Sequence record: NC_023719.1
Direction: 5' to 3' (one strand)
DNA: 64,000 nucleotides
Positions within the stretch are counted from its first letter, which is position 1. Every line of letters starts with the position of its first letter. Under the pieces are notes generated by a model. It was not told the DNA's origin. It saw only the letters and a list, made by a program, of their open reading frames with translations, and made no database searches. The position numbers and the translations under genes were made by a program. This document shows positions 1-64,000 of the stretch, one piece after another.

Positions 1-14
1 AATTAATAAGAAAA

Positions 15-345
15 TTCTATATATAGAAAAGAGAAGAAAGTTTGTTTTTATTAATTGATCTATACTACATTAGGGGGAAAATGGAAAATTCTTAATCCAA
101 GTAAGAAAGTAGGTATCCCCCTATGTAGGTTTTTACAACAAAATATGGAGGAATGTTGTAAAATGAAAAACTATTCAACAGTAATGTATCGCTAACTATA
201 TATTAGCGGCTGCCGTAGCAGCAAGAAAAGTTCTATAGCTCTATATATAGAAGATTAGAACTCTTTTTGCTGCCCGCAGATCATTTAGTGATCTTCTATA
301 TATAGAGCTATAGAAATAGAAAAAATAGAAAAGCTCTATATATAG
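15..345. repeat. Cluster of CTATATATAG palindromes with nested inverted repeats (origin- or terminus-like non-coding region)
   Basis: CTATATATAG at 17, 241, 296, 336; perfect 24-bp inverted repeat 231-254 / 292-315; no ORF in 1-645. Confidence 0.75.
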
Positions 346-580
346 ATCATTCTTTTAGATCGTTCCTTATTGTAGCTTCACTTAATAAAGATAAGAAAGT
401 GTTCCCGTACTCTTTCTTCTATTCCGGAATTAATAATATTATAAGAGGATAGCATTAGATTTTTAACACTTTTAAATTATTTCCCGATTATTTCCCAAAC
501 ATTGTAATAGTATATGTAATGAAGAGAATTGAGATAGAGTATAAAGATGAAAAGAGCGACAACGTGATTGTTTAAAAATA

Positions 581-620
581 GTTTACAAAGTTATTAGAAT
601 ATGATATAATAAATATATAA
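581..620 (+). promoter_or_regulatory. Representative of a >30-copy sigmaA-type early promoter (A-tract, GTTTACA-N17-TATAAT, then AAATATATAAGG)
   Basis: Same motif at about 3965, 9027, 12683, 16080, 16706, 17245, 20600, 22033, 23242, 27498, 29696, 30361, 30917, 32130, 34412, 42184, 44122, 46679, 46777, 48344, 52024, 52286, 55110, 56894, 58834, 60849, 61759, usually just after a terminator and ahead of an RBS. Confidence 0.9.
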
Positions 621-645
621 GAACAAATATAGGGAGAAGGAAACG

Positions 646-1014
646 ATGGACAGAAAAGAAGAGTTGATTAGTCAGATCGAAGAAGATTTATTGATATTGA
701 CATTATCTATGGGGATAAAGGTATTGAAGAATGACGATAGTTTTAATGTATTAGATCATAAGAATTATCGATTATTCGCTATATATATAGAAGAAGCTAA
801 GATAGGTTATAGATATAAAGTGTTATTAAATTATGAAGGTAAGTTAGGAAATATAAACATTAGGGGTTCTCATAATATAGTAGAAAGTTATGATGAAGAA
901 GTTGTATATAGTAAAGTAAAGAAGATGATAGACGCTATAGTTGAAAATGATGGAACGGTGAAGAGGACGTATATTGATGATGGATTCGAAGTTAAGAGAT
1001 CTGGTGAAAGTTGA
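646..1014 (+). CDS. Hypothetical, small-paralog family A
   Basis: RBS and early promoter; N-terminal helix ending LxxLxL shared with neighbours. Confidence 0.8.
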   Translation: MDRKEELISQIEEDLLILTLSMGIKVLKNDDSFNVLDHKNYRLFAIYIEEAKIGYRYKVLLNYEGKLGNINIRGSHNIVESYDEEVVYSKVKKMIDAIVENDGTVKRTYIDDGFEVKRSGES

Positions 1015-1264
1015 ATTAGTATCTTTAGCATTAGTAAAAGAAATATATATAAAAGAAAATAGTAATCTTATAGATGTATATGATTCAAATGATTGGAGAA
1101 TTTTTGCTATTTATTATGATAAGCAAGCGGATCTATATATAGTAAGAACTATTATGAAGTGGAAACGTAAAGAATGGATGCGTAATACCGTGATAATTTC
1201 TAAAACCGCAGATATAGAAGAGACGTTGAGAAATTCAAAGAGAGCTATACGAGCTCTTATGTGA
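974..1264 (+). CDS. Hypothetical, family A
   Basis: Similar to 646 ORF (ELVSLALVKE...RIFAIYY). Confidence 0.8.
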   Translation: MMMDSKLRDLVKVELVSLALVKEIYIKENSNLIDVYDSNDWRIFAIYYDKQADLYIVRTIMKWKRKEWMRNTVIISKTADIEETLRNSKRAIRALM

Positions 1265-1273
1265 GGTGAGTTT

Positions 1274-1585
1274 GTGGATAGAATAAGAGAATATATAGAT
1301 AGTGAGATAGTAGGGTGTGCCTTGATGGGTAATTTCCCCGAGTATAAGTGTAATTATCTTTATTGTTCGAGTAATCTTAGTCTTAATGTATGGATCGGCG
1401 AAATTTTTTATTTTGAGATTAGTGAAGATAGAGAGGGTGGATATATTGTTTCTCCAAATATGTGGAATTTAAAGACATATGTAAAGATGCGGTATATGGC
1501 TGATGAGATTAGAGTAGATACTGAAGAAGAAGTGATGAATATAGCTAGGCACTTTCTTAGGTTGAAGGGAGAAAGAGTCGTATGA
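1274..1585 (+). CDS. Hypothetical, family A-like
   Basis: GAGG RBS, co-directional packing. Confidence 0.75.
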   Translation: MDRIREYIDSEIVGCALMGNFPEYKCNYLYCSSNLSLNVWIGEIFYFEISEDREGGYIVSPNMWNLKTYVKMRYMADEIRVDTEEEVMNIARHFLRLKGERVV

Positions 1586-1911
1586 GTAGTTATGATAGAA
1601 TTCATGAGTGGTTAAAAGAATCATTAGTAGGTTTATCTTTAATTAGAAGTGTAGAGTTTGAGTACGTAAGTCATATAGCTTTTGGATCTAATAAAGAGAT
1701 AAGAAGCATTTATATAAATTGTGAAAGTTTGCTGTTTTTAAATTTAGTTATATATGAAATGAGTGACAAGTGTATATTTCAGTGTAGTAATGGTTTTCGT
1801 TTTAGGCACGATAAAGAAAATCATTATATATCGACTGAAGATTTTGATATATGTATTGAGAGGTTAGAAGAATGGATAGAAGAGATAATGCAAGTAAAGA
1901 TAATACTATAA
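1582..1911 (+). CDS. Hypothetical, family A
   Basis: LVGLSLIRSVEF...IFQC.N...IST..FD...E..EEWIEE shared with next two ORFs. Confidence 0.8.
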   Translation: MSSYDRIHEWLKESLVGLSLIRSVEFEYVSHIAFGSNKEIRSIYINCESLLFLNLVIYEMSDKCIFQCSNGFRFRHDKENHYISTEDFDICIERLEEWIEEIMQVKIIL

Positions 1912-2210
1912 GCAACTATACTAGAGTAGTGGAACGTTTAAAAGAATTATTAGTGATGTTATCTTTATTTAGAGAGGTAGAGATTGAATATCATTATTAT
2001 TCTAGTAGAGCTAAAGGGATAACTGTTTTTTGTGATGGTTTTTATTTTTTAGATTTGACATTATATGATCCAGATCACGAATGTATTTTTGAGTGTCGTA
2101 ATCGTTCTACTTATCGAGATATATCAACTATGAAATTTGATAAATATTTTGATAAGATAGAAGAGTGGATAGAAGATAAATTGAATAAGGGAGAGGGAAG
2201 TCTTGTATGA
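1872..2210 (+). CDS. Hypothetical, family A
   Basis: Clear paralog of 1582 and 2203; start uncertain. Confidence 0.8.
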   Translation: MDRRDNASKDNTISNYTRVVERLKELLVMLSLFREVEIEYHYYSSRAKGITVFCDGFYFLDLTLYDPDHECIFECRNRSTYRDISTMKFDKYFDKIEEWIEDKLNKGEGSLV

Positions 2211-2505
2211 TAAAATTCTTGAAAGGTTGAAAAATTCAGATGCTATGATTATGTTATCTTTAACGGGAAGTGTAGAATTTGATTATATTGATTATACTAG
2301 TGGAGCTAAAGGAATATATGTAAGTTGTGATGGTGAGACTTTTCTGTGTTTAACTATATACAATCCGGAGGATGACTATATTCTAGAATGTCGCAATTAT
2401 AGTTTTGCTAAGAATATATCAACTAGTTCATTTGATATATATTTTGAGCAGATAGAGGAGTGGATAGAGGAGTTTATGGTTAATAAAGATGTACGCTATA
2501 TATAG
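2203..2505 (+). CDS. Hypothetical, family A
   Basis: Clear paralog of 1872. Confidence 0.8.
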   Translation: MYDKILERLKNSDAMIMLSLTGSVEFDYIDYTSGAKGIYVSCDGETFLCLTIYNPEDDYILECRNYSFAKNISTSSFDIYFEQIEEWIEEFMVNKDVRYI

Positions 2506-2528
2506 AATAAAAAGAAAGGAACGAGAAA

Positions 2529-2852
2529 ATGATATTTAGACTTCTTAAAGAGTTTATAAATAGGAGGTATAGTGAAGAAATTAAAGATGCAAATGATGTT
2601 TTAGAAGTATTGGATATTAAGGTTTTAGAATTCATGATGATTAGAGGAGAAGAGTTGCTAATTGATCGGCATGAATTTAAATCAAAAGGTAAATTGCTTA
2701 CAACTATCTATGTTATAGTTGATATTAGTATTTTAAAGAGAATTAAAATGAGTTCTACTATGTTTATTGTAATTGATGGTGCAACTGGAGAACAAGTGGA
2801 TTTTGATAAAATAGAAGATTTGTTAGAGGATATAAGAAGTTGGGAGTTGTGA
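2529..2852 (+). CDS. Hypothetical protein
   Basis: ORF with RBS, in operon. Confidence 0.7.
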   Translation: MIFRLLKEFINRRYSEEIKDANDVLEVLDIKVLEFMMIRGEELLIDRHEFKSKGKLLTTIYVIVDISILKRIKMSSTMFIVIDGATGEQVDFDKIEDLLEDIRSWEL

Positions 2853-2855
2853 AAT

Positions 2856-3107
2856 ATGAGAGAAGATCTTAGTGTGCTTGGTAAGTTATTGACAGAAGGG
2901 GTATATACTTATTTCCCTAATTGTGATAGTGTGTCACTTAATGAGAGACGAGATACATATAAGTTAGATTTGATAATGAATATAAGTGAGAGTGATTATT
3001 TGGCTGATGTATTGGTGAAGGGAATGACTTATAAAGAGTTTGAAGAGAAGATTAATTATATGTATGGTATAAATGTAGAAGTTATAGTGATGGGTTTAGC
3101 CGCTTGA
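2856..3107 (+). CDS. Hypothetical, family B
   Basis: GV..YFP...I.E..Y.A..LV.G shared with 3132. Confidence 0.75.
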   Translation: MREDLSVLGKLLTEGVYTYFPNCDSVSLNERRDTYKLDLIMNISESDYLADVLVKGMTYKEFEEKINYMYGINVEVIVMGLAA

Positions 3108-3131
3108 ATATATGAAGGGAATGATTGAGAG

Positions 3132-3419
3132 ATGAATGTTGCGGGTTTTGTTAGATCTGGAGTACAGAAATATTTTCCGTATCATGAAGTTAAAATAGCG
3201 AGTGATGGTTATTATAGTATAGTTATAGAAGTCTATATAACTGAATCAGCATATGTAGCTAATATGTTAGTTACTGGTTTGAGTTTAGAAAAAATACAAG
3301 AAATAGTATTAGAAGATTTAAAATCACAAGTTGGTGACGTAAGGTTAAATATAGAAGTAAGGCAGGTAGATTTTGAGAAAATAAATAGATATATGCATCA
3401 ATTAACTTTTGCTTGTTAA
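3132..3419 (+). CDS. Hypothetical, family B
   Basis: Paralog of 2856. Confidence 0.75.
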   Translation: MNVAGFVRSGVQKYFPYHEVKIASDGYYSIVIEVYITESAYVANMLVTGLSLEKIQEIVLEDLKSQVGDVRLNIEVRQVDFEKINRYMHQLTFAC

Positions 3420-3476
3420 GTTCTTTTTGTAGCGAGAAATTATATTAGAGAAATGAAGCTATAGAAAGAGAGTTGA

Positions 3477-3818
3477 TTGAGGATGCATCCTGATTTGAAG
3501 AATATATATGATGATCTTTTAGATTACACGTCTAAAGAGACATTGTTTGGAAATGCGGTGGATATACTAGTAGATGATGGAATGATGATAAAGGTATATA
3601 TAAGAGATGAAGAGGGTATTAATGGAACATTTAAGAAGCCGTTAATGTCTATACATTTTATAATGCCTGGAGTATTGACTGTAAAATTTATATTGAATAA
3701 TCCATCTGCGTATGAATATTTATTTTCTGGGTTTAAGATTATGCATATTGAGAGAAATGCGTATAGAGTAGATTTTGAGAAATTGGAAGATTTTGAGAGA
3801 TTTATAGGTTCTTTATAA
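3477..3818 (+). CDS. Hypothetical protein
   Basis: ORF with RBS. Confidence 0.7.
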   Translation: MRMHPDLKNIYDDLLDYTSKETLFGNAVDILVDDGMMIKVYIRDEEGINGTFKKPLMSIHFIMPGVLTVKFILNNPSAYEYLFSGFKIMHIERNAYRVDFEKLEDFERFIGSL

Positions 3819-4018
3819 ATTTTTGATCCCGTATTAGAAAGATACGGGATTTTATATTGAGGTAATTTAATTATATTGAAATAATGTATAAAATGATAAC
3901 TATTTTTCATATATAGAAATATGAAGGATAAAAATTTGATAAAAATCGCTAATTTTAATAATTAGTTTACAATTTGTTATTGTTATGATATAATAAATAT
4001 ATAAGGAAGGAGAAATAT

Positions 4019-4459
4019 TTGATGTTAGTTGCTGAAGAGAGAAAAGATTTACTTGAATTTTTAGACAGTTATGTAACAATGAAAACGATGACTGAAGAAA
4101 AGAAGTTAGAATATAATATAAAGAACGTAATTGAGATGGACATTATATCTTTGGTGTGTGAAACTAAATTTGGGATATTGAATTTAGAAATTTGTCATTA
4201 TTTGAAAGAGAAGATAAAATCTGATGGAATGACAGTGAAATTTAGATTTGCAGATACAGTGAATAGCAATGTAAAATCTCGAGTACGTGAAGCTATATTT
4301 AAGAAAGATGTAAGTAATTATCATGATAATTTATTTGGGGACACTGAGTTGATATCTTTGCAGATAGATACTGTAGAAGAATTTAAAGTATTCTTTGAAG
4401 AGAATATAATTCGTGAAGATATAGCTGAAAGAAGAAGTGTTCGTTCCTTTATTAAATGA
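4019..4459 (+). CDS. Hypothetical, family C
   Basis: Early promoter and RBS; N-terminal EFLDSY motif. Confidence 0.8.
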   Translation: MMLVAEERKDLLEFLDSYVTMKTMTEEKKLEYNIKNVIEMDIISLVCETKFGILNLEICHYLKEKIKSDGMTVKFRFADTVNSNVKSRVREAIFKKDVSNYHDNLFGDTELISLQIDTVEEFKVFFEENIIREDIAERRSVRSFIK

Positions 4460-4875
4460 TTTACAAAGATGTAAAGCAGTATTTACAGGGTTATGTAGAT
4501 TATATCACAATAATGAATTGCGTAGATTTTAAATTAGCGTGGGATAAACAGCTTAGAGAGTTTTCTATATGTGTAAGAAATTCTCCTGGTGTTGATCACG
4601 TTAATAAATACTCTAGAATAATGACATTTGAGATGGCAGATATAAGCAACGAATGTATTATTAATATAGTATTTAAATTAAAAGAATTTATGCCGTCTTG
4701 GCATGCTTATCCTTCTGTTTTTGAAAACATGACTATTATGTATGAAGAAAAGAAAATATTGGTACAAGAAACTGGAACTAATAGTTTTAGAATAAAGATA
4801 AAAGAGCTTGAAGATTTGCAAGATTTTTTGCAGATGTTACATGATGAAAAATACTATGAGAAATGGGATATGTGA
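4456..4875 (+). CDS. Hypothetical, family C-like
   Basis: ATGA overlap with upstream stop. Confidence 0.75.
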   Translation: MIYKDVKQYLQGYVDYITIMNCVDFKLAWDKQLREFSICVRNSPGVDHVNKYSRIMTFEMADISNECIINIVFKLKEFMPSWHAYPSVFENMTIMYEEKKILVQETGTNSFRIKIKELEDLQDFLQMLHDEKYYEKWDM

Positions 4876-5217
4876 ATGGGACAATATAGAGAGAGAAAAC
4901 GTTCTATAAAGATTGAGAATAATATGGCAGATCATGTATATAATAAAATAAAGGAGGCTGACATCACGAGTATGGAACGAGCATTAGAAGGAGAGTCTCT
5001 TATTTGGGATCTGTTGAAGTTTTGTAAAGGACATAAGCCAAATGAAATCGAAATTTACACAATTAGAGATGGTAAAAATAGTGAAACATTATTATCGCAT
5101 TGGGAAGGAAAGACCAAGAGCGAAAAAGTTGGTACAGTAGCTGGTATATTAGAAGTAGAATTGTATGATGAAATCGATATAGTATTACCAACTGGTGAAG
5201 TATACCAGAGGCATTAA
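4876..5217 (+). CDS. Hypothetical protein
   Basis: Abuts upstream stop, followed by terminator. Confidence 0.75.
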   Translation: MGQYRERKRSIKIENNMADHVYNKIKEADITSMERALEGESLIWDLLKFCKGHKPNEIEIYTIRDGKNSETLLSHWEGKTKSEKVGTVAGILEVELYDEIDIVLPTGEVYQRH

Positions 5218-5220
5218 GCA

Positions 5221-5247
5221 AAGGGTGGTTTTTACCACTCTTTTTTT
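5221..5247 (+). terminator. Intrinsic terminator (representative of many after + strand operons)
   Basis: AAGGGTGGT / ACCACTC hairpin plus T7; similar at about 9346, 11548, 17210, 25632, 33357, 34365, 41121, 47950, 49952, 60023. Confidence 0.8.
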
Positions 5248-5345
5248 ATTTGTTTATAAGAATATTTTATACATAAATTAGTAGAATATACCGTTAATCT
5301 TTTAATTTCTTCATAATATAATAATTTATTAATATTGAGCAGGGA

Positions 5346-5810
5346 ATGATTATAATGATCGATGGAATGGAAGAAGGATATGAGGAAGATTTAAAAGAAT
5401 ATAAAGAAGTATTTGATGTATTAGACTCATATGTGTTGAGCTGTGAATTAAGAGATATAAAGATGTATTATTCTATAACGCAAGAGAGATATTCATCTCT
5501 ACGTTATAATATTAGAGTTGTTACTACGGAATTGTGGGATTCAGATAAGACAGATAATTTTAATGTAAAAATATTAAATGCTGCGAATCCTAATAATAAG
5601 AATATGAAATTTTGCGTTGAGATAGATAAGGATATAGATGGTGTAGAATTTAACACTAGAGAAATGGCTAATAGATTAAAGAAATTGGATATATATTGGG
5701 ATAAGACGATAAATAAGAAAAGAAAAAGCGGGTATCATGGTTATGTTGTTTGGGTAAGCGTTGATAAGTTTAGAGATGTTTTTGACGTGTTTACAGAATA
5801 TTTAATATAG
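5346..5810 (+). CDS. Hypothetical, family C
   Basis: DVLDSYVL motif. Confidence 0.75.
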   Translation: MIIMIDGMEEGYEEDLKEYKEVFDVLDSYVLSCELRDIKMYYSITQERYSSLRYNIRVVTTELWDSDKTDNFNVKILNAANPNNKNMKFCVEIDKDIDGVEFNTREMANRLKKLDIYWDKTINKKRKSGYHGYVVWVSVDKFRDVFDVFTEYLI

Positions 5811-5817
5811 GGGGATA

Positions 5818-6237
5818 ATGATGAAAATAGTTATTGAAGATGAGATATCCCAGTCGTATATAGATCAATTTGAAGATTTCATATTAGGTAAAAAGATTAC
5901 TGATCCAAACTTGCAGAAATACGTACAGTTTGTAAGTATTAATGGAGAAGATATTTTTTCAATAGGGTTAACTGAAAAACAGGAAATGGCAAGAGGAGAA
6001 GATCTGGATATAACAGCTATATATAGTTTGAAAATAATCGGAGAATCTGGTAAACTTAAGCAAGTGACAATAAAATTAAAAAGATTCTCATATGAATATG
6101 AATATGAACGCGTTCAAAAGATATTTGATAAATATGAAATAGGGCAAAGTTTTCATTATGAAGATGTTTTATGTTGTAAGTTAGTAAATCCTAATAATTT
6201 TATGAATTTGATAGTTGAGTTAGATGGAGGACAATGA
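5818..6237 (+). CDS. Hypothetical, family C
   Basis: SYIDQFEDFILG motif. Confidence 0.8.
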   Translation: MMKIVIEDEISQSYIDQFEDFILGKKITDPNLQKYVQFVSINGEDIFSIGLTEKQEMARGEDLDITAIYSLKIIGESGKLKQVTIKLKRFSYEYEYERVQKIFDKYEIGQSFHYEDVLCCKLVNPNNFMNLIVELDGGQ

Positions 6238-6302
6238 GTCCTTCTTTTTTAATATTTTGTTTACGATATTTTTGTTATTTGATATAATAAATATATAAGG
6301 AG

Positions 6303-6749
6303 ATGGACGATATGAAGAATTCTGAGATAGAGAAAATAAAGAAGCTATTAGATGAAAAGTCTTTAAGTATATATGAAGCGTTTGAGAATGAAATTTTGAG
6401 TTTTATGTTAACATGTGATAGTTGTAGTTTATTTTTGAATCCCAATGATAGTAAGAGTCTTGGGAATATAAAGGCGTATGAAGCTGGGTTTGCGTTTATG
6501 AAAAATAAAATTCATTATTTCTTTGAATTGACAATTTGGGCTTCTAGTACATTTAAAGCTACTCGATTATCAGGTAGTATTCGTAATGATAGATATGATT
6601 CTATACTAGATCAAATAGAAGAAAAAACTGGAAGTAGAGAACATAGTGTTGAATATTTTTCAAATTTACGAATAATAAATTTTGATAATATTCATAATGC
6701 TAAAGATTTAAGCATAATATTATCTGTATTATTGGGTGAATGTGTATGA
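6303..6749 (+). CDS. Hypothetical, family C-like
   Basis: Early promoter and RBS. Confidence 0.75.
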   Translation: MDDMKNSEIEKIKKLLDEKSLSIYEAFENEILSFMLTCDSCSLFLNPNDSKSLGNIKAYEAGFAFMKNKIHYFFELTIWASSTFKATRLSGSIRNDRYDSILDQIEEKTGSREHSVEYFSNLRIINFDNIHNAKDLSIILSVLLGECV

Positions 6750-7222
6750 TAAGAGTAGAAGATATAAAATATTGCCTTGAGGAGACAAGAGAGTGTTTAG
6801 AATTAGTTGAATCGTTCTTTCTTGCTGCTGATTTAGCTGGTAATATTAATTATAAACGCACATTAGAATTAAAGAATTATTCAGATTTCTACATGTATAT
6901 GTATAAAATATCTATATTTAATAGTAATATTGCAATTAACATAAGGGAGTATAAGGATGAGGAGAAGGATGTATATATCCAATTAACAGTGCATCTTATA
7001 GTGTCTCAACAAGATGATGTCGAGATAGATGAAGAGAAGGTAGATTATATAAAGAAACATTTAGATGAAATAAGTGGTGCAAGTAGTTTGTTGAAAGTAA
7101 GAAAATCGGGAATAACATTTCCGTTTTTACATTTAGTTGTTCCAGTAATAGATTCGAAGGATATTGTTGAGATATTGAATTTTATTGAGGAGAAAATATT
7201 GATTGAGGGTGTTACTAAATGA
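6740..7222 (+). CDS. Hypothetical, family C
   Basis: ELVESFFL motif; coupled to neighbours. Confidence 0.75.
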   Translation: MCMIRVEDIKYCLEETRECLELVESFFLAADLAGNINYKRTLELKNYSDFYMYMYKISIFNSNIAINIREYKDEEKDVYIQLTVHLIVSQQDDVEIDEEKVDYIKKHLDEISGASSLLKVRKSGITFPFLHLVVPVIDSKDIVEILNFIEEKILIEGVTK

Positions 7223-7695
7223 AGCTCAATATTGAAAAATTGAAAGAGATAGAAGGATGCAAGGAAACTCTAGAGTATATAGAGCAATTTGATAGTTTTA
7301 TACTTGGTATTAAAGTAGCTAATAATGAAAAATTTAGTAATGTAGAAGTAACTAAGCGTGATAGTGGTAGAGATATGCTACTTTATAATGTTTCAGCTTC
7401 ATATGATGTGAAGGAAAATAGTTATTTTAATTTGTTTATTAAAGAGCAAAATGGTGTTTTGGTAGAATGTTATATAAACGTTAGGAGTTGTACTGATAGA
7501 TTAATAAATATAGAGCAGATAAAAAGTAAGTTACTTGAAGAATATGGTATTATTCCAAAAATTTTTGGAAATAAAATAGGTTATCTTTTTAAAAATGATA
7601 ATTTCTTAACTAGCGCTTTAATTAGTTCAAATAAGTTTGTAGACATGTTGATATTAATATATGAAGAAATGTTTGAAGGGGATGTGATGAGATGA
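7219..7695 (+). CDS. Hypothetical, family C
   Basis: EYIEQFDSFILG motif. Confidence 0.8.
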   Translation: MKLNIEKLKEIEGCKETLEYIEQFDSFILGIKVANNEKFSNVEVTKRDSGRDMLLYNVSASYDVKENSYFNLFIKEQNGVLVECYINVRSCTDRLINIEQIKSKLLEEYGIIPKIFGNKIGYLFKNDNFLTSALISSNKFVDMLILIYEEMFEGDVMR

Positions 7696-8159
7696 TTGAT
7701 ATTAAGCTATCAGACAAGAGATCTCGAGAATATTTAGACAAGTTTAATGATTTTTTCGTAGCTGTTAGTATGTGTGACAAGAGAGAAACAAGAATGGTAG
7801 ATGATAAAAGATGCAGATATAGTGTAAAGCACAGTAAGTTAGCTTTAGTTGAGAGTATATATGATTTTACAATATATTTTGGATCTGCTGGATTAGATTC
7901 TATTTGTTTAACTTTAGTGGAAGATAATAACGGAAAGTTTATAAAAACAAAAATAGAAGCTAGGTGTTTTGATCCACGTAAGCCAATAAATAGAGATGAA
8001 TTATTAAAATTAGTATTTGAATCAGGTATAGATAAAGAAAATATGAAAACTCAATTTACAGATGCTGGTATAAATAAAGTAGAGTTATCTTTAAACGAGG
8101 ATGTAGTTTTCACAGATGTTTTGCAATCACTATATGAAGGAATGATTAGGGGGTATTGA
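7692..8159 (+). CDS. Hypothetical, family C
   Basis: EYLDKFNDF motif. Confidence 0.8.
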   Translation: MIDIKLSDKRSREYLDKFNDFFVAVSMCDKRETRMVDDKRCRYSVKHSKLALVESIYDFTIYFGSAGLDSICLTLVEDNNGKFIKTKIEARCFDPRKPINRDELLKLVFESGIDKENMKTQFTDAGINKVELSLNEDVVFTDVLQSLYEGMIRGY

Positions 8160-8162
8160 GGG

Positions 8163-8597
8163 ATGGTAGAGGTATTAAGTCAAGAGACTCAAGAGTATGT
8201 AGATCAGTTTGAAGCATTTGCTGTAGGAGAACAACTCAGTGGAGTTGCATATAGAAGTAATACTGAGAAGAGAGTATTGAGAAGAGATCATTTTTTGAGA
8301 TTGTCTTATTCTAGTAATGAAAATTGGAATGTTTTTGATAGAGATAAATTTATAGACTTGATCCTTGTAGAAACTAATAAAGGTTTAGATTTAGCAGAGA
8401 TTAGAGTTTCAACTAAGTTAGTGGAAGATGTAGAGCGATTTAGAAGAAAACTAATGAGAACTGGGTTCGTGTCAGTTAATAAAAGAACTATTCATAATTT
8501 GCATATGTATTCTGTTTACTATGAGATTATTATATATGATCCGCGTAAGTTGACTGATTTATTGTTTGCGTTGAAAGATGTAGTGGAAGTGGGGTAA
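8163..8597 (+). CDS. Hypothetical, family C
   Basis: EYVDQFEAFAVGEQL motif. Confidence 0.8.
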   Translation: MVEVLSQETQEYVDQFEAFAVGEQLSGVAYRSNTEKRVLRRDHFLRLSYSSNENWNVFDRDKFIDLILVETNKGLDLAEIRVSTKLVEDVERFRRKLMRTGFVSVNKRTIHNLHMYSVYYEIIIYDPRKLTDLLFALKDVVEVG

Positions 8598-8603
8598 ATA
8601 CTT

Positions 8604-9020
8604 ATGATTGATATAGATCAATTACCTAGAGAAGTAAGAGATTATGCTACAAAATTTGATAATTTTGGAGTATGTGAACAGCTTAAATATGGAGTAAAGT
8701 ATGACAGTAAGATGATGCCGATAACCGATAGAATTTATAATTTTCTTTTACGTTATCGTAGTAATTCTTCTTCATTAAGGAAATATATTAAAATGTCTAT
8801 TAGTTTAAATTCTAAAAATGAAATAGAAGCTACTATTCGAGCTAGAATTGGACTTCCGACACAGAATATAAAAAATTATCTATACGAATTAAGAGAAATG
8901 GATAGCAACGCTGATATTAAAGAGTTATTAGGTTTAGCTATAATATATATAAAATTAAAAGATTCCAATAAGTTATCTGAAATATTATTGTCTTTGAGTG
9001 AAAAGATGGACAATAATTAA
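8604..9020 (+). CDS. Hypothetical, family C
   Basis: DYATKFDNFGVCEQL motif. Confidence 0.8.
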   Translation: MIDIDQLPREVRDYATKFDNFGVCEQLKYGVKYDSKMMPITDRIYNFLLRYRSNSSSLRKYIKMSISLNSKNEIEATIRARIGLPTQNIKNYLYELREMDSNADIKELLGLAIIYIKLKDSNKLSEILLSLSEKMDNN

Positions 9021-9081
9021 AAATCAGTTTACAGGTTGATTTCCTTGCGATATAATAAATATATATAAAGGAGAGATAAAT

Positions 9082-9345
9082 ATGAATTATCATGTAATTA
9101 ACGTGAGTGATGAAGATGGTATTTATAGATTAGAGATAGATAGTAATTTATTTACTCCAAAGATAGTTAATATTTATTGCAACAAAACTCCAAAATGTAC
9201 TTCGAGTTATAAATATAAGATATGTTCATTATGTATAGTGGGTGAAGATATTAATATTTTTCCGCATGAAAATGATATCTTGAGTATGTATGATACTTAT
9301 CATCTCATAAAAAATAATGTCAAAAAGATACTAGATACTATCTAA
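9082..9345 (+). CDS. Hypothetical protein
   Basis: Early promoter, RBS, terminator. Confidence 0.75.
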   Translation: MNYHVINVSDEDGIYRLEIDSNLFTPKIVNIYCNKTPKCTSSYKYKICSLCIVGEDINIFPHENDILSMYDTYHLIKNNVKKILDTI

Positions 9346-9400
9346 AGAATGAGTCTGATATTAAATCAGGCTCTTTTTTTATTATTAATAATATAGGAGG

Positions 9401-9826
9401 TTGATGAGCATGAAATTAATACAAGAAGCAAAAGAGTTTTTTGAGTCGTACGAGTTAGCTAATGTGATGTTTGATGAAAAAAGTATAATAGTGAGTATTT
9501 TTGAAGCTACCAGTAGGAGTGTGTTACAAGTAAAGATAACAGAGAAAACAGGTAAGAATTTTATTTCGCGTTCAGTTGAGACGAATATGTTTTGTGATAT
9601 AAAGATAGATAGAAGCATAGTGAAGATGAATTTTAAATATAAAGAAACAAAAATAAGTAAAGAATTTATAGATGTGATTAATAGTTTAAAAAAGAATGAC
9701 TATGTTATAAAATATATAGGGAATATTGCATATATAACGATTATTGATCCGAGAGTAGAAGAGATAGTGAAGATATTTATGGAATTAGAACCTCATTGTA
9801 AGAGATATAGTAATCAAAGAGTGTAG
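9401..9826 (+). CDS. Hypothetical, family C-like
   Basis: AGGAGG RBS; EFFESYEL. Confidence 0.75.
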   Translation: MMSMKLIQEAKEFFESYELANVMFDEKSIIVSIFEATSRSVLQVKITEKTGKNFISRSVETNMFCDIKIDRSIVKMNFKYKETKISKEFIDVINSLKKNDYVIKYIGNIAYITIIDPRVEEIVKIFMELEPHCKRYSNQRV

Positions 9827-9893
9827 TATTTTAAACTATTTGTTTACATAAACGAAGATTTGTGATATAATTAAATTATAACTTAATTGGGAG

Positions 9894-10112
9894 ATGATAT
9901 TGATGGCTAAATCAAAAAGTCAGAAGAAATTAGCGCACAAGTTGAAGAATGGAGTTAATTTAGATCCAAGAAATCAACGAGGAGATTTTGGAAGTTTGAC
10001 AGGGATAACAAAATCAACACCAACATTAGTAACTAAGCAACGTAGACAAGAGAATAAACATAAGAAGAGAGATAAGTATGATCGAGATTACATAGGTCAT
10101 ACTTATTTTTAG
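9894..10112 (+). CDS. Small basic hypothetical protein
   Basis: Early promoter; Lys/Arg-rich. Confidence 0.7.
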   Translation: MILMAKSKSQKKLAHKLKNGVNLDPRNQRGDFGSLTGITKSTPTLVTKQRRQENKHKKRDKYDRDYIGHTYF

Positions 10113-10168
10113 TATAGAATACTTATAATAAATACATACATAATTCGTATTAAGAAAAAGAGTAGGTG

Positions 10169-10184
10169 GTTTACTATAGTAAAC
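10169..10184. repeat. Perfect 16-bp palindrome GTTTACTATAGTAAAC, copy 1
   Basis: Identical palindrome at 19082-19097; both continue ACGT(C/A)T(G/A)CACG(C/A)GAG. Confidence 0.85.
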
Positions 10185-10283
10185 ACGTCTGCACGCGAGC
10201 GCGTCTGCACGCAGTAATTGCAATAAAAAGATTGATTTTAATGTAATATGATAGTTCATATTTTTTACTCTATATAAAAGGGG

Positions 10284-10868
10284 TTGGAAGATATGGTCAG
10301 TATGCTAAATATATATAAAATTAGTAAACAGATGGAAAAGATTCATAAGAAAGTGACGTTGCTGAATAGAAAACAATCTTCGTTTGGATTAACTGCTGAA
10401 GAGGAAGAAAAGTTACGAGATTATCGATTAGAGTCTTGGATATTACATGAAGAATTAATTGAAACACATTTGGGAATAACAGTAATTCCTTATGTATTAG
10501 ATGATGAATGTACAGCTGCTTTAAGAGATATTCAGAAAGTAATTCCTTGGCGAGGTGGATTAATTAGAAGAGATGGTGAATACGAAGAGATAACAACTAA
10601 AGCAATTGATATATCTGTAGATGAGAGAGACTATATAGCTAAGAAATTAGAAATTTTGCATGAGAATGTTCTTTTGAATTTCGAATCTTTTAGTTCTACT
10701 GAAGAGGGATATGAGTATATGCGAGAGGTATCTAAAGTAGTTTCCACCGAGAAAGATGGGAATGTGTTAGATGTATTAGTTTATTTAGATGCTCGGTATA
10801 GAGAGTTTGCAGAGTTGTTAGATATTCAGTTACAGGAAGTCGAAGTAGTGTGGGAGGATGAAGAATAG
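10284..10868 (+). CDS. Hypothetical acidic protein
   Basis: 194-aa ORF. Confidence 0.75.
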   Translation: MEDMVSMLNIYKISKQMEKIHKKVTLLNRKQSSFGLTAEEEEKLRDYRLESWILHEELIETHLGITVIPYVLDDECTAALRDIQKVIPWRGGLIRRDGEYEEITTKAIDISVDERDYIAKKLEILHENVLLNFESFSSTEEGYEYMREVSKVVSTEKDGNVLDVLVYLDARYREFAELLDIQLQEVEVVWEDEE

Positions 10869-11200
10869 TGTCTAGATTAAAGAAACTTGCTGTTTCTTCG
10901 GAAGAGTTATTAAGAGAAAGAGATATAAATGTTGAAGCTGCTGATATTGCATTAAATGAGATTGGTGAGGGTATTGATGAATTGCACGCTGCTTATTTAA
11001 AGTTATTTCATGGTTTGAGTTCTCTGTATGAAGAGTTCCCAAAATTGTATGATGAAATGAAAAAAGTGATTAAGTTTCCTGATGAGTCTGCTGCTAGAGA
11101 TGTAGCTGATATGAAAGTAGATTTTGAAGATATTAGAGCACATTATAAAGATGAGCAATATTTAGCAAACATATTGAACTTGTATGATGGAGAGAGATAG
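10868..11200 (+). CDS. Hypothetical protein with N-terminal SRLKKLA motif
   Basis: Coupled to upstream stop; motif shared by five other ORFs. Confidence 0.8.
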   Translation: MSRLKKLAVSSEELLRERDINVEAADIALNEIGEGIDELHAAYLKLFHGLSSLYEEFPKLYDEMKKVIKFPDESAARDVADMKVDFEDIRAHYKDEQYLANILNLYDGER

Positions 11201-11203
11201 AGA

Positions 11204-11542
11204 ATGAATAAGAGAAGAAGTAGATTATTGAAATTATCAATATTAAAAACAGCGGCAGATTTAGGATATAAGAATATACCCGATATGTTTGTTGCAAGCG
11301 CTACCAATTATGGATTACAAGCATTATATTGGAGAGAACCAGCAGAAGATGAGAAGACTATTGAGATTTGGAAAACAACTGAAGGGCCGTTTTTAGTAGT
11401 TGAGGGAGATTTTTCTGATGGTGAATGGGGACAACAGGATATTTCTGTTGTAAGTGAGCAAGTTGATATAAGAAGTGCTCTTAGCTTTGCAGAAGCAAAT
11501 TATATGCTTTTACAGAACGAAGAGCCGTATGAGCAAGTATAA
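11204..11542 (+). CDS. Hypothetical protein with N-terminal SRLLKLS motif
   Basis: RBS, terminator follows. Confidence 0.8.
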   Translation: MNKRRSRLLKLSILKTAADLGYKNIPDMFVASATNYGLQALYWREPAEDEKTIEIWKTTEGPFLVVEGDFSDGEWGQQDISVVSEQVDIRSALSFAEANYMLLQNEEPYEQV

Positions 11543-11982
11543 GTTTGAGAGACCTATTTTGGGTCTCTTTTTTGTTTTTACAAAAAGTTACAAAATAATA
11601 CATGTGATTCAACGAGTGCAGCTTGATTCACAGGGTGCAGCTATAAATATAATTAATTAATAGATTAATAAGAATAAATAAAATAAGATATATAAAGATC
11701 GGCACTGCGTGCGCTGTTATTTCTTATCTTATATAATTAACAGATTTCTGTTTCAAAATCAATATGAAAAGATAATTAATTAGTGATATAATTTTAATAA
11801 AACAGACTTTTTTATGAGATTTAATGTTATTTAATGAAATGTTTAGAAAGTGATATTAGAATAAAGATAGCTATATTTTTAAATAATATATCAAGATATG
11901 ATAGTAGTGACATAATGAGTTAAAAAAAGCATGTACATGAAATAAAATAGAACAAGAGATTAGAGTTTTTGGAGGGTTAAAA

Positions 11983-12666
11983 ATGAAAGAAATAGAGAGC
12001 TATGTAGTAGATTGTTATGCAGATATTGAGATGATAGATTTTTTATTAGAAGTTTTACCAGATTATCAGAATGTTCTTATTGAGCGGCATCAGAAATTTG
12101 TAAATTCTTATTTGAAATATAAAAAGAAAATCAGAATGGTTGGAGTAACATATGGTTATTCAGATAAAGACATAAAGAGAATTTTTTGGAGAGTTCAAAG
12201 AAAACTTCTGTTAGAATTTATTAATAGAGTAGATCAAAATAAATTAACTATATCTGAAGCTATAAAGATTCCAAAGAATTTCGATGCATTTTTAATGTGG
12301 CAGTTACGACAATTTAGAGAAGATGCAGAAACAGTATTTATTTATATTCGTAGTAAGATGATCAAGAAACTTAATATAGATGGCGTATCAGTTAAGCGTA
12401 AAGATCAAATAACTGATGTTTTAAAAGAATTGTATACTATAGAAGATTTACAAAGTGTTTTACCAAAAAAGATTTATCCTATTGCTAATGATTTATTGAA
12501 TGGGATGTCATTAACTGAAGTAGCTAAGAAGTATGATAGAAATTTAAATTATTTAATTGTATCTATAGTAGGGGTAAAGAATCCTCGTAGTAAATCAGAG
12601 CGTGGTTGGTTAGCATATTTAGAGAATGACGTTGATAATAGAGTGATACAGTTTCCTGTTAAATAG
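11983..12666 (+). CDS. Hypothetical protein, possible C-terminal HTH
   Basis: GGAGG RBS; LLNGMSLTEVAKKY resembles an HTH. Confidence 0.7.
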   Translation: MKEIESYVVDCYADIEMIDFLLEVLPDYQNVLIERHQKFVNSYLKYKKKIRMVGVTYGYSDKDIKRIFWRVQRKLLLEFINRVDQNKLTISEAIKIPKNFDAFLMWQLRQFREDAETVFIYIRSKMIKKLNIDGVSVKRKDQITDVLKELYTIEDLQSVLPKKIYPIANDLLNGMSLTEVAKKYDRNLNYLIVSIVGVKNPRSKSERGWLAYLENDVDNRVIQFPVK

Positions 12667-12739
12667 AAGGAATTAAAAAATAGTTTACATTTTAATTTTT
12701 ATGTGATATAATTTAATTATAACGTAAAATGTAAACGAG

Positions 12740-13531
12740 GTGATACGGATGGGGTTTATGGATAGGATGAAGAAGATTGATAGAAGTAAATTTTTCCGTC
12801 CATTGAGAGATATATCTAATTTCATGGTATACAGGCGTTACGTTAAACAGTTTGATGTTGAAACGAAAGAAGGACGCAAATGGTTATATGAATTAGATAG
12901 GAACATTAAAATGATGGGATTTAATTACGGAGTAGAGACTTTTGAAACTTATTATGAATCCCGTCAAAAAATTGGTAGATCACAAGTGCAAAACAAATTA
13001 ATGCGCGATTTACGTATGGCGGAATTCCACGATGATCAAAGACAACTAGAGATAGCGCAAAATGAAGCACAAGCTAAATGGGAGTTAGAGAGACTCAAGA
13101 AAGAAGAGCAATCTCAAAAACCATTTAAGAATAAGAAGCCGTTTAATCCTAATTGGAAACCAACTGCTCAGATGTTACGAAGTAGAAATACTAGATATGT
13201 AAGTAATCCTTATTCTGGATTTATACGAAAAGAGTATGAAGCACCAGAACATGGCGCATACGCTGTAATGTTTGAAGTAGAGGGTAAAGTGAAAGAGATT
13301 ATATGGGGCGCTAGTAATTTAGATGTAATCGCAAAAGCAAATAGATTTGAAAACGATTATGCAAGAACTCATCAATTATCTCAAATCAGCGGTTCTAGCG
13401 CAAGAGAAATTAAAGCTAGACGTAGAGATGAGTATGAAATCGATATATCTCATGTAAACAGAGCTATGGGTAATACTGAAAGTAGTTCTAGAGACAATGA
13501 TATCGATAATATAATTGATGGATTATTCTAA
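12740..13531 (+). CDS. Hypothetical protein
   Basis: Early promoter; 263-aa ORF. Confidence 0.75.
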   Translation: MIRMGFMDRMKKIDRSKFFRPLRDISNFMVYRRYVKQFDVETKEGRKWLYELDRNIKMMGFNYGVETFETYYESRQKIGRSQVQNKLMRDLRMAEFHDDQRQLEIAQNEAQAKWELERLKKEEQSQKPFKNKKPFNPNWKPTAQMLRSRNTRYVSNPYSGFIRKEYEAPEHGAYAVMFEVEGKVKEIIWGASNLDVIAKANRFENDYARTHQLSQISGSSAREIKARRRDEYEIDISHVNRAMGNTESSSRDNDIDNIIDGLF

Positions 13532-13554
13532 GTCTAGATCAGTGGAGGAAAGCA

Positions 13555-13848
13555 ATGAACAAGAAACAAGTTAAGAAGATTTTAAATTTTTATATCGCTG
13601 TAAGTATAATTATGATTATTAGTCCGCTATTTAATGTTGCTACAGTATTATTTAGTTTATTAGCTTTTGGATCAACAACCTGTTGGGCATTTTTCAGATC
13701 AATGGAGGGTAGAGTTGATTCAGAAGATTTAGTTTTGTGGAATAAGAAGAAAGCAAAAACTAAAGATTATATTGATTTTGGTTTATATTTAACTACGATT
13801 ACGTTTATAGCAATGAGTTTAGTAACTATGTTAATAGAAATATTTTAA
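13555..13848 (+). CDS. Small membrane protein
   Basis: GGAGG RBS; hydrophobic segments. Confidence 0.75.
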   Translation: MNKKQVKKILNFYIAVSIIMIISPLFNVATVLFSLLAFGSTTCWAFFRSMEGRVDSEDLVLWNKKKAKTKDYIDFGLYLTTITFIAMSLVTMLIEIF

Positions 13849-13880
13849 AAAAGAGATAGGATTAATTTCCTATCTCTTTT
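13849..13880. terminator. Bidirectional intrinsic terminator
   Basis: AAAAGAGATAGG / CCTATCTCTTTT between convergent genes. Confidence 0.85.
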
Positions 13881-14268
13881 ATCTGTTTGAATTACCTAAT
13901 AGATTAGCTAGTAGGGGATTCATATCCGCGGGTAATGTTGGTTTAGGTTTATTGATTTTTGGTGGAGCTGGTGTTTCTTGAATTACAGGTTCTTGAATTT
14001 TGGGTTGTTCAGTAATTATAGGTTGTTGAATACCCATCATGTTGATTTTAGCCATTAATTGATTGAAGATATCTGCTTTCATAGCTTCGATATCTATAGA
14101 AGGTTGAGGAGTTTCTTCAGGTACAGAAAGAGAGTTTCTCAAACCTTGAATCATGAGATTTCTTATTGCTTCGCTGTGGTTTGGCCGATTCTTTTTATCT
14201 CTGTAGTTTTCAATATAATCCAGAAGGTCTGCGTGTTCTTCTGGATCAAATCGTACTGCTTTAAGCAT
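13879..14268 (-). CDS. ParR-like DNA-binding adaptor (RHH-like N-terminus, Pro-rich linker, short C-terminal helix)
   Basis: Overlaps actin-like gene stop; architecture typical of type II partition adaptors. Confidence 0.65.
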   Translation of the reverse strand: MLKAVRFDPEEHADLLDYIENYRDKKNRPNHSEAIRNLMIQGLRNSLSVPEETPQPSIDIEAMKADIFNQLMAKINMMGIQQPIITEQPKIQEPVIQETPAPPKINKPKPTLPADMNPLLANLLGNSNR

Positions 14269-15376
14269 TGTCTATTTCCTTTTGAGCATTTTGAAGAAGC
14301 AGACCGTATTTGTAATAACCAGATGCGTTACAGAATTCAGAATCGTCCATGATTGATGTTTCAACAATACTGTTTAGCAAAGGAATAATATGTTCATAAA
14401 TAATACTTGCTCCGCCGCCTGTAAAGATAACATGGTTAACGGAACCAAGTTGGTCATTAGAGATAGTGTGTAGAGATTCAACAATATCTTCAGCGAAAGG
14501 ACGAGCTGCGTCTTTAATGATATCGCGTATATCATAGTCTCGAGTATTATGATAGAATTTTCCATCACGTACAAACTGATCCAGATCTTTAAGTTCTTTT
14601 TTGATCCCGTATTTTTCCATAATAAGACGTAAGATTTCTTGATGGATGGTATTGACACCTTTGTTTAATTGATCAGAAAGAGGCTCAATATAACGACCGT
14701 TTTCCATTGTAACGATATCTGAAGTTCGGTAACCGATATCAACTACCATAACAGTACCTGAAACGATGTTTACTTTTTCAGGAATGATTTGGCCGTTATC
14801 GTCTAGGATGAAGTCATAGAAGCAGCCTTCTCCTTGAGAGATAACTTTAACGTTATTGATTTTGATTTGTTTAGAAACAACTTTAGGGCCGTAATGCATT
14901 TCGAAGAAGAAGATACGACCGTTGTTAGACATCATTTGTTCAAGTTGATCTTTTTGATTACGATATTCAAGGACAGGAAGACCTGTGACGATATCGAATT
15001 CTCCGTAGTTTTGATCTTCTTCCATATATAGAGCAAGAGAAGTTAAGAATTTAATTTTATTATGAACGTCATCTGCTTTGTTTTGACGTAGAGTAAGACG
15101 ACCGTTACGAGTATTAACTATAGCGTTATGACCTACATAGTAAGTTTGGTTATCCATAGTAACAGTAAGAGAGCTTAGTAATTCTTTCTCAGAGGTAACA
15201 GCTGCTGATCTACCAAAGTTAGAGACTGGAATCCCTACTGCTGAGAGGAATTTTTTCTTTGTATCTCCCGAAGCTGTTTTTATTTGACCGTAGCCTAGAT
15301 CACTACCTATAAGTAAGGGTGTGATGTTTGTATTTTGATCTTCGCTTGCTTTTTTAATTTTATCCCAGAAAGCCAA
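14261..15376 (-). CDS. parM: ParM/StbA-family actin-like ATPase
   Basis: Actin-fold motifs GSDLGYGQIK, SQGEG, VDIGYRTSD, FTGGGA; AGGAGG RBS. Confidence 0.9.
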   Translation of the reverse strand: MAFWDKIKKASEDQNTNITPLLIGSDLGYGQIKTASGDTKKKFLSAVGIPVSNFGRSAAVTSEKELLSSLTVTMDNQTYYVGHNAIVNTRNGRLTLRQNKADDVHNKIKFLTSLALYMEEDQNYGEFDIVTGLPVLEYRNQKDQLEQMMSNNGRIFFFEMHYGPKVVSKQIKINNVKVISQGEGCFYDFILDDNGQIIPEKVNIVSGTVMVVDIGYRTSDIVTMENGRYIEPLSDQLNKGVNTIHQEILRLIMEKYGIKKELKDLDQFVRDGKFYHNTRDYDIRDIIKDAARPFAEDIVESLHTISNDQLGSVNHVIFTGGGASIIYEHIIPLLNSIVETSIMDDSEFCNASGYYKYGLLLQNAQKEIDNA

Positions 15377-15532
15377 TTTGTTTTCCTCCTATAGATTGTA
15401 TTTTAATTATAGGAGTATAATATGCAATGCAAAAGTGGATGTTAACATTGTATAAGCCTTTGTTAACAAAAAAATACTGTTTACGTTATTGAAGATATTT
15501 GATATAATAATAATATAACGTGAGGTGATATT

Positions 15533-16039
15533 ATGGCAACATGGGTATATATAGAAAGAATTAAAAAACAGCCATTTTTTACATTGAGTGATTTTAATAT
15601 TATTAATTATCACGAAATAGTGGAGAACGTAATAGAGTTTAACAAGGGAATCGACGAATTGTCTGATTATCCTTCGATGAAAGAAGCTAGACGTTATTTT
15701 CGTAGATTAGCAGGTGAAACAAAAGAAGAGTTTTATGAGCGTGTTTTAATTGAATTGCCAGCAAGGAAAGCGAGATATGAAAAATACAAGGAAGTTTTAG
15801 ACATAAAAGGTGAAGAGTACAATTATTTAAAGAATAGTGAAAACTATGAAGAGATATTTTTCGTAAAGCGCCAATATGAATTAGAAGACATGTTAAAAGA
15901 ATGTTTTAGAGAAGAATTTAAAGAGAATAATAATTACCCTATACTATTGGATGAATACAAGCTAGAGCAATTTAATTTTATAGCTGATAAAGAATTTGAG
16001 TATGATGAAGAATATCTTTATAAATTGCATGTTTGTTAA
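15533..16039 (+). CDS. Hypothetical protein
   Basis: Early promoter, GAGGTG RBS. Confidence 0.75.
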   Translation: MATWVYIERIKKQPFFTLSDFNIINYHEIVENVIEFNKGIDELSDYPSMKEARRYFRRLAGETKEEFYERVLIELPARKARYEKYKEVLDIKGEEYNYLKNSENYEEIFFVKRQYELEDMLKECFREEFKENNNYPILLDEYKLEQFNFIADKEFEYDEEYLYKLHVC

Positions 16040-16146
16040 GGAGAAATTTAAATTTCTCCTTTTTATATTTTAAAAAACAGTTTACAAGTATTATAAATTG
16101 CGATATAATAAATATAGGAATAATATAAAAAAGAGAGGGTGTTATT

Positions 16147-16674
16147 GTGAAAAGATTGATAAAAGCGAGTGATTTAGAGGGTTTAACTGTTGAGATTACT
16201 CCTTATTCGAATGAAGATGATAAATATGGTCACTTTGAATCATATGGTATTAATGCTACTCTTGATGGTCAGCGAGTTGGATTTTTAAATTTATTTGTTT
16301 ATCAAGATTATGTTGGTGGAGAAATTAGTAGACAATTTGAAGGTCAAAAAGTAGAGAAAATGCTTTATTTTGATGATTTTGAAGTTGACTCTAACCAAAG
16401 AGGTAAAGGTATTGCAAATGAGATTTTAAAGAAGCTTGGTGAGCTATATAGAGAAAAATTCTCTGGTTGGCCAATGTTTAATATGTATATTAATCCAGTA
16501 GCGGAATATGCAGTAATAAATGCAATAGCACAGGGTTGGTTACCTGAAGAAGCATTTATAGAAGAATATCAATTAAGAGGTAGTGCTTATTTTGGAGCAG
16601 AAGATCAAATTATTGATTTAAGAAATAAGTTACCTGAAGAATATCAACATTTATTTGTACCAAAGAGGGATTAA
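16147..16674 (+). CDS. GNAT-like acetyltransferase with N-terminal KRLIKAS motif
   Basis: Acetyl-CoA-binding motif VDSNQRGKGIA. Confidence 0.65.
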   Translation: MKRLIKASDLEGLTVEITPYSNEDDKYGHFESYGINATLDGQRVGFLNLFVYQDYVGGEISRQFEGQKVEKMLYFDDFEVDSNQRGKGIANEILKKLGELYREKFSGWPMFNMYINPVAEYAVINAIAQGWLPEEAFIEEYQLRGSAYFGAEDQIIDLRNKLPEEYQHLFVPKRD

Positions 16675-16754
16675 TCCCTTCTTTTTTTTTGCTGTAAAAA
16701 ATACTGTTTACATAATGAATTTAATGTGATATAATAAAAATATAAAAGAAAGGT

Positions 16755-17204
16755 GTGAAACTAATGTCATATTTATTGAAATTAACTGAAGACATGAAAA
16801 AAGCTATGAAAAGCAAAGAGAAAGATAAATTAACAACTATACGTATGATTATTACTGATTTGAACAATGAGAAGATCAAACTGCAAGTGGCCGAATTAAA
16901 TACAGAACAGGAAGAGGTTGTTTTAAATCGATTCATTAAAAAGCTGGATAAAGAAATCGAAGCATATGCAGAAGTTAGCAAAGATCATTCTAAACAAGAT
17001 GCTGAAAAAGCGTTGATTTTATCATACTTACCTAAAAAGTTAACTGAAGAAGAAATTGTATCTATTATTGAAGAAGTGATTTATGAAGTAGATGCAGTAT
17101 CAAAAAGCGATATGGGTAAAGTAATGACGGTGTTGAAGCAGAAATTTGGTAACAATGCTGATATGGGATTTGTTTCCAAAACTGTTAATTCAAAATTGAG
17201 CTAA
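16755..17204 (+). CDS. GatB/YqeY domain protein
   Basis: LTEDMKKAMKSKEKDKLTTIRM...YLPKKLTEEEI...MGKVM...ADMG typical of YqeY. Confidence 0.9.
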   Translation: MKLMSYLLKLTEDMKKAMKSKEKDKLTTIRMIITDLNNEKIKLQVAELNTEQEEVVLNRFIKKLDKEIEAYAEVSKDHSKQDAEKALILSYLPKKLTEEEIVSIIEEVIYEVDAVSKSDMGKVMTVLKQKFGNNADMGFVSKTVNSKLS

Positions 17205-17300
17205 CCTAAAAGAACCTTAGGGTTCTTTTTTTATTTGAAAATCTGTTTACATAATGAGGATTATATGATATAATAGATATATAAGGAAGGAGAAGGTGAT

Positions 17301-18179
17301 ATGTTTGAGTATATGAGAGAAACACTTGAGAAAGTATTTACATATAAAGGCGAAGTAGATGATAATCTCGAAGAACTGCTGATTACTGTTGCGTGTAATG
17401 ATATAGCTAATAAATATTATATATTACGACCAAATGAAGATGGTATTAGAGATGCTACAATAATTAATAATATTGAGAATTCTCAAGTTTCATTTAATAT
17501 ACCTAGTACTGAACTTAATGTTGAATTGGTGTTTAACGCTGGATTATATGGGATTATTAAGAATGGTAAATCTGTAGAAAATGTTATTAATACTATACAA
17601 TCGAACGCTATTGTGATTCTTAATAACGAAGCGGTGGACGAGTTTTATGATTATATGGAAATAAAAGAAAATCTATCTGGTGATCGTTATAGTGATACTT
17701 ATTTAACTCAAATAAGTACTAGAAATTTACTTAATAGCAGGGCTACTGATAGTTATTTGGAGAATCTCACCGATGAAGACGATTTCAAGATAAAAGAGGT
17801 ATCTTGTTTTTTCAATATAATCGTAGGATTTGAGCATAGCACAGATATCGATTTCCCAGATATAACTATTCATGATAATGACCCTATAGATGAACAAGAT
17901 TTTATTAAAGATGCTAAAGGGAAATTAATGAAAGCGGTAAGGTTTAAGTTTGGCGATGAAGTTGCAAAAGATATGAACATTAATTGCGTTTTTCTTTTAA
18001 ACGAAGATGATGCTATGAAATATTTTAAACAGGTAGAAGATTTTAAAATGAGTTATAATGGTTATCGTTTGAAAATTGTGAGAACGTTCGAGTTGCCAGT
18101 TAGTAAAGCTTGTTGGAATATAAGATTACGTCTCGCAGCGAGAGATTTTTTAAATTATTTAATAGAAGAAGTTTTATAG
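17301..18179 (+). CDS. Hypothetical protein
   Basis: Early promoter, RBS. Confidence 0.75.
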   Translation: MFEYMRETLEKVFTYKGEVDDNLEELLITVACNDIANKYYILRPNEDGIRDATIINNIENSQVSFNIPSTELNVELVFNAGLYGIIKNGKSVENVINTIQSNAIVILNNEAVDEFYDYMEIKENLSGDRYSDTYLTQISTRNLLNSRATDSYLENLTDEDDFKIKEVSCFFNIIVGFEHSTDIDFPDITIHDNDPIDEQDFIKDAKGKLMKAVRFKFGDEVAKDMNINCVFLLNEDDAMKYFKQVEDFKMSYNGYRLKIVRTFELPVSKACWNIRLRLAARDFLNYLIEEVL

Positions 18180-18194
18180 AGAGTAGGAAACACA

Positions 18195-19082
18195 ATGAAA
18201 TTTGGATATGCGTGTATTAATATTTCCACTAATATGAGATTTAGAACATGTAGATTAAAGACAGCTCAAGTAGAAGGTTTATCGAAAATAAAAGAGTTAA
18301 CATTACAGAATTTGAATTTAATATTAGATAATATTGTATGGAATATTGAAAACAATATTTATTTCTATAGATTCACCAGTAATGTGATACCTTTTGCGAC
18401 GCACGATATCATGAAAAATGAATTTCAATGGGATTGGTATAATGACAAAGATATATTGGAAATAACATCGAGAATTAGAGATATAGTGTTGAATAATAAT
18501 CTTAGATTAACTGTTCATCCTGGACAATATTCGCCTCTTAATACGCCAAATGAGAAAACATTAAAGGGTACATTTGATGACTTCGAATATCACGATAAGA
18601 TGTTGGAGTTAATGGGTGGAACTGATATGATAACTCATGTTGGTGGTATGTATGGTGATAAAGAAATGGCTAAGATTAATTTCATTAACAATTATTTTAA
18701 TTTGTCAGATTCTATAAAACAGAAGTTGAGATTAGAGAATGATGATAAGATATTTACAGTAGAAGATGTATTAGAAATAAGTAGTGTTTGTGGGGTACCA
18801 GTGTGTTTAGATATTCACCATCACAATTGTAACCCTAGTGATAAGAGTATTGAAGAGTTATTTCCTAAGGTGGTAGATACTTGGAGAGGTATTGATATAC
18901 CAAAGACGCACATATCTTCAGGTAAAACTCATAAATTAGATAGAGCTCACGCAGATTATATTAATAGAGAAGATTTAGAGAGCTTCTTAAGGATCATTGG
19001 TGATTATGACGTAGATATAATGTTTGAGTCGAAGAAAAAAGATTTGTCAGTATTACAGCATTTAGACTTACAACGATTGTAG
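18195..19082 (+). CDS. uvsE: UV damage endonuclease
   Basis: FGYACIN, RLTVHPGQY, HVGG, LENDD, DIHHH, HISS, HADY, IMFESKKKD motifs. Confidence 0.93.
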   Translation: MKFGYACINISTNMRFRTCRLKTAQVEGLSKIKELTLQNLNLILDNIVWNIENNIYFYRFTSNVIPFATHDIMKNEFQWDWYNDKDILEITSRIRDIVLNNNLRLTVHPGQYSPLNTPNEKTLKGTFDDFEYHDKMLELMGGTDMITHVGGMYGDKEMAKINFINNYFNLSDSIKQKLRLENDDKIFTVEDVLEISSVCGVPVCLDIHHHNCNPSDKSIEELFPKVVDTWRGIDIPKTHISSGKTHKLDRAHADYINREDLESFLRIIGDYDVDIMFESKKKDLSVLQHLDLQRL

Positions 19083-19097
19083 TTTACTATAGTAAAC
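19082..19097. repeat. Perfect 16-bp palindrome GTTTACTATAGTAAAC, copy 2
   Basis: Identical to 10169-10184. Confidence 0.85.
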
Positions 19098-19165
19098 ACG
19101 TATACACGAGAGGATTAAAATAAAATGACAATCTACATAATATAGTAAATGAGGAGGTAGTATAT

Positions 19166-19693
19166 TTGGGAACATTAATATTATACGCTATTACATTACA
19201 CATGCTACATGGTTATACTAAGTCTTTGTTTATAAAAAAGAAGCATGTAGAATTATTGCAGCAAAGTGTTTTTGAGTTAATGAAAGAATCAGAAAACTCA
19301 GGAATGTCTAAAGAAGCTTTTAAGATGGGAACAAGAGTAATAGGTTTACTGATGGTTATTTACTACTTATGTTATTTTATAGCGTCTGGCTTAGTAATTA
19401 ATAGTTTTTGGGCTATGATTCTTTGTGCTCTAATGGGAGTGGTGACTGTTCATAATTATATGAAAGCAACTGTTCTTATTGATACAGGTAAAGCTCAAAA
19501 ATTAAGAGTCATTGAAGTTGTTTTTTCTCGTATAGGTTTGATATATACTATTTATTTTTTAGTTTTCTTTACTAATTTAAAATTTGAAGACAATATTTTT
19601 ATGAATGTTGTGATCGCAGCATTAGCTGGTTATTGTGTAGTGAAGGGTTATTTTGCAGCTCAAAAACAAATAAGAAAAGCGGGAGGAAAATAG
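19166..19693 (+). CDS. Multi-pass membrane protein
   Basis: GAGGAGG RBS; several hydrophobic helices. Confidence 0.75.
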   Translation: MGTLILYAITLHMLHGYTKSLFIKKKHVELLQQSVFELMKESENSGMSKEAFKMGTRVIGLLMVIYYLCYFIASGLVINSFWAMILCALMGVVTVHNYMKATVLIDTGKAQKLRVIEVVFSRIGLIYTIYFLVFFTNLKFEDNIFMNVVIAALAGYCVVKGYFAAQKQIRKAGGK

Positions 19694-19695
19694 AA

Positions 19696-20112
19696 TTGAT
19701 TCCAATTTTTGTTTATGGTGGTTTAAGAAAAGATCTATATAATTATGAACGAGTTTTAAAAGGTAAAACAACAAGTATTTTAAATGCTACAATTGATGGG
19801 TATACCATGTTGAATTTAGGAGATACTCCTGGTATTATTGCTGGTGATAATACGATTGTTGGAGAGGTTATGAACATTAATCCATCATTGTATTTGCAGA
19901 CTCTTCAATTGTTAGATCGTTTAGAGGGATATAACCCAAGTCAAAAAGGAAAATCCCCATATCATAGAGAGATCAAGAAAGTGAAATTAGAAGATGGAAA
20001 AGAAATTGATGCGTATGTTTATGTATACAATGTAAAGCAAGGGATTAATTTCCCTGTTATTGCAAGTGGAGATTGGACTTCGTCATCGGAGAAGAAGTCT
20101 AATGTCAAATAA
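19696..20112 (+). CDS. Gamma-glutamylcyclotransferase/AIG2-like protein
   Basis: IFVYGGLRK, LDRLEG, AYVYVY, IASGDW; start moved to TTG 19696 after GGAGG. Confidence 0.85.
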   Translation: MIPIFVYGGLRKDLYNYERVLKGKTTSILNATIDGYTMLNLGDTPGIIAGDNTIVGEVMNINPSLYLQTLQLLDRLEGYNPSQKGKSPYHREIKKVKLEDGKEIDAYVYVYNVKQGINFPVIASGDWTSSSEKKSNVK

Positions 20113-20548
20113 ACTTTATTTTGCATATGGTAGTAATTTGCTTTTAGCTCAAATGAGAGATAGATGTAAAACAAGTAAACCTATCTCTCCCGCAGTTTTA
20201 AAGGGTTATAAATTAACGTTTAAAGCAAATAAACGAGGTTTGGGTGTAGCTGATATTATTGAAGATGATAGTTCTGAAGTTTTTGGAGCAGTCTATGAAG
20301 TAACCGAAGAAGATCTAAAGAATTTAGATAAGTATGAGGGACACCCTAATATTTATCATAGAGAAGAAGTTACAGTAATTGTAAGTGGTGAAGAGAAGTT
20401 GGCTACGACTTATGTAATGGATAGTGAGTTTAAGTGTAAAGAGCCAGAAGAAGATTACTTACACAAGATGTTAAATGGATATCATAACTGGAACTTACCT
20501 ATCAATGTAGTGTATGAAGCTGTTAAGAGTTGTAAAAGAGGCCAATAG
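20102..20548 (+). CDS. Gamma-glutamylcyclotransferase-like protein
   Basis: YFAYGSNL, VFGAVYEV, LDKYEG..Y.R; start moved to ATG 20102. Confidence 0.85.
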   Translation: MSNKLYFAYGSNLLLAQMRDRCKTSKPISPAVLKGYKLTFKANKRGLGVADIIEDDSSEVFGAVYEVTEEDLKNLDKYEGHPNIYHREEVTVIVSGEEKLATTYVMDSEFKCKEPEEDYLHKMLNGYHNWNLPINVVYEAVKSCKRGQ

Positions 20549-20654
20549 GGATTGAGAGAAACTATATATTAATAGTAGTTTCTCTTTTTTTATAAAATTG
20601 TTTACATTACAATAATTTGTGATATAATATAAATATAAGGTTAATAAGGAAGGA

Positions 20655-20951
20655 ATGATATTGATGGAAGGGATTGAAAGAGTTTCTGGCGGTTACTTAG
20701 TAAATGGCGTAAGTGTTTCTATTTACTCAGCTGAATGGGATCATACTATGGATAGAGTAAAGCAGTTTGAGAAGAAATACCCTGACAAAGAAGAGTTTGA
20801 AAAGAAAATGATAACTCGATTAAAGCGTATTAAGAACCTTGATAAAATTTATTATACTATTGCGGTATTAGTTGAACGTGGGCATAATGAAGTAGCAGAA
20901 ATGTATGACAGTAGATTAGTATTAGAAACTTTAACTTTTGATTTTGACTAG
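20655..20951 (+). CDS. Hypothetical protein
   Basis: Early promoter, RBS. Confidence 0.75.
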   Translation: MILMEGIERVSGGYLVNGVSVSIYSAEWDHTMDRVKQFEKKYPDKEEFEKKMITRLKRIKNLDKIYYTIAVLVERGHNEVAEMYDSRLVLETLTFDFD

Positions 20952-20959
20952 GGGGAAAT

Positions 20960-21259
20960 GTGATGTTTGCTAAATTATTGAAGAAACCAGAACACAAACT
21001 AAATGAAGTAGAAAAATTAGAGCGAAGGTATGACAAATTAGTTGATGAAGCTAAAATGTTGAAAATGGAATTAGAATCAGCAAAGGAGTTTTTCAACAAT
21101 GCTGAAACAACATTTATGAATGAGGCTGAAGAAGGGATAACATATATTGACGTAGCAATACTTAATAAAGATGTAGTTGAAAAACGGTATTGTTTATTGT
21201 TGAAAGAGCTTAAAATTCTTAAGCAGAAGATTAATGAATTGAAAAAAGAAGCAAGTTAG
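20960..21259 (+). CDS. Hypothetical coiled-coil protein
   Basis: RBS, terminator follows. Confidence 0.7.
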   Translation: MMFAKLLKKPEHKLNEVEKLERRYDKLVDEAKMLKMELESAKEFFNNAETTFMNEAEEGITYIDVAILNKDVVEKRYCLLLKELKILKQKINELKKEAS

Positions 21260-21450
21260 GCTATAATACTATGTATTATGGCTTTTTTTTGTTTTCGGGA
21301 GCTATATAAGAAAAAAGTTGTATATTATGAGTTTACTTTAGCACACATGAGGTATAATATAAATATATAGGAAAAACAAAGAAAGATTAGTCTAAATAGC
21401 AAACAGAATAATACAATATAACAACAATTCAAAAAATAGGAGAGATACAA

Positions 21451-22008
21451 TTGACAAAAGATACGAATAAACGTTTCGGTGAAAAAACTTTGGAATTATT
21501 TGACCTGATGGAGAAAACACCAGATTGGGAAAAATATGTAAGCGAGAAAACAGGTGAAATCATTACATTTTTAAAAGAAACACAGAGTATGAAAGAAACA
21601 GAAGATTTCTTTGGAGAAGGCGGAGAACCAATGCCTTACATTACAATTCGTTCTCATATATTAAAAGCGATTGATAGAATTAAGCATAAAAAAACTACGT
21701 TCCGTCAAGGTGGTCGTAGTGCTAAATCAAAAGAGTTATTTAGACTAATGGAAATAACTCCAAATTGGGAAGAATACGTGACTCATTATGAAGCAGAATT
21801 AGCGAAGAAGTATAGAGAAGTTAAAAGTTTCAGTAAGTTGGGTGAGGAGTTGAATATTGCGCCTAGTAACATAGCAGGGACACTTTACGGATCAACTCAA
21901 AAACTTGGTGTTATAGGGAAGATTAAAGAGGGTGTCCCTCAATCAGAACGAAGAGACTTTACAGTGTTAGCTGAAGATAAGAGTATTGAAGATTTGAATG
22001 CTGAATAA
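21451..22008 (+). CDS. Hypothetical two-repeat protein, paralog of 58140
   Basis: LF.LME.TP.WE.YV occurs twice. Confidence 0.75.
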   Translation: MTKDTNKRFGEKTLELFDLMEKTPDWEKYVSEKTGEIITFLKETQSMKETEDFFGEGGEPMPYITIRSHILKAIDRIKHKKTTFRQGGRSAKSKELFRLMEITPNWEEYVTHYEAELAKKYREVKSFSKLGEELNIAPSNIAGTLYGSTQKLGVIGKIKEGVPQSERRDFTVLAEDKSIEDLNAE

Positions 22009-22103
22009 AGTTTAAAAAAATGATAAAAACATGTTTACATTCCTGGTTTTTATGATATAATAGATATATAAGGTTAAATAAAAAAAGAAAGAAGGAATGT
22101 AAC

Positions 22104-22682
22104 ATGACAAAACAAGCATTGAAAAACTTAGCTAAAAACGCAGTGAAAGAAGTAAAAGTTAATTTAACAAAGATGTTAGAAAAACGAAAAGTATTTAAGT
22201 TGTTTGAAAAAGTTGAAGATAAAACAATTAATGTAAAAAACCTTAAAGAAGCTGCAAAGATCAAAAGTGAAATTGATGTATTAAGTGCGAAGGTTTCAAA
22301 TTTACAAGCACAGTATAAGCCATTACGAGAAGAAATTTTAAGTTCGCTCCCTGGTGAACCAAAAGATAAAGTTGACTTAACAATTGAAGGAATTCATATT
22401 AAAAAATATCCAAAAATTTCTGGTGGAAATAAAATCGACCAAGCTGCATTTCTTGAATTAGCTCGAAAGAAACGTATCTTGCAAATGACAACTAAAAAAG
22501 TTACCGTTGTTGATGAGGAAGCTGTTTTAGGTGCAATTTCTCAAGGATACTTAACATATGAGGAATTACTAACATGTATTCCAGAAGGTAAAGTAACTGA
22601 AAATTTAACGTTAGATATTCTTTACAGCGAAGAAGAAGAACAACAGCCAGAAGAAACTCAAGAAGAAAAAGCTGCAAATTAA
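22104..22682 (+). CDS. Hypothetical protein
   Basis: Early promoter, RBS, terminator. Confidence 0.8.
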   Translation: MTKQALKNLAKNAVKEVKVNLTKMLEKRKVFKLFEKVEDKTINVKNLKEAAKIKSEIDVLSAKVSNLQAQYKPLREEILSSLPGEPKDKVDLTIEGIHIKKYPKISGGNKIDQAAFLELARKKRILQMTTKKVTVVDEEAVLGAISQGYLTYEELLTCIPEGKVTENLTLDILYSEEEEQQPEETQEEKAAN

Positions 22683-22819
22683 CATAAATTAAAATAGATA
22701 TAGTAAAAGGGAGCTCTAAATTAGAGTATCCCTTTTTTTGTTTTTATTTTTGACTTTCGATACTAAAATGAGAAACAAGTCATATATTGTTTTAAATAAA
22801 TATAAAAGGAGAATTCTAT

Positions 22820-23236
22820 ATGTCTAATCGAGATTTAATCCCAAAGGGTCAAATAAAATTATTAGATGCTGTTGAAGCTATTAGTGTAGCATATTTAATG
22901 TCGAGTGATGACCCTGAAGAGAATAATGACATTAGTATTTCTGTTCATAGTGAAGCAATAGATGGGTCGCCTGGATACAATATATTTTTTAAAAACATGC
23001 GATTTGAACTTGGATATCAAAATAGTAAAGTGAAGTTTAGTTTGCCGCCTACTGAAAAAGAATTAGAGAAGTTTAAATTTTTCTTGGAAGACAGTTTAGA
23101 AATTAAAAAGTATGAGATATTTCCACGTGTAGGGATAAAGTATATTGTAGAGATAGAGTTGGAAGATTATATTTATAGTGACGAAGGGATCGATAAGATA
23201 ACTCAACTAACAAATAAGGTTCTTGAATATTTATAA
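22820..23236 (+). CDS. Hypothetical protein
   Basis: AAGGAG RBS. Confidence 0.75.
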   Translation: MSNRDLIPKGQIKLLDAVEAISVAYLMSSDDPEENNDISISVHSEAIDGSPGYNIFFKNMRFELGYQNSKVKFSLPPTEKELEKFKFFLEDSLEIKKYEIFPRVGIKYIVEIELEDYIYSDEGIDKITQLTNKVLEYL

Positions 23237-23303
23237 AAATGGTTTACATTTCATTGTTTATGTGATATAATATTTATATAAGGTATTAGAAAGGAATGAT
23301 GAA

Positions 23304-23738
23304 ATGGATACTAATTCATTTTTACATGGTAGCATGATTCTTAAAGAAAGTTTGAATAAAAAGTTAGTAGAGTTTGCTGATATCATTGAAGGATATAGTG
23401 TAATAAAGCTTTTAACTGGAGAAATTTCTGAGGATGTGAATGTGAAATTCGCTGAGCAGAAGTTATTAGGTAAGAAAAAAGTGCAGACGATTTTAGGTAA
23501 CAATTATCGTATTAATTTAAATCAAAGTGATGATACATTAGCTTTTGTTATAAAGAAAGATATGATAGAATGTAGTGATATTCAGAGTTATAAAAATACG
23601 CTAAACGAATTAGGATATAAACATAGTATTGAACAACACGCTAGAAGAACAGGGCGTAGTATGGTAGCTGTAGTTGAGATTGATAAATTGGAAGAAGATA
23701 GTATTACACAGGTGTTTGATTTGTTCCAGATTAAATAG
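23304..23738 (+). CDS. Hypothetical protein
   Basis: Early promoter, RBS. Confidence 0.75.
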   Translation: MDTNSFLHGSMILKESLNKKLVEFADIIEGYSVIKLLTGEISEDVNVKFAEQKLLGKKKVQTILGNNYRINLNQSDDTLAFVIKKDMIECSDIQSYKNTLNELGYKHSIEQHARRTGRSMVAVVEIDKLEEDSITQVFDLFQIK

Positions 23739-23749
23739 GGGGTTTTTAT

Positions 23750-24073
23750 ATGTCATCTGTAATTTTTACAATGATGGGTTTCTTATTAGGGGCTCTAATA
23801 GCATTTGTAAAAGGAGGTGAAAAGAAAGGTAGAAGTAAACAGTTTGTTTGCGGACATTGTGAATCAAAGGATACTTTACGTATTCAAAAATTGAGAGATA
23901 GAGATGTTTTCACATGTACGTTTTGCGAAAGAATTATTGATGAAGCAACTGTAAAAATGATGCATAAAGAAGATTATGAAATATTGAAAAAACATCCTGA
24001 GCTATATGAAGAATTTAAACGCGCTAGATTGGAGGGAAGAACTTTTGAAATCCCAAGCAAAGAAAATCATTGA
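23750..24073 (+). CDS. Membrane-anchored zinc-ribbon protein
   Basis: N-terminal TM helix; CGHC...CTFC. Confidence 0.7.
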   Translation: MSSVIFTMMGFLLGALIAFVKGGEKKGRSKQFVCGHCESKDTLRIQKLRDRDVFTCTFCERIIDEATVKMMHKEDYEILKKHPELYEEFKRARLEGRTFEIPSKENH

Positions 24074-25301
24074 TATATTAGAACGAAAAGGTTATGAGGC
24101 GTATTTAATTGGCGGAGCAGTTAGAAATACGCTTCACAATTTCAAGTATGGAGAAGAATTACCAATTAAGGATTTTGACATCGTTACGAATGCATCATGC
24201 GAACAAGTGATGGAATTATTTGAGGATACTGAGGCTAGAGGAGTTCAATTCAATGTAGCTGTGGTAAAGTTAGATGGTTATGAATTTGAAGTAGCTCAGT
24301 ATCGTGGAGAGTCTTATCCTGAAGGTGGATCTCTTCGTCCTGATAAAGTATATCCTGTACAAACTTTAGAGGAAGATTTGAAACGAAGAGATTTCACTAT
24401 TAATGCAATCGCAATGGACAAAATGGATCTTATTAGAGATCCATTAGAAGGTTGTATTGATATAAGAAATAGATTGATTAGAGCGATTGGTGACCCAAAT
24501 GAAAGGTTTTCTGAAGACCCATTGAGAATGATTCGAGCCTTCAGATTTATGTCTCAATTAGATTATTATTTAGATAAGAAAACTAAATTTGGGATTAAAA
24601 ACAACCTTGGTCTATTAAAAAACATACCACATGAAAGAATGAAGGCAGAGATTGACAAGATGTTGCGTGGTCAAGCTGTAGGGGTAGCATTGTTGAATAT
24701 GAAAATGGTAGGTGTTCATAAACATACCTTTTTAAATTCAATAACAAGTCAACAAGTTCCAGTATTAGATGGTGTATTAACTTTATCATATGAGCTGCTC
24801 AACGATGTGATACATAAATTAGAAGAATATGATAGAGACCAACTAGACATTACGGAACTTTATTATTTGTTGTATTACTACACAAGTTATGATGAAGCTG
24901 AAAAGAGTTTAAAAGAATCAATGTTTTTAAATGAAAAAGAAATTGAAAGAGTTTTATTGTTATTGAAGTACAATAAGATTCTGTTATCTAAAGATAATTT
25001 AGATATTTTCAATTTAGTAAAAGAAATTGGTGAGCAACGAGGGTTATCATATTTAAAAGATATTATAGATTCATATCATAAACTTCATCGAATTAATTTA
25101 GATTACTTGCTTGAAAAGTCATTATTTAAGAGTCAGCTTCCTTATAATGGAAATGATATAGTGATGTATGGCGAAAAGTTAAATATTAAGCCGGGTAAAT
25201 GGGTAGGGCAAGTGTTAGATAAAATGCAATTATATGCTATATCTGAAGTGGAGTACGAAATAGAGACTATAATAGAAGAAATGGTTGGTGATGGGAAATG
25301 A
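24045..25301 (+). CDS. cca: Class II tRNA nucleotidyltransferase (CCA-adding family)
   Basis: YLIGGAVRN, KDFDIV, DLKRRDFTINAIA, EDPLRMIRAFRF; start moved to TTG 24045 after GGAGG. Confidence 0.9.
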   Translation: MKSQAKKIIDILERKGYEAYLIGGAVRNTLHNFKYGEELPIKDFDIVTNASCEQVMELFEDTEARGVQFNVAVVKLDGYEFEVAQYRGESYPEGGSLRPDKVYPVQTLEEDLKRRDFTINAIAMDKMDLIRDPLEGCIDIRNRLIRAIGDPNERFSEDPLRMIRAFRFMSQLDYYLDKKTKFGIKNNLGLLKNIPHERMKAEIDKMLRGQAVGVALLNMKMVGVHKHTFLNSITSQQVPVLDGVLTLSYELLNDVIHKLEEYDRDQLDITELYYLLYYYTSYDEAEKSLKESMFLNEKEIERVLLLLKYNKILLSKDNLDIFNLVKEIGEQRGLSYLKDIIDSYHKLHRINLDYLLEKSLFKSQLPYNGNDIVMYGEKLNIKPGKWVGQVLDKMQLYAISEVEYEIETIIEEMVGDGK

Positions 25302-25630
25302 AACTAGTAAAAAAAATTTATAAAGAGTTGAATTGGTATTTCAATGGTAGAATAATGGACGAGTTGAAACGAATGTTCATGCCTGTTTTATTTATAGCGT
25401 CTGTTGCTATTTTTATGAAAATATCGAGCGTAATGTTTCAATTTAATATAGATAATGAACTCATTTTTTACCTTACGGTATTATCAATTGCAATGGCTTC
25501 TATTATGATTATTGGTTTAGTGGTACTTTGGTATACTGAAGTTAGACCTAAAGTAAATAAGATATTAAAAGAAGTACACATAGAAGTTAAATGGGAATCA
25601 TTGTTAGATAAATTTAATAGAACATATTAA
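25298..25630 (+). CDS. Membrane protein
   Basis: Two hydrophobic helices; coupled to cca. Confidence 0.75.
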   Translation: MKLVKKIYKELNWYFNGRIMDELKRMFMPVLFIASVAIFMKISSVMFQFNIDNELIFYLTVLSIAMASIMIIGLVVLWYTEVRPKVNKILKEVHIEVKWESLLDKFNRTY

Positions 25631-25785
25631 AAGACGTAATTTACGTCTTTTTTTATTTGTGTTTAACTTTTAAACCATTTAGATTAAAATATACATAAAT
25701 AATTAAAAAAATGATTTACAAATTTCGTATTGTATAATATAATAAATATATAAGGTCCAATAAGGAACCAAGAGGAGGAAGAAGG

Positions 25786-26814
25786 ATGGCAGCAATAACT
25801 AGAAGAAGATGGGAAAAAGAAGAAGATGAGTCATTAGTAAACTTAGTATTAGAAAAAACAAAAAAAGGCGAAACACTTGATTATATTTTTGGATTAGCTT
25901 CCGCTAAATTAAATCGAACAATCTTAGCATGCAGCAACCGATGGTATGACCATTTTCATGATACTTACCAAGCTGAATTAGCAATTGTTAAACAAGGTAA
26001 TCCAACAACAAATGATTATTCTGGTCCGTGGACAGCTCATGATGAAGAACGTTTATTAGAAAACATGGTGTCATTTTTAATACAAGATTTAGGGGTAATT
26101 GATTCCCTTAAACGTAGTGCTCAAATTCTTAAACGTTCACTTCAATCTTGCTCAAATCGTTGGTATAATAACGTTTTGAAGAAAAACAAGTTGACAGTTG
26201 AAAATATGGTTGCACAAGGTAAAAAAGCAGCAGCTATGATAAAAGAAGAAAGTGAAGTCCAGGAAAAAGTACAAGATCCACAACAAAAAGAAAATCGTAC
26301 TTTCAAAAACCAACGTGGCTTATTAACACAAAAGCAGTTGGATGGTTGGTCTCCTGAAAAACGATTTGAATTTTATAAAATGATGCGATTAGCTGAAATT
26401 TGTGGCCACAATTTGGATGACATATTAGCTTTAGCAGCAGTCACTTACAATAAATCAAAATCGGAATGTGAAATGACTTGGGAAAACTATTTCAAGGATG
26501 ATGAAATTCTAAAGGCTATGTTTGAAAAAGAGCAAAATGAAAAAGCTGAAAACGAAGTCCGAGAAGAGCAATCCACAATGGAATTGGAAGATGTTATTCC
26601 TGAGGACTACACAATAAAAGTAGAAGAGGATTCTACTCAAAAAGAGGTAATTACAGAAGCTGTAATGAATCCAGAAGAAATTCTAGGTTTAGTTAAGAGC
26701 TTAATTGCGAGAAATAAAGAGCTTGAGGCAGAAGTTAAAGAGCTTCGTGGAATTAGAGTGAAGAAAGAAGAATATGAAGCTATTTTAGTTAAGATTCAAT
26801 CTTTAGTTAAGTAA
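25786..26814 (+). CDS. RsfA-like SANT/Myb-repeat transcriptional regulator
   Basis: W...ED..L...L.R....CSNRWY repeated twice plus a degenerate third copy; C-terminal coiled coil. Confidence 0.75.
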   Translation: MAAITRRRWEKEEDESLVNLVLEKTKKGETLDYIFGLASAKLNRTILACSNRWYDHFHDTYQAELAIVKQGNPTTNDYSGPWTAHDEERLLENMVSFLIQDLGVIDSLKRSAQILKRSLQSCSNRWYNNVLKKNKLTVENMVAQGKKAAAMIKEESEVQEKVQDPQQKENRTFKNQRGLLTQKQLDGWSPEKRFEFYKMMRLAEICGHNLDDILALAAVTYNKSKSECEMTWENYFKDDEILKAMFEKEQNEKAENEVREEQSTMELEDVIPEDYTIKVEEDSTQKEVITEAVMNPEEILGLVKSLIARNKELEAEVKELRGIRVKKEEYEAILVKIQSLVK

Positions 26815-26866
26815 ACATAATATTTCATAAGGTCATCTCTTATTAGAAAATAAGAGGTGACTTTTT

Positions 26867-27514
26867 ATGTCTAGAAAAGAAATAATAGAAAATTTTATTA
26901 AACAATCAAAGAAGCAATTATCTTTAAAAGAAATATCAGAGGGAACAGGCGTTCCTAATTCTACAGTTCATAAGATAGTGAAGGAATTAGGGTATCAATG
27001 TGTAAGACATCAAGCATGGAATAAGGGATTGACAAAAGAAAACAATGCTTCTTTAAAGAGTATGTCGCAAAAGAAGAAGATGGACACGGGTTGGAAGCAT
27101 GATAGAGAGACAAGAGAGAAGATATCTAATAGTTTAAAAGGGAAAATGGGAACAACCGTGCTTGGAGGAATAGGGAATTCTTATGATTATGGTGACGATA
27201 TAGTAAACAGCGATTATGAGTTAAGGGTTGCACAATTATTAGATGAAGAAAAGTTATCATGGAATAATAAGGACAGTATAAAGATTTTTAATGATGGAGG
27301 AATCACTAGAATGATTTATCTGGGTTTTTATTTACATGAATATAATATCTATATATCTGTGAAATACCATATCAGCAGTGAATACAGAAGGAGGATAAGC
27401 CTTGTTGAAAAACAACATGGTGTAAAAGTCCTTATAGTAGATCAAATGTTGTTTAGAAGAATAACCTATAATAGTATTAAAGATGTTTTAAAAAACAGTT
27501 TACAAAATGGATAG
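26867..27514 (+). CDS. HTH + NUMOD3-like + degenerate PD-(D/E)xK endonuclease-like protein
   Basis: AWNKGLTKE and HDRETREKISNSLKGK motifs; S.YE..VA..LDE...W...FYL..Y.IYI.VK nuclease scaffold. Confidence 0.55.
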   Translation: MSRKEIIENFIKQSKKQLSLKEISEGTGVPNSTVHKIVKELGYQCVRHQAWNKGLTKENNASLKSMSQKKKMDTGWKHDRETREKISNSLKGKMGTTVLGGIGNSYDYGDDIVNSDYELRVAQLLDEEKLSWNNKDSIKIFNDGGITRMIYLGFYLHEYNIYISVKYHISSEYRRRISLVEKQHGVKVLIVDQMLFRRITYNSIKDVLKNSLQNG

Positions 27515-27552
27515 TGCATGATATAATGTATATATAAGGAAGGTGAATAGAA

Positions 27553-27876
27553 ATGGTAGATAAAAATAAAATTATAATTCCGCATTTGAGAAATGATGTT
27601 TTGAATTATTTAAATGAGATTGTTGGGTTTGATAAGTTACCAACAAGAGGAATGCAATTCTCAGGTAATTATTCTTGTTTTATTACAGAAAAACGTACAA
27701 TTTACATTGTAATTCCTGTGGTTTTAGATAAATCGGGTCAATTATACAAAATTGTAAACAATGTATTAAAGCAGAAGTTGAATATTGATTTATCATTTTG
27801 TGAAATATTGCAAAATGTATTAGTGAATGAAAGTAAAATTTTAGAATTTCAGCTTCCAGAGAAAGGGATGATTTAG
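27553..27876 (+). CDS. Hypothetical protein
   Basis: Early promoter, RBS. Confidence 0.75.
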   Translation: MVDKNKIIIPHLRNDVLNYLNEIVGFDKLPTRGMQFSGNYSCFITEKRTIYIVIPVVLDKSGQLYKIVNNVLKQKLNIDLSFCEILQNVLVNESKILEFQLPEKGMI

Positions 27877-27990
27877 ATGGATGAACAAGAAACAATGAAT
27901 GAGCAAAAAATGTTAGATTTTTATACTGCGTTGATAATAATGGATATAGTGGTGTCAATAGTTGTTGGTTTAATAGTATTTAAATTTTAG
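27877..27990 (+). CDS. 37-aa membrane peptide (not in ORF track)
   Basis: ATG abuts upstream stop; one TM helix. Confidence 0.5.
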   Translation: MDEQETMNEQKMLDFYTALIIMDIVVSIVVGLIVFKF

Positions 27991-28002
27991 GAGGTGTGTT
28001 TA

Positions 28003-28155
28003 ATGAGGACACCAGAAGAATTAGCAGATAAGCTTGAATTACTTAGTACGACAATCTTAGATGGTTATGAACTCAATAAAAGTGAAGTTTCTAAACTTTT
28101 AAAGGAAGCAAGTGAAACTCTTAGAGATTTATCCAGTTCTACAAAAACAAAATAG
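28003..28155 (+). CDS. 50-aa hypothetical protein (not in ORF track)
   Basis: AGGAGGTG RBS; MRTPEELADKLELL... Confidence 0.65.
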   Translation: MRTPEELADKLELLSTTILDGYELNKSEVSKLLKEASETLRDLSSSTKTK

Positions 28156-28166
28156 GAGGGATTTAA

Positions 28167-28481
28167 ATGGATGCAACGAAAGCTTTTATTTTTGCAAATG
28201 AAGCTAATGAAGATGACCATTCTGTATATAGTTGGGTATATGTAAAAGATGATGATTGTATAGAAGAAACTTTAGCAGTCGAATTGATGGAATATACAGC
28301 TTATGCAGCTGGTCATGGTAAAAGAGCTAAACGAATATACTTAAAGCCTGATTTGATTGAAATGCCGAAAGAATTGTTTGATAAATGGGAAGAGTATAAT
28401 ATGAATGGTGATACTGATTTTATGGAAGAAATCGTGAATGGTTTAATAGATGCAAAGTTAGTGGCTGACTCTTTAAAATAG
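28167..28481 (+). CDS. Hypothetical protein
   Basis: AGGAGG RBS, terminator follows. Confidence 0.8.
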   Translation: MDATKAFIFANEANEDDHSVYSWVYVKDDDCIEETLAVELMEYTAYAAGHGKRAKRIYLKPDLIEMPKELFDKWEEYNMNGDTDFMEEIVNGLIDAKLVADSLK

Positions 28482-28598
28482 AGTCAGTTTTTTTTATTTT
28501 GTGAAAAACCTTGTTAAATATAAAATACTAATTATATATAATTATCTCATCAAACAATAAATGAACGATACATACAAAATCTGGAGGCTGATAACAAG

Positions 28599-29294
28599 AT
28601 GGGTATTCGCAAAATGTCAATCCAAGAAGGTTTAAATGAGTTAAAGGTTTTAGAATCACGTATTACTAAGCTTTTAGCTGAACGTAATACTTATGTAAGT
28701 GTTGTAATTGGTGACCGTTCTGTTCGAGGTTACGAAAACAATGCAGCATTTGAAAAGAAAGCTAAAGCAAAGTTTGATTCTATTGCTGCACTTATTGAAC
28801 GTCGTACAGTAGTTAAAAACGCAATCATTAAGAAAAATGCTGAAGTTCAAGTAGAGATCAATGGTAAAACAATGACTCTTGCAGAAGCTATTAATTATAA
28901 AACGTTTATCGAAGAGAAGAAACGTTTCTTATCTCAGTTAGTATCTCAATATAACACAGCTATGAATCAATTAGAGAACGAAGAGTACAGCTATAAAGAG
29001 AAGTTAGATAAGCACGTTGAAACAATGGTAGGTTCAGATCGCAAAGACAAGATGAAAGAGAACGAAGAAGTAATTAAGTTCTTTAAAGAGTCTAATGAAC
29101 CGAAGTTAATTGATCCAGTTGGTTTAAAAGATGTTATTGATAAATTAACTGAAGAGATTGAAGGGTTTGAAGCAAAAGTTGATTTTGAATTAACTCGTGC
29201 TAATATCACTAATGATATTGAGTTTGAAGACCCGACAGTCGAAGATCCAAAGCCTAAATCAAGCGATAGCGACTTACCTGGTAGTTATCAATAA
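28599..29294 (+). CDS. Helical/coiled-coil protein, distantly DIP1984/DUF6847-like, coupled to a downstream ncRNA
   Basis: GGAGG RBS; NA..V...MTLAEAI..K, IDP, VDFEL..AN...IEF pattern; family call tentative. Confidence 0.6.
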   Translation: MGIRKMSIQEGLNELKVLESRITKLLAERNTYVSVVIGDRSVRGYENNAAFEKKAKAKFDSIAALIERRTVVKNAIIKKNAEVQVEINGKTMTLAEAINYKTFIEEKKRFLSQLVSQYNTAMNQLENEEYSYKEKLDKHVETMVGSDRKDKMKENEEVIKFFKESNEPKLIDPVGLKDVIDKLTEEIEGFEAKVDFELTRANITNDIEFEDPTVEDPKPKSSDSDLPGSYQ

Positions 29295-29337
29295 ACATTA
29301 GCGGCGAAAGCCGCTAATTAATAATAAAAATTAAATA

Positions 29338-29676
29338 TTGCTAATTAGACGCAAACCACGTACTGAACACGTCCATCATATAACGATATATATGAATTTA
29401 AACTATAAGAATATTCTTCTTACAAATAATACTTTGTATGGGAAATCATCTTAATGTAGAGAACATTATTTAGGTGATGCCGTTGACAAAACAGGTGATT
29501 ATAGTTTATAGATTAAGGTTGATATCTTAGATCTTAAGTGTCATAGTTCTTATTTATCAAGTCTTAAGGTTTTATACTGTTCACAATTCTTTCAAACCCA
29601 AGTAGTTTGGTTTCATGAGAGGTTGTTCATTGTCTCGTTGGTTTTACCCTTGGCTGTCTAGTTAGCAATTTTTTTT
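29338..29676 (+). ncRNA. About 340-nt structured RNA of unknown family
   Basis: Terminal helix 29338-29352 / 29653-29668, further long-range helices, ends in T-tract, no ORF. Confidence 0.75.
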
Positions 29677-29814
29677 ATTTTATTTTTAAAAAACAGTTTA
29701 CAAATTACGTATATTGGTATATAATAAATATATAAATAAAAATATATAAAACAAAAATATTTAAACATATTAAATTTATATATTTTATTGATTAATGAAA
29801 AGGTGGGTGTTTTT

Positions 29815-30312
29815 TTGAAAAGATTGTTGAAAACGTCTTCAGGAACTAAAAGAGTATATCATGGTACTTCCTTGGAGAATTTTATGCAGATTGCTTCTTC
29901 TGGTAAGTTAATATCAAATCCAGGAGAAGGCGTTGGTAGTTGGAATGCTGGCCACGTATACCTTGGCACAGAATATGGAGTAGCTTCTATACATGGATAT
30001 GGAGCAGCGCAAAGATATTATGATGAGTTTGACGGTGGTCCACCTTATGTTGTCTTAGAGTTTGAAATTGATGAGTCTAGATTGGTGACAGACCCAGATA
30101 ATAACCCTGAATGTGGAAGTTGGCAAGAGAGTGCTGCTAAAAATGGTCAAGTTGCCGTTGAAGGCGAAATAGATTTACCAGCAAGTACAACTGTTCATTT
30201 TATGGGTGGAGAAGAGTGGAGTCTTGATTTGGCTACCGAGCTTGGTAACTGGGAAAGTTTTTATGAACAACATAAGCAAGATTTATTAGTACCTGGCGAG
30301 GAAGATTATTAA
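29815..30312 (+). CDS. ADP-ribosyltransferase-fold protein with N-terminal KRLLKTS motif
   Basis: VYHGTS...I...G.L, HVYL, VLEFEI; start moved to TTG 29815 after AGGTGG. Confidence 0.65.
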   Translation: MKRLLKTSSGTKRVYHGTSLENFMQIASSGKLISNPGEGVGSWNAGHVYLGTEYGVASIHGYGAAQRYYDEFDGGPPYVVLEFEIDESRLVTDPDNNPECGSWQESAAKNGQVAVEGEIDLPASTTVHFMGGEEWSLDLATELGNWESFYEQHKQDLLVPGEEDY

Positions 30313-30420
30313 TGAAGAGAGTTACTTCTCTTCATTTTTTTATTTTATTTTTAAAAAACGGTTTACACTATACATAAAACGTTATATAATAAGATTATAA
30401 ATAAATAAGGAGTGGTTTTA

Positions 30421-30885
30421 TTGGAGAAAGTATATCACGGAACTTCTTTAGGGAATTTTAAAAATATATATAATACTGGGAAGTTGATACCTAATGAAGG
30501 AAATGGAGTTGGGAGTTGGAACCCAGGACATGTTTATCTTGGAACAAGTTATGGAGTCGCTTTAGCTCATGGTTATGGAGCTAGTCCAACAATGGAAGAC
30601 GTTGGTGGAGAACCTTACGTGGTATTAGAATTTAATATTAATCGCGAGTTATTACTTAAGGATCCAGATAATAATATAGAATGTAATACTTGGGAAGAGA
30701 GTTCAAATAAAAATGGTCAGGTATCAGTGTTTGGAGAATTTCAAATCCCAGAAGATACTATTGTTCATTTTATTGGTGGAGAGTGTTGGGATACTACAGT
30801 GACCACTAATATTAAAAATTGGGAAGAAGCTTATAAACATCATGAAGAAGCTCTACAAGTACCTGGATGGGATGAAGATGAGTGA
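30421..30885 (+). CDS. ADP-ribosyltransferase-fold protein, close paralog of 29815
   Basis: Same motifs; start moved to TTG 30421 after AAGGAG. Confidence 0.65.
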   Translation: MEKVYHGTSLGNFKNIYNTGKLIPNEGNGVGSWNPGHVYLGTSYGVALAHGYGASPTMEDVGGEPYVVLEFNINRELLLKDPDNNIECNTWEESSNKNGQVSVFGEFQIPEDTIVHFIGGECWDTTVTTNIKNWEEAYKHHEEALQVPGWDEDE

Positions 30886-30968
30886 GGGATTAATTCCCTC
30901 TTTTTTTATAAAAACGGTTTACAAATTCATAAATACATGATATAATAAATATATAAATAAGGAATGGA

Positions 30969-31169
30969 GTGATAGTAGTGGATGAGTTTAAAAAAATGGA
31001 AAAACAGGTTTTAGATAAAATTGGTGATATTAGAACAAAGATGCAAAATCTTTTAGATGACGCAGATTTAGTTAAGAATAGATCAACTCACGAGGCTTTA
31101 ATGAAGAAGCATGATGAGCTCTTAGTAGAATTAGAAAAGTGGGAAAAAGTATACGAAAGCTTTGAATAA
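30969..31169 (+). CDS. Small coiled-coil protein
   Basis: Early promoter, RBS. Confidence 0.7.
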   Translation: MIVVDEFKKMEKQVLDKIGDIRTKMQNLLDDADLVKNRSTHEALMKKHDELLVELEKWEKVYESFE

Positions 31170-31632
31170 AACTTTTGGAGGTGTAGTTTTGTTAACTATA
31201 TTGAAACAAAAGAATTCAAATGTTGAGTGGAATCCTTTCAGGCTTATTAAGCTTGAGAGGTATTCCCAGCAGGAACACTATTCGGTCACTGGAGTATTTG
31301 AAGATGGTAAAGAAATGCGGTATGCATCGAGTGATAATAAAGATGATATGGAAGAGATATATAATAATCTTTCAAGGTCTCTAGTTTATCTAGAGGGAAA
31401 GGAATTTGATTTTGAAGGAGATATTCATATTATTGAAAAAGTGTCAACAGAGCCATTACTGATTCAAACTGATAAGGACAATTTAATGATTGACACGAAG
31501 GAAATGAATGTTGATTTTATTTCAGTGATAGATTGTGTGATACATTTATTTAGAGGAAAGTTGCATAGGACATATAAGTTTAATTCAATGAAGAAAATTA
31601 GTGAGTTAGTAGAAATAATAAAAATAGTATAG
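31162..31632 (+). CDS. Hypothetical protein
   Basis: ORF; start uncertain. Confidence 0.7.
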   Translation: MNKTFGGVVLLTILKQKNSNVEWNPFRLIKLERYSQQEHYSVTGVFEDGKEMRYASSDNKDDMEEIYNNLSRSLVYLEGKEFDFEGDIHIIEKVSTEPLLIQTDKDNLMIDTKEMNVDFISVIDCVIHLFRGKLHRTYKFNSMKKISELVEIIKIV

Positions 31633-31648
31633 TGAAGGATTGATAGAG

Positions 31649-31819
31649 ATGAAGTGGATTGCAAGAATAATGATGGTAGTATTTGTGTTATTTGCTATTG
31701 GTATATTGCAAAATATAGGTGGGTTTCAAGTTTTAGGTTGGTATTTGTCATTCTTATTTATTTTAGTGGTACTTGCAATTGTTTTGGTTTTCATAACAGC
31801 TATTAAGTTTTTAGATTAA
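31649..31819 (+). CDS. 56-aa membrane protein (not in ORF track)
   Basis: Two hydrophobic stretches, co-directional. Confidence 0.55.
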   Translation: MKWIARIMMVVFVLFAIGILQNIGGFQVLGWYLSFLFILVVLAIVLVFITAIKFLD

Positions 31820-31940
31820 AAAAAGTTTAATATGTTGTTAAAAAACCCTGACTATTTTGATATAATAGATACATCAAAACATTAAATCTTCAAAAATGAG
31901 AGATTTGATGAAATAATATTTATAGAAAAAATAATATTGT

Positions 31941-32014
31941 GCGCCTGTAGCTCAGCTGGATAGAGCACGAGCCTTCTAAGCCCGCGGTCGTAGGTTCGAA
32001 TCCTACCAGGCGCG
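31941..32014 (+). tRNA. tRNA-Arg(UCU), CCA not encoded
   Basis: Full cloverleaf; loop CTTCTAA; TTCGAAT T-loop. Confidence 0.92.
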
Positions 32015-32181
32015 TACAAAAAAAGAAACTAAAATTTAGTTTCTTTTTTTAATGTTTTGGTAACTCATAAATTAATTTATTAGTCTTAATCATATTAAAA
32101 GAAAAATAACAGTTTTATTTTTAAAAACAGTTTACAAAGTAATAGTTATATGATATAATAAATATATAAATAAGGAAAGGA

Positions 32182-32415
32182 TTGATGTTAATGTTGTATA
32201 CGAATACAAAAGAGGGTAAAGAGGTATTAGAAATATTAGAGCATGTGGTTTCTACAGATGGTATGGAAGTTTACAAATGTTCGTTATGTGATGAGTTATT
32301 TGGTGGTAGACCTAGTGAAGTAAAAGAAGAGAAGCCAATATGCGGTATTTGCGAAATGGAAATAAAAGCAGAAAATTATTTCCCAGGTGAGCATGAGGAT
32401 TACGAGGAAGATTAA
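32182..32415 (+). CDS. Small zinc-ribbon protein
   Basis: CSLC...CGIC. Confidence 0.7.
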   Translation: MMLMLYTNTKEGKEVLEILEHVVSTDGMEVYKCSLCDELFGGRPSEVKEEKPICGICEMEIKAENYFPGEHEDYEED

Positions 32416-32499
32416 TTTCTTCCTTTTTTATTTTTTAAAAAACTATTTACATAATTAAAACAATGTGATATAATAAATATATAAAGGATAAATAAGAAG

Positions 32500-33057
32500 G
32501 TGATTGTAGAAATGATTAATAGTATAAAAGCTTACTATTGGAGGAAAGTTAAAAAACTTAGTTGGTATGAAATTAGTAAAGAGAAAAAATTATCTATGTC
32601 TTTTATGAGTAGATTTATGTATCAATTAGATTGGGATGCTATAAGCGAATATCAAAAACTATCTGAAAAATCTATGAGAGAATTTGAAGATTTAGTTGAT
32701 TGGTTTGAAATTTCTAAACACCAGAATTTGTCTGAAAAATTTATAAGTAAATTTAAATATAAAGTGCTTTGGATGCTTATTTGCGAATATCAAGAATTAT
32801 CCGAAGATTTTATAAAAGAACATCTAGGATTTATTAATTGGCGGCATATTTGTAAATACCAATTGTTGTCTGAAGATTTTATAAGAAAATTCCAACATAG
32901 AGTTGATTGGGATTGTGTTAGTGCAAATCAATATCTTTCTAGAGATTTTATAATTGAATTTATAGATCAAATAGATATTATTCTTTTGAAACACAACGAT
33001 ACTTTAAGTGATGAATTAAAAGAAGAGATGATTTTATTAAAAAAATTAGTAGGTTAA
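32500..33057 (+). CDS. 23-aa tryptophan-repeat protein
   Basis: W..IS..Q.LSE.FIR.F...V repeats plus ELKEEM tail. Confidence 0.85.
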   Translation: MIVEMINSIKAYYWRKVKKLSWYEISKEKKLSMSFMSRFMYQLDWDAISEYQKLSEKSMREFEDLVDWFEISKHQNLSEKFISKFKYKVLWMLICEYQELSEDFIKEHLGFINWRHICKYQLLSEDFIRKFQHRVDWDCVSANQYLSRDFIIEFIDQIDIILLKHNDTLSDELKEEMILLKKLVG

Positions 33058-33192
33058 TTTGTTGTTAATTAAATCATTACTATTTATAATAATAGAATAT
33101 CTTAAAAATTAAACAAAAGGTGCTGCAGGAACTGAGAGAATTGTTCTTTACCATTTCCGTGAGTGTTAAATGAATTATCAGCCTTGTTTAAA

Positions 33193-33348
33193 TACCTGAA
33201 GCGGTAAAAGCAGTTACTTCGACATTATGAGTCCGTTGTCGGTGGTTCGAGTCCACCTCCCGCGACCATTTTAATTTATTAACTATTAACGCGGGATAGC
33301 TCAGTTGGTAGAGCACGTATATTACACTGTTTTAAATAATCTCAGGTA
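33193..33348 (+). ncRNA. yrlA: YrlA-like Y RNA (Y1) with circularly permuted tRNA module
   Basis: Conserved stem TGAAGCGG..AGCAGTTACTTC / CTGTTTT..ATCTCA enclosing T-arm, acceptor hairpin, then D-arm. Confidence 0.85.
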
Positions 33349-33523
33349 GTACATAAAGAGAAGAGAAATCTTCTCTTTTTTTATATTCTGTTAAAAAAGT
33401 TATTTACAAGTACTCAATTTTATGATATAATAAATATATAAGGATTAAATTTTATTAATTTATGTAATTTTCTTTATTTAATCTTATATTAAGTACTGAA
33501 TCAAAATTAAAAGGAGAGATAAG

Positions 33524-34354
33524 ATGAAAAAAAATTCAAGACTTAAGAGAATAAGTGTTTTTAATGATCAGTTAGAAAAAGTTTTGCAACTCGCTAAATT
33601 TAATGGAGTTGAAACTGAACAATATTCTAAATCTGAATCTACACCGATGTCAGAGTTGAAATTTCTTTTATCATTTCAAACAACAACTGACATACCTAAA
33701 CTAGTTATTGGTATGGAACAAGATATTATTGATACCATTAAAGAATCTCAAAATGTGTTTGATAATTTATTCAATGAAGTTAATATTAAAGCGTTAAGCG
33801 ATGAGTATGTAGATAGATATCCTGAAGGTTATTTATATAATTATTTTTCTGAAGAAGAAATTGAAGAATTTAAAAAACAATATGCCGATCAACAAGGTAT
33901 AGATTATCAAGTTTCCGAGCAGGTGGATAATGATGTAGATACTTTATTAATGTATTTTGATGCAATCCAAAGAGCTAATGATGATAAATTAAATGAAATC
34001 GTTAATTCAAAAGGATTTAGTGATGCGGTAATGGTTGTGGAACAAAAAGGTTTTAAAATTGATGAAATAATTAAAGAGTATAACTATAATTTTGATGAAT
34101 TCAGCAGACTTAAATCTAAAAATAAAACCATTGAAACTATTGAAAAAGCATATAATAAAGTTAAAAATGATGACTCTGATACGTACAATGCTCCTGAAAC
34201 AGATGATACGGATGAGTTAATAAGAGGAGCAGCTAAATTAGCATATGAAAAGTTAGGTGTTGATATAGACGGTTACAGATACGCATTTCAAAATGATCTT
34301 TCGGTTTCAAAAATACAAATTATTGATGAAAAAACGTTTAAAATTTCAATGTAA
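33524..34354 (+). CDS. Acidic hypothetical protein with N-terminal SRLKRIS motif
   Basis: AAGGAG RBS, terminator follows. Confidence 0.8.
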   Translation: MKKNSRLKRISVFNDQLEKVLQLAKFNGVETEQYSKSESTPMSELKFLLSFQTTTDIPKLVIGMEQDIIDTIKESQNVFDNLFNEVNIKALSDEYVDRYPEGYLYNYFSEEEIEEFKKQYADQQGIDYQVSEQVDNDVDTLLMYFDAIQRANDDKLNEIVNSKGFSDAVMVVEQKGFKIDEIIKEYNYNFDEFSRLKSKNKTIETIEKAYNKVKNDDSDTYNAPETDDTDELIRGAAKLAYEKLGVDIDGYRYAFQNDLSVSKIQIIDEKTFKISM

Positions 34355-34461
34355 CATAAAAATTAGAGAAGAGAAATCTTCTCTTTTTTTTTTAACTTTA
34401 CGAAATAAACTGTTTACATTATCAAACAATTGTTATATAATAAATATATAAATAATTAATC

Positions 34462-34594
34462 AAAACCGATTGATTGCTGGTTTTAATAAACCTTATACCC
34501 TGAGTAGTCTATCTACTAGAAACTACTTGAAAACTAAAACTCCCCACCGTGCCGTTGGGCTATTCTCCGAGTATGGGGTTAGAGGAGAATAGAA
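34462..34594 (+). ncRNA. Putative structured RNA behind an early promoter
   Basis: No ORF or RBS; GC-rich helices 34489-98 / 34573-82 and 34562-70 / 34586-94. Confidence 0.55.
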
Positions 34595-34664
34595 AATATT
34601 TAAAAAAAAATTAAAAATTTTGTTAAATAAATTCTAACTATTGATAATAATATATCATCTTAAT

Positions 34665-34757
34665 AATCATTTATGAAGCGGAAAGAACAGTTACTTCAAC
34701 TTTAATCCAAACTTGAAACCAAAACTATACTGTTTTTTAAAAAACTCATAAATGATT
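34665..34757 (+). ncRNA. Y-RNA-like module Y2
   Basis: TGAAGCGG-AAAG-AACAGTTACTTC...CTGTTTT..AACTCA in a 12-bp inverted repeat. Confidence 0.8.
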
Positions 34758-34857
34758 CAGTTTTTATCTGAAAGAACTAAAAATCATAAGTTCGCTTTCA
34801 TATAGTTTCTTATTACTTTGTATAAGAGGATAACTATATAAAGTTAAATGTAAATCA

Positions 34858-34967
34858 ATTTAATTATAATTAATGAAGCGGGAAAACAGCTACTTCGATG
34901 AAAATCTATTACACAATTAAAGCTTTTTAATCTGTTTTCACTTATCTCATTGATTTTATTTTAAATT
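34858..34967 (+). ncRNA. Y-RNA-like module Y3
   Basis: TGAAGCGG-GAA-AACAGCTACTTC...CTGTTTTC..ATCTCA. Confidence 0.8.
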
Positions 34968-35091
34968 ACTTATTAATTATTGATGCGGACGTAACAGTTA
35001 CTTCATACAAGATAATGGTATAACATGATTCCTCGCGCTCAACGGGGAAACTACACTGTTACAAATTATCTCAATAATTAATAAGTAATTT
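34963..35091 (+). ncRNA. Y-RNA-like module Y4
   Basis: TGATGCGG-ACGT-AACAGTTACTTC...CTGTTAC..ATCTCA; perfect 21-bp closing inverted repeat. Confidence 0.82.
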
Positions 35092-35097
35092 AAAGAA

Positions 35098-35176
35098 TCC
35101 TTGTTGAAGCGGTAATAACAGTTACTTCATACATTTGGCGTACACAAGCACTGTTATAAATAATCTCAACAATGGA
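35098..35176 (+). ncRNA. Y-RNA-like module Y5
   Basis: TGAAGCGG-TAAT-AACAGTTACTTC...CTGTTAT..ATCTCA. Confidence 0.82.
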
Positions 35177-35191
35177 GTTTAAAAATCAATG

Positions 35192-35361
35192 ATAACTTAA
35201 TACATATATTGATGCGGGATGAACAGTTACTTCTAATATATTGAGAATATTACAAATAATAGATTTAACTTTTTGCTAGATCCTTGGTTGGTTTTTTATC
35301 AATTTACACACGGTTTTTTACTTACTGTTTGTTAAAGATCTCAATATATGTATTAAGTTAT
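35192..35361 (+). ncRNA. Y-RNA-like module Y6
   Basis: TGATGCGG-GATG-AACAGTTACTTC...CTGTTT..ATCTCA; perfect closing repeat of about 21 bp; directly upstream of TROVE gene. Confidence 0.8.
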
Positions 35362-35413
35362 TATTTTTTTTTTGAACATAATAATGTACATAAAAACTAG
35401 GGGGAATAATCTA

Positions 35414-37045
35414 ATGAGTAAAATGTCTAAAAAAGTAAAAGAAACACGTAAAGCAGAAGTACTAAAACCAGTAGAGAACTTTATGGGTGGAATTTCTTAT
35501 GAACATAATCCATTACTAACTCTAAAAATGGTTAGCGCAAGTTCTATTTTTGGTGAACCCCAATACTATCGCTCAGGTGAATTTGCAGAAAAGAACGTAA
35601 GAGATGGTTCTTATCGTATTAATTCTGTATTATCTAAGTACGATATGCTTTTAGGTAAAACGTTTAATGATAAAAACACAAGTGAGATCATGGAAGAAGT
35701 GATTGATGCTGCTTTATCATATGATTTTGAAGGAACTTTACGATGGGCTGTAGAGCTACGTAAAGATTTCTATATGCGTTTAAATCCTCAAGTTATCATG
35801 GTACGCGCTGCGATGCATGAAGATCGTGCTGAATTTAACGAGAAAAACCCAGGTTTATTTGCTCAAATTCAAAAAGATGTTATGAGTCGTGCCGATGAAC
35901 CATCTAGCCAGTTAACTTATTGGTTACACAATAAGGGTTCTAAATCCGGTATTCCTAGTATCTTAAAACGTACTTGGAAGAATCGTTTAGAAAGCATGAC
36001 TCGTTATGAAGCTGCTAAGTACAAAAATGCAAATGTCGGAATGATTGACACTGCTCGTATTTCACATGCGAAAGGTGATTTAGTTGGAGAATTATTAACT
36101 ACTGGTACTATTGAGGTAGATGATTCTCAAAGCACATGGAATGTTTTACGTTCTAATGGCCAATCTTGGAAAGAGATTTTATCAACTATTCAATTACCAC
36201 ACATGGCATTATTACGTAATTTACGTGGTATCTTTGAAGAAGTTAATAACAAAGATCTATGTAAAGAACAAATGGATCAATTAAAAGCTGGCGTAGTAAG
36301 AGGAAAGCAGTTCCCATTCCGTTATTACCAAGCTTATAAAATGGTTTCTATTAGCTCTGTTAATCATAAGCAATTAATCATGGATACCCTTGAGGAATGT
36401 ATTGATATTGCTTTAGAAAACATGCCTAAATTGAAAGGTAAAACGGTAGTTTTAACTGACAATTCCGGTAGTGCACATGGAGCCTTTACTTCAGAATATG
36501 GAACAGTAAATGTAGCGCAAATTAACAATTTGTCTGCCGTATTAACTGCTAAGAATGCTGAAGATGGAGAAGTATACACATTTGGTGACCAACTCAAAGA
36601 AATTCCGATTTCTAAGAGAAATGGAGCTTTAATCCAAGCGAAAGAAGTTGATCGCGTTGGACAAACAGTAGGTATGGGTACCGAACATGGTGTATGGTTG
36701 TACTTGGATAAGATCATTCGCAATAAGATCCATGTGGATAACTTATTTATCTATAGCGATATGCAAGCTGGTCATGGCCGTTTATATGGTACTAACGCAA
36801 GCCAATATAGCAAATATATTGTTAATGGTCATTATATTGACGTATATAAGCTAATTGAGGAATATCGTTCAAAGGTGAATCCGAAAGTAAATGTTTTCAC
36901 TGTTCAAACTGCGGGTTATTCCAATGTGTTGATTCCAGAAGTGATGCATAGAGGTTCTGTTTTATATGGTTGGACTGGTAAAGAGACTGTCTATGCTGAA
37001 CAGATGATTAAGCTTTGGGAACAAGCAGAAATGAAAAAGCAATAA
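35414..37045 (+). CDS. rsr: Ro60/TROVE domain RNA-binding protein with C-terminal vWA domain
   Basis: N.MGG.SY, SS.FGEPQYY, R.DFYMRLNP, LPHMALLRNLRG, QFPFRYY.AY, vWA MIDAS-like LTDNSGS, IYSDMQ, GWT; start moved to ATG 35414. Confidence 0.92.
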   Translation: MSKMSKKVKETRKAEVLKPVENFMGGISYEHNPLLTLKMVSASSIFGEPQYYRSGEFAEKNVRDGSYRINSVLSKYDMLLGKTFNDKNTSEIMEEVIDAALSYDFEGTLRWAVELRKDFYMRLNPQVIMVRAAMHEDRAEFNEKNPGLFAQIQKDVMSRADEPSSQLTYWLHNKGSKSGIPSILKRTWKNRLESMTRYEAAKYKNANVGMIDTARISHAKGDLVGELLTTGTIEVDDSQSTWNVLRSNGQSWKEILSTIQLPHMALLRNLRGIFEEVNNKDLCKEQMDQLKAGVVRGKQFPFRYYQAYKMVSISSVNHKQLIMDTLEECIDIALENMPKLKGKTVVLTDNSGSAHGAFTSEYGTVNVAQINNLSAVLTAKNAEDGEVYTFGDQLKEIPISKRNGALIQAKEVDRVGQTVGMGTEHGVWLYLDKIIRNKIHVDNLFIYSDMQAGHGRLYGTNASQYSKYIVNGHYIDVYKLIEEYRSKVNPKVNVFTVQTAGYSNVLIPEVMHRGSVLYGWTGKETVYAEQMIKLWEQAEMKKQ

Positions 37046-37141
37046 AACCATGAAACCTTACAGATAAATTCTGTAAGGTTTTTATTTACAAATTTTTAGA
37101 TATATGATATAATATAAATATAAAGAAAAGGAGATGATTGT

Positions 37142-37534
37142 ATGAATTTCGTAGTCGGTCAAATTGTAGATACGAGTGAGGTATTAGATTTAATCAATAG
37201 AATTCATTACAATCAACAAGAGATAAATGAAAGTGATGATCTAGAAACTAGACTTTATGTTCATCAAAAATATGAAGTTGTAGAGTTGCTAGTATCGGAA
37301 CTAGAAGATTCTCCTTATTATTTAGATGATGATTTAGTGGATGAATATTTAAAAATGTCTCCCGAAACAATGCAACCTATTGTTTTCAATATATTTGAAG
37401 GTAGAAGGTTATTAGTAGATGGAGGTCATAGAATAGAAGTTGCTAAGTTATTAAAATTGGAAAAGATCAAAGGTTTTGTAGGTTATGATGAACCAGATTG
37501 GTCAGAATATAATGAAAAGTATGAAGATAGTTAA
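37142..37534 (+). CDS. ParB/Srx-like domain protein
   Basis: PIV......LLVDGGHR..VA..L. Confidence 0.75.
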   Translation: MNFVVGQIVDTSEVLDLINRIHYNQQEINESDDLETRLYVHQKYEVVELLVSELEDSPYYLDDDLVDEYLKMSPETMQPIVFNIFEGRRLLVDGGHRIEVAKLLKLEKIKGFVGYDEPDWSEYNEKYEDS

Positions 37535-37611
37535 AAAATCTGTTAATAATATCCACTCTATTAATAATAATATCTTTATCTTAAAAATAAGGCATCTTAG
37601 AAAAGGAGATA

Positions 37612-38118
37612 TTGTTCTTAGTGGATAATCAAATTAAAGCATTAAATGTTATGTTACAATATTTAGATTCTCTTAATAGTCTTAGTAAAAGTTCTTTAAG
37701 TTCTGATGCTTCAAAATTAGTAAATACTACAATTATTGAAGTAATTAATACATTAAATCGTGAAATAGGTATTAAAGATTCTAAAGCTGCTTTAGCTGAA
37801 GCACAACTTAAAGGATCACCTCTTAGTGGTAAAGCTTACACAAAAGATATTCCAAATGGAAAAACTTTTAAATTTAATGGTGGTTTTGAAGATCCAAAAC
37901 AAGAAGATTCTGATGATAAGAGAAATCTTTCTGACATTGCATCAGATATTCAAGATCAAAGTATAGATCTAATAACATCTCTTATTAAAGATGTAGCTAC
38001 TATTAATGGTGACATTAGTAAAATTAATACACAAAAGCTAAAAGAATTAGAAGAGGCTTTTATTAAAAAATTAAAAAAATTAGCAACACCGTTCGATATT
38101 TATGATAAAGAACAATAA
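37612..38118 (+). CDS. Hypothetical protein
   Basis: AAGGAG RBS; start may be 37621. Confidence 0.7.
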   Translation: MFLVDNQIKALNVMLQYLDSLNSLSKSSLSSDASKLVNTTIIEVINTLNREIGIKDSKAALAEAQLKGSPLSGKAYTKDIPNGKTFKFNGGFEDPKQEDSDDKRNLSDIASDIQDQSIDLITSLIKDVATINGDISKINTQKLKELEEAFIKKLKKLATPFDIYDKEQ

Positions 38119-38127
38119 TTAAAATAT

Positions 38128-38215
38128 GGGGTCGTGGGTGAGAGGCTGAAACCACCTCCCTGCTAAGGAGGCAGTCCGCAAGGGCTCGAGGGTTCGAATC
38201 CCTCCGACTCCGCCA
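38128..38215 (+). tRNA. tRNA-Ser(GCU)
   Basis: Cloverleaf with long variable arm; loop CTGCTAA; G73, CCA encoded. Confidence 0.93.
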
Positions 38216-38363
38216 GCTTTATCAATATATATATCAATTTCGCTTATTGGCAACTTTAAGGGAAATAATTGCAAACACATGCCTTGAGAAAGCATGAATC
38301 TTTACCAGAAAAATTCAGTATCTTGCCTCTTAATTGAGGTAAGATAAAACTGGATTTGAAGGA

Positions 38364-38639
38364 ATGGGAGTAATTACAGTGATTACAGTGATTAGTGAAA
38401 TTGAAGAATATTTAAAAGAATTAGAAGTTATCAAGAGTTTTCACGTATCGATTAAGAAAGCTGAAAAATCAAGATGGCATGTAAGAGATAAGTTGGTTAT
38501 TAGAATTTGGGTTAATAAAGATTTATGGGATTCTCAATTAGTGATGACAACTTTAACTGAAGATTATTCTTTTGAAGAAAACATTACAAAAATTTGTAAG
38601 GGAATTTATGTACCAGAATACGATATTTATTACGAATAA
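38364..38639 (+). CDS. Hypothetical protein
   Basis: ORF between tRNAs. Confidence 0.65.
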   Translation: MGVITVITVISEIEEYLKELEVIKSFHVSIKKAEKSRWHVRDKLVIRIWVNKDLWDSQLVMTTLTEDYSFEENITKICKGIYVPEYDIYYE

Positions 38640-38666
38640 AAAATCTAATGGGAATTAGGTGGTAGT

Positions 38667-38861
38667 ATGCTAATTGTAATGAACGTAGTTTTTGTTATAT
38701 GTTGTTTAGCATTTTTATTTGGTAGTATTGGTTATGTAGTTTCTTGTTTTAATGAAAAGTTAGATAAATACCATGGTATTTTAAGTTTAACAGCTTTAGT
38801 TGGTATGTTAAGTACGTTTTTCTTTGGTTTTCTTATTTTTGTAATTTATGGAGTAGTTTAA
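38667..38861 (+). CDS. Small membrane protein
   Basis: Two TM helices; AGGTGG RBS. Confidence 0.7.
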   Translation: MLIVMNVVFVICCLAFLFGSIGYVVSCFNEKLDKYHGILSLTALVGMLSTFFFGFLIFVIYGVV

Positions 38862-38920
38862 AAAAGTTTTAACTAGTTGTTATATTTCCAATGATTTTGT
38901 ATATAATAGATATACCTTAT

Positions 38921-38996
38921 TCACCAGTAGCTCAGCGGTAGTAGCACCTGACTGTTAATCAGGGGGTCGTAGGTTCGAATCCTACCTGGTGAGCCA
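38921..38996 (+). tRNA. tRNA-Asn(GUU)
   Basis: U1-A72 acceptor, loop CTGTTAA, GCCA end. Confidence 0.93.
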
Positions 38997-39002
38997 TATT
39001 AA

Positions 39003-39077
39003 TGCCGGATAGCCAAGTGGTAAGGCAATGGACTTTGACTCCATGATACAGAGGTTCGAATCCTTTTCCGGCAGCCA
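39003..39077 (+). tRNA. tRNA-Gln(UUG)
   Basis: Loop CTTTGAC, GCCA end. Confidence 0.92.
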
Positions 39078-39088
39078 AATAGTAATAC

Positions 39089-39228
39089 TGCCAAGAAGCA
39101 TGTCCTGGTGTAATCGCAGAAACGCGAATCATGCACACTATGAAAATAGTGGTTATCTAAGGCTAATGAGTATAAAAGTCGACGTATACTTTCTTAGATA
39201 CGAAGGTTCGATTCCTTCCTCGGCAACC
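39089..39228 (+). ncRNA. Oversized tRNA-like RNA (about 140 nt)
   Basis: Acceptor TGCCAAG / CTCGGCA and canonical T-arm GAAGG-TTCGATT-CCTTC, but expanded D-loop and giant variable arm. Confidence 0.7.
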
Positions 39229-39233
39229 GTTAT

Positions 39234-39308
39234 GGTGGTTGTAGCTCAATTGGTTAGAGCGCTAGATTGTGGATCTAGAGGTTGTGGGTTCGATCCCCAT
39301 CATCCACC
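39234..39308 (+). tRNA. tRNA-His(GUG), CCA incomplete
   Basis: G-1 and C73; loop TTGTGGA. Confidence 0.9.
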
Positions 39309-39319
39309 CTTATAGATTT

Positions 39320-39394
39320 GGGGTGTTGGCGAAGTGATAACGCATCCGACTTTCTATCGGACATTCGCGGGTTTGAATCCCGTACACCCTTCCA
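39320..39394 (+). tRNA. Atypical tRNA with UUC (Glu) anticodon
   Basis: Cloverleaf; loop CTTTCTA; T-loop TTTGAAT; CCA encoded. Confidence 0.7.
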
Positions 39395-39527
39395 GTAATG
39401 ATTAGCCAAGCAGGCGGTTTAAGTTATCGCAACTTAACAAAATGCCAAGATGAATGTTATCCCGGCAGCTTATGAGAGATTGTTGGGAATAGCTTCTCTT
39501 GATTTTAAATTTAAAGGAGGAATTAAT

Positions 39528-39809
39528 ATTAGTAGTAAGTTCATGACTGAACTAATGTTAAAGAAACCAAGAAATAACGCAAAGAAAGAAAAAGTTGAAG
39601 AAAAGAGTTCAACGATTGTTTTCTTAGAAGAACTTAGGGAAAAAGTTATTCAAAGTGACTTAAAGGAACAATTTGAAGAAGAAATGAAGCATTATCGCGA
39701 GAGTTACGATTTAGTAGAATTGCAGAAGATAGTTGTTAAGTATTCTGATATATTTGGTTTAGAAAGACCAAAGCAGATTGAACAGATGATTTCTAAATAT
39801 TTAGATTAA
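39528..39809 (+). CDS. Hypothetical protein, probable ATT start
   Basis: AAAGGAGG 7 nt before in-frame ATT; alternative ATG at 39543. Confidence 0.65.
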   Translation: MSSKFMTELMLKKPRNNAKKEKVEEKSSTIVFLEELREKVIQSDLKEQFEEEMKHYRESYDLVELQKIVVKYSDIFGLERPKQIEQMISKYLD

Positions 39810-39853
39810 GAATTAAAAATTTAAGGGCAGAAAGGTTTTATTTATAATATTAT

Positions 39854-39930
39854 AGCTGGCGGGAGGTAGGCATCTCGGGGAGTTTCATGAACTCTCATTA
39901 ATTCGGTTCGAATCCGGAGCCCAGCAACCA
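39854..39930 (+). tRNA. Atypical tRNA with CAU anticodon
   Basis: Loop TTCATGA, T-arm TTCGG-TTCGAAT-CCGGA, ACCA end; bulged acceptor and short D-loop. Confidence 0.65.
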
Positions 39931-39931
39931 T

Positions 39932-40003
39932 GGTTCATTGGTCAAGTGGTAAAGACACCTTCCCTTACGGAAGGTAACATAGGTTCGACTCCTATATGGG
40001 CCG
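39932..40003 (+). tRNA. Glu/Asp-like tRNA body with aberrant anticodon loop (identity unresolved)
   Basis: Acceptor, D and T arms canonical; anticodon arm CCTTC-CCTTACG-GAAGG; CCA not encoded. Confidence 0.6.
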
Positions 40004-40059
40004 CCTAATATGTTGCAGAGATTAAGCTAATTGTAGCGCTGCAGCATTATTCTTAACGA

Positions 40060-40368
40060 GGGATTGTTAAGGATTCGACAGGGGAAAATAGTATAAGACA
40101 TGATACTCGTAAAGCATACGTTACATGCTAAGTTAAATATAACTAACAACGAATTACAAGTAGCCTAGTTAATAGGTGCCAAAACAATAGAGTTGCTCTA
40201 ACATCTATTTGAGGTTCAAAGATTTGAGCTATTTCTTACTTTAGAATAAAGTAAGTGGTGGAGCCTAGAGAAAACGCTGTAGAAACTAACTATTCAAATT
40301 GTAAATGGTATCAAACAAGTGTCTATATGAAAGTCTTCTGGACGCGGGTTCGACTCCCGCCAGTTCCA
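40060..40368 (+). ncRNA. ssrA: tmRNA; predicted tag (A)NNELQVA*
   Basis: 5' GGGATTGTTAAGGATTCGACAGGG; G3-U70; TAAATATAACT resume context; 3' GGACGCGGGTTCGACTCCCGCCAGTTCCA. Confidence 0.92.
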
Positions 40369-40559
40369 TATTTAGTTTTAAGAGGTTAGGCAACCATTTA
40401 TGACTCTGTTGAAATTACTTTTAACAGTAGGTTGTATATAAAAATGCCCATCTTGGTGAGATGCCAAGCTCTATTCAAAAGGAGATGAACAATATGTGGG
40501 AAACTCTTTTAGATATTATAGATGAAGTTAGAGATATTACTGGTCTATAGTTAATACAT

Positions 40560-40631
40560 GCGGGTGTGGTATAACGGCTATTATTTCTGCCTTCCAAGCA
40601 GACGATACGGGTTCGATTCCCGTTACTCGCT
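40560..40631 (+). tRNA. tRNA-Gly(UCC), CCA not encoded
   Basis: Loop CTTCCAA, U73. Confidence 0.9.
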
Positions 40632-40766
40632 CTTATTTGGGGATTTTAGATCCTGTACATTTTGTACGAAAAATGCAAGTTCAGATTTACAGAGGCTTAA
40701 GGTCTCGTACACTAGATGTACAAAAATGATCGATTAAAGACTGCGATTTATTCTCAGTCTTTCTAT

Positions 40767-40846
40767 TTAACAAATTATTGAAGCGGTAGTAACAGATACT
40801 TCTTGCTGATGAAAAAACTGTTACAGTTAATCTCAATAGTTTTTAA
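40767..40846 (+). ncRNA. Y-RNA-like module Y7 (minimal, detached copy)
   Basis: TGAAGCGG-TAGT-AACAGATACTTC, 15-nt loop, CTGTTAC..ATCTCA. Confidence 0.78.
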
Positions 40847-41232
40847 CATATAATTTGCAAATAGTAGTATGGTATAGTAAAATGGGTCAAGTGTGTTGAT
40901 TCCCTTATTATTGCTATATTATTTGATTACATTAATAAAGCTGATATTAGTTAGTTACTTAGTGAAGCCACTGGTGAATCTAAGGGTTAGGGGAGATTAA
41001 TTGAATCAGCTTTTAATATGCCAAGTAGAGCTCTTTTAAGGGTGATAGTTCAAAGGACTGTATCGAAAGATTATGAGTGAAAATCTCATTACTTGGCTCC
41101 TCCAATGATATAGTGTGTTAAAGAGGTATCTAATTAGATATCTCTTTTTTATTTGTTTTTAAAAAATTGTTTATGTAGTTAAAGAATGATGATATAATTA
41201 AATTATAAAGAATAATATAAAGAGGTGATAGA

Positions 41233-41640
41233 ATGATTAATACTATTGAGGAGATTAAAGATAAACATGGAGAATCTGTAGATTGGATAGAAATAAGTAA
41301 GAATGAAAAATTGTCTGAAAATTTTATGAGAACATTTAAGAATGAATTAGATTGGAATTATCTTGGTTATAGTCAAAAAATGTCTGAAGATTTTATAAGA
41401 GAATTTCAGGATAAGGTAAACTGGTATTATGTTAGTTCATATCAAAAATTATCTGAAAGTTTTATAGTAGAGTTTAAAGATAAGGTAGAATGGAGTTATA
41501 TTAGTTATTATCAATTGCTATCTAGGGATTTTATAATTGAATTTTCAAATAAATTACAATATAAATATTTAGTGAAAAATTACAATTTATCTAAAGAATT
41601 GCAAGATGAAGTTAAAGTATTATTCGAACTTTTAAAATAA
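41233..41640 (+). CDS. 23-aa tryptophan-repeat protein
   Basis: Four repeats plus ELQDEV tail. Confidence 0.85.
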   Translation: MINTIEEIKDKHGESVDWIEISKNEKLSENFMRTFKNELDWNYLGYSQKMSEDFIREFQDKVNWYYVSSYQKLSESFIVEFKDKVEWSYISYYQLLSRDFIIEFSNKLQYKYLVKNYNLSKELQDEVKVLFELLK

Positions 41641-41683
41641 ATTTGTTAAAGAAACGATGACTATGGTTTATAATATATTATAG

Positions 41684-41953
41684 ATTAATTCATTCATAAG
41701 ACGACAACATGAAATATTGAATCGAGTAGGTGGACTACAAGCGATATATAGATGGATTGAAACCCCAGTCATGATTTCGAAAATACTAGTAAAGTAGAAA
41801 TTAAGTGATCTATATATTGTGCGGATAGTGGCTTAAAGTAATTTAAGTTTGTAGTTAAGGGAGAGCTTGGCCGGCTCGAAGGATCGGGGTACAAAATAAG
41901 ATGGGTAATCGTTAACTTTCGACTCGATGTGTAGATTAAATATTTCAATTAAT
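41684..41953 (+). ncRNA. About 270-nt structured RNA of unknown family
   Basis: Own promoter, no ORF, nested long-range helices, possible pseudoknot. Confidence 0.7.
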
Positions 41954-42000
41954 GTTAAAAAAGCTCGACTAATTTGATATAATAAATTTATTAATGAAAA

Positions 42001-42080
42001 GGACCGTTGCGCCGAGATGGTCGAAGGCACCCAGCTCATAACTGGGAAAATCACCGGGGGTTCGACTCCCTCACGGTCCA
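42001..42080 (+). tRNA. tRNA with CAU anticodon (Ile2 or Met), CCA not encoded
   Basis: Loop CTCATAA; GGACC acceptor resembles Bacillus tRNA-Ile2; slightly long variable region. Confidence 0.8.
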
Positions 42081-42248
42081 TAGCTCCATGGTTTGCTTGG
42101 GTCCATTAATCCCTCGAAAGCGTGTTTTACTAAAGAGATTCTTTAATAGAATCTCTTTTTTTAATACATGTATTTAAAAAACAGTTTACAATACATAGTT
42201 TATATGGTATAATGAATATATATAAATAAAAACATAAGGTGTGATAGT

Positions 42249-42656
42249 ATGATTAATACAATGGAAGATGTTATAAGAGAATATGGTGAAAGCTTTAATT
42301 GGGTAAGAGTCAGCAGTGACATACATTTATCAGATGATTTTATTAGAGAATTCCATGAAAATCTTCATTGGACAATAATGGGTAGATTTCTACGGCTTTC
42401 AGAAGATATTATGAGAGAATTCGAATCTAAGGTACCTTTCCAAGTAATTTCAGAACACCAAATGCTGTCTGAAAGTTTTATAAGAGATTATCAAGATAAA
42501 CTGTATTGGATGGATATAAGTCGTTATCAAGGGTTTTCAAGAGATTTTGCTGTTGAGCTTATAAGTAAAATAAATATTGAACGTTTTGAGAAAAATAGTA
42601 AAATTAGTGATGAATTAAAAGAAGAAATGAAATTACTCAAAACTTTGGTAGGATGA
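42249..42656 (+). CDS. 23-aa tryptophan-repeat protein
   Basis: Four repeats plus ELKEEM tail. Confidence 0.85.
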   Translation: MINTMEDVIREYGESFNWVRVSSDIHLSDDFIREFHENLHWTIMGRFLRLSEDIMREFESKVPFQVISEHQMLSESFIRDYQDKLYWMDISRYQGFSRDFAVELISKINIERFEKNSKISDELKEEMKLLKTLVG

Positions 42657-42660
42657 TAAA

Positions 42661-43482
42661 ATGAAAATAAATACATTAGTAGAAATTAGAGAGGTCCATG
42701 GTAATTTAAACTGGCAAGAGATTAGCAAACTAACAAATTTGTCTGATGATTTTATGAGAGAACATCGACACCTTTTAGATTGGTATATTGTTTTAAAATT
42801 TCAAAAAATTCCCGAATATCTTATAAGAGAATTTAAAGATGTCTTAAATTGGTATATTGTTAGTTATTCTCAAAATCTTTCTGAGGATTTCATAAGAGAG
42901 TTTGAAGATAGATTGGATTGGCGAGAAATATCTAGTCGACAGAAGTTATCTGAAGATATTATTAGAGAATTTCAACAAAGAGTTGATTGGAGTCATATCA
43001 GTTCAAGTCAAGATTTATCTGAAAGTTTTATTGAAGAATTTAAAGATAAAGTGAGTTGGAGTCTTATTTCAAGAGATCAAACTTTATCAATTCCTTTTAT
43101 AAGAAAACATGAAGATGAAGTAAATTGGCATTATATTAGTAGTCATCAAAAATTACCTGAACATATTATTAGGGAATTCAAGTATCAAGTAGATTGGAGT
43201 ATGGTTAGTAAATATCAAAAGCTTTCTGAAGACTTTATAAGAGAGTTTTATAATAGAGTTGATTGGAATCGTATATGTATGTATCAAGATCTTACTGAGT
43301 CTTTTATAAAGGAATTTGAAGGTGATGTAGATTACCATATGGTATCTAAGTATCAAAAACTCTCCAAAGAATTTATAATAGATAACTTGAAAAAATTAAG
43401 TTTTACAGGTTTAGTTAAAAATAAAAAGTTAGATGAAGAACTAAAAGAAGAATTAAAAGTCTTTTATGAGATGACTAAATAG
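42661..43482 (+). CDS. 23-aa tryptophan-repeat protein (10 repeats)
   Basis: Regular 23-residue period. Confidence 0.88.
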   Translation: MKINTLVEIREVHGNLNWQEISKLTNLSDDFMREHRHLLDWYIVLKFQKIPEYLIREFKDVLNWYIVSYSQNLSEDFIREFEDRLDWREISSRQKLSEDIIREFQQRVDWSHISSSQDLSESFIEEFKDKVSWSLISRDQTLSIPFIRKHEDEVNWHYISSHQKLPEHIIREFKYQVDWSMVSKYQKLSEDFIREFYNRVDWNRICMYQDLTESFIKEFEGDVDYHMVSKYQKLSKEFIIDNLKKLSFTGLVKNKKLDEELKEELKVFYEMTK

Positions 43483-43529
43483 ATAAATTAATAGAAATAA
43501 TTATTATTTAGTGACGGAGATGATTATCT

Positions 43530-44105
43530 GTGTTTAATAATGAAGTTTATTGGTATAATGCCAGTAGAGGTAAAATAACTGAAAATTTTGTACGAGAGCA
43601 TAAAGATCAATTAGATTGGAGAGTTTTAAGTCGCAATAAACATTTAACTGACAATATGATAAGAGAATTCCATGACAGAGTAGATTGGGATCTTTTATGT
43701 TGCGACGCGAAGCTATCTGAGAGTATTATGAGAGAATTCCATGATCAATTAGAGTGGTCAGATATATGTCTTTATCAAGTTTTATCTGAAGATTTTATTA
43801 GAGACTTTAAAGATGTAGTGAAATGGCGATTAGTTTCAAAGTGTCAAGAAATATCAGATAACTTTATAAGAGAATTCCATTATTTGATACATTGGAACGT
43901 GCTTTGCATATATAAAGATGTTTCTGAAAGTATTTTAGAAGAATTTAATTATAAGTTACCTTGGAATATAGTTAGTAGACATCAATGTTTTTCAAAAGAA
44001 TTTGCTATTAAATATATAGATAAGTTAGATGAGAGTTGCGTATTGAATGAAAAGATTTCTCAAGAACTAAAAGATGAAATTTTAATTTATAAGCAACTTG
44101 CGTAA
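43530..44105 (+). CDS. 23-aa tryptophan-repeat protein
   Basis: About seven repeats plus ELKDEI tail. Confidence 0.85.
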   Translation: MFNNEVYWYNASRGKITENFVREHKDQLDWRVLSRNKHLTDNMIREFHDRVDWDLLCCDAKLSESIMREFHDQLEWSDICLYQVLSEDFIRDFKDVVKWRLVSKCQEISDNFIREFHYLIHWNVLCIYKDVSESILEEFNYKLPWNIVSRHQCFSKEFAIKYIDKLDESCVLNEKISQELKDEILIYKQLA

Positions 44106-44178
44106 TTATTTTTAAAAAACAGTTTACATACCTTATAATTAGTGATATAATAAAACTATAGTTAAGGAGGAATGTAAA

Positions 44179-44457
44179 ATGGAAAGAAGTAATGAAATGT
44201 TAAAATCGTTTGTAGTAGATTTAGTTAGACAAGATCATTTATATAAAGAAGAGAATTTAGTAGAGCTTGAAAATGCTATTGATTATGATGAAAAGTTATC
44301 TGGACCACAAAAAGAAACTTTAACAAGAATTTTGAGTGAATCAGCTGCTAGCGAAATGGAGAAAATGAAAAAGAAAGATGGAGCAGTTTTGTTGCTTGAA
44401 ATTGATGTTTTATCAATGTATTCAGATGCGTATGGATTATTTTGTATGAGAGGTTAA
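44179..44457 (+). CDS. Hypothetical protein
   Basis: Early promoter, AAGGAGG RBS. Confidence 0.8.
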   Translation: MERSNEMLKSFVVDLVRQDHLYKEENLVELENAIDYDEKLSGPQKETLTRILSESAASEMEKMKKKDGAVLLLEIDVLSMYSDAYGLFCMRG

Positions 44458-44547
44458 TTCCTCTCTTTTTTCTATTTAGTGTATACATAAATTGAACTAT
44501 TTAATATTATATAATATAAATATAAGGTTAGATGGTGAGATAAAATT

Positions 44548-45060
44548 ATGATAGTAGTTCGCACAATTGAAGATTTATTAGAAGCATCTAATGGAGTAAT
44601 AGATTGGGGAATGATATCTTCAGAACTTACATTATCAGAAGAATTTATTAGTGAATATGCACTTGTATTAGACTGGTGGAGTGTTTGTAGATATCAAAAG
44701 ATTTCTGACGATTTTATTAGCAAACATGTTAATTTTATAGATTGGATTTCTATTTGTAGATATCAAGTTTTATCTGAAGATTTTATTAGGAAGTTTAGAC
44801 ATAGAGTTAATTGGCAGTATATATGTCTTTTTCAAAGACTTTCTGAAAGTTTTATAAGAGAATTTAAAGGTAAAATTGATTGGTATTGTATTTTTGAACG
44901 GCAAGAGTTATCAGAAGAATTTGCAATGGAGTTTATTGAGCATGCAGAATTTAGAGCTATAGATAGTAACCCTTATTTTAGTGACGAGTTTAAAGAAAGA
45001 GTTAAATTATTAAAGATATTGGCAGGTGAATGCGATGGATATGAAGGAAATTACTGGTAA
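44548..45060 (+). CDS. 23-aa tryptophan-repeat protein
   Basis: Five repeats plus EFKERV tail. Confidence 0.85.
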   Translation: MIVVRTIEDLLEASNGVIDWGMISSELTLSEEFISEYALVLDWWSVCRYQKISDDFISKHVNFIDWISICRYQVLSEDFIRKFRHRVNWQYICLFQRLSESFIREFKGKIDWYCIFERQELSEEFAMEFIEHAEFRAIDSNPYFSDEFKERVKLLKILAGECDGYEGNYW

Positions 45061-45790
45061 TAGGGGAATTGATTGGGATCATAAGTGCATGTTTGACGCT
45101 TTATCTGAAGAATTCATGGAAGAGTATCAAAGTGAGTTAAATTGGGAATATGTTAGTATGTATCAAATACTTAGTAGTGATTTTATAAGAAAATTTCATC
45201 ATAAACTTGATTTTAATTATATCGGAGGAAGAAATACTACTTTATCTGAAGATCTTATAAGAGCTTTGCAAGATAAACTTAATTGGCGTTTAGTTAGTTC
45301 TTATCAAGCTTTATCTGAAAGTTTTATAAGAGAATTTAAAGATAAATTGTCTTGGTACGATATAAGTTCTAATATTGAAAATGAATTTTCAGAAGATTTT
45401 ATTAGAGAATTTCAGTATAGACTTTCTATTAAACATATTTGTAGAACTCAAAAATTATCCGAAGATTTTATTAGAGAATTTCACGAAACGGTAAGTTGGG
45501 GTGCTGTTAGTTTATATCAAACTTTATCTGAAGATTTTATAAGAGAATTTAAGCACGATGTTAATTGGAATTACATTTGTGTTAACCAGAAACTTTCAGA
45601 AAATTTTATAAGAGAATTCCGTGATTTAGTTGATTGGAAAAATATTTGTGAATATCAAAAATTATCAAAAGAATTTATAATTGAATTTTTAGATAAAGTT
45701 TATTTCTATCATTTAATAGAAAATAATAGAATAAGTAATGAACTAAAAGAAGAATTCCAAGTAATGAAAGAATTAATGGGATTTAAATAG
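45035..45790 (+). CDS. 23-aa tryptophan-repeat protein
   Basis: About nine repeats plus ELKEEF tail; start moved to ATG 45035. Confidence 0.85.
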   Translation: MDMKEITGNRGIDWDHKCMFDALSEEFMEEYQSELNWEYVSMYQILSSDFIRKFHHKLDFNYIGGRNTTLSEDLIRALQDKLNWRLVSSYQALSESFIREFKDKLSWYDISSNIENEFSEDFIREFQYRLSIKHICRTQKLSEDFIREFHETVSWGAVSLYQTLSEDFIREFKHDVNWNYICVNQKLSENFIREFRDLVDWKNICEYQKLSKEFIIEFLDKVYFYHLIENNRISNELKEEFQVMKELMGFK

Positions 45791-45877
45791 ATACAAATTG
45801 TATCTATTTTTTTATTTACAAACTATACAATGCATGATATAATAAATATATAAGGAAAAAGGAAAGGAATTGAGAAT

Positions 45878-46276
45878 ATGAAAGCAAAAGTTTATTATCC
45901 AGACAAAATTGGAGGCCGAAAGGCATTAAATAGAATTTTAAGTGTCTTTGCGGAAAACGATATTGAGTATGAGGAGTTTGATTTAACAAAAAAACGTATT
46001 ACATGGGAACAGTTAATGGAAATACTTATGTATACTGAAGAAGGAGTATCTGATATTATCGCTACACAATCTCACGATTATAAACGTTTAATAGAAGAGG
46101 GTGTTGATTTTGAAGATTTGACATTGACAGAGCTTCAGCGATATATTATTCAATATCCAAAACTTATTAAAACTCCAGTTGTAGTTTATAAAAACACTAC
46201 TATTGCTGGTTATGATCAAGAAGCTATAAGTCTTTATAGGAAGCGTAGAAGAGAAAAAAGCTTAGTGAAGTGGTGA
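45878..46276 (+). CDS. Spx/MgsR-family (ArsC-like) regulator lacking CXXC
   Basis: IL.YTEEG..DII.T.S, L..YI..YP.LIKTPVV, GY..E.I match the Spx fold. Confidence 0.8.
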   Translation: MKAKVYYPDKIGGRKALNRILSVFAENDIEYEEFDLTKKRITWEQLMEILMYTEEGVSDIIATQSHDYKRLIEEGVDFEDLTLTELQRYIIQYPKLIKTPVVVYKNTTIAGYDQEAISLYRKRRREKSLVKW

Positions 46277-46280
46277 TAAT

Positions 46281-46520
46281 ATGAAAAAAGCATGGTATAC
46301 TCTAAATGTTGTTCAAGGGAAACTTATAAAAGAAAGATGGAAAGATAATGATCTTGTTACTTTCATCCTAGAGGAAGAAGAAGGAGCATGTATTAAAGTT
46401 TCCTTAATGAATGATATTGAAGATGAAACATGGTATGAAGTATACAACGATATGGGAAAAGTAAAGCTTAACCCCATCAAATTTATATGTTCGTTAGATG
46501 AGTTTAATAAAGAGATATGA
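46281..46520 (+). CDS. Hypothetical protein
   Basis: Co-directional, terminator follows. Confidence 0.7.
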   Translation: MKKAWYTLNVVQGKLIKERWKDNDLVTFILEEEEGACIKVSLMNDIEDETWYEVYNDMGKVKLNPIKFICSLDEFNKEI

Positions 46521-46862
46521 GAAACACATTTATTTAGTGTTTCTTTTTCATTTTACATTAGGAACAATAATTTAAAAGTTTTAATATTCTGTTTAAAATA
46601 GTAACTAATATAATTATTATATTACTGTATTAAATAATAAAACATCTTTTCCACCTTACTAAAAAGTTATGAAAAACTGTTTACATTATATCGTTAACGT
46701 GATATAATATAAATATAAGGTAAGGAGGAAAGGAAAAAGAAAAAAAATGAGGAAATTAAAAAACCTCAAAAAAACAGTTTACAAATACCTTACAATATGA
46801 TATAATATATTTATAAGGTTAATAAAAACACCTAAAAATACACACATTGGAGGAATTAAAAA

Positions 46863-47936
46863 ATGTCATCATCTACTATCAGTAAAGTAACGCCAAATGA
46901 GTTTATTAATATCGTGGAGCCGCTTTATTCTTCAGGCGAACAAATTCCAACTATTATGTTGTGGGGACCTCCTGGGGTTGGTAAATCAGAAGCTATCCAA
47001 ACTACATTAGCAAAACGTATTGCTAAAAATACTGGTAAAACAGTTAAATTCACTGACGTTCGGTTACTATTATTCAACCCAGTTGATTTACGTGGTATCC
47101 CAGTACCTGACCAAGCGCATGAATTTACAAAATGGTTAAAGCCACAAATCTTCAACATGGATCCAGATCCAAATGTTGTTAACATCTTATTACTTGATGA
47201 AATTTCAGCTGCACCGCCTGCAGTACAAGCAGCGGCATTCCAATTAACACTTGACCGTAAAATCGGTGAGCATACATTACCAGATAATGTAATCATTATT
47301 GCAGCTGGTAACCGTGTAGTAGATAAAGGTGTTGCTTACAAAATGCCTACACCGTTGGCAAACCGTATGACTCACTTTGAAATCCATGCTGACCTAGAAG
47401 ACTGGAAAGAGTGGGCAATTCCAAATGGTATTCACCCAACAGTTATTGGTTTCTTAAACTTCCAAGGTAGCTACTTACACAAATTTGATCCATCGAAAGA
47501 TGACTTAGCGTTCCCTACACCACGTGCTTGGTCATTCGTTTCAAAATACTTAAAGCTTTATGGTAATGATATTGACCGTGCATATCCAATGATTGCTGGT
47601 ACAATTGGTACAGGTCCAGCGCATGAGTTTAAAGCATTTGCTAATACGTATGGTAAATTACCAGATATCAATCGCATTATGGATGGAGAAAAGATTGATG
47701 TTCCAAAATCTCCAGATATTTTATACGCTTTATCAGCTGCTCTTACTTACCGCATTCCAAAAGCAACAGATGAGCAAATCAAAAACATTGTACTATTCAC
47801 AATGGGTCTATCAAAAGAGTTCGCAGTATTAACAATGCGAGATATCTTACGCGTAGAAGGTGCTCAAAAGAAAATCATGACTCTTAAAGAGTGGACTCAG
47901 TGGGCAAAGGCTCATAAAGAGTTAATCGTAGGGTAA
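46863..47936 (+). CDS. MoxR-like AAA+ ATPase
   Basis: Walker A GPPGVGKS, DLRGIP, Walker B LLLDEI, AAGNR, PLANR, PTPRAW. Confidence 0.9.
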   Translation: MSSSTISKVTPNEFINIVEPLYSSGEQIPTIMLWGPPGVGKSEAIQTTLAKRIAKNTGKTVKFTDVRLLLFNPVDLRGIPVPDQAHEFTKWLKPQIFNMDPDPNVVNILLLDEISAAPPAVQAAAFQLTLDRKIGEHTLPDNVIIIAAGNRVVDKGVAYKMPTPLANRMTHFEIHADLEDWKEWAIPNGIHPTVIGFLNFQGSYLHKFDPSKDDLAFPTPRAWSFVSKYLKLYGNDIDRAYPMIAGTIGTGPAHEFKAFANTYGKLPDINRIMDGEKIDVPKSPDILYALSAALTYRIPKATDEQIKNIVLFTMGLSKEFAVLTMRDILRVEGAQKKIMTLKEWTQWAKAHKELIVG

Positions 47937-47998
47937 TTAAAATAAACTGGTAAAGGCGGAGTTTAAACTCCGCCTTTTTTTATAAGGAGTGTACTTAA

Positions 47999-48310
47999 AT
48001 GACAAATACGAAAGACAAAAATCAAATTGCTAAAGAGTTGTTAAATCAAGAGCCTTATCATATTTATAAACGTTTTGATCATATTTTAAATGAATTAGTG
48101 GAAGAGTATGAAGCAGATATAAATCCAACAACAACTCATAATTTTCTTTTACAAACTTTAATATTGGGCGCTAATCCTACAAATAGAAGCTTATTAATAG
48201 AGAAATTTCAATATCTAATAAAAATAGATGCAGTGAAAAGACATATTTTAAGTTGTTATTTGTGGATTTATTGGGCAAGAGCGTTTGAAGAAGATACAAA
48301 AGACCTCTAG
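47999..48310 (+). CDS. Hypothetical protein
   Basis: AAGGAG RBS, terminator. Confidence 0.75.
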   Translation: MTNTKDKNQIAKELLNQEPYHIYKRFDHILNELVEEYEADINPTTTHNFLLQTLILGANPTNRSLLIEKFQYLIKIDAVKRHILSCYLWIYWARAFEEDTKDL

Positions 48311-48402
48311 AAATAGAGGTTTTTTATTTATTTTATAAAAACAGTTTACAAATACATAGACGAATGATATAATGAATATATAAATAAGAAGGAGTGTTGT
48401 AA

Positions 48403-48834
48403 TTGAAAACTTTATACCATTCAACATCGTTATATAATTGTAAAAGTATTATTGAAACGGGATTTATTGAATCAAGACTAGGGCGAGGTATAGGTTTTGA
48501 ATTTACTGGTGATGAAGAAGACTTTAATAATAATTTAAAAAAAGCTGATGGTTATGTTTTTTTATCTGACAGTTTTGAATTAGTATCAGGATTGTATGGC
48601 TCAGAGTCATTCTTTGAACCCGTAGTGATTGAATTAAATATAGATAATATTATATTATTACCTGATGATATCGATTGTCCCGAGTGTAAAACATGGCAGG
48701 AAAGTTTAGAGAAACTAAATCAATTAAAGGTTAAAGCGCCTATAAGTATTAATAACATTGTAAAAATACATGTTTTTAAGGAAAATAAAGTTTTAACAGT
48801 AAATGAATTTAAAGAGTATTATAAAGAAGGGTAA
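48403..48834 (+). CDS. ADP-ribosyltransferase-fold protein (third, divergent paralog)
   Basis: LYHSTS..N...I...G.I, YVFL, VIEL.I, LPD..D.PEC.TWQES shared with 29815 and 30421. Confidence 0.65.
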   Translation: MKTLYHSTSLYNCKSIIETGFIESRLGRGIGFEFTGDEEDFNNNLKKADGYVFLSDSFELVSGLYGSESFFEPVVIELNIDNIILLPDDIDCPECKTWQESLEKLNQLKVKAPISINNIVKIHVFKENKVLTVNEFKEYYKEG

Positions 48835-48969
48835 AACCTTCTTTTTTTATTTTAAACTTTTAAAAAATATGTGACACTTTCAGGTATTTTCAATTAATCA
48901 ACGTAATATAATCTAATATAACCAGGAAACAAGGTTAAACAAAAAAATGAGAAAAAGGGGAGTTATTAT

Positions 48970-49917
48970 TTGGGTCTTTTCACAAGCGGTTTAGTTACAA
49001 AGGTGTTAGTTACTTCAGGTCTTACAGCTGGTATTATTATTTCAACTGCTGCGTTTAATGGTGATGCTGCATTAGAAGGTATGAAACATAAAGCTGATGA
49101 AGCTTCACAAAAAATTCAAGAATTAGTTTCTAAAACTCAAGGATGGCAATCATATGCTGTCGGGTTACAAGATAACTTTACTTCAACAGTAAATAATGCT
49201 AATTCACAAATTGGAGCCTTGAAAAATAAAAATTCAGAACTTCAAGCTACAATTAAAGGATTAGATAAAAAATTAAAAGCAGCTAATGCCAGAATTGCAA
49301 CACTTGAAGTTGAAAAAGCTAAATTAATCGCTGATCGTGAAGCATTAAGAATTGCATTAAGTATAAAAACTGCACAATACAATGCTGAAGTAGAAGCCCA
49401 CAAAAATACTAAATCCACTTTACAAGCTGAAATTGAAAGTCTAAAACAACAAATCTCTGATTTAAGCAGCCAAATTTCTTCTTTAGAAGCCACAATTACA
49501 GATCTTAGTAATGCAAAGTCTGAATTGGAATCTCAAATCACTGCTTTAAATACTCAAAAAGCAGAATTAGAAGATAAATTATTAGTACTTGAAGATCAAA
49601 ACAAACAACTTAATGATTTAAATGAGCAAGCTAATGGTGAAATTGAACGCTTAGAAGGCGAATTGAATGAGGCGAATACAACTGGCCAAAATGAAATTAA
49701 CCGCTTAGAAGCTGAAGTGAATAAAGCCAACAGTGCAGTAGAGGGTGCTGCTAACTATGTAAATGGAGTTGATATTTCAGGTAGTGGTGCAAAAGATGTA
49801 AGTGAAGTAAGTGATTATACTCCACCAGCTCTTGATACGGCTCCGCCAGTAAATTCTTTAACTGGGGCTGAAGGCGCAGATGAAGCGCCAGCTGCTTCAG
49901 AAGCATTAACTGATTAA
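48970..49917 (+). CDS. Membrane-anchored or secreted long coiled-coil protein
   Basis: Hydrophobic N-terminus, about 200-aa heptad region, acidic Ala/Pro tail. Confidence 0.75.
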   Translation: MGLFTSGLVTKVLVTSGLTAGIIISTAAFNGDAALEGMKHKADEASQKIQELVSKTQGWQSYAVGLQDNFTSTVNNANSQIGALKNKNSELQATIKGLDKKLKAANARIATLEVEKAKLIADREALRIALSIKTAQYNAEVEAHKNTKSTLQAEIESLKQQISDLSSQISSLEATITDLSNAKSELESQITALNTQKAELEDKLLVLEDQNKQLNDLNEQANGEIERLEGELNEANTTGQNEINRLEAEVNKANSAVEGAANYVNGVDISGSGAKDVSEVSDYTPPALDTAPPVNSLTGAEGADEAPAASEALTD

Positions 49918-50114
49918 TCTAGTTAGTTGTTAATAAATTGATTATTTATATAATCACTGAGATTAATTCTCAGTGATTTTTATTTTATTTTAATAGAGAT
50001 ATATGGTTAAAACTGAGAATTGAATTTACAGTATTGCCTTCATAGAAGTTTATTTGTCATAAATTATGATATAATAAATCTAAGGAGGCGAGTAAATTCA
50101 ACAGTAAAACACAC

Positions 50115-50471
50115 TTGTTTATAGGGTTAATTACTTGGATTTTCTTTGATTGTACTCTTATTACTCTTCCTCTATTTTTGTTTGGATCTATACTTCCAGA
50201 TATAGATCATCCCAAATCTAAGCTGGGTAGATTTAACTTGTTAAATAGAATTAAAGTAAGGAAAAAAGGATATAGAGGGCAATCTGTTAGACTTATCAAA
50301 CATAGAGGTAAGAGCCATACAATCTTAGGAATTATACTTCTATCGTCACCCTTTTTACTAATTAATTATCAATCATTTGAAGCTGTTTTTCTTGGAAGCT
50401 TGTCTCATATATTGGGAGATAGATTTCAAGCATTGTTTACGAAATCTAAATATAAGCTAAGACTGTGGTAG
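50115..50471 (+). CDS. YdjM-like membrane metal-dependent hydrolase
   Basis: GSILPDIDHP, HRG.SH, SHILGD; canonical start not evident near RBS at 50082. Confidence 0.8.
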   Translation: MFIGLITWIFFDCTLITLPLFLFGSILPDIDHPKSKLGRFNLLNRIKVRKKGYRGQSVRLIKHRGKSHTILGIILLSSPFLLINYQSFEAVFLGSLSHILGDRFQALFTKSKYKLRLW

Positions 50472-50602
50472 AAAGATGCCGCAGTCTTTTTTAGTTTAAA
50501 AAAGTCAATGATATACATAAATAATTAAAAGTTGCATAAATCATGTTTAAACTATATTGTACGTGAATATAATGGTACTATAAAATACAACAAAAAAGGA
50601 GA

Positions 50603-50986
50603 ATGGACATGAAATTTGTAAAAGTGATAATGGTGATGTTAGTATTGGTGATGTTAGCGGGTTGTAATTCAAACATGATGAAAGATGACACTGAAGAAAA
50701 AGATGCTTTGTTATATGAAATGTTGATGAATGCCACAATTGAGCAAGAATTAAACAGATTTGGGAATAATGAAATTTATACTTTAACTAATAATACTGAT
50801 ATTACATTTGATGCAATATATGTTAATTATGATATTTTTGATGCAGATGGAGTTAAGTTAAAAAGTAGATCAACGAATGTTCGTGATATTACACCTGGAC
50901 AAGTGTTTCAAATTAAATTAACTAGCTTTGATAGTAAAGCAACAGCGTTTAATATTACGTCAATTTCAGTAGATGTATTTAAATAA
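50603..50986 (+). CDS. Lipoprotein with FxLYD-like domain
   Basis: Lipobox LAGC; N.T......V.Y..FDADG. Confidence 0.75.
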   Translation: MDMKFVKVIMVMLVLVMLAGCNSNMMKDDTEEKDALLYEMLMNATIEQELNRFGNNEIYTLTNNTDITFDAIYVNYDIFDADGVKLKSRSTNVRDITPGQVFQIKLTSFDSKATAFNITSISVDVFK

Positions 50987-51050
50987 TAAAAAACAATTTA
51001 CAATCCTTACGTTATATAGTATAATGTAAATATAAGGTAAGGAGGCGGTT

Positions 51051-51425
51051 ATTATTAAGAAATCAGTTAGAGATTATTTATTAAATCAACCAATATTTTT
51101 TGGTCATGAAAGAGAAGTAAAAGAAGCTATTGAGAAAATAGAAGTAGCATTTATGTTAACTAACGTAGAATTTAAATGGGAACAACAAAGTAATTACATT
51201 GTATTGAAAGCTTATCATTATAAACATTTTACTTTAGAATTTAAATTAAATAAAAATGGTAGAGTACATGAAATTAACGTTTGTGGGCCTCGTTCTAATG
51301 ACACTGATGGGAAATACCATTTTGCAAGAAAAAGCTATAAACGAGTGAAGCCAAATGAAAAAAATAAAAAAGATGTATTACCACTCTTTGATTACTTTAT
51401 AAATGTAGTATCGGAGGCTAAATAA
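51051..51425 (+). CDS. Hypothetical protein, probable ATT start; paralog of 51427
   Basis: AAGGAGG then in-frame ATT; the 34-aa extension beyond the track ORF aligns with N-terminus of 51427. Confidence 0.7.
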   Translation: MIKKSVRDYLLNQPIFFGHEREVKEAIEKIEVAFMLTNVEFKWEQQSNYIVLKAYHYKHFTLEFKLNKNGRVHEINVCGPRSNDTDGKYHFARKSYKRVKPNEKNKKDVLPLFDYFINVVSEAK

Positions 51426-51426
51426 T

Positions 51427-51804
51427 ATGCATATAAATAAAGCAACCTTGCATGAAAATTTAGCATTTGGTAAATATGGCAAGCAAGTTAAAGAAGCTCT
51501 TGAAAGAGTTGAAATGTTGATTCAATTAAAAGATTTAACATATGATTGGTATGGAACGTTTGATCAATTAGTTTTAGATGTTCGTATTCCAAATTCATCA
51601 GCTTCTCGTGTTTTACTTTTTCGTATTGACGACAGAGGTTATATTGAATTAATTCATATTCTTGGCCCAGAAGCAGAAGCTCCGATAGAGTGTCATGATC
51701 ATTATACTGGCGTGCTTTATAAAAGGTATCATCGATTAAAGCCTAGTAAAAGAAGTAGAAAGAGAGTATTGTCACTTATTCGAAAATTCGAACAGTTGAT
51801 TTAG
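51427..51804 (+). CDS. Hypothetical protein
   Basis: VKEALERVE..I.GP......Y..LKP shared with upstream gene. Confidence 0.8.
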   Translation: MHINKATLHENLAFGKYGKQVKEALERVEMLIQLKDLTYDWYGTFDQLVLDVRIPNSSASRVLLFRIDDRGYIELIHILGPEAEAPIECHDHYTGVLYKRYHRLKPSKRSRKRVLSLIRKFEQLI

Positions 51805-51819
51805 AAGGGGAAATAGAGA

Positions 51820-51960
51820 ATGAAGAGAAAGAAGAAAAAACAACGTTGGTATCAAGAACTTGCATTAGATGTCGCAGTACAATTTATAATTGAAGCAATT
51901 ATAAGCATTATAATGTATATTCCTAGAATGATTGTTCGATTAATAACGAATATATGGTAA
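51820..51960 (+). CDS. 46-aa basic/hydrophobic peptide (not in ORF track)
   Basis: AAGGGG RBS, terminator follows. Confidence 0.55.
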   Translation: MKRKKKKQRWYQELALDVAVQFIIEAIISIIMYIPRMIVRLITNIW

Positions 51961-52147
51961 AAGATAAAATAAAAACGCTAGGTTAAACTTAGTGTTTTTT
52001 TATTTATAATTTTTTAAAAAACAGTTTACAAATAAAGATTAATGAGATATAATGAATATATAAATAAGAAATATTATTTAAAATTTAATTAACACTTTAG
52101 ACCATTTTAAATAATATATATTTAGATATAGAGAAGGAGTAAAGAAC

Positions 52148-52249
52148 GTGGAACTCATATTAGCAGCAGCACTTTTAGTAATACTAATAATGTTAATACA
52201 AACAGTAAAAAGAAAGAATTTGAAAGAGAAGAGATTGAATGAACAATGA
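52148..52249 (+). CDS. 33-aa membrane peptide (not in ORF track)
   Basis: AAGGAG RBS, GTG start. Confidence 0.5.
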   Translation: MELILAAALLVILIMLIQTVKRKNLKEKRLNEQ

Positions 52250-52340
52250 AAAGTAGTTCAATTCAAGAAAAAACATTAATAAACAGTTTACAATATATTT
52301 GTTATATGATATAATAAATATATAAGGAAATAAGGAGGAA

Positions 52341-53525
52341 ATGAAAATGGCACTAAGTGTAGAAGATCGTTTAGTTAAAAGTAGGGTACAATTATTAATG
52401 CATTTTCCGTTCTTTGGGACTTTAGCATTACATTTACAGTTGCGAGAGCGAAAGGATATTCCAACAGCAGCTACTGATGGTCGTAGTTATTTCTTTAATC
52501 CTGATTGGTGTGGTCGTTTGGACGACAAAGAGCTTAATTTCTTAACAGCTCATGAAGTGTTACACCCAGCATTAGGACACCTTTGGAGACGCGGTGGACG
52601 TGACCCAATTATTTGGAACCATGCGGCAGATTATTGTATTAATGCAATGATTAAAGAATGTGATCCAGATGAGAAACATTTCAAAATGATTGTTGGTGGA
52701 CTTTATGACAAGAAATTTGAAGGTATGTTCTCAGAAGAAATCTATGACATCTTAATTAAAGATGAAGATTACGTTAAAAAAGCTCATGCTAATGCAGCTA
52801 ATGGTAATGGTGGGACAATTGATAGCCATGATGAGTGGGGTAAAGCTCAAGCTGGTGATGAAAATGGAGACACTAAAGGTAACACTCCTCAAGATTGGGA
52901 AGGCCGTACAATTCAAGCTGCTAAAGTAGCTGAAAATAATGAAAAAAATCGTGGTAAAATGCCAGGAGCGATTAAACGTTTAATTAAAGATTTGGTGGAG
53001 CCACAGAAGAACTGGAAAGAACTTCTAGCTGAGTTTGTACAACCAGAAATTAATGACTATGGTTGGAATCCTCCAAATCAGCATCATATTTGGCGAGATA
53101 TTTACTTACCAGACTTCAATGAAGAAGTAGATACAGTGAAGAACTTAGTATTTGCTATTGATACTTCAGGATCGATTGGTGAGCATGAAATTCGTACATT
53201 TATTTCTGAAATTATTGGATGTATGAATCAGTTTAGTGGAAAAGTAAAAGGTCACTTAGTATATTGCGATGCTCGCGTAGCAGCAGTATACGATTTAGAA
53301 GATACTGAGCATTCAACTCCAGCTGGTGGTGGGGGTACTGCATTCGAACCAGTATTCCAGTGGGTTGAAGAAAACTTGGAAGAATGTTCTGGAGTAGCAT
53401 ACTTAACAGATATGTATGCAAGCTTCGATTTCAAAATTCCAAATTATCCAGTATTGTGGGCATCTACTACTAAAAACATGGAAGCTCCATGGGGAACAAC
53501 AACTTACCTTGATGTAAGAATATAA
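52341..53525 (+). CDS. DUF2201-type metallopeptidase-like + vWA protein
   Basis: TAATDG, HEVLH, WN.AAD..IN, IDTSGSI, GGGGTAF.PVF, YLTD. Confidence 0.85.
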   Translation: MKMALSVEDRLVKSRVQLLMHFPFFGTLALHLQLRERKDIPTAATDGRSYFFNPDWCGRLDDKELNFLTAHEVLHPALGHLWRRGGRDPIIWNHAADYCINAMIKECDPDEKHFKMIVGGLYDKKFEGMFSEEIYDILIKDEDYVKKAHANAANGNGGTIDSHDEWGKAQAGDENGDTKGNTPQDWEGRTIQAAKVAENNEKNRGKMPGAIKRLIKDLVEPQKNWKELLAEFVQPEINDYGWNPPNQHHIWRDIYLPDFNEEVDTVKNLVFAIDTSGSIGEHEIRTFISEIIGCMNQFSGKVKGHLVYCDARVAAVYDLEDTEHSTPAGGGGTAFEPVFQWVEENLEECSGVAYLTDMYASFDFKIPNYPVLWASTTKNMEAPWGTTTYLDVRI

Positions 53526-53549
53526 AAAATAAAAGGAGGGGAAATTTCA

Positions 53550-53771
53550 ATGGATGATAAGATAATAATGCTACTGATGGCATCTCTCTATATCTCTTAT
53601 ATTGAAATTTCCTTCTACTTTCATATCAAAAAGTATGAAGGGTTGGACGCAAGTATCTTATGCGATATAATTACGATATTATTTACTTTGTGTCCCATTT
53701 TAAATCTTTTAATGGCACTGTCTTTAGCTGAGTTATATCATTCGATGTTAGAAAGAGAATGGAATGGATAA
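53550..53771 (+). CDS. Small membrane protein, paralog of 53759
   Basis: ISFY...KK.....PI.N.L...SL..LY. Confidence 0.75.
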   Translation: MDDKIIMLLMASLYISYIEISFYFHIKKYEGLDASILCDIITILFTLCPILNLLMALSLAELYHSMLEREWNG

Positions 53772-54013
53772 AATTGATGAGCGATACAACAATAAAAATT
53801 TTGATCATACACCTCGTTATAACTTTCTTTGATATTTCCTTTTATTATTATTTGAGGAAAAAAAGAGGAATAGAAAAAGACTTTAGTACAGATTGCTCTA
53901 TAGTATTCTTTAGTTTAGCGCCTATTTTTAATGTTTTAATAATAATTTCATTGTTAGATCTTTATGAGCTCGCAAAAAGAAAAGAAAAAGAAAACAAAGG
54001 GAGGGAGAAGTAA
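53759..54013 (+). CDS. Small membrane protein
   Basis: Paralog of 53550. Confidence 0.75.
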   Translation: MEWIKLMSDTTIKILIIHLVITFFDISFYYYLRKKRGIEKDFSTDCSIVFFSLAPIFNVLIIISLLDLYELAKRKEKENKGREK

Positions 54014-54016
54014 GAT

Positions 54017-54571
54017 ATGACTACTTCTATATCAATTTCTGATAAAAAAGTGTTTATTCGATGGGTTTTGAAAAACTACCAATTGAAACGTCGTGAATGT
54101 GTATGGATTTTGAATTATCTCTTAAGTAATGATGAATTATTGCAAAAGATTCGATTTGTTGATGATGGTGCGAGTTATTGTTCTAGAGGGATAGTGATGT
54201 CTGCGGTTGATTCAACTGGAACACCTTTCCGTTATTATAAAGATAATATTATGACTGCGGATGCTGAGAAAGCATTTCATGATATGCGTTTAGATGCTAA
54301 AGAAACATACATTCAATTAAACACAGGCGAAAAAGCATTAAGTAAACAATACTTAGCGGTTCTTGAAGAAAACCCTCACATGCCAGAAATAATACAAATC
54401 AATGAAGAAGAACGCTCTGAAGTAGAATCATTGCTTTCTAACAGTTTAATTGATTTCCAGAAGAATCAGTTATTGGATCAAATTGATATAACTCTTGACA
54501 ATGGGGATAAAGAAAAATTTTATGAGCTAACAAATTTGTTATTAAACTTAAAAGAAACAGCTAAAAATTAA
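54017..54571 (+). CDS. YpiB/ReoY-family protein with IDEAL domain
   Basis: FIRW.L.NYQLKRRECVWILNYL, RGIVMS, DAEKAFHD.RL, LEENP, ID..LD..DKE.F. Confidence 0.88.
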   Translation: MTTSISISDKKVFIRWVLKNYQLKRRECVWILNYLLSNDELLQKIRFVDDGASYCSRGIVMSAVDSTGTPFRYYKDNIMTADAEKAFHDMRLDAKETYIQLNTGEKALSKQYLAVLEENPHMPEIIQINEEERSEVESLLSNSLIDFQKNQLLDQIDITLDNGDKEKFYELTNLLLNLKETAKN

Positions 54572-54602
54572 GAGAAGCTGCAGCTTCTCTTTTTGTAGAT
54601 AG

Positions 54603-55091
54603 GTGGGTGAAAACATGTTGAGAGCTTATGAAGATAGATCATTTTCTTACGATAGAGTGAGCAATGATGAATTAGAGCTTTATATAAAGAATTCAATTGT
54701 CTGTTCTGATCCTAGCGTTATTAAGAAAGTTGTTGAAAATTGGTTAAGTTTTAATGGATCAGTCTTAGAATTTGATGAGTTAGTATGTTTAACTGATTTT
54801 ATTAATAACGAAGAGTATATGAAGAAAACCCTTATAGTTAGTGATTTTAGTTATCGAAATATGTATTGCTGTCTTTCTCTAGAGTTTAAACATGTAAATG
54901 GTACAAGTTATAACCAATTACGTGGAGGAATAGTTAATGTTATTAAGAAGTTAGAAACAGATGGATTTGAAAATTTTTTCTTGTTGGTTGATAATTGGCA
55001 ATTATATGCTAGAGGTTCAATAACTAATGAAGAAATGGACAAGTTAAGATTAGAAGATGAAGAAGAATCTTGGCTGTATGATTTACTGTAG
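54603..55091 (+). CDS. Hypothetical protein
   Basis: ORF with RBS. Confidence 0.7.
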   Translation: MGENMLRAYEDRSFSYDRVSNDELELYIKNSIVCSDPSVIKKVVENWLSFNGSVLEFDELVCLTDFINNEEYMKKTLIVSDFSYRNMYCCLSLEFKHVNGTSYNQLRGGIVNVIKKLETDGFENFFLLVDNWQLYARGSITNEEMDKLRLEDEEESWLYDLL

Positions 55092-55225
55092 TTTATTTTT
55101 GAAAAAACAGTTTACAAATGGTTTTATGTAGGATATAATAAAAACATAAATAAATGAATTAATTTATTTAAAAAACCTTTCCAATATAAATACTATAAAT
55201 ATAAAGAAATTTGGGAGGTTGGAAA

Positions 55226-56398
55226 ATGTCATCATATGTAGTTTATGATAGAGTGGTTTTACAAACAAGTATTAAAACAAGTTTTACAACAATACCGGCA
55301 AACACTGTTTGTACGATAAAAAATGAACCAAAATTAGGGTCTTCTTTAATTTTAAAATATGGAATTGAAGAAGAAAGTGGTAACATTAGAGATTTAATTT
55401 TTGGGGCCCCAGAAACAGTAGTACGAAAAGTAAAACCAGAAGAATTACAACAATGTTCTTATAAAGATTTAGTATCAAAGAATTATTGGATTGGCAATTA
55501 TTTTATGGTAGGACCAGAAGCTGACATTAAAGGTCTCAGCTATAAGATGATAGGTAAGATTGTAAATATTGATTTAGCTCGCAATGAACAAGATGATTTA
55601 TTAACTTTTGAATTCGAAGGTAATGAATATGGATTTGAAAGAAAATTTGTAGAATTATTCTTTGAGAAATATGATGAAGAGTTTGAAAGTATGTTAGGGG
55701 AAGAATTTATTTCTAAAAACCAACCAAAGAACTTTTTCCTTCCAGGTGCAAGAATGTTTTATGGCAATGAAATTGTAATCATTAATAGAATTTTAGAGAA
55801 TGATAAAGTTTTGATTGAAACAATGGAACATGAAGAGAAAGAATTATCAAAAGATGATTTAACTCCTATTCTTTCTGTCGAAGGCGGGTTCTATGATTTA
55901 AAACATGAAGAAGTAGTCCCACAGAACTATACTGTTGGAAATGCTTTAGTAGCTAAGGAAGAAATTTCTAGGCATAGTTTATTGAATAAGTTAATAAATC
56001 CGCAAGATCAAGTTCAGGTTTTAGAGCTTGATGGAGTTAACATAAATGCATTTGAAGATGTCTACACTGTTATGATTAATAACGATGAAGACGTTGTAAC
56101 TAAAGTAAGTTATTTAGATTTAAAAAGATTCTTTGATCCAATTATGAAGGTTGAAAATAAAGAAGAAGTATTTGATACAAGCGTATTTGAAAATAATGTA
56201 CCATTAAATCAAGATCAAGAAGATAATAAAGAAGATGAAATTACTATCACTATTCACGAATTGAGCATTTTAGGCTATAATTTTAAGATTGATAAAGTCG
56301 ATGATGATAAGTTTTATATTGATGATCAAGAAAAACCATTTTACTTTTCAAAATTAGACTCTTTGATTAGAGCATTACAAACACTAGATAAAATTTAA
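55226..56398 (+). CDS. Hypothetical acidic protein
   Basis: GGAGG RBS; start moved to ATG 55226. Confidence 0.8.
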   Translation: MSSYVVYDRVVLQTSIKTSFTTIPANTVCTIKNEPKLGSSLILKYGIEEESGNIRDLIFGAPETVVRKVKPEELQQCSYKDLVSKNYWIGNYFMVGPEADIKGLSYKMIGKIVNIDLARNEQDDLLTFEFEGNEYGFERKFVELFFEKYDEEFESMLGEEFISKNQPKNFFLPGARMFYGNEIVIINRILENDKVLIETMEHEEKELSKDDLTPILSVEGGFYDLKHEEVVPQNYTVGNALVAKEEISRHSLLNKLINPQDQVQVLELDGVNINAFEDVYTVMINNDEDVVTKVSYLDLKRFFDPIMKVENKEEVFDTSVFENNVPLNQDQEDNKEDEITITIHELSILGYNFKIDKVDDDKFYIDDQEKPFYFSKLDSLIRALQTLDKI

Positions 56399-56424
56399 AA
56401 ACAAATGAGAGGGGCGATTTCGAT

Positions 56425-56835
56425 ATGTCGAAAAACGCAAAACATGAATTACGTCGTCAAGAAATTTTAGAAGTTATGGGTAAATATAAAGATGAATTTG
56501 GAAATATTGATTTAAGTCGTTTACGTAAGGAAGATAATAAAACTTACAATAAAATTTCATACTATTTTGGATCAATTGATGAAGCATTGATTGCATGTGG
56601 TTCTCAAAATACTGAAGAAGAACGTGGCGCTGATAAAGGCGCTCCAGTAAATCGCAAAACATTACGTAATGAATTAGCATTTGATATGTTAACTCAGCTT
56701 CGTGAAAAATATACATTAGAAGAAATTGCTCAATCATATGGTTGTTCACGAGCTCACGTAAATCAATTATTCCAATCTTTAGCTAAATCTGTAGGTGCTG
56801 CTAACAAGGAAGATAATGAAGATGTAGCTAAATAA
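56425..56835 (+). CDS. HTH DNA-binding protein
   Basis: YTLEEIAQSYGCSRAHVNQLF; N-terminal YFGS..EAL..G motif. Confidence 0.7.
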   Translation: MSKNAKHELRRQEILEVMGKYKDEFGNIDLSRLRKEDNKTYNKISYYFGSIDEALIACGSQNTEEERGADKGAPVNRKTLRNELAFDMLTQLREKYTLEEIAQSYGCSRAHVNQLFQSLAKSVGAANKEDNEDVAK

Positions 56836-56950
56836 AAACTTAGTCTGTAGATTAAAACTACAGACTATTTTTATGATTTCTTATTGAAAAACAGTTTACA
56901 AAATACATAAATCGTGTTATAATAAAAATATAAGGTAAGGAGGGAAAACA

Positions 56951-57433
56951 ATGAAAAAAGAAATTGCTGATTTAAATAAAAATCTTATAGAGACATTGTT
57001 TGATTTAAAGAAATCAGTATATATCTTAGGTCATCTTTGGAGTTCTCATGATGGTTCTGGTGTTACAAGATTTGATTCAATATTAGGTGGGGATAATTAT
57101 CCATTCAAGCAACCATTTTTTGAGGTTTGTTCTTTAATTTCAGCTTGGGTTAACAATGCTATAGAAAAACTTGGTGGTGAAATTAAAGAAATTGATATTA
57201 ATTATGTAGATAATCCTAGTAATGATGATATGATTGAAGCCTTAAAGAAAACGTACAAAGTGTTCTTTGACTTATCAATACTTTGGGATAGTGCTAGTAT
57301 GCTTAGCGAAAGAATGGAAGAAATTTTAAATGAAGAATATCATTTAAATGTTTCATTTCCAGAATTAGAGAACGATGTGCATTATTGGGTATTTAATTCA
57401 GTAGATTCACTTAGAGAATTAGATATTTGTTAA
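56951..57433 (+). CDS. Hypothetical protein with internal duplication
   Basis: L....Y.L..LW.S...W occurs twice. Confidence 0.75.
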   Translation: MKKEIADLNKNLIETLFDLKKSVYILGHLWSSHDGSGVTRFDSILGGDNYPFKQPFFEVCSLISAWVNNAIEKLGGEIKEIDINYVDNPSNDDMIEALKKTYKVFFDLSILWDSASMLSERMEEILNEEYHLNVSFPELENDVHYWVFNSVDSLRELDIC

Positions 57434-57520
57434 AAGTTGTTAAAAATCAATTACGATGTTTATAAAATGGATTTATAGAAAATATATATACACAATTTAT
57501 TTATTGGGGGAAAACACACT

Positions 57521-58123
57521 ATGGGTAAAAAATTACTTAAAACACACAAAATATCATTTGAAGGAGATAATCTAGATTTTAACTGGTATGCAGTAGTGGT
57601 TGCGTTTAATCATGAACGTAGAGTTGCTGAAGTATTAAGATCTCGCTTTGAAAATATGGGTGCTGGTGATAAATTAGAAGAAGTATTTGTTCCTATTGAA
57701 GAATGGGAAGAAGAAACTTTAGGTAGAGTTCGTAAAGATGGTACTCGAGCTGTACGTAAAGTAAAAAAATCCCGTAATCTTCTTGAATCAGGATACATTT
57801 TTATCCGTATGTGTATGACAGATGAAACTTGGAATATTGTTCGCCAAACATCAGGAGTTTCAGGTTGGTTAAAAATGGACGGAAGACCACAAGTTGTACC
57901 AAATGAAGATATACTGCGCATGAAGCAGCAGTTAGTAAAAGAAGAAGATAAAGTTGAAAAAGTAAAATTCAATGGTAAAATAGGTGATAGAGTTCGAATT
58001 AAAAATGGTCCATTTGAAAACTTTGAAGGTAAGATCTTGAATGCAATTGAAGCAGAAGTCTTAGTTGTCACAGACAATGGAGTTAAAATAGAAGTTAGCC
58101 CATCAATCTTAGAGGTTATGTAG
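57521..58123 (+). CDS. nusG: NusG-family transcription elongation factor (NGN + KOW)
   Basis: WYAV....HE, VFVP.E, GYIFIRM, W..VR.T.GV.G, KOW GDRVRI..GPFENFEG. Confidence 0.85.
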   Translation: MGKKLLKTHKISFEGDNLDFNWYAVVVAFNHERRVAEVLRSRFENMGAGDKLEEVFVPIEEWEEETLGRVRKDGTRAVRKVKKSRNLLESGYIFIRMCMTDETWNIVRQTSGVSGWLKMDGRPQVVPNEDILRMKQQLVKEEDKVEKVKFNGKIGDRVRIKNGPFENFEGKILNAIEAEVLVVTDNGVKIEVSPSILEVM

Positions 58124-58139
58124 AAAGGAGACATGAAAA

Positions 58140-58787
58140 ATGTCAGATATCAGATATGGAGAAGCATCTCTTCGTGCTAAGGAGTATTCATCAAACAAAG
58201 TAAAAAGTGAATTAAATAAGAATGTAACAGATCAAGGATTACGTTTTGTAAAATTAACTTCAATGATTCCTAACTGGGAAACGTATCTTACTCCAAAACA
58301 GCGTGAATCTGCTAAACGATACTTATCAACTATGAATGCCAATGAAGTTGACTGGCAATTAAATTTAAGTTTCGGTACAACTTACCAGCGTATTTTTGGT
58401 AGTGCTAAATCTAAAGGAGCAATTGGTAGGTTGGAAGAAATTTATAAAATGCTTGAAAATAGTGGTTTCTTTGCAGTAAAACAAAAAGAAGCAGAACAGA
58501 AAGCTGAGCATAAAGCTCCAGTGAAAATGACTTCGAAAACATTAGATAAAGTACGAGAGTTATTCAGTTTAATTAGTAACACTCCTAATTGGAAAAATTA
58601 TCTAACTGAGCCACAAATTGAGAAAGTAACAGCATTACTAGAAACAAGAAGTTTTAAAAAAGGAGCCGCCGCATGCGATGTCTCAATGCAAGCCTATCAA
58701 ACATCTTTAATTGGAGACAAAGGTGTACTTGATAGACTAAGACGGGCGAAGGAAATGATGACAGTTAATACTTGGGAAGAAATTTAA
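58140..58787 (+). CDS. Hypothetical two-repeat protein, paralog of 21451
   Basis: P.WE.YLT / TPNWKNYLT repeats followed by HTH-like helices. Confidence 0.75.
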   Translation: MSDIRYGEASLRAKEYSSNKVKSELNKNVTDQGLRFVKLTSMIPNWETYLTPKQRESAKRYLSTMNANEVDWQLNLSFGTTYQRIFGSAKSKGAIGRLEEIYKMLENSGFFAVKQKEAEQKAEHKAPVKMTSKTLDKVRELFSLISNTPNWKNYLTEPQIEKVTALLETRSFKKGAAACDVSMQAYQTSLIGDKGVLDRLRRAKEMMTVNTWEEI

Positions 58788-58891
58788 CAGAAGGAACTTT
58801 TCCTTCTGTTTTTTTATTTTTTATTAAAAAACAGTTTACATAATGAGAGAATTAGTGTATAATGAAATTATAAGGTAAGGAGGTAATATTT

Positions 58892-59662
58892 GTGGAATTA
58901 ATTGAAGGATTAATAAAATACTTAGATGAATTAAAGCCGATACAGATTGAACATAAAGATGCTGAAGTTAGTAAAGAAGAAGACTTAGAGTTTTTAAAAG
59001 AAGTCGTAAATCAAATAAAAGTAAAACCAGCTAGTGAAAAAGAAAGAGAGTTTTTAAGATATGGGTTTTTCTTTTCAGGAGATCATTTATTTTACGATGA
59101 GAGTTTTGTAAAAAAAATGTCTAGTGAGAAAATAAACCAAGCAATACTTAATCACCTTTTCCATTTTATGTCTGGCGCACACTTTTATGATAGTTATAGA
59201 ATTACAAGAGGGAACAGACATATGAGTGTATGTGCTCTATATTTTGCTCATTTTAATATATCGAAAGTTAAACCTTCATATGTGCAGAATACAAGAGGTT
59301 CTTTTTATGAAAGACATGTGAAGTATGATGGTAAAGGATTGTTATTTATGCCGCCTACTAGTTCCGATAAATACTTCTTTGAAGAATACGAAGCTGGCAA
59401 TATAGGCATTTTAGACTTTATGGAATTTTCAACTATTGAAAAGTACGATTTTAACGAAGGTATTGTTTATGATTATAGAATGGTTTTAAATCATATTACG
59501 GTGAGAAGAGGAATTAATAGCATTAATGTAATAAAGAAGCGAATTATTTTACTTAAGAATAATGATGGAACATTTACAAAAGTTAATGCAAGTAATGCAA
59601 AAGGGAAAGAGCTGTTAGAATTAAGAAAGGTAATGAAAACTTTGGGAGGTGAACAAAAATGA
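58892..59662 (+). CDS. Hypothetical protein
   Basis: Early promoter, AAGGAGG RBS. Confidence 0.8.
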   Translation: MELIEGLIKYLDELKPIQIEHKDAEVSKEEDLEFLKEVVNQIKVKPASEKEREFLRYGFFFSGDHLFYDESFVKKMSSEKINQAILNHLFHFMSGAHFYDSYRITRGNRHMSVCALYFAHFNISKVKPSYVQNTRGSFYERHVKYDGKGLLFMPPTSSDKYFFEEYEAGNIGILDFMEFSTIEKYDFNEGIVYDYRMVLNHITVRRGINSINVIKKRIILLKNNDGTFTKVNASNAKGKELLELRKVMKTLGGEQK

Positions 59663-60015
59663 AAGTTTTAAATTACGAAAGCATATCTCAAATTCACGCT
59701 TTAACTAGTAAATTGTATCATTGGCATAAGAGTTTATGGGGGACAAATAGAAAGTTATACAACAAACTTAAGCATTTAAAGAGCGATATTTATGATCTTT
59801 ACCAGTCGACTTATTATAATGCTATTTCCGGTAATGAGATGACTGTAGAGAAAGGTATAAGGGTTTTAGGAGAACTTAAAAGCCTTACGATAATAATTGA
59901 TTTTGAATATACTGATAGTTTAATAGAAGAGCTTAAGGAAAAAGCGGAAGTATTATTAGTGACAATTCAAATGATGGAACATGAAAATTCAGTATTTGAT
60001 AATTTAATGCCTTAA
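59659..60015 (+). CDS. Hypothetical protein
   Basis: GGAGG RBS. Confidence 0.75.
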   Translation: MKVLNYESISQIHALTSKLYHWHKSLWGTNRKLYNKLKHLKSDIYDLYQSTYYNAISGNEMTVEKGIRVLGELKSLTIIIDFEYTDSLIEELKEKAEVLLVTIQMMEHENSVFDNLMP

Positions 60016-60108
60016 AATATTTAATCACTGAGGATTCAGATTAATTCCTCAGTGATTTTAATTTATTTTCCTATATTATATATAATGATTATATTAAATA
60101 TAGGAAGG

Positions 60109-60363
60109 ATGAACAGAGTGAAATCTATAATAGGAATCATTTTAATACTTATGGGAATAGTGCTGGGAGCGTACGTAGGGATATGGATATGCTTTGTAGG
60201 TGGTATTATTGATATAATTGATACCGCAAAAGCTGGATTATTTGAAACAAAAGTAATTGCTTGGGGAGTTGCAAAGATAGTTTTCGCTAGTACTATAGGA
60301 GCTTTAGCAGGATATGTATTAATTATTCCGGGTTGGGCAATGATTGGGTCTTCAAAATTTTAG
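60109..60363 (+). CDS. Small membrane protein
   Basis: Hydrophobic; start moved downstream of terminator. Confidence 0.7.
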   Translation: MNRVKSIIGIILILMGIVLGAYVGIWICFVGGIIDIIDTAKAGLFETKVIAWGVAKIVFASTIGALAGYVLIIPGWAMIGSSKF

Positions 60364-60431
60364 ATAATTAGGTATTTTTTCCTTATTAGGTTAATATAAT
60401 ATAATAACAATATAACCTGGAGGGAAATAAA

Positions 60432-60740
60432 ATGGCTAATCGTCAACAACGTAGAGCAGGGAAGAAATTACTCAATAAGCCAGAGGTTAAGCAATACGTA
60501 GATCAATTCTGTATGGAGTTTTCAAGCATGCTGGTTGAAAGTTGCGAAGTTGCTAGGGAAGAAGCGAAAGCAAATAATACAAAGATTGATTTTGAAAAAA
60601 TGCATAATCAATTAGAACCACTTATGAGAACTAAGGGTGAAGAGTTAGGTAAAAAAGTGCAAGAAATGGTGCAGAAGCAGAATAACAAGTCTAAGATTTC
60701 TTTTAATTCTTATACAGAAAATATAAATTTAAAACATTGA
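60432..60740 (+). CDS. Hypothetical protein
   Basis: GGAGG RBS; NRQQRR N-terminus. Confidence 0.75.
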   Translation: MANRQQRRAGKKLLNKPEVKQYVDQFCMEFSSMLVESCEVAREEAKANNTKIDFEKMHNQLEPLMRTKGEELGKKVQEMVQKQNNKSKISFNSYTENINLKH

Positions 60741-60930
60741 AATACAAATGTAATTTAGCGGTAAAAAAAGAAAACAAAATATATGATACAATAAAAAGGT
60801 AACTTGATTAGTTGCCTTTTTTTATTTTTAAAAAAAATCTAAAAAACTGTTTACATTACTACAAATTGTGATATAATAAATATATAAGGTGATAAGGTAA
60901 ATACTACAATACAGATTAGGGGTTAGACAA

Positions 60931-61701
60931 ATGATTAAAACAAATAATACGATTAAAGCTTTAACAGCATCACTTGCACTATTGATACCAGCTACTTTAG
61001 GTACAGACAGTGTAGAAGCAATAATTTTAACACCACAAGAGGTTGCAGTTAAAGAAGCTTTAAAAGAAAAACAGATTTTACTAGAAGAAGAAAAACGTAA
61101 TAGTTATATACAGATGATGCAGGTTATTGAACAACAAAAGCGACAAGAAGAACTAAAAAGAGAAAAAGAAGAAGCTGAAAGAAGAGAGCAGGCTTTATTA
61201 TTGGAGCAAAGAAAAAATTTCTTCTATTTGGTATCAACTAAAAATATAACGCAATTAGATTTAACAACAGCTTCCGGTTTAACTGTTGAACAAGTAGAGA
61301 GTATTTTGAGTAATACGGGATTAGCTGGATTGGGTAAAGCGTTTGTAGAAGCTGAACAGAATTATAGTGTAAATGTATATTATTTAATGGCGCATGCTGC
61401 TTGGGAAAGTCAATGGGGTAAATCTCAATTAGCAATAAATAAGAATAACTTATTTGGATTTACTGCATATGATGCGACTCCTGGGGAAAGTGCCACTAAG
61501 TTCTCATCAAAAGCTCAATGTATTGATGTAGTTGCAAGATATGTAAAAAATAACTATTTAAATAATGATGGTCAACATTACAATGGTTCAACTTTAAAAG
61601 GTATGAATGTTAAATACGCTTCAGACACTGCGTGGGCAGAGGGTATTGGGAGTATTATGAAAAAGTTTGTAGGTGACGCTAAAAAAATTAATCAAATTTA
61701 A
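60931..61701 (+). CDS. Secreted glucosaminidase-family peptidoglycan hydrolase
   Basis: Signal peptide, coiled coil, then AHAAWES.WGKS, NNLFG, YASD..WA. Confidence 0.88.
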   Translation: MIKTNNTIKALTASLALLIPATLGTDSVEAIILTPQEVAVKEALKEKQILLEEEKRNSYIQMMQVIEQQKRQEELKREKEEAERREQALLLEQRKNFFYLVSTKNITQLDLTTASGLTVEQVESILSNTGLAGLGKAFVEAEQNYSVNVYYLMAHAAWESQWGKSQLAINKNNLFGFTAYDATPGESATKFSSKAQCIDVVARYVKNNYLNNDGQHYNGSTLKGMNVKYASDTAWAEGIGSIMKKFVGDAKKINQI

Positions 61702-61823
61702 ACATATACAAAAGGCTAAGATATTATTAATATATCTTAGCTTTGAGCTATAAAAACTGTTTACATAGTATGCAACTTTAGTTATAATATATATATAAGG
61801 ATTTAATAAGGAGTGGTAAAGAA

Positions 61824-62759
61824 TTGAATACTACAAACGAAGAATCATTTGATAAATTATTAAGTTTAATAGATGAAGCAACCAACATGCTAGATAGGTT
61901 AAAAACAATTAATGAAACACTTGAAGAGATGCAAGGAAATAGTGAAGTTGGAAGACGAGTACCTTTTGGTATGAATTACACTATGCTTTTTGACGCTATT
62001 GATAACTTAGAGGATTTCTTGAGAATTAAAGGGCAAGTTGAAAAAGCAAAAGAAGACTTTAGTCTAATTGATACTTTTGAAATAGGCGATATTGCTAAAG
62101 CTAAAGTTGATATTAGAATTGGTGGTAGACAAGAAATGCATTATAGTAATGCTCGTTTAGATGTAACTGGATATGTTCGTTATTCAAAGGATAAAACATT
62201 TTCTATTATTGATTTTGATGGTGTTGATTATGTATTAGAAGATTTTACTAACAATTATTTATTATTTGTCGATAAGGGTTTAATGAATACGTTTTTTAAT
62301 AAAACCGAAGAAAAAGAGACTAGGAGTTTCTTAAGAGTTGATTTTTTATTTACTGGGATTAAGAAGAAGTATTTAAAGAATTTATCTAGTATACGTTTAT
62401 TTTCAGAAAAAGCTAGAGAGCGTACTAATAATAGTTGGGAATTTGGGCAGAATTATGATGATCAAACTCCTTTAGTTAAATTAACAATCGATGAGACATT
62501 TGGTAATATGTGTTCAGTTTATTTTAATGAGAAGTTAGCTCAAAATTATACTGACTTTATATTATATTTTAATGATATTTTTGCAGTAGGTTTTAGTCAA
62601 AGTAAGAGTAATAAAGATATTTACAAATATAATGGAAAGATTAGTTTTTATACAAAAGAGAAGGGAAAGTATGGAGTTCATTATTTCCCTAAAGATGTTT
62701 TGTATGGAACAACAAGTGATCGTATTTTAACTTTACTTGAAGTAAAACAATTAAATTAA
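61824..62759 (+). CDS. Hypothetical protein
   Basis: Early promoter, AAGGAG RBS. Confidence 0.8.
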   Translation: MNTTNEESFDKLLSLIDEATNMLDRLKTINETLEEMQGNSEVGRRVPFGMNYTMLFDAIDNLEDFLRIKGQVEKAKEDFSLIDTFEIGDIAKAKVDIRIGGRQEMHYSNARLDVTGYVRYSKDKTFSIIDFDGVDYVLEDFTNNYLLFVDKGLMNTFFNKTEEKETRSFLRVDFLFTGIKKKYLKNLSSIRLFSEKARERTNNSWEFGQNYDDQTPLVKLTIDETFGNMCSVYFNEKLAQNYTDFILYFNDIFAVGFSQSKSNKDIYKYNGKISFYTKEKGKYGVHYFPKDVLYGTTSDRILTLLEVKQLN

Positions 62760-62781
62760 AATAATGGAAGGGAGAAAATAT

Positions 62782-62985
62782 ATGATTAATACAAGAGATA
62801 TTGCTTTAGATATTCTTATGGGAGAATTAGATACGTCTGATTTAGTGAATGATGTTGAGTTTCTAAAAGAAGTTGATGAGTCTATTTTACTATTAGTTAA
62901 GAAAAATAATACTTGGTCAGATTCTTTTGTTGCTAAGAAGCGTAAAGCAATATTGATTAAAATTGAGAAATTGTCAGAAGGGTGA
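62782..62985 (+). CDS. Small hypothetical protein
   Basis: GGGAG RBS; start moved to ATG 62782. Confidence 0.65.
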   Translation: MINTRDIALDILMGELDTSDLVNDVEFLKEVDESILLLVKKNNTWSDSFVAKKRKAILIKIEKLSEG

Positions 62986-62991
62986 ATGTAA

Positions 62992-63438
62992 GTGGATGTA
63001 TTTAAAGAGTTAGAAGATATTAATAAGAATCTCAAGAAGTTGAGGGATTCAATTTACGAGAACAATGTATTTGAAAAGTCTACTAAATTACAGCAAGATA
63101 CGTTTTATAGAATGTTAAAGGTCTTGATAGATAAAACTATTACTTACATGGATAACTTCAATGATAAAAATCATGTAATTAAGACTAGTGAAGATATTGT
63201 TAAAATGCAAAACGAATTGAAAAATAGTGAAATAACTTTTTATTTAAATACTTTTCAACAAAAGTTGAGTTGGTATTATGAAAATGATAAGTCTGGAGAC
63301 AGTTTTATCCCCGCTTCAGATATGATGATTTTATGGCCATTAAGAGCTATTAATGAAAGAATGTATCGCTACTTATTTAATCAAACTCACGATCATAAGT
63401 TTGATAATTTCTTTAATGAAATAGATGAACAAGTGTAA
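62992..63438 (+). CDS. Hypothetical protein
   Basis: Co-directional ORF. Confidence 0.7.
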   Translation: MDVFKELEDINKNLKKLRDSIYENNVFEKSTKLQQDTFYRMLKVLIDKTITYMDNFNDKNHVIKTSEDIVKMQNELKNSEITFYLNTFQQKLSWYYENDKSGDSFIPASDMMILWPLRAINERMYRYLFNQTHDHKFDNFFNEIDEQV

Positions 63439-63496
63439 TAGATATAAAAACTTCTCTTATTTTGTAGTTAAATACGAATAAGAGAGGTTTTTTATT

Positions 63497-63817
63497 GTGT
63501 CTAGACTTAGAAAATTAGCAAACTTATCAGAAGAGCTTGGAGAAGAATACTCAACAGCGAGCGGGAAAGTAACTCCTTATCATATATTGTTTAAAGATAA
63601 TGGTGATGAAATTGCTTCTATGGATGTGGAAGCCGCTATACAATTTTGTTCTACAAAAATAGATGACTTAAATGAACAATATAAGAGTGACCCAAGTTAC
63701 TATATGATTATTGACCAAGAGAAAGAAGAGTTCTTGCAGTCATTGCGTGATTGTCAAAATGGTATGGATGTAGTATTTACTATTAAAGATTATTTATTAA
63801 GAGCAGATGAGAAGTAA
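63497..63817 (+). CDS. Hypothetical protein with N-terminal SRLRKLA motif
   Basis: GAGAGG RBS; motif shared with 10868. Confidence 0.75.
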   Translation: MSRLRKLANLSEELGEEYSTASGKVTPYHILFKDNGDEIASMDVEAAIQFCSTKIDDLNEQYKSDPSYYMIIDQEKEEFLQSLRDCQNGMDVVFTIKDYLLRADEK

Positions 63818-63938
63818 GTATTTAAAGTAGAGGGAAATCCTTTACTTTTTCATTTTTTTATGTATAATTCACTATATAGTTGTATATAATGATATTAAAT
63901 AAGGATTATAAAAAAATGAAAACGGAGGAATGAAGATT

Positions 63939-64000
63939 ATGAAGATTAAGCCAATTCCATTTAATTACGGTTTGTTAGTAAAGGATTTTCCTGGGACAGA
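63939..64000 (+). CDS. 5' end of an ORF truncated by window edge
   Basis: GGAGG RBS, open frame to end. Confidence 0.55.
   Translation, partial: MKIKPIPFNYGLLVKDFPGT

What the first reader, a model, noticed from the sequence alone, without database searches (positions are those of the whole stretch)
10868..63817. Shared N-terminal (S/K)RLxKx(A/S) peptide on six unrelated proteins: candidate capsid-targeting signal
Seen: MSRLKKLA (10868), MNKRRSRLLKLS (11204), MKRLIKAS (16147, GNAT-like), MKRLLKTS (29815, ART-like), MKKNSRLKRIS (33524) and MSRLRKLA (63497). The bodies are unrelated and mostly acidic. The close ART paralog at 30421 lacks exactly this peptide. Known: T4 internal proteins use a short N-terminal capsid-targeting sequence removed by the prohead protease, and GNAT and ART domains are common in virion-delivered effectors. 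Inference: a portable address tag for packaging and injection of host-takeover enzymes, or a shared docking or degron motif.
Basis: partly seen in the sequence, partly recalled or inferred. Interest (0 to 1): 0.72.

Follow-up and report, generated by a model that had tools for sequence, protein, structure and literature searches.

The report
Shared N-terminal address tag, phage G
About 35 otherwise unrelated proteins of the giant Bacillus/Lysinibacillus phage G, six of them in this window, start with the same eight-residue basic peptide (M-K/S-R-L-x-K/R-x-A/S), which is far beyond chance, is kept in related uncultured phages, and most likely acts as an address label that loads proteins into the phage head, though that function is untested.

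Summary
The window is Bacillus phage G (NC_023719), bases 372001-436000. All six N-termini are real and match the annotated starts of gp500, gp501, gp508, gp531, gp539 and gp592. The paralog gp532 (58% identical to gp531) lacks exactly the peptide.

Genome-wide, the strict motif occurs 20 times, always within the first 20 residues and never elsewhere in 132,254 residues (19 at N-termini against 0.08 expected). About 35 proteins from roughly 25 unrelated families carry it. Codon use at the invariant Arg and Leu mirrors the genome, so selection acts on the peptide.

The tag is an unstructured extension (AlphaFold), has no hydrophobic signal-peptide core, and sits on markedly acidic proteins. It is enriched in the head-assembly module (6 of 14 genes around the portal and prohead protease). 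Head-module orthologs in metagenomic G-like phages keep it. About 40 of 50 representatives of the gp531 family also carry it.

Best reading: a capsid/prohead-core targeting tag that works like the T4 capsid targeting sequence (CTS) but has an unrelated sequence (confidence about 0.45). No usable virion data were accessible. Several tagged window genes have early-type promoters. A degron or another docking signal therefore remains possible.

The parts
10868..11200 (+). gp500 (110 aa, unknown function). Tag MSRLKKLA = nt 10868-10891.
   Evidence: no Pfam or PHROG match; body net charge -12
11204..11542 (+). gp501 (112 aa, unknown function). Tag SRLLKLS at residues 6-12 = nt 11219-11239, preceded by MNKRR.
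16147..16674 (+). gp508, a GNAT acetyltransferase-like protein (175 aa). Tag MKRLIKAS = nt 16147-16170. The paralogs gp628 and gp678 are untagged.
   Evidence: Pfam Acetyltransf_1, 25 bits against a 20.7 cut-off; paralogs
29815..30312 (+). gp531, an ADP-ribosyltransferase-fold protein (165 aa). Tag MKRLLKTS = nt 29815-29838, followed by a 5-residue linker and then the VYHGTS motif.
   Evidence: AlphaFold with alignment: pLDDT 92, residues 1-10 are coil at pLDDT 66. All 50 best PDB matches are ART-superfamily chains. phrog_13493.
30421..30885 (+). gp532, an untagged paralog of gp531 (58% identical). It starts MEKVYHGTS.
   Evidence: matches the phrog_13493 profile from position 12
33524..34354 (+). 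gp539 (276 aa, unknown function). Tag SRLKRIS at residues 5-11 = nt 33536-33556, preceded by MKKN.
48403..48834 (+). gp568, a second untagged member of the ART-like paralog family. It starts MKTLYHSTS.
63497..63817 (+). gp592 (106 aa, unknown function). Tag MSRLRKLA = nt 63497-63520.

Best explanation
The peptide M-(K/S)-R-L-(I/K/V)-(K/R)-x-(A/S) is a portable, unstructured N-terminal address tag used by phage G and its uncultured relatives. The most likely job is to dock its bearers into the assembling prohead (scaffold/core or inner shell surface). Small head-core proteins and a varied set of acidic enzymes would then be enclosed in the very large capsid and delivered with the DNA. Those enzymes include ART-fold proteins, a GNAT, a nucleoside-deoxyribosyltransferase-like/NUDIX protein, a SLOG protein, a ParB-like protein and a ferritin-like protein. 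The tag may be clipped at its conserved small residue by the prohead protease gp19. Shown here: the motif, its strictly N-terminal position, peptide-level selection, portability, conservation across the clade, enrichment in the head module, disorder, and the lack of a signal-peptide core. Inferred: the destination (capsid), the receptor, cleavage, and injection.
For: The tag is strictly N-terminal and far above chance: 19 observed against about 0.08 expected, with no truly internal copy. Synonymous codons at the invariant Arg (AGR 72% against 71% genome-wide) and Leu (TTR 77% against 73%) follow genome usage. Start codons vary, and only the Shine-Dalgarno sequence is shared upstream, so the peptide is what is selected. 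About 35 bearers fall into roughly 25 BLASTP-unrelated families, and families contain both tagged and untagged paralogs. Tandem double tags occur in gp123 and in relatives. In the head module, 6 of 14 genes between gp5 and gp20 are tagged, flanking the portal gp14 and the prohead protease gp19 (odds ratio 16, p=3e-5). Orthologs of gp9, gp10, gp13, gp17 and gp20 keep the tag in phages whose portal is only 60-84% identical, while the residues after the tag diverge. A ParB-like ortholog also keeps it. No tail, portal, terminase, decoration or replication protein carries the N-terminal tag. The major capsid protein (MCP) has the tag-like YLISKA at residues 11-16, and that pattern has only 3 other non-tag hits in the proteome. 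The tag is a low-confidence coil outside the ART fold. None of the 35 has a hydrophobic segment after it, against 50 of 629 other proteins. Bodies are strongly acidic: median -10.9 against -1.7 per 100 residues, p=7e-12. Precedent: in T-even phages, diverse internal anti-defence proteins share only a CTS that loads them into the scaffolding core (PMC3012670). T4 Alt being a packaged ART is established knowledge.
Against: There is no direct evidence that any tagged protein is in the virion. The 2020 virion mass-spectrometry paper is not held. The 2025 particle proteome also detects gyrase, helicases and half of the nucleic-acid enzymes, so its detection of tagged gp346 proves little. No conserved protease-type site follows the tag: conservation stops at A/S-(N/E/D), and the position of the first Glu is the same in tagged and untagged proteins. 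The window lies in the early region of the genome. gp531, gp539, gp508 and gp610 have good sigma-A-type promoters, so at least these are probably made early rather than with the head proteins. The tag has no sequence similarity to the T4 CTS. Acidic cargo is unlike the basic T4 internal proteins. Untagged paralogs are acidic too, so acidity may not be linked to the tag.
Confidence: 0.45

Rival explanations
1. Timed-destruction tag (degron). The peptide would be recognised by the phage-encoded ClpX/ClpP pair (gp258/gp257) or by a host AAA+ protease, so that takeover enzymes and scaffolding-type proteins are removed at a set time.
For: Phage G encodes ClpP- and ClpX-like proteins, and both were detected by proteomics. 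Several tagged genes have early promoters. An exposed, disordered N-terminal peptide is what an unfoldase needs. Untagged paralogs such as gp532 and gp568 could be the long-lived versions.
Against: The tag does not resemble the described ClpX N-terminal motifs (my knowledge of Flynn et al. 2003; not tested here). The phage also carries its own tmRNA in this window, which gives its ClpXP an obvious substrate class. Head-module enrichment and tandem duplication fit a docking signal better. The tag tolerates 1-8 residues in front of it, so it is not an N-end-rule signal.
Confidence: 0.15
2. Docking or localisation motif for a partner outside the capsid. Candidates are the membrane surface, the nucleoid or replication factory, a phage-made compartment or condensate, or an Hsp70-type chaperone (basic residues flanking Leu/Ile).
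For: In other phages the identical 8-mer is the basic n-region of signal peptides and membrane anchors. The charge is +3 to +5 on acidic bodies. Several bearers have early promoters. Many cargo proteins act on NAD or nucleotides and would be useful in the cytoplasm.
Against: Two hydrophobic residues are too few for membrane insertion, and no h-region follows. Phage G is reported to lack chimallin (PMC13282480). This reading does not explain why five or six small proteins of the head-assembly module carry the tag in every relative.
Confidence: 0.2
3. No function of its own. The peptide would be a by-product of a shared nucleotide element (promoter/ribosome-binding-site/translation-enhancer cassette, or a RegA-like operator), of lysine-rich AT-rich starts, or of common descent.
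For: N-termini in this 30% G+C genome are lysine-rich. Several early genes share a conserved promoter-leader cassette.
Against: Shuffles that keep N-terminal composition give 0.08 instead of 19. Arg and Leu use all their codon families in genome-typical proportions, and the upstream DNA is not conserved. The bodies are unrelated. A 43% G+C relative keeps R-L while changing K to R (MRRLRRQA).
Confidence: 0.04

Closest known systems
Capsid targeting sequence (CTS) of phage T4 internal proteins IPI-III, with T4 Alt as a packaged ADP-ribosyltransferase
   Same: A short (about 8-10 residue) N-terminal peptide is the only thing shared by a diverse set of small proteins scattered over the genome. The phage has a prohead protease. 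Cargo includes an ART-fold enzyme family with untagged paralogs, comparable to Alt versus ModA/ModB. The function is portable in T4 (PMC3012670).
   Different: The sequences are unrelated: basic M-K-R-L-I-K-K-S against T4's MKTYQEFIAE. There is no L/I-x-E cleavage site. The cargo is acidic rather than basic. There are many more bearers (about 35, or 5% of the proteome). The DNA of the tag is not conserved. Packaging and cleavage are not demonstrated for phage G.
Encapsulin cargo-loading peptides
   Same: A short disordered terminal peptide docks unrelated enzymes, classically ferritin-like proteins, to the inside of an HK97-fold shell. Phage G has an HK97-fold MCP and a tagged ferritin-like protein, gp346.
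   Different: Encapsulin peptides are usually C-terminal and hydrophobic/Gly-rich rather than N-terminal and basic. No binding to the phage G shell has been shown.
Prp-cleaved L27-like N-terminal extension on capsid and scaffold proteins of Staphylococcus phage 80alpha
   Same: A Firmicute phage with a short shared N-terminal motif on head-assembly proteins. The motif may be preceded by a few residues and is removed next to a small residue.
   Different: The motif is different (LKLNLQFFA against KRLIKKA). In 80alpha it is confined to the capsid and scaffold proteins and mimics a host ribosomal protein. This comparison comes from my knowledge and was not tested here.
n-region of Gram-positive Sec signal peptides
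   Same: The identical octamer MKRLIKK(A/S) starts secreted and membrane proteins of unrelated phages.
   Different: In phage G and its relatives no hydrophobic core follows (0 of 35).

Membership tests
T4-type capsid targeting sequence | A short N-terminal peptide is the only similarity among otherwise unrelated proteins | tested here: met
   About 35 bearers in roughly 25 BLASTP-unrelated families
T4-type capsid targeting sequence | Sequence similarity to the T4 CTS | tested here: not met
   The consensus M-K/S-R-L-x-K/R-x-A/S has nothing in common with MKTYQEFIAE (T4 sequence from my knowledge)
T4-type capsid targeting sequence | Ends in a prohead-protease cleavage site and is removed in the head | tested here: inconclusive
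   There is a conserved A/S then N/E/D boundary, but no Glu-type site and no enrichment of an early Glu. The protease gp19 is present. Neo-N-termini are not testable without mass-spectrometry data.
T4-type capsid targeting sequence | Bearers are present inside the prohead or virion | not testable with these tools
   The virion mass-spectrometry paper is not held. The 2025 particle proteome is non-discriminating.
T4-type capsid targeting sequence | The peptide alone is sufficient to package a foreign protein | not testable with these tools
   Requires a fusion experiment
Sec-type signal peptide | Basic n-region followed by a hydrophobic h-region | tested here: not met
   The n-region is present, but 0 of 35 have a 14-residue segment with mean hydropathy >=1.8 in residues 7-40
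ADP-ribosyltransferase superfamily (gp531/gp532 family) | ART fold | tested here: met
   AlphaFold pLDDT 92. All 50 best Foldseek PDB matches are ART-superfamily chains, with probability up to 0.99, but E>=3.9e-3 and TM 0.3-0.5. The family profile's best PDB sequence hits are Tpt1/KptA and PARP1, all above E 0.04. gp53 gives a weak Pfam PARP hit below threshold.
ADP-ribosyltransferase superfamily (gp531/gp532 family) | Catalytic H-Y-E or R-S-E residues | tested here: inconclusive
   The His of the HGT motif is nearly invariant. D93, W103, S106 and Q112 are conserved. A catalytic Glu could not be assigned with confidence.
GNAT acetyltransferase (gp508) | Pfam Acetyltransf_1 above the gathering score | tested here: met
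   25.0 bits against a 20.7 cut-off, E 2.5e-5
ClpX N-terminal degron | Match to a described recognition motif, and ClpXP-dependent turnover | not tested
   The only relevant finding is that ClpX/ClpP-like genes are present

The most novel reading that the evidence does not exclude
The tag is a general intracellular sorting signal of G-like megaphages whose destination is not, or not only, the capsid. It would be a linear 'zip code' that gathers some 35 acidic enzymes and head-core proteins at a phage-built assembly or takeover site (a compartment, condensate or membrane patch), or that hands them to the phage's own ClpXP. That would be the first simple, transferable sorting peptide described for phage cell biology.
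Probability: 0.12. Interest if true: 0.9.

Novelty: new variant of a known kind. Interest (0 to 1): 0.74.

Why it matters
If the tag loads cargo into the head, phage G and its uncultured relatives would deliver dozens of enzymes with their DNA, including NAD-directed ART-fold proteins, an acetyltransferase and nucleotide-processing enzymes. That would far exceed the three internal proteins plus Alt of T4, and it could help explain why the capsid is so large. An eight-residue transferable tag would also be a practical handle for packaging foreign proteins into the largest cultivated phage capsid. Searching N-termini would then give a direct way to list the injected proteome of uncultured megaphages from sequence alone. 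Whatever the destination, this is a clean, testable short linear motif in a phage: it is strictly N-terminal, selected at the peptide level and conserved across the clade. I found no mention of it in the searchable literature.

Tried and rejected
1. Nucleotide-level cassette: rejected on codon usage and the unconserved upstream DNA.

2. Signal peptide: rejected, because no h-region follows the tag.

3. Conserved cleavage site after the tag: none was found, and the position of the first Glu is not shifted.

4. C-terminal use of the motif: 8 loose matches against about 3 expected, which is not convincing. gp141 and gp233 do end in tag-like basic tails.

5. Shared promoter of tagged genes:
- CTTAT[AT]T lies 35-42 nt upstream of 6 of 35 tagged genes against 6 of 629 others, which is suggestive only.
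- The best 8-mer enrichment (TATTTTCT) turned out to be mostly the T-tracts of upstream terminators.
- By eye, no clear late-promoter motif could be seen upstream of the structural genes. Expression timing therefore stays unresolved.

6. My first promoter scan missed the gp531 promoter because its window was too short. The tool scan corrected this.

7. Virion proteomics: the 2020 JMB paper is not held. No supplements are held for the 2025 paper. Text searches for the tagged gene products found only gp346.

8. RNA-seq of phage G infection: none was found among public runs, which were metagenomes only.

9. Homolog searches for cargo outside the ART family (gp508, gp346, gp334) returned only phage G itself.

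10. gp20 and gp539 in the ESM Atlas: only weak leads to coiled-coil or helical proteins.

11. gp500 versus gp592: they are similar only in the first 17 residues.
Full report
**Identity of the window**

The window is identical to Bacillus phage G (JN638751.1 / NC_023719.1), record positions 372001-436000 on the + strand. The paralog without the peptide is gp532. I fetched the whole 497,513-bp genome in twelve pieces and rebuilt it in a script. The rebuilt sequence matches the window exactly.

**Check of the observation**

All six peptides are at the stated coordinates behind Shine-Dalgarno-like sequences, and they agree with the GenBank and RefSeq start codons.

- I called 664 genes with a simple ORF-plus-Shine-Dalgarno rule. 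The strict motif [SK]RL.K.[AS] begins within the first seven residues of 19 of these proteins.
- It occurs only once elsewhere in 132,254 residues. That one case is a second tandem copy at residue 14 of gp123.
- Shuffling residues 2-14 within each protein, or shuffling each N-terminal column across proteins, gives 0.09 and 0.07 hits on average, with a maximum of 3 in 2,000 trials.
- A looser pattern plus inspection raises the census to about 35 proteins. It adds gp5, gp9, gp13, gp53, gp57, gp172, gp194, gp233, gp296, gp334 and gp610.
- A six-frame scan found no further credible bearer.
- Every tagged start I compared coincides with the independently annotated start.
- The consensus over 69 non-identical tagged proteins from phage G and relatives is M-(K/S)-R-L-(K/I/V/R)-(K/R)-(K/I/A/L)-(A/S)-(N/E/D). 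Arg is invariant and Leu is present in 65 of 69. Conservation ends there.
- The tag usually starts at residue 2 but can be preceded by up to 8 mostly basic residues. It is sometimes duplicated in tandem.

**Selection acts on the peptide, not the DNA**

- Start codons are ATG, GTG or TTG.
- Arg is encoded by AGA, AGG, CGT, CGA and CGC. Leu is encoded by TTA, TTG, CTT and CTA. Ser uses both codon families.
- The AGR share at the invariant Arg (72%) and the TTR share at Leu (77%) equal the genome-wide shares of 71% and 73%.
- Upstream of the start only the ribosome-binding site is shared.
- A relative with 43% G+C keeps R-L while replacing Lys by Arg (MRRLRRQA, MRRLRRHA).

A promoter, leader or translational-operator explanation is therefore very unlikely.

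**Portability**

With the tag removed, BLASTP groups the bearers into only three multi-member families. The rest are singletons, giving about 25 families in all.

- ART-like family: gp53, gp123, gp141, gp251, gp336, gp531 and gp610 are tagged. gp233 has a variant (MTRLLKLKKLAS). gp532 and gp568 are untagged and start two or three residues before the conserved (V/L)YH(G/S)TS motif.
- gp38/gp347/gp675 family: all three are tagged.
- GNAT family: gp508 is tagged while gp628 and gp678 are not.

Domains recognised in tagged proteins:

| Protein | Domain |
|---|---|
| gp508 | GNAT |
| gp53 | weak PARP hit |
| gp5 | LysM |
| gp284 | ParB_N |
| gp334 | nucleoside 2-deoxyribosyltransferase-like (annotated NUDIX hydrolase) |
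| gp346 | ferritin-like |
| gp345 | SLOG |

**The gp531 family**

An AlphaFold model of gp531 built on 35 homologs has mean pLDDT 92. Residues 1-10 are coil with pLDDT 66, so the tag lies outside the fold.

All 50 best Foldseek matches in the PDB are ADP-ribosyltransferase-superfamily chains: pertussis-like and cholera toxin A subunits, Tpt1/KptA, TreTu, Arr, DarT and PARP. The scores are weak, with E>=3.9e-3 and TM 0.3-0.5. The family profile's best PDB sequence hits are Tpt1 and PARP1, none of them significant. "ART-like" is therefore supported at fold level, and catalytic residues remain unassigned.

**Physical character of the bearers**

- None of the 35 has a hydrophobic stretch after the tag, against 50 of 629 other proteins. 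The tag is therefore not a signal peptide.
- Their bodies are much more acidic than the rest of the proteome: median -10.9 against -1.7 net charge per 100 residues, Mann-Whitney p=7e-12. The six window proteins range from -7 to -14.
- The untagged paralogs are acidic too, so acidity may belong to the families rather than to the tag.

**Where the tagged genes lie**

Tagged genes are scattered over the genome, but they are concentrated in the head-morphogenesis module.

- Between gp5 and gp20, 6 of 14 called genes are tagged: gp5, gp9, gp10, gp13, gp17 and gp20. gp12 has a looser variant (odds ratio 16, Fisher p=3e-5).
- These genes flank the portal gp14 and gp19, which matches a head-maturation-protease PHROG.
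- gp20 lies directly after the protease. It looks like a small helical/coiled-coil protein, which is only a weak lead.
- Portal, protease, decoration protein, terminase, and tail and baseplate proteins are untagged.
- The MCP gp27 carries YLISKA at residues 11-16. This matches a tag-derived pattern that has only three other non-tag hits in the proteome. I saw this after the fact, and it is not independent evidence.

**Relatives**

- A portal-based search of IMG/VR found 13 metagenomic loci whose portals are 60-84% identical to that of phage G. In them the orthologs of gp9, gp10, gp13, gp17 and gp20 almost always carry the tag, in varied forms (SRLRKIA, TRLKKIA, KRLVKKS, KRLIRKA, tandem KRLVKEKRLKRLIKA). 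The residues that follow diverge.
- In the 189 distinct proteins of these loci the motif is N-terminal 16 times and internal 4 times. At least one of the four is probably a mis-joined start.
- A degenerate DNA pattern for MKRLIKK(A/S) found 88 stretches in IMG/VR. On contigs unrelated to phage G they are the n-regions of two families of secreted or membrane proteins. On large G-like contigs (100-416 kb) they head soluble proteins, several per contig. These include orthologs of gp172, gp213 and the ParB-like gp284.
- An exhaustive HMMER search with gp531 found only 50 cluster representatives in 1.84 billion proteins. Thirty-six match the tag pattern and several more carry near variants (for example MNKLRKLA, MGRLLRHA), always 4-6 residues before LYHGT. 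A minority start directly at the fold, as gp532 does.
- One untagged relative sits beside NMN-transporter, NUDIX and NadR-like genes, which links the family to NAD metabolism.
- No other GenBank phage has a gp20 homolog.

**Expression timing (unresolved)**

- Sigma-A-type promoters are concentrated between 375 and 475 kb, so the window lies in the early region.
- Within 28.5-34.5 kb, seven 11-of-12 matches to TTTACA-N17-TATAAT each precede one small gene, and terminators follow the genes. gp531, gp532 and gp539 all have such a promoter. The tagged genes have leaders of about 90 nt, against 23-38 nt for their untagged neighbours.
- gp508 and gp610 also have good sigma-A-type promoters.
- A CTTAT[AT]T element 35-42 nt upstream is over-represented among tagged genes (6 of 35 against 6 of 629) and also precedes the head-module gene gp2 at the same distance. 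I could not establish it as a promoter.
- An apparent T-rich motif was mostly upstream terminators.
- No infection RNA-seq was found.

**Interpretation**

The facts require a functional short linear motif near the N-terminus that can be attached to any soluble protein and that the whole clade uses. The destination that best explains why five or six small proteins of the head-assembly module carry it in every relative is the prohead interior. This is the logic of the T4 capsid targeting sequence, which is described as the only conserved feature of a diverse set of internal anti-defence proteins and which loads them into the scaffolding core (PMC3012670).

The cargo classes fit virion-delivered takeover or counter-defence enzymes. 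They comprise an expanded ART-fold family with tagged and untagged members (as with T4 Alt versus ModA/ModB, from established knowledge), a GNAT, and NAD- and nucleotide-processing enzymes.

A basic tag on acidic cargo, a hyper-acidic head-module protein (gp11, net charge -65) and the tag-like motif in the MCP N-arm suggest an electrostatic-plus-leucine docking onto a scaffold or core component. The conserved A/S boundary may be a processing site for gp19. These last steps are inference.

Four points count against the capsid reading:

- No usable virion data were accessible.
- No recognisable protease site follows the tag.
- Several bearers have early-type promoters.
- The acidic cargo differs from the basic internal proteins of T4.

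I therefore give the capsid-targeting reading 0.45, a ClpXP-type degron 0.15, another docking or localisation role 0.2, and a non-functional or nucleotide-level origin 0.04.

**Literature**

The 2025 multi-omics paper on phage G (PMC12484599) does not mention the tagged proteins or any propeptide. It does list gp346 among the proteins detected in particles, but that proteome also contains gyrase and helicases. The tail paper (PMC8570332) and a 2026 jumbo-phage review (PMC13282480) do not mention the tag either. A full-text search for the peptide strings found nothing. The 2020 capsid paper with the virion mass-spectrometry table is not in the library, so I cannot exclude that processing of some of these proteins was noted there.

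**Verdict**

The "portable tag" inference is well supported. The capsid destination is the leading but unproven mechanism. Functionally this would be a new variant of the T4-type CTS principle, with an unrelated sequence, a far larger cargo set and a clade-wide distribution in G-like megaphages.

Noticed in passing
window 34940-35110 (+), in the unannotated gap 34355-35413: A long hairpin RNA of about 137 nt (MFE -44.6 kcal/mol, z = -7.3 against shuffles) lies about 320 nt upstream of the TROVE/Ro60-like gene gp540. A sigma-A-like promoter sits at 34413-34441. It gives only weak Rfam matches to miRNA-precursor models. It is a candidate Y-RNA-like partner of the Ro-like protein.
   Followed up: partly
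window 29690-34450 (+): Seven near-perfect TTTACA-N17-TATAAT promoters each precede one small gene, and an intrinsic terminator follows each gene. This gives a string of monocistronic early units. The tagged genes gp531 and gp539 have leaders of about 90 nt, against 23-38 nt for their untagged neighbours.
   Followed up: partly
phage G record 23289-24137 (gp27, major capsid protein; L003): Residues 11-16, YLISKA, resemble the tag. The tag-derived pattern has only three other non-tag matches in the proteome. This could be a shared docking or processing site.
   Followed up: partly
phage G record 10276-11457 (gp11; L003): A head-module protein with net charge -65 in 393 residues and no family match. 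It is a candidate acidic scaffold/core partner for the basic tag. Its orthologs in two relatives (L020, L025) contain an internal M-KRL(N/E)(R/K)IA.
   Followed up: no
phage G gp141 (record 81748-82587) and gp233 (163172-163849, minus strand): These two ART-like paralogs end in tag-like basic C-termini (…KIKRLKKFNK and …SRLRRVKRG) in addition to their N-terminal tags.
   Followed up: no
L115/L116 (Logan contigs with P0003, an untagged relative of gp531): The ART-like gene sits next to NMN-transporter, NUDIX and NadR-like (CTP_transf_like + AAA_28) genes, which suggests an NAD-linked role for the family.
   Followed up: no
window 38100-42100: A tRNA cluster and a phage-encoded tmRNA (40060-371) were confirmed by Rfam. 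The phage also encodes ClpX- and ClpP-like proteins elsewhere.
   Followed up: no
window 30362-30420, 48340-48402 and record 455500-455552, 446650-446708: A nearly identical promoter-leader cassette (TG-TATAAT … ATAAATAAATAAGGAGTGGTT) precedes gp532, gp568, gp628 and gp610. The first three are untagged paralogs of tagged families, while gp610 is itself tagged.
   Followed up: no

Follow-up and report, generated by a model that had tools for sequence, protein, structure and literature searches.

A conserved structured RNA directly downstream of the phrog_1491 gene of Bacillus phage G: a candidate protein-RNA module of phages

The gp530 locus

The window analysed here is a stretch of 64,000 nucleotides from Bacillus phage G (NC_023719.1). 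It contains the gp530 gene, closely followed on the same strand by a structured RNA. The neighbourhood of gp530 holds tRNA, tmRNA, CCA-adding enzyme and Ro60 genes. The features of the locus are listed below.

28599..29294, + strand: gp530, a 231-aa open reading frame, member of phrog_1491 (E 3e-67)
29297..29318, + strand: spacer hairpin ATTAGCGGC-GAAA-GCCGCTAAT, 9 bp with a GAAA loop, between the stop codon and the RNA
29337..29676, + strand: whole structured RNA, about 333 nt plus a U8 tail; kept after every homologue, with covariation, no ORF and no Rfam match
29337..29351, + strand: 5' strand of the closing stem P1; ATTGCTAATTAGACG pairs with TGTCTAGTTAGCAAT (29655-69)
29353..29359, + strand: 5' strand of P2; AAACCAC pairs with GTTGGTTT (29637-29644)
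29368..29394, + strand: 5' pseudoknot-like element; hairpin CATATA / TATATG (29377-82 / 29389-94), loop ACGATA
29395..29500, + strand: variable domain; three hairpins predicted in the minimum-energy fold, columns align poorly
29505..29575, + strand: heptad tract, about 10 units, predicted single-stranded
29594..29656, + strand: 3' core, with the AAAYCC motif, Pa, H5, H6, the 3' strand of P2 and GGCTG
29598-602 / 29649-53, + strand: Pa, CCAAG / CTTGG
29608-10 / 29646-48, + strand: H5, TGG / ACC
29617-20 / 29633-36, + strand: H6 hairpin with the 12-nt loop GGTTGTTCATTG
29652-56, + strand: GGCTG, near-invariant
29655..29676, + strand: 3' strand of P1 (29655-69) running into the U8 tract (29669-76)

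Much of this layout had been proposed in an initial annotation made from the sequence alone. Its 231-aa ORF was confirmed, as was its GAAA-capped hairpin without a T-tract (none is present on the + strand). The segment after the gene is free of ORFs as claimed, with none of 40 aa or more on either strand in 29295-29787. The two ends of the segment pair essentially at the coordinates proposed, and both helices covary; the terminal run described as T9 contains 8 T. A proposed AAACC..TGGTTT hairpin failed as a conserved pairing: covariation backs CCAAG/CTTGG and TGG/ACC, which are pseudoknotted with AAACCAC/GTTGGTTT. The inner domain said to be closed by AAACTATAA / TTATAGTTT held in part; the closure appears in the minimum-energy fold and is only loosely conserved. 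The tract of TTAAG-like repeats also held, as an array with a 7-nt period.

The gp530 protein family

The RefSeq label of gp530 is 'tail fiber protein'. The AF2 model (pLDDT 80) predicts a helical bundle with a small beta sheet, and the gene lies outside the virion structural module. On this predicted fold and genomic placement the label is unsupported; a tail fibre identity was rejected, and the RefSeq / PHROG name is likely wrong. The N-terminal half of the protein is basic and the C-terminal half acidic. This charge dipole is kept in 11/11 homologues (pI 7.9-10.5 for the N-terminal half and 4.4-5.2 for the C-terminal half), and in most phrog_1491 members the protein as a whole has a mildly acidic pI (5-6.6).

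No recognisable RNA-binding domain was found in the family by Pfam, NCBIfam and PADLOC searches. Pfam and NCBIfam gave no match for any of the 10 members searched. PADLOC gave no significant match, and none at all for the gp530, T5, phiPsa381 or Deinococcus proteins; the homologue of Lactococcus phage 949 showed a single marginal match to AbiQ (E 0.009). PDB sequence searches with gp530 found nothing significant, and sub-threshold matches to TrfA (E 0.0014), SoFic, AbiQ and Csl4 were treated as noise. A profile built from 19 homologues had 3kdq as its best, weak PDB match (E 0.011). The same entry was the top PDB match of the gp530 model in Foldseek (probability 0.98, E 0.02), with a poor superposition (TM 0.34/0.47, rmsd about 12 A). 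The DIP1984-like fold suggested earlier is thus only weakly supported, and on a predicted model. The structural neighbours of gp530 in BFVD are all 'uncharacterized'.

The phrog_1491 family comprises at least 2,610 clusters at 50% identity; nearly all of its proteins are single-domain and about 205-215 aa long. Among about 50,700 phage records on deposit, 723 contain a member, that of T5 included. The hosts of the module are many tailed phages and a few plasmids and chromosomes. One phage record calls its phrog_1491 homologue septicolysin-like.

Structure of the RNA

The 351-nt stretch folds better than its shuffled versions (z = -3.26 on the + strand and -2.81 on the - strand). In the phage G clade, double changes occur at 6 of the 15 pairs of P1, whose inner end is a C-G pair followed by an almost invariant G.U pair. 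Over 21 sequences from 12 clades, the inner 8 bp of P1 are 95% paired. The G.U pair is present in 20/21 sequences, and the strand of the RNA is therefore fixed. P2 forms a pseudoknot by crossing Pa and H5; 98.8% of its cells are paired, with double changes in 4/8 pairs. Pa is 98% paired across clades, where 3/5 pairs covary. P1 and P2, the two end helices, are thus both backed by covariation in relatives.

The 5' hairpin CATATA / TATATG shows double changes in 6/6 pairs. Its loop ACG can pair with CGT at 29370-72, a pairing supported by one compensatory change only; by eye, the strand order of this element is the same in T5, 4MG, RAY, SA002, JSF12 and Bennett. The 12-nt loop of H6 is conserved, and the AAAYCC...GGCUG motif was found in all clades inspected. 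Arms resembling the T and D arms of tRNA are found in the variable domain of RAY, SA002 and the relative L012. The spacer hairpin is an optional trait of the phage-G subclade, found in about half of the close relatives; phage G, L003, L004, L014 and L010 have a hairpin here, and L007, L009, L012, L013 and L015 lack one.

Together, these analyses showed an RNA closed by P1, which has 13-22 bp across the family, with a long-range pseudoknot (P2 with Pa/H5) clamping the AAAUCC...GGCUG junction. Further parts of the fold are a hairpin capped by the conserved 12-nt loop and the 5' element, a hairpin or pseudoknot. The U8 tract is likely to be the 3' end or a terminator.

Conservation and genomic setting

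The RNA lies directly 3' of the gene and on the same strand after 10/10 distinct close homologues of gp530, among them bacterial copies with unrelated neighbours. In the alignment of close relatives, 97.4% of cells are paired and 20/39 pairs show double changes; 0/500 shuffles were as good, and slid controls reached 33-45%. The cross-clade alignment has 96.3% of cells paired, but it was anchored by the author on the structure and is biased toward it.

An RNA of the same architecture directly follows the gene, on the same strand, in 14/14 divergent clades inspected. These include T5, Lactococcus 949, Pseudomonas phiPsa381, pAD3, pSal-SNUABM-01, 4MG, Bennett, JSF12, RAY, SA002, phiCDIF1296T, and Deinococcus and Priestia plasmids. 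Among the inspected hosts and replicons are jumbo phages of Vibrio, Erwinia and Salmonella, and plasmids of Deinococcus and Bacillus. Between clades, protein identity is 30-40% and the RNA sequence is unalignable. Over the family the RNA is 290-440 nt long, and P1 starts 3-70 nt past the stop codon.

In unselected IMG/VR loci, a strict signature was found downstream on the coding strand at 39/80 (controls 1/0/0/0), and a relaxed one at 70/80 (controls 5/5/4/4; false-positive rate about 6%). The downstream signature was not found on the reverse strand in this 80-locus sample. A first relaxed detector, based on duplex energy only, fired on 57/80 shuffles and was discarded. Fixed DNA-pattern scans of viral, genome and metagenome collections were too rigid for this family, and returned only close relatives and one 3' remnant.

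Genes for tRNA are located within 1.2 kb in 31/60 loci, all co-oriented. After the RNA comes a terminator, a U-tract or a tRNA gene; in 949, phiPsa381, Bennett and pAD3 a canonical terminator lies directly behind it. In T5 (AY692264), where the ORF is at 35300-35938 and the RNA around 34935-35291, both on the minus strand, no promoter was found between the two. The downstream RNA is unannotated in every record inspected, and probably spurious ORFs are annotated over it in at least two.

The heptad tract

The units of the phage G tract read TTTATAG, ATTAAGG, TTGATAT, CTTAGAT, CTTAAGT, GTCATAG, TTCTTAT, TTATCAA and GTCTTAA. Across relatives, a T and an A are invariant at an exact 7-nt spacing. 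The lag-7 periodicity has z = 3.5 in phage G, and averages 3.4 across 21 sequences; in the unselected sample the median is 4.0 versus 1.6 in the control (p = 4e-22), and the signal is strong even in GC-rich Deinococcus. RNAalifold gave no consensus pairing inside the tract. Pairings drawn by eye within it were inconsistent between relatives and were dropped.

Family-wide, the scaffold displays a tract of 70-90 nt, predicted to be unpaired, with 8-12 heptads of roughly U-N-A-A-R-G-U. The heptads are degenerate; only U at position 1 and A at position 3 are fixed. It is possible that these units serve a host factor or RNA-RNA contacts just as well as a dedicated protein.

Searches for known families

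Rfam 15 at the gathering threshold, run over the window, gave nothing at this RNA; a permissive search of 29200-29850 gave only two chance-level matches (E 5-6). Nothing was found by Rfam 15 downstream of the gene in T5, 949, phiPsa381 and pAD3. The covariance models of ROOL, GOLLD and drum (Rfam 15) did not match the phage G RNA. A tmRNA (RF00023) was ruled out: the site has no match to the model and no CCA end, and the tract is full of stop codons. The tmRNA of phage G is located elsewhere, at 40060-40371. In the literature searched, there was no description of the RNA, of the gene-RNA pairing or of a protein function. The gene-RNA pair looks like a new, widespread phage module; that it forms a physical RNP, and what it does, are inferred.

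Interpretation of the module

The initial annotation had inferred a protein-ncRNA pair on one transcript, with an RNA of no named family. Without physical binding data, this is strongly supported and proves general. The check on homologues and covariation could have refuted it, and a conserved downstream structure is present after the homologues; the Rfam check left the RNA without a named family. The claim that the pair has its own transcription unit held with a qualification, as many relatives are embedded in co-oriented tRNA arrays. The repeat tract, proposed as a multimeric binding region, is predicted to be unpaired and is periodic, as that idea requires; binding data are lacking. There is nothing for its proposed role as a template, because no polymerase or reverse transcriptase is linked.

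The best explanation is that the structured ncRNA at 29337-29676 and a helical protein of about 210 aa form a two-part, self-contained module (probability roughly 0.5). The evidence for such an RNP is computational; no transcript or experimental data stand behind a stable RNA, binding, oligomerisation or function, all of which are inferred. The RNA would be made from the same transcript as the preceding gp530. The protein may bind it through the conserved basic N-terminal half, most likely in oligomeric form, each heptad being contacted by one protomer or dimer; by analogy, precedents for the oligomeric reading of spaced NAG triplets would be TRAP and HutP. Assembly would probably occur in cis, as the protein leaves the ribosome beside the RNA. 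More speculatively, the particle may act in phage-host conflict at the RNA level, e.g. by serving as decoy or tether to a host factor that targets tRNA or RNA. This role is suggested because of the siting in tRNA arrays, the RNA-repair neighbourhood in phage G and the tRNA-like arms of some members.

A bolder reading can be put forward, against which the odds lean slightly. The module would represent an unrecognised and widespread class of phage RNP, in which a double-pseudoknot scaffold presents a heptad strand; the reader of this strand would be a dedicated helical protein, oligomeric and made from the same transcript. It would be encoded within the tRNA arrays of T5-like, Felix/Vequinta-like, jumbo and Gram-positive phages, and would play a part in phage-host conflict centred on tRNAs or RNases.

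Alternative explanations

The RNA might be functional alone, either as an RNA-only assembly or by acting as decoy or sponge to some host protein, for instance an RNase, a tRNA-directed defence nuclease or an RNA chaperone. In that case the protein would be functionally linked, as a chaperone, a regulator or a factor with the same target, and not as a stoichiometric partner. The siting in phages and tRNA arrays and the occasional tRNA-like parts are shared with ROOL, GOLLD and drum, which are not known to have a dedicated protein. The protein is also acidic overall and lacks a known RNA-binding domain. However, the adjacency of gene and RNA is near-universal despite the divergence of both partners, with only 3-70 nt from stop codon to P1. 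Such adjacency over deep divergence therefore suggests a link more intimate than a shared function. The conservation of the basic N-terminal half also speaks against this explanation, which is considered unlikely.

Less likely still is a long cis-acting 3' UTR, which would set the stability, termination or translation of the upstream mRNA without any function in trans. The RNA is always on the transcript of the gene, beginning right past the stop codon, and there is a terminator-like feature at its end. However, its size of 290-440 nt and its complexity, with two pseudoknots, a periodic tract, conserved loops and tRNA-like inserts, go far beyond known bacterial 3' UTR stabilisers, and the RNA is embedded among stable-RNA genes.

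A type III-like toxin-antitoxin or addiction module, in which the repeat RNA neutralises the adjacent protein, ranks below the 3' UTR. In its favour, a protein and a repeat RNA form an autonomous module whose neighbours are unrelated, whether it lies on a phage, a plasmid or a chromosome, and the 949 homologue gave the marginal AbiQ match. However, the protein is predicted to be all-helical and not of the ToxN/AbiQ fold, and has no significant PADLOC or Pfam matches. The repeats are 7 nt long in a large scaffold, versus units of 34-36 nt, and the RNA is downstream of the gene rather than upstream.

The nearby Ro60 (TROVE) gene, gp540, 5.7 kb downstream, prompted the idea that the RNA might be its Y RNA partner. 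The ends of the RNA pair as a long stem, its surroundings include Ro60 and several Y-like RNAs in an array, and a Y-like 5' motif directly follows the RNA in the relatives L004 and L005. The idea was rejected, and is as good as eliminated, on three grounds. The YrlA and Y_RNA models (RF02553, RF00019) have no match in 29200-29850 at E up to 10. The Y-module motif of phage G is not found in 29337-29676. Finally, phrog_1491 genes of many other phage clades have the RNA behind them; the Ro60 content of those genomes was not compared, and reports of Ro60 cover just a small subset of jumbo phages (PMC7824862). The phage G RNA is also three times the size of a Y RNA. Elsewhere in the window, YrlA matches at 33233-33319 (36 bits, E 1.3e-5), and the motif GA[AT]GCGG..ACAG[CT]TACTTC has five copies at 34675-35233 and, by eye, a one-base variant at 33199.

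A DNA-level element (iterons, an origin or a partition site) with the protein as DNA-binding partner has precedent, as heptad iteron arrays serve plasmid partition and repressor proteins, and there is the sub-threshold TrfA match; this can be all but dismissed, given covarying helices whose conserved G.U pairs would be C.A on the other strand, the constant co-orientation with the gene followed by terminators, and the absence of the signature on the reverse strand.

Significance

If the particle forms, phages would encode a further dedicated RNP besides tmRNA-SmpB and Ro60-Y RNA, and heptad repeats on a pseudoknotted scaffold would be a new recognition principle. The siting in tRNA arrays ties the module to the tRNA-targeting defences and counter-defences under current study. 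A structured RNA of 300-400 nt beside phrog_1491 genes is overlooked phage content, the model phage T5 included. The module is testable in T5 with E. coli K-12 and in phage G with Priestia megaterium. Practical gains would be a new Rfam RNA family, a corrected protein annotation and the removal of false ORFs.

Comparison with known systems

Among proteins, the DIP1984 / 'septicolysin-like' entry 3kdq (cd12208) is the best, weak match of gp530 in both profile and fold; however, it has 154 residues and its function is unknown. The type III toxin-antitoxin systems (ToxIN, AbiQ/antiQ) are also two-part, with a protein and a repeat RNA, and also travel alone on phages, plasmids and chromosomes. The gp530 module differs in its helical protein, its 7-nt units (not about 35 nt) and its structured RNA downstream of the gene.

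TRAP and HutP are oligomeric rings that recognise spaced NAG triplets in single-stranded RNA; HutP sites consist of UAG plus 4 nt, with a period of 7. The heptad tract similarly offers about 10 short, single-stranded A/G-rich units at fixed spacing. However, these proteins have no sequence or fold similarity to gp530, and are attenuators acting on leader RNAs, whereas the heptad tract, for which there are no binding data, is part of a large pseudoknotted scaffold placed 3' on the mRNA that encodes the protein itself.

The Y RNA/YrlA (RF02553) and Ro60/Rsr system likewise has a modular ncRNA with its 5' and 3' ends in a long stem, is linked to a dedicated protein gene, and in phages lies by tRNA and RNA-repair genes. 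It shares with some members (RAY, SA002) a tRNA-like module in which the T arm precedes the D arm. The partner here is a helical protein of about 210 aa and not a TROVE ring; Y RNAs contain neither the two pseudoknots nor the heptad tract of the phage G RNA; and phage G has separate Y-like RNAs by its Ro60 gene.

ROOL, GOLLD and drum are similarly large and ornate RNAs encoded by phages and prophages, near or among tRNA genes and sometimes with tRNA-like inserts. They are RNA-only assemblies without a dedicated adjacent protein gene (10.1101/2024.12.08.627333), whereas the phage G-type RNA is invariably found 3' of one protein family.

The gp530 locus of phage G

Comparative analyses showed that gp530 of Bacillus phage G belongs to a protein family to which a conserved, strand-specific RNA with a pseudoknot is genetically tied. 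The locus studied consists of gp530 and the 520-nt gap preceding gp531; over the surrounding 1.5 kb the sequence matches the phage G record at 100% identity. Subtracting 372000 from the coordinates of the record (NC_023719/JN638751) gives those of the window. The surroundings form an RNA-biology island, with genes for a CCA-adding enzyme, tRNAs, tmRNA, and Ro60/TROVE.

Features of the locus and its surroundings (window coordinates)
24006-25301: CCA-adding enzyme gene
28599-29294 (+): gp530
29337-29676 (+): structured RNA
29337-51 / 29655-69 (+): P1, closing stem
(+), within the named structure: 5' hairpin
29353-59 / 29637-44 (+): P2, core helix
29598-602 / 29649-53 (+): Pa, core helix
29608-10 / 29646-48 (+): H5, core helix
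29617-20 / 29633-36 (+): H6, core helix
29697-29725, 30362-30390, about 33404-33445, about 34414-34455: promoter-like consensus sites
29788-30312 and 30412-30885: gp531 and gp532
31941-42080: nine tRNA genes and the tmRNA gene
33180-33350 and 34668-35365: six Y-RNA-like modules
about 35414-37045: gp540, Ro60/TROVE gene

The initial annotation, made from sequence alone, had claimed a 231-aa gene, a GAAA hairpin without a T-tract, and an ORF-free segment with paired ends. Every reported feature was found, and two details were corrected. The ORF lies at 28599-29294; the hairpin (29297-29318) lacks a U-tract; 29295-29787 contains no ORF of at least 40 aa on either strand; and both end pairings occur in the minimum-energy fold. 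On the (+) strand this fold beats 100/100 shuffles (z = -3.26), and the minus strand folds more weakly (z = -2.81). The claimed T9 end held in part, with a T run of 8. The claimed AAACC..TGGTTT hairpin failed as a conserved pairing; covariation supports Pa, H5, and P2 instead. Among the checks proposed, the search for conserved, covarying structure 3' of homologues was positive in close relatives and in 13 further clades, and the Rfam search found no family for the RNA in Rfam 15.

The tandem paralogues gp531 and gp532 (phrog_13493, function unknown) each have their own strong promoter, and a terminator follows gp531. A highly conserved promoter-like consensus, TTTACA-N17-TATAATAAATATATAA, lies upstream of gp531, gp532, gp539, and the Y-RNA array. 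The six Y-RNA-like modules upstream of the Ro60/TROVE gene each contain a perfect basal stem, an AACAGU/ACUGUU helix, and a conserved internal loop (5' GA[AU]GCGG.. / 3' ..AAAU[AU]AUCUCA). Only the first has a tRNA-like domain (33233-33319; Rfam YrlA, sub-threshold, 36 bits, E 1.3e-5), and the antisense 'LYQLSY' ORF (33188-33316) is its shadow.

RNA structure in close relatives

Protein search identified 19 gp530 relatives (47-66% identity), mostly on metagenomic phage-like contigs; the exceptions include one plasmid copy, from Rossellomorea, and one copy in the genome of Bacillus solimangrovi. In all 13 loci fetched, the gene is followed by 416-954 nt without an ORF. Analysis by blastn and MAFFT showed that the gap after every close homologue contains a homologue of 29337-29676; in the G clade (phage G plus ten distinct close loci) the 5' end and the 3' half are kept, and the middle is variable. 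RNAalifold on the close relatives gave 31 pairs, 16 with compensatory changes.

The covariation test scored a structure named by the analyst: P1, P2, the 5' hairpin, Pa, H5, and H6. In the G clade, 97.4% of cells are paired and 20/39 pairs show changes on both sides. None of 500 shuffles matched the observed covariation values, and pairing was only 33-45% in slid controls. The core is a pseudoknot, since P2 crosses both Pa and H5. The 5' hairpin covaries in 6/6 pairs; pairing of its ACG loop with an upstream CGU is supported by a single compensatory change.

RNA in divergent clades and in an unselected sample

The DNA 3' of the gene was inspected in 13 further clades (14 with the G clade): the phages T5, Lactococcus 949, phiPsa381, Salmonella pSal-SNUABM-01, Escherichia 4MG, Vibrio Bennett, Vibrio JSF12, Erwinia RAY, Salmonella SA002, and phiCDIF1296T, and plasmids of B. 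velezensis (pAD3), Deinococcus, and Priestia. All 13 have a 300-510-nt gap with a common RNA plan.

Common plan of the RNA
Closing stem of 13-22 bp, its 5' strand ending in CG, then an A-rich junction
Variable 5' domain
Periodic tract just upstream of the AAAUCC-NNG helix
Helix AAAUCC-NNG ... CNN-GG
GGCUG before the 3' strand of the closing stem

The closing-stem sequences are unrelated from clade to clade. In a cross-clade alignment anchored on the invariant motifs, pairing reached 96.3%, and the 13 pairs scored include 73 cells with double changes; the alignment is tilted towards this structure, its 5' anchor having been picked by complementarity. A G.U pair is retained in 20/21 of its sequences, and 949, phiPsa381, Bennett, and pAD3 have terminators after the element. 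The functional strand is therefore the coding strand, and the element is RNA, not DNA.

An unselected sample of 80 IMG/VR loci (30-42% identity to gp530) was fetched via a diverse protein alignment. The strict signature called for the motifs, five Pa pairs, and a closing stem that runs without gaps for 11 positions or more. It occurred downstream on the coding strand in 39/80 loci, against 1/80 for reverse-complemented sequence, 0 in upstream DNA on either strand, and 0 in shuffles. Those strict negatives that were read by eye mostly had variant linkers (GGCAG, GCUA, UUG) or bulged stems. A relaxed signature (one bulge, one mismatch, at least 13 pairs) detected 70/80; its four controls gave 5, 5, 4, and 4. 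A looser energy-based detector fired on 57/80 shuffles and was discarded. Scanning both strands of the 64-kb window strictly returned the true site and two weak matches, 5902-6496 (+) and 53101-53533 (-), with closing stems of 11-12, which were taken as chance.

Repeat tract

In the G clade, T and A are invariant at exact 7-nt spacing over 29506-29543, with 7-9 nt beyond. RNAalifold found the tract free of consensus pairing. Significant lag-7 autocorrelation was seen in 19/21 sequences (mean z 3.4; lag 14, z 2.5), among them the GC-rich Deinococcus copy, with CUCAAGN units. Across the unselected loci, the top-scoring 100-nt window had a median z of 4.0 downstream vs 1.6 upstream (p = 4e-22), and the repeat unit reads U-N-A-A-R-G-U.

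Protein family

The gp530 protein is a member of phrog_1491 (E 3e-67), whose label, 'tail fiber protein', was taken over by RefSeq; no evidence supports such a role. The family was found by tblastn in 723 phage records (hosts Salmonella and Escherichia (T5-like), Pseudomonas, Vibrio, Klebsiella, Erwinia, Lactococcus, and Bacillus) and in 18 plasmids. When 1.84 billion representatives were searched with a profile, 2,610 clusters at 50% identity emerged; almost all of their proteins have a single domain and a length of about 205-215 aa.

In the AlphaFold2 model (pLDDT 80), long helices pack with a small sheet, made of the N-terminal strand, a beta hairpin, and the C-terminal strand. The closest neighbour in the PDB is a C. 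diphtheriae protein that is itself uncharacterised, 3kdq (Foldseek probability 0.98, TM 0.34-0.47; profile E 0.011); viral structural neighbours are all uncharacterised, and one phage record cites CDD 'septicolysin_like'. A charge dipole is present in 11/11 diverse members (pI 7.9-10.5 in the N-terminal half, 4.4-5.2 in the C-terminal half). Of the curated libraries searched, Pfam, NCBIfam, and PADLOC lack any model of this protein; PHROGs offers only its label. Full-text literature searches found neither RNA nor protein described; an unpublished or unindexed account cannot be excluded.

Genomic context

The RNA starts 3-70 nt 3' of the stop codon. In T5, no promoter separates ORF and RNA, and a sigma-70 promoter immediately follows the RNA. 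Gene and RNA form a self-contained unit, as the Rossellomorea and B. solimangrovi copies have unrelated neighbours. tRNA genes lie within 1.2 kb in 31/60 sampled loci, 100% co-oriented, and tRNA-Met is often just 5' of the ORF or just 3' of the RNA. Some variable domains contain tRNA-like arms, T arm then D arm in RAY and SA002, and the conventional D-then-T order in L012, a gp530-clade locus.

Features of comparison loci (locus coordinates)
L029 (RAY) about 2055-2115: embedded tRNA-like arms
L033 (SA002) about 2045-2110: embedded tRNA-like arms
L012 about 1480-1545: embedded tRNA-like arms
L021 (T5) 2297-3094 minus: T5p083
L021 (T5) 2315-2953 plus: phrog_1491 homologue

The T5 st0 record (AY692264) annotates the 265-aa antisense ORF T5p083 in place of the 212-aa homologue, and in the SA002 record an annotated CDS overlies the RNA (L033 2221-2565). 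Both are probably spurious calls due to the unrecognised module. In pSal-SNUABM-01 (L025 783-1511, 2472-3621) the module is flanked by ProQ/FinO-family, PRPP synthetase, and nicotinate phosphoribosyltransferase genes, the first overlapping the start of the protein gene. Two phage-G-like metagenomic contigs carry a Y-RNA-type 5' motif (TGAAGCGGAGAGAACAGTT) about 25 nt past the RNA end (L004 about 4045-4065, L005 about 4041-4061) and, some 700 nt 5' of the protein gene, an SmpB gene. A 5-kb contig of a Bacillota MAG (JAEWIG010000201; L018 1491-1545) has a lone 3' RNA fragment, from H6 to the P1 3' strand, adjoining an alcohol dehydrogenase gene and without a gp530 homologue; it is likely a decayed remnant.

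Interpretation

The favoured reading, a gene-RNA module forming an RNP, is given a probability of about 0.5. RNA and protein are inferred to bind, and several protein copies may dock on the heptad tract via the basic N-terminal half. Assembly would probably occur in cis. A role in tRNA- or RNase-centred phage-host conflict is only speculation.

An effector consisting of the RNA only remains possible but is less likely, the RNA being locked to the protein gene. A cis-acting 3' UTR, which the short distance from the stop codon would fit, is unlikely. A type III-like toxin-antitoxin pair, with a repeat-bearing RNA beside a protein gene, is improbable. A Y RNA for the nearby Ro60, and DNA iterons in place of a strand-specific RNA, are very unlikely.

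For the RNP reading, periodic docking has precedents in TRAP and HutP, both of which recognise spaced NAG triplets. The permuted T-before-D arm order of the RAY and SA002 RNAs is the same as that of YrlA.

What the first reader, a model, noticed from the sequence alone, without database searches (positions are those of the whole stretch)
33193..37045. Phage Ro60 (TROVE) gene served by an array of Y-RNA-like modules with a constant scaffold and variable loops
Seen: six modules upstream of the TROVE gene (33193, 34665, 34858, 34963, 35098, 35192) and a seventh at 40767 share TGA(A/T)GCGG-N3-4-A(A/G)CAG(T/C/A)TACTTC-[loop]-CTGTT-N5-8-A(T/A)CTCA. In each copy the bases before CAG co-vary with those after CTG (TAACAG/CTGTTA, AAAACAG/CTGTTTT). 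Each is clamped by its own AT-rich inverted repeat, up to 21+ bp perfect. Loops are unrelated and 106, 32, 35, 51, 22, 91 and 15 nt long. Known: bacterial Ro60 (Rsr of Deinococcus and Salmonella) binds Y RNAs encoded next to it, typically one or two, and they tether effectors such as PNPase. Inference: one Ro60 ring loaded with seven interchangeable RNA modules, i.e. a modular RNP whose specificity or effector is set by the loop, expressed as a polycistron and cut at the long stems. I know of no description of such an expanded phage array.
Basis: partly seen in the sequence, partly recalled or inferred. Interest (0 to 1): 0.93.

Follow-up and report, generated by a model that had tools for sequence, protein, structure and literature searches.

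The report
Phage G Ro60 with seven Y RNAs
Bacillus phage G encodes a Ro60-type ring protein surrounded by seven small-RNA genes that share one conserved protein-docking stem but carry different loops; this is an enlarged version of the known Ro60/Y-RNA partnership, and similar arrays appear beside related genes in many uncultured phages.

Summary
The window is Bacillus phage G, and it holds exactly seven copies of the scaffold, genome-wide.

Each copy has:
- an outer stem;
- a YGA[W]G/CUCR bulged helix;
- a GCRG//UAUU internal loop;
- a second stem ending in CAG/CUG;
- an invariant UUACUUC;
- a variable insert.

gp540 models as a Ro60 ring; its top 13 PDB matches are all Ro60.

The scaffold is not private to phage G:
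- In 160 loci encoding gp540 homologues, 145 5'-halves lie on the TROVE strand and 2 on the other.
- 110 of them have a paired 3' half.
- 82 of 93 unique copies lie within 1.5 kb of the gene.
- Covariation supports both helices.
- The scaffold resembles the Ro60-binding stem of Rfam YrlA.

M1 is a YrlA-type permuted tRNA mimic. Ro60 and a Y-like RNA in phage G were already reported in 2014. M2-M7 lack any tRNA-like part, resemble YrlB, and appear undescribed.

Arrays of 3-6 occur in relatives, so seven is the top of a continuum and not a singular invention.

Binding, processing and loop function are inferred, not shown.

Verdict: a new variant of a known kind, of moderate-to-good interest.

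The parts
33062..33090 (+). Promoter-like site (TTGTTA-17-TATAAT) upstream of M1
   Evidence: Consensus scan, 10 of 12 matches. This is a consensus match only; such sites are no more frequent here than in shuffles.
33193..33348 (+). M1: YrlA-type Y RNA. The scaffold encloses a permuted tRNA-like domain: T arm, a 7-bp acceptor-like stem followed by an encoded ACCA, an AU linker, then a D arm.
   Evidence: Scaffold regex. Rfam YrlA RF02553 scores 36.2 bits, E=1.2e-6, on model positions 23-86, below the gathering score of 69. Fold: -43.1 kcal/mol, z=-2.7.
33355..33386 (+). Intrinsic terminator-like hairpin plus T tract that closes the M1 unit
   Evidence: The same hairpin sequence recurs at 34365-34384, after gp539.
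34413..34441 (+). Promoter-like site (TTTACA-17-TATAAT, 11 of 12) heading the unit leader-M2-M6-gp540
   Evidence: No terminator-like site lies between it and 37053.
34448..34664 (+). ORF-free leader with a GC-richer, possibly pseudoknotted element (about 34536-34595). Role unknown.
   Evidence: Sequence. No Rfam hit. No homologue in the fetched loci.
34665..34757 (+). M2: Y-like RNA with a 32-nt, G-poor (3% G) loop
   Evidence: (z=-5.2). CM R1 scores 29.1 bits, E=6e-5.
34868..34955 (+). M3: Y-like RNA with a 35-nt, G-poor loop
   Evidence: CM R1 scores 26.4 bits, E=3e-4.
34960..35094 (+). M4: Y-like RNA with a roughly 24-bp AU-rich outer duplex. Its 51-nt loop holds a 7-bp/7-nt hairpin (UUCCUCG-CGCUCAA-CGGGGAA).
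   Evidence: -40.4 kcal/mol, z=-8.5.
35101..35172 (+). M5: Y-like RNA with a 22-nt loop. It shares UUACUUCAUACA with M4.
   Evidence: CM R1 scores 50.4 bits, E=1.7e-10.
35188..35365 (+). M6: Y-like RNA with a roughly 25-bp AU-rich outer duplex and a 91-nt U-rich loop. It ends 34 nt before the gp540 ribosome-binding site.
   Evidence: -45.9 kcal/mol, z=-6.4.
35414..37045 (+). gp540: Ro60/TROVE ring protein (HEAT-repeat ring plus a vWA domain with a DxSxS MIDAS motif)
   Evidence: Annotated as a putative TROVE ribonucleoprotein. AF2 model has pLDDT 81 and pTM 0.80. The top 13 Foldseek PDB hits are all Ro60, with TM up to 0.72. phmmer to phiLo Ro60 gives E=3e-9. D349-N-S351-G-S353 is invariant.
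37053..37081 (+). Terminator-like hairpin that closes the gp540 unit
   Evidence: One search reports it on the - strand. The + strand reads AAACCTTACAGATAAATTCTGTAAGGTTTTTATTT.
40772..40842 (+). M7: the shortest Y-like RNA (15-nt loop). It lies 3.7 kb downstream of gp540, inside the tRNA/tmRNA cluster.
   Evidence: CM R1 scores 58.4 bits, E=1.4e-12.

Best explanation
The locus is a phage Ro60-Y RNA system with an enlarged set of Y RNAs.

gp540 is a Ro60-type ring protein.

Seven genes (M1-M7) encode small RNAs whose 5' and 3' ends pair into one conserved docking structure. That structure has:
- an outer stem;
- a YGA[W]G/CUCR helix with one bulged A or U;
- an asymmetric internal loop with invariant G-C-R-G;
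- a 7-9-bp stem closed by CAG/CUG;
- an invariant single-stranded UUACUUC.

This is a diverged form of the bulged-stem Ro60 site of YrlA and YrlB (motif GNCGAAN0-1G). I infer it is what gp540 binds.

The variable insert is the second, effector-facing module:
- In M1 it is a circularly permuted tRNA mimic of YrlA type. It has a 7-bp acceptor stem and an encoded ACCA, so it is a candidate RNase P substrate.
- In M2-M7 it is a short, mostly unstructured, G-poor loop of YrlB type.

Inferred expression:
- M1 is made from its own promoter and terminator.
- M2-M6 are made as the roughly 960-nt leader of the gp540 mRNA and are released by processing.
- M7 comes from the tRNA/tmRNA cluster.

Inferred function, by analogy with Deinococcus, Salmonella and phage phiLo: each RNA either tethers the ring to a different partner, such as host PNPase, or gates its cavity. 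That would give the phage several Ro60 RNPs for RNA surveillance, repair or counter-defence during infection.

Shown here: the anatomy, the conservation, the covariation, the TROVE linkage and the Ro60 fold.

Inferred: transcription units, processing, binding and effector roles.
For: - Seven copies, all on the + strand, against 0.3 expected by chance. There are exactly seven in the whole phage G genome.
- The gp540 model matches only Ro60 structures at the top: phiLo, D. radiodurans Rsr, human and Xenopus. The MIDAS motif is intact.
- The scaffold is conserved beside gp540 homologues. The strict structural scanner finds 54 copies on the TROVE strand and 2 on the other.
- An nhmmer profile of the 5' half finds 145 hits against 2 at E<=10. 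Of these, 110 have a base-paired 3' partner.
- 82 of 93 unique copies lie within 1.5 kb of the gene, although the loci span +/-6 kb.
- Covariation on 43 scaffolds: 95% of cells are paired, 13 of 17 pairs show double changes, and the score is 0.70 against 0.17 shuffled and about 0.1 for slid controls. Pairs not enforced by my scanner (columns 18/44 and 19/43) are 41-42 of 43 paired, with 5 pair types each.
- In 198 loci fetched blind by the 5' sequence pattern alone, a complete scaffold co-occurs with TROVE: 15 had both; 6 had a scaffold with no TROVE in the short locus, at least one of these (L184) being on a known TROVE contig; 176 had neither; 1 had TROVE only.
- No other neighbouring protein is conserved across the loci.
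- The Rfam YrlA consensus ends (5' cggCgaAUGC..., 3' ...AcUuGucGccg) have the same CGA/UCG closing helix and internal-loop layout. Relatives carry the literal GGCGAAG motif.
- M1 holds the YrlA tRNA-like core.
- Literature precedents: Y RNAs sit upstream of Rsr and are processed from one precursor, with at least 2 Y RNAs per species, one of them tRNA-like (PMC4201824). Phage phiLo Ro60 binds two upstream Yrl RNAs and host PNPase (PMC12135203).
Against: - There is no expression, processing or binding data for phage G. Promoter and terminator calls are consensus matches at background frequency.
- No module reaches the Rfam YrlA gathering score, and M2-M7 hit nothing in Rfam.
- The phage G copies carry UGAAG or UGAUG, not the literal GNCGAA motif.
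- gp540 misses the Pfam TROVE cut-off (20.6 against 23 bits).
- There is no comparative evidence for the M2-M7 loops, because no close relative of phage G exists in any collection searched; the best TROVE homologue is 63% identical.
- The scanner used to collect scaffolds demanded part of the pairing, which inflates the percentage paired.
- No PNPase, RtcB or other known partner gene is linked.
Confidence: 0.75

Rival explanations
1. M2-M6 are mainly cis-acting operator sites in the 5' untranslated leader of the gp540 mRNA. Ro60 would bind its own leader to feed back on translation or stability, and the modules would not act as free trans-acting Y RNAs.
For: M2-M6 lie between the strongest promoter-like site (34413-34441) and the gp540 start, with no terminator in between. 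In the closest homologue locus, L364, a minimal scaffold (UUGAAGCGG...AUUCUCAGGGG) overlaps the Shine-Dalgarno sequence of the TROVE gene.
Against: M1 and M7 are separate units, outside and downstream of the mRNA. In many relatives the arrays lie downstream of TROVE: 40 of 93 unique copies. Five diverse loops are unnecessary for an operator. M. smegmatis YrlA and YrlB are also made from the Rsr precursor and still accumulate as free Rsr-bound RNAs (PMC4201824). The two roles are not mutually exclusive.
Confidence: 0.1
2. The modules act independently of gp540 as decoys or sponges for host factors. They would be tRNA-part mimics that soak up host nucleases or defence sensors. The shared stem would then be only a stabilising clamp or processing signal.
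For: Many modules in relatives display tRNA parts. 26 have T plus D arms, 21 have a T arm only, and 18 of 93 carry anticodon-stem-loop-like hairpins against 3.5 +/- 1.7 in shuffles. The loci sit in tRNA clusters. A Ro60-like protein next to tRNA genes counters a defence system in phage Bas63 (PMC11482910).
Against: A mere clamp would not keep invariant unpaired nucleotides (GCRG, UUACUUC). It would also not stay strictly linked to TROVE genes on the same strand. The phage G modules M2, M3 and M5-M7 contain no recognisable tRNA part.
Confidence: 0.1
3. The repeats are DNA-level elements, such as miniature inverted-repeat mobile elements or recombination or packaging sites, and not RNA genes.
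For: Each unit is flanked by an AT-rich inverted repeat, and the units are clustered.
Against: The strand bias is extreme, 145 against 2. G-U pairs are tolerated and compensatory changes preserve pairing on one strand only. The copies sit in conserved positions beside one protein family across hosts from Bacillus to rumen Clostridia and Synergistaceae. M1 contains a YrlA RNA domain. No transposase is linked.
Confidence: 0.03

Closest known systems
YrlA / YrlB Y RNAs of Salmonella Typhimurium and Mycobacterium smegmatis (Chen et al. 2013, 2014; Rfam RF02553)
   Same: They are encoded next to Ro60 (Rsr) on the same strand. The 5' and 3' ends form a stem with the conserved CGAA(G)-type motif. One RNA carries a permuted tRNA-like domain, as M1 does, and another is a simpler hairpin, as M2-M7 are. 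In M. smegmatis they lie upstream and are co-transcribed with Rsr (PMC4201824). The Rfam consensus ends resemble the scaffold.
   Different: Phage G has seven RNAs where those species have two. The motif is diverged (UGAAG or UGAUG, with compensating CUCA). This clade adds an invariant CAG-UUACUUC. No module reaches the Rfam gathering score. The protein belongs to a distinct TROVE clade known almost entirely from metagenomes.
Thermus phage phiLo phiRo60 with Yrl1 and Yrl2 (PMC12135203; PDB 9KOP, 9L5Y)
   Same: It is a phage-encoded Ro60 with Y-like RNAs immediately upstream of the gene. It is the best structural match to gp540 (TM 0.72 normalised to the target; phmmer E=3e-9). Binding to host PNPase has been shown there.
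   Different: It has two RNAs where phage G has seven. Sequence identity is only about 19-25%. No scaffold homology was examined. Function in phage G is untested.
Deinococcus radiodurans Rsr with Yrn1 and Yrn2 (the RYPER complex with PNPase)
   Same: It shows the modular logic: a Ro-binding stem plus a loop that tethers an effector. [quoted passage not shown]
   Different: It is a cellular, stress-induced system. Its tRNA-like parts are arranged differently, and there are at most four candidate RNAs.
Metazoan Y RNA families (four human Y RNAs; the expanded stem-bulge RNAs of nematodes) - cited from my own knowledge, not tested here
   Same: One Ro60 protein is served by several paralogous RNAs that share the bulged stem and differ in their loops.
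   Different: Those genes are dispersed or clustered Pol III genes in eukaryotes. There is no tRNA-like module and no linkage to the Ro60 gene.
E. coli phage Bas63 gp130, a Ro60-like protein upstream of a tRNA gene stretch that counters the ppl defence system (PMC11482910)
   Same: It is a phage Ro60-like gene embedded in a tRNA cluster. The authors suggest that some of the annotated tRNAs are really Y RNAs. It is the only functional phenotype I found for a phage Ro60.
   Different: It was not detected as a homologue of gp540 by tblastn in the phage collection listing. No scaffold analysis was done, and the host and defence context differ.

Membership tests
Y RNA (Ro60-associated non-coding RNA) | Encoded close to a Ro60/TROVE gene and on the same strand (the bacterial and phage criterion of Chen et al. 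2014: within 4 kb, same strand) | tested here: met
   M1 starts 2.2 kb upstream of gp540, M2-M6 start 0.2-0.75 kb upstream, and M7 starts 3.7 kb downstream. All are on the + strand. Across the family, 82 of 93 unique copies lie within 1.5 kb, and the strand bias is 145 against 2.
Y RNA (Ro60-associated non-coding RNA) | The 5' and 3' ends pair into a stem that carries a conserved bulged-helix or internal-loop Ro60 site | tested here: met
   Folds. Covariation on 43 scaffolds gives 95% paired and 13 of 17 pairs with double changes. The bulged W and the GCRG loop are invariant or nearly so.
Y RNA (Ro60-associated non-coding RNA) | The literal bacterial motif GNCGAAN0-1G near the 5' end (PMC4201824) | tested here: inconclusive
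   The phage G copies read UGAAGCGG or UGAUGCGG, with U replacing C and compensated by CUCA on the 3' side. Relatives L003-L005 read GGCGAAGCGG, which fits the motif.
Y RNA (Ro60-associated non-coding RNA) | Physically bound by Ro60 and dependent on it for accumulation | not testable with these tools
   This needs RIP, EMSA or a Northern blot in a gp540 deletion.
YrlA (Rfam RF02553) | Central tRNA-like domain (T arm, acceptor-like stem, D arm) | tested here: met
   Met for M1 only: it aligns to model positions 23-86 with GGUUCGAGUCC and AGCUCAGUUGGUAGAGC. M2-M7 have no T or D arm, so they are not YrlA.
YrlA (Rfam RF02553) | Score at or above the curated gathering threshold (69 bits) | tested here: not met
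   M1 scores 36.2 bits, and nothing else in the array scores. Ten related loci also give no YrlA hit at gathering.
Ro60 / TROVE protein (gp540) | Ring of HEAT-like helical repeats closed by a C-terminal vWA domain | tested here: met
   The AF2 model has pLDDT 81.4 and pTM 0.80. Foldseek ranks 1-13 are all Ro60 structures aligned over their full length, E 4e-14 to 2e-8, TM 0.50-0.72.
Ro60 / TROVE protein (gp540) | MIDAS motif (DxSxS plus downstream T and D) in the vWA domain | tested here: met
   D349, S351, S353, T423 and D449 are invariant in 20 homologues. This was assessed by sequence only.
Ro60 / TROVE protein (gp540) | Pfam TROVE (PF05731) gathering score | tested here: not met
   20.6 bits against a cut-off of 23, E=2.9e-4, over residues 250-311 only. 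This is a divergent clade.
tRNA genes | Cloverleaf in the natural order with a constrained anticodon | tested here: not met
   ARAGORN and Rfam call no tRNA inside M1-M7. M1 is circularly permuted.

The most novel reading that the evidence does not exclude
A large, mostly uncultured clade of phage Ro60 proteins works as a multi-adaptor hub. One ring is programmed by a genome-encoded library of up to seven Y-like RNAs. Their inserts are mix-and-match tRNA parts (T arm, D arm, acceptor-CCA, anticodon stem-loops with different anticodons) or unstructured tethers. Each insert would recruit or decoy a different host RNA enzyme or anti-phage nuclease. On this reading the array is a counter-defence or tRNA-protection toolkit linked to the phage's tRNA and tmRNA island. 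Phage G is the only cultured member in which this could be tested.
Probability: 0.25. Interest if true: 0.8.

Novelty: new variant of a known kind. Interest (0 to 1): 0.55.

Why it matters
What bacterial and phage Y RNAs do, and why Ro60 needs more than one of them, is still largely open. Studied systems offer only one or two RNAs each.

This locus contributes three things:
- It shows one Ro60 with seven co-encoded RNAs that keep a strictly conserved docking structure while their second module varies freely.
- It defines a sequence and structure consensus that current Rfam models miss.
- It shows that tandem arrays are common in a large phage TROVE clade embedded in tRNA islands.

Phage G grows on a laboratory Bacillus (Priestia) megaterium strain. 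The question "does each Y RNA give Ro60 a different partner?" therefore becomes directly testable by pull-downs and deletions.

A reported anti-defence phenotype of a Ro60-like gene in phage Bas63 suggests what to look for.

The finding is an extension of a known system, not a new principle.

Tried and rejected
- **Rfam on the array.** I ran Rfam at gathering and at E<=10 on the window and the array. The only hit was a sub-threshold YrlA core in M1; M2-M7 gave nothing.
- **Rfam on related loci.** Ten related loci gave no YrlA hit at gathering. Several scaffold inserts are called tRNA instead.
- **Pattern-only scans of IMG/VR.** Most hits were chance matches, with no 3' partner and no TROVE gene nearby. 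They became informative only once the 3' partner was required.
- **Covariance model.** I built model R1 from scaffolds with the insert trimmed. It recovers M7, M5, M2 and M3 and part of M4. It cannot span the long inserts of M1 and M6, which I attribute to a limit on match length. It found no further copy in the window.
- **Guide-RNA idea.** The longest complementarity of each loop to the 64-kb window is 9-13 nt, no better than shuffled loops. There is no support within the window.
- **Leader and flanks.** I looked for homologues of the 34448-34664 leader, the M1 leader and the M7 flanks in all fetched loci. Only AT-rich noise came back.
- **Second conserved partner protein.** gp537-gp556 searched against about 165 TROVE loci gave one weak gp538 hit and nothing else. 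Pfam on four neighbours (gp538, gp539, gp541, gp542) was empty.
- **Neighbour annotation.** Two homologue contigs showed no RtcB, PNPase or ligase linkage.
- **Shared loop motif.** Among the inserts with no T arm I found only AT-rich k-mers.
- **Literature gaps.** The supplement of Chen et al. 2014, which holds the phage table, and the 2020 Annual Review are not held. I could not see which phage G coordinates were reported.
- **CRISPR-like array.** I rejected this: the units are hairpins with conserved ends and variable interiors, not direct repeats with spacers.

Full report
**Identity of the window.** The region 33100-37100 is 100% identical to Bacillus phage G (JN638751 / NC_023719), the 497.5-kb jumbo phage of Bacillus megaterium. 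Window position equals record position minus 372,000. The record annotates gp540 (window 35414-37045) as a "putative TROVE domain ribonucleoprotein". It also annotates a surrounding tRNA/tmRNA island. It annotates nothing in the ORF-free stretches that hold the modules.

**Check of the observation.**
- A regex for the 5' motif hits at 33197, 34674, 34874, 34981, 35105, 35210 and 40779. Each hit is followed by CTGTT-N-(A/T)CTCA.
- CAGHTACTTC occurs 7 times, all on the + strand, against 0.30 expected; 0 of 100 shuffles reach 7.
- Loop lengths (106, 32, 35, 51, 22, 91 and 15 nt), the co-varying bases around CAG/CTG, and the AT-rich clamps are all as described. Two of the clamps are about 24-25-bp perfect duplexes, in M4 and M6.
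- A complete IMG/VR scan with YGAWGCGG-N3-6-CAGHTACTTC returns exactly these seven in the whole phage G genome.
- A covariance model of the scaffold finds no further significant copy in the window.

**The protein.**
- Pfam TROVE is only sub-threshold (20.6 against 23 bits).
- phmmer finds the Thermus phage phiLo Ro60 structures at E=3e-9.
- An AlphaFold2 model built on 20 homologues has pLDDT 81 and pTM 0.80.
- Its 13 best PDB matches are all Ro60: phiLo, D. radiodurans Rsr, human and Xenopus. They align over the full length with TM up to 0.72.
- The vWA MIDAS residues (D349, S351, S353, T423, D449) are invariant.

gp540 is therefore a Ro60-fold protein from a divergent clade. That clade has thousands of members at 50-63% identity, almost all from metagenomes or MAGs plus a few Bacillus genomes. 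Among 50,697 deposited phage genomes, phage G is the only member; the next best hit is 37% identical.

**The scaffold is a family feature.** I fetched 160 loci encoding gp540 homologues, 80 from IMG/VR contigs and 80 from GTDB genomes.
- A strict structural scanner required the 5' motif, a base-paired CUG partner, the bulged helix and an outer stem. It found 54 complete scaffolds on the TROVE strand and 2 on the other.
- An nhmmer profile of the 5' half alone gives 145 hits against 2 at E<=10.
- 110 of those hits have a structurally valid 3' partner.
- 82 of 93 unique copies start within 1.5 kb of the gene, although the loci span +/-6 kb.

The consensus is: [outer stem] Y-G-A-[W]-G-C-R-G-N4-6-[NNNN CAG]-UUACUUC ... 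insert ... [CUG NNNN]-N2-4-UAUUCUC-R [outer stem].

On 43 scaffolds with the insert trimmed:
- 95% of cells are paired.
- 13 of 17 pairs show changes on both sides.
- The covariation score is 0.70, against 0.17 for shuffles and about 0.1 for slid registers.

Part of the pairing was demanded by my scanner. However, the pairs it did not enforce (columns 18/44, 19/43, 3/60, 4/59) are also 39-42 of 43 paired, with 4-5 pair types each. The helix next to the bulge shows textbook compensation:
- UGAWG...CUCA
- CGAWG...CUCG
- UAAAG...CUUA
- CAAAG...CUUG
- CCUAG...CAGG
- UGUAG...CACA

**Test of independence from TROVE.** Two blind scans of IMG/VR with the 5' sequence pattern alone returned 198 loci. 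Most hits are chance matches, with no 3' partner and no TROVE gene in the locus.

| Complete scaffold | TROVE in locus | Loci |
|---|---|---|
| yes | yes | 15 |
| yes | no (short locus) | 6 |
| no | no | 176 |
| no | yes | 1 |

At least one of the six (L184) lies on a contig already known to carry TROVE. No other neighbouring phage G protein is conserved across these loci, which leaves TROVE as the only consistent partner.

**Relation to known Y RNAs.**
- Chen et al. 2014 (PMC4201824) defined bacterial and phage YrlA RNAs. Their features are a 5' motif GNCGAAN0-1G, proposed as the Rsr contact, and a central tRNA-like domain.
- They reported candidates in 254 bacteria and 22 phages.
[quoted passage not shown] In M. 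smegmatis these are co-transcribed upstream of Rsr.
- The phiLo paper states that Y RNA-like RNAs and Ro60 had already been identified in Bacillus phage G, citing that study (PMC12135203).

The Rfam YrlA consensus ends are 5' cggCgaAUGCuuggGgaaCUA and 3' uucCccaaAaAcUuGucGccg. They have the same CGA/UCG closing helix, asymmetric internal loop and 7-bp second stem as the scaffold. Relatives L003-L005 carry the literal GGCGAAG motif.

M1's insert aligns to the YrlA core: T arm GGUGGUUCGAGUCCACC, a stem, and D arm GCUCAGUUGGUAGAGC. It scores 36 bits, E=1e-6, which is below the gathering score of 69. Read directly, the stem is a 7-bp acceptor (CGCGGGA/UCCCGCG) followed by an encoded ACCA and an AU-rich linker. 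That resembles the M. smegmatis YrlA, which is cut by RNase P.

M2-M7 have no T or D arm and no Rfam match. Their loops are short and G-poor; M2 is 3% G and M3 is 7% G. They fit the YrlB type. I found no paper describing them or any phage Y-RNA array. I could not read the 2014 supplement.

**How unusual is seven?** The per-locus counts of complete scaffolds are:

| Copies per locus | 1 | 2 | 3 | 4 | 6 | 7 |
|---|---|---|---|---|---|---|
| Loci | 25 | 11 | 8 | 5 | 2 | 1 |

- The two six-copy loci are L013 and L014. The seven-copy locus is phage G.
- The six copies of L013 and the five of L007 fold as scaffolds in direct succession, immediately downstream of TROVE.
- The closest homologue of gp540 (63% identity, L364, a Bacillus-type phage contig with SASP genes) has five full copies plus a minimal one in the 1.3-kb gap upstream of TROVE. 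Its post-stem motif has drifted (UACAUCG or UUCAUCG), so my profile scored four of the five full copies only weakly.
- The counts are therefore lower bounds, and phage G is the upper end of a continuum.
- All seven phage G copies share lineage-specific details: U at the first helix position, and AUCUCA where the family has AUUCUCR. M4 and M5 also share UUACUUCAUACA. This suggests local duplication or co-evolution with gp540.

**Expression (inferred only).**
- The best sigma-A-like sites are at 33062-33090, 33403-33431, 34413-34441 and 37085-37113.
- Terminator-like hairpins are at 33355-33378, 34365-34384 and 37053-37081.
- Together these parse the region into four units: M1 alone; gp539 alone; leader + M2-M6 + gp540; and the next gene.
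- M3, M4, M5 and M6 abut one another with 3-15-nt spacers.
- Only M4 and M6 have duplexes long enough for RNase III.
- M7 sits between tRNA-Gly and a terminator at 41120-41147, inside the tRNA/tmRNA island.
- The frequency of promoter-like matches equals that in shuffles, so none of this counts as evidence of function.

**Mechanism.** The best-supported reading is the standard modular Y-RNA model applied to an enlarged set.
- gp540 would bind the conserved bulged stem and internal loop. The invariant unpaired GCRG and UUACUUC are likely protein contacts.
- The insert would be the second module.
- By analogy, Y RNA tethers Rsr to PNPase in D. radiodurans and Salmonella, and phiLo Ro60-Yrl complexes bind host PNPase (PMC4201824, PMC12135203).
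- A Ro60-like protein next to tRNA genes in phage Bas63 counters the ppl defence system (PMC11482910).
- What the individual phage G loops do is unknown. They show no complementarity beyond chance to the window, no shared motif, and no conserved counterpart.

**Rivals.** I considered a cis-regulatory leader, Ro60-independent decoys, and DNA-level repeats. They are weighed in the Rival explanations section. The first may coexist with the main reading.

**Verdict.** This is a new variant of the known Ro60/Y-RNA system: six apparently undescribed YrlB-like paralogues, a clade-specific scaffold consensus, and tandem arrays. It sits in the only cultured phage of its clade.

Noticed in passing
L013 7793-8560; L007 7672-8440; L364 5100-6117; L082 5165-5800; L360 9346-9700: Tandem arrays of 3-6 scaffold RNAs lie directly beside gp540-type TROVE genes in uncultured phages and in Bacillus genomes. 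They mix YrlA-type inserts with others. Phage G is therefore not unique in having an array.
   Followed up: yes
For example L013 7803-7830, L015 7869-7890, L009 4600-4620, L007 7993-8010, L004 7998-8015: Many inserts in relatives contain anticodon-stem-loop-like hairpins: a 5-bp stem with a 7-nt loop YU-NNN-R-N. The 'anticodons' differ (UUU, GCU, CAU, GUU, UCU, GUC and others). 18 of 93 unique modules have one, against 3.5 +/- 1.7 in shuffles. None occurs in phage G.
   Followed up: partly
L003 7701-7773; L004 7745-7817; L005 1826-1898: In three related phages the Y scaffold encloses a tRNA-like element in the natural order. ARAGORN calls it Lys(ttt), Ser(gct, only 73 nt) and Stop(tta) respectively. 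The anticodon is not conserved, so it looks like a mimic and not a working tRNA.
   Followed up: partly
L364 6078-6117: A minimal scaffold (UUGAAGCGG-N10-AUUCUCAGGGG) has a 3' strand that overlaps the Shine-Dalgarno sequence of the TROVE gene. This is a possible autoregulatory Ro60 site. Phage G has no equivalent.
   Followed up: no
window 34448-34664: An ORF-free leader of about 215 nt lies ahead of M2. It contains a GC-richer element (CUCCCCA...CUAUUCUCC...UGGGG...GGAGAAUAG, about 34536-34595) that could form an H-type pseudoknot. It has no Rfam hit and no homologue in the fetched loci.
   Followed up: partly
window 34795-34848: A hairpin between M2 and M3 contains UUAUUACUUUG. It may be a decayed eighth module. 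The covariance model did not detect it.
   Followed up: no
window 33357-33378 and 34365-34384: The same terminator hairpin sequence (AGAGAAGAGAAATCTTCTCT) closes both the M1 unit and gp539.
   Followed up: no
window 39932-40005 and 40060-40368: A tRNA with anticodon UUA, which would read the UAA stop codon, lies directly upstream of a phage-encoded tmRNA with tag AKLNITNNELQVA. Both are annotated in the record.
   Followed up: no
window 40636-41230: An ORF-poor stretch of about 600 nt surrounds M7 and ends in a terminator at 41120-41147. It may hold further unannotated RNAs. Rfam gives only noise there.
   Followed up: no
L362 564-4493: Type I CRISPR-Cas genes (Cas6, a CXXC-CXXC large subunit, Cas7/DevR, Cas5) lie about 5.5 kb upstream of a gp540 homologue on a 169-kb contig.
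   Followed up: no
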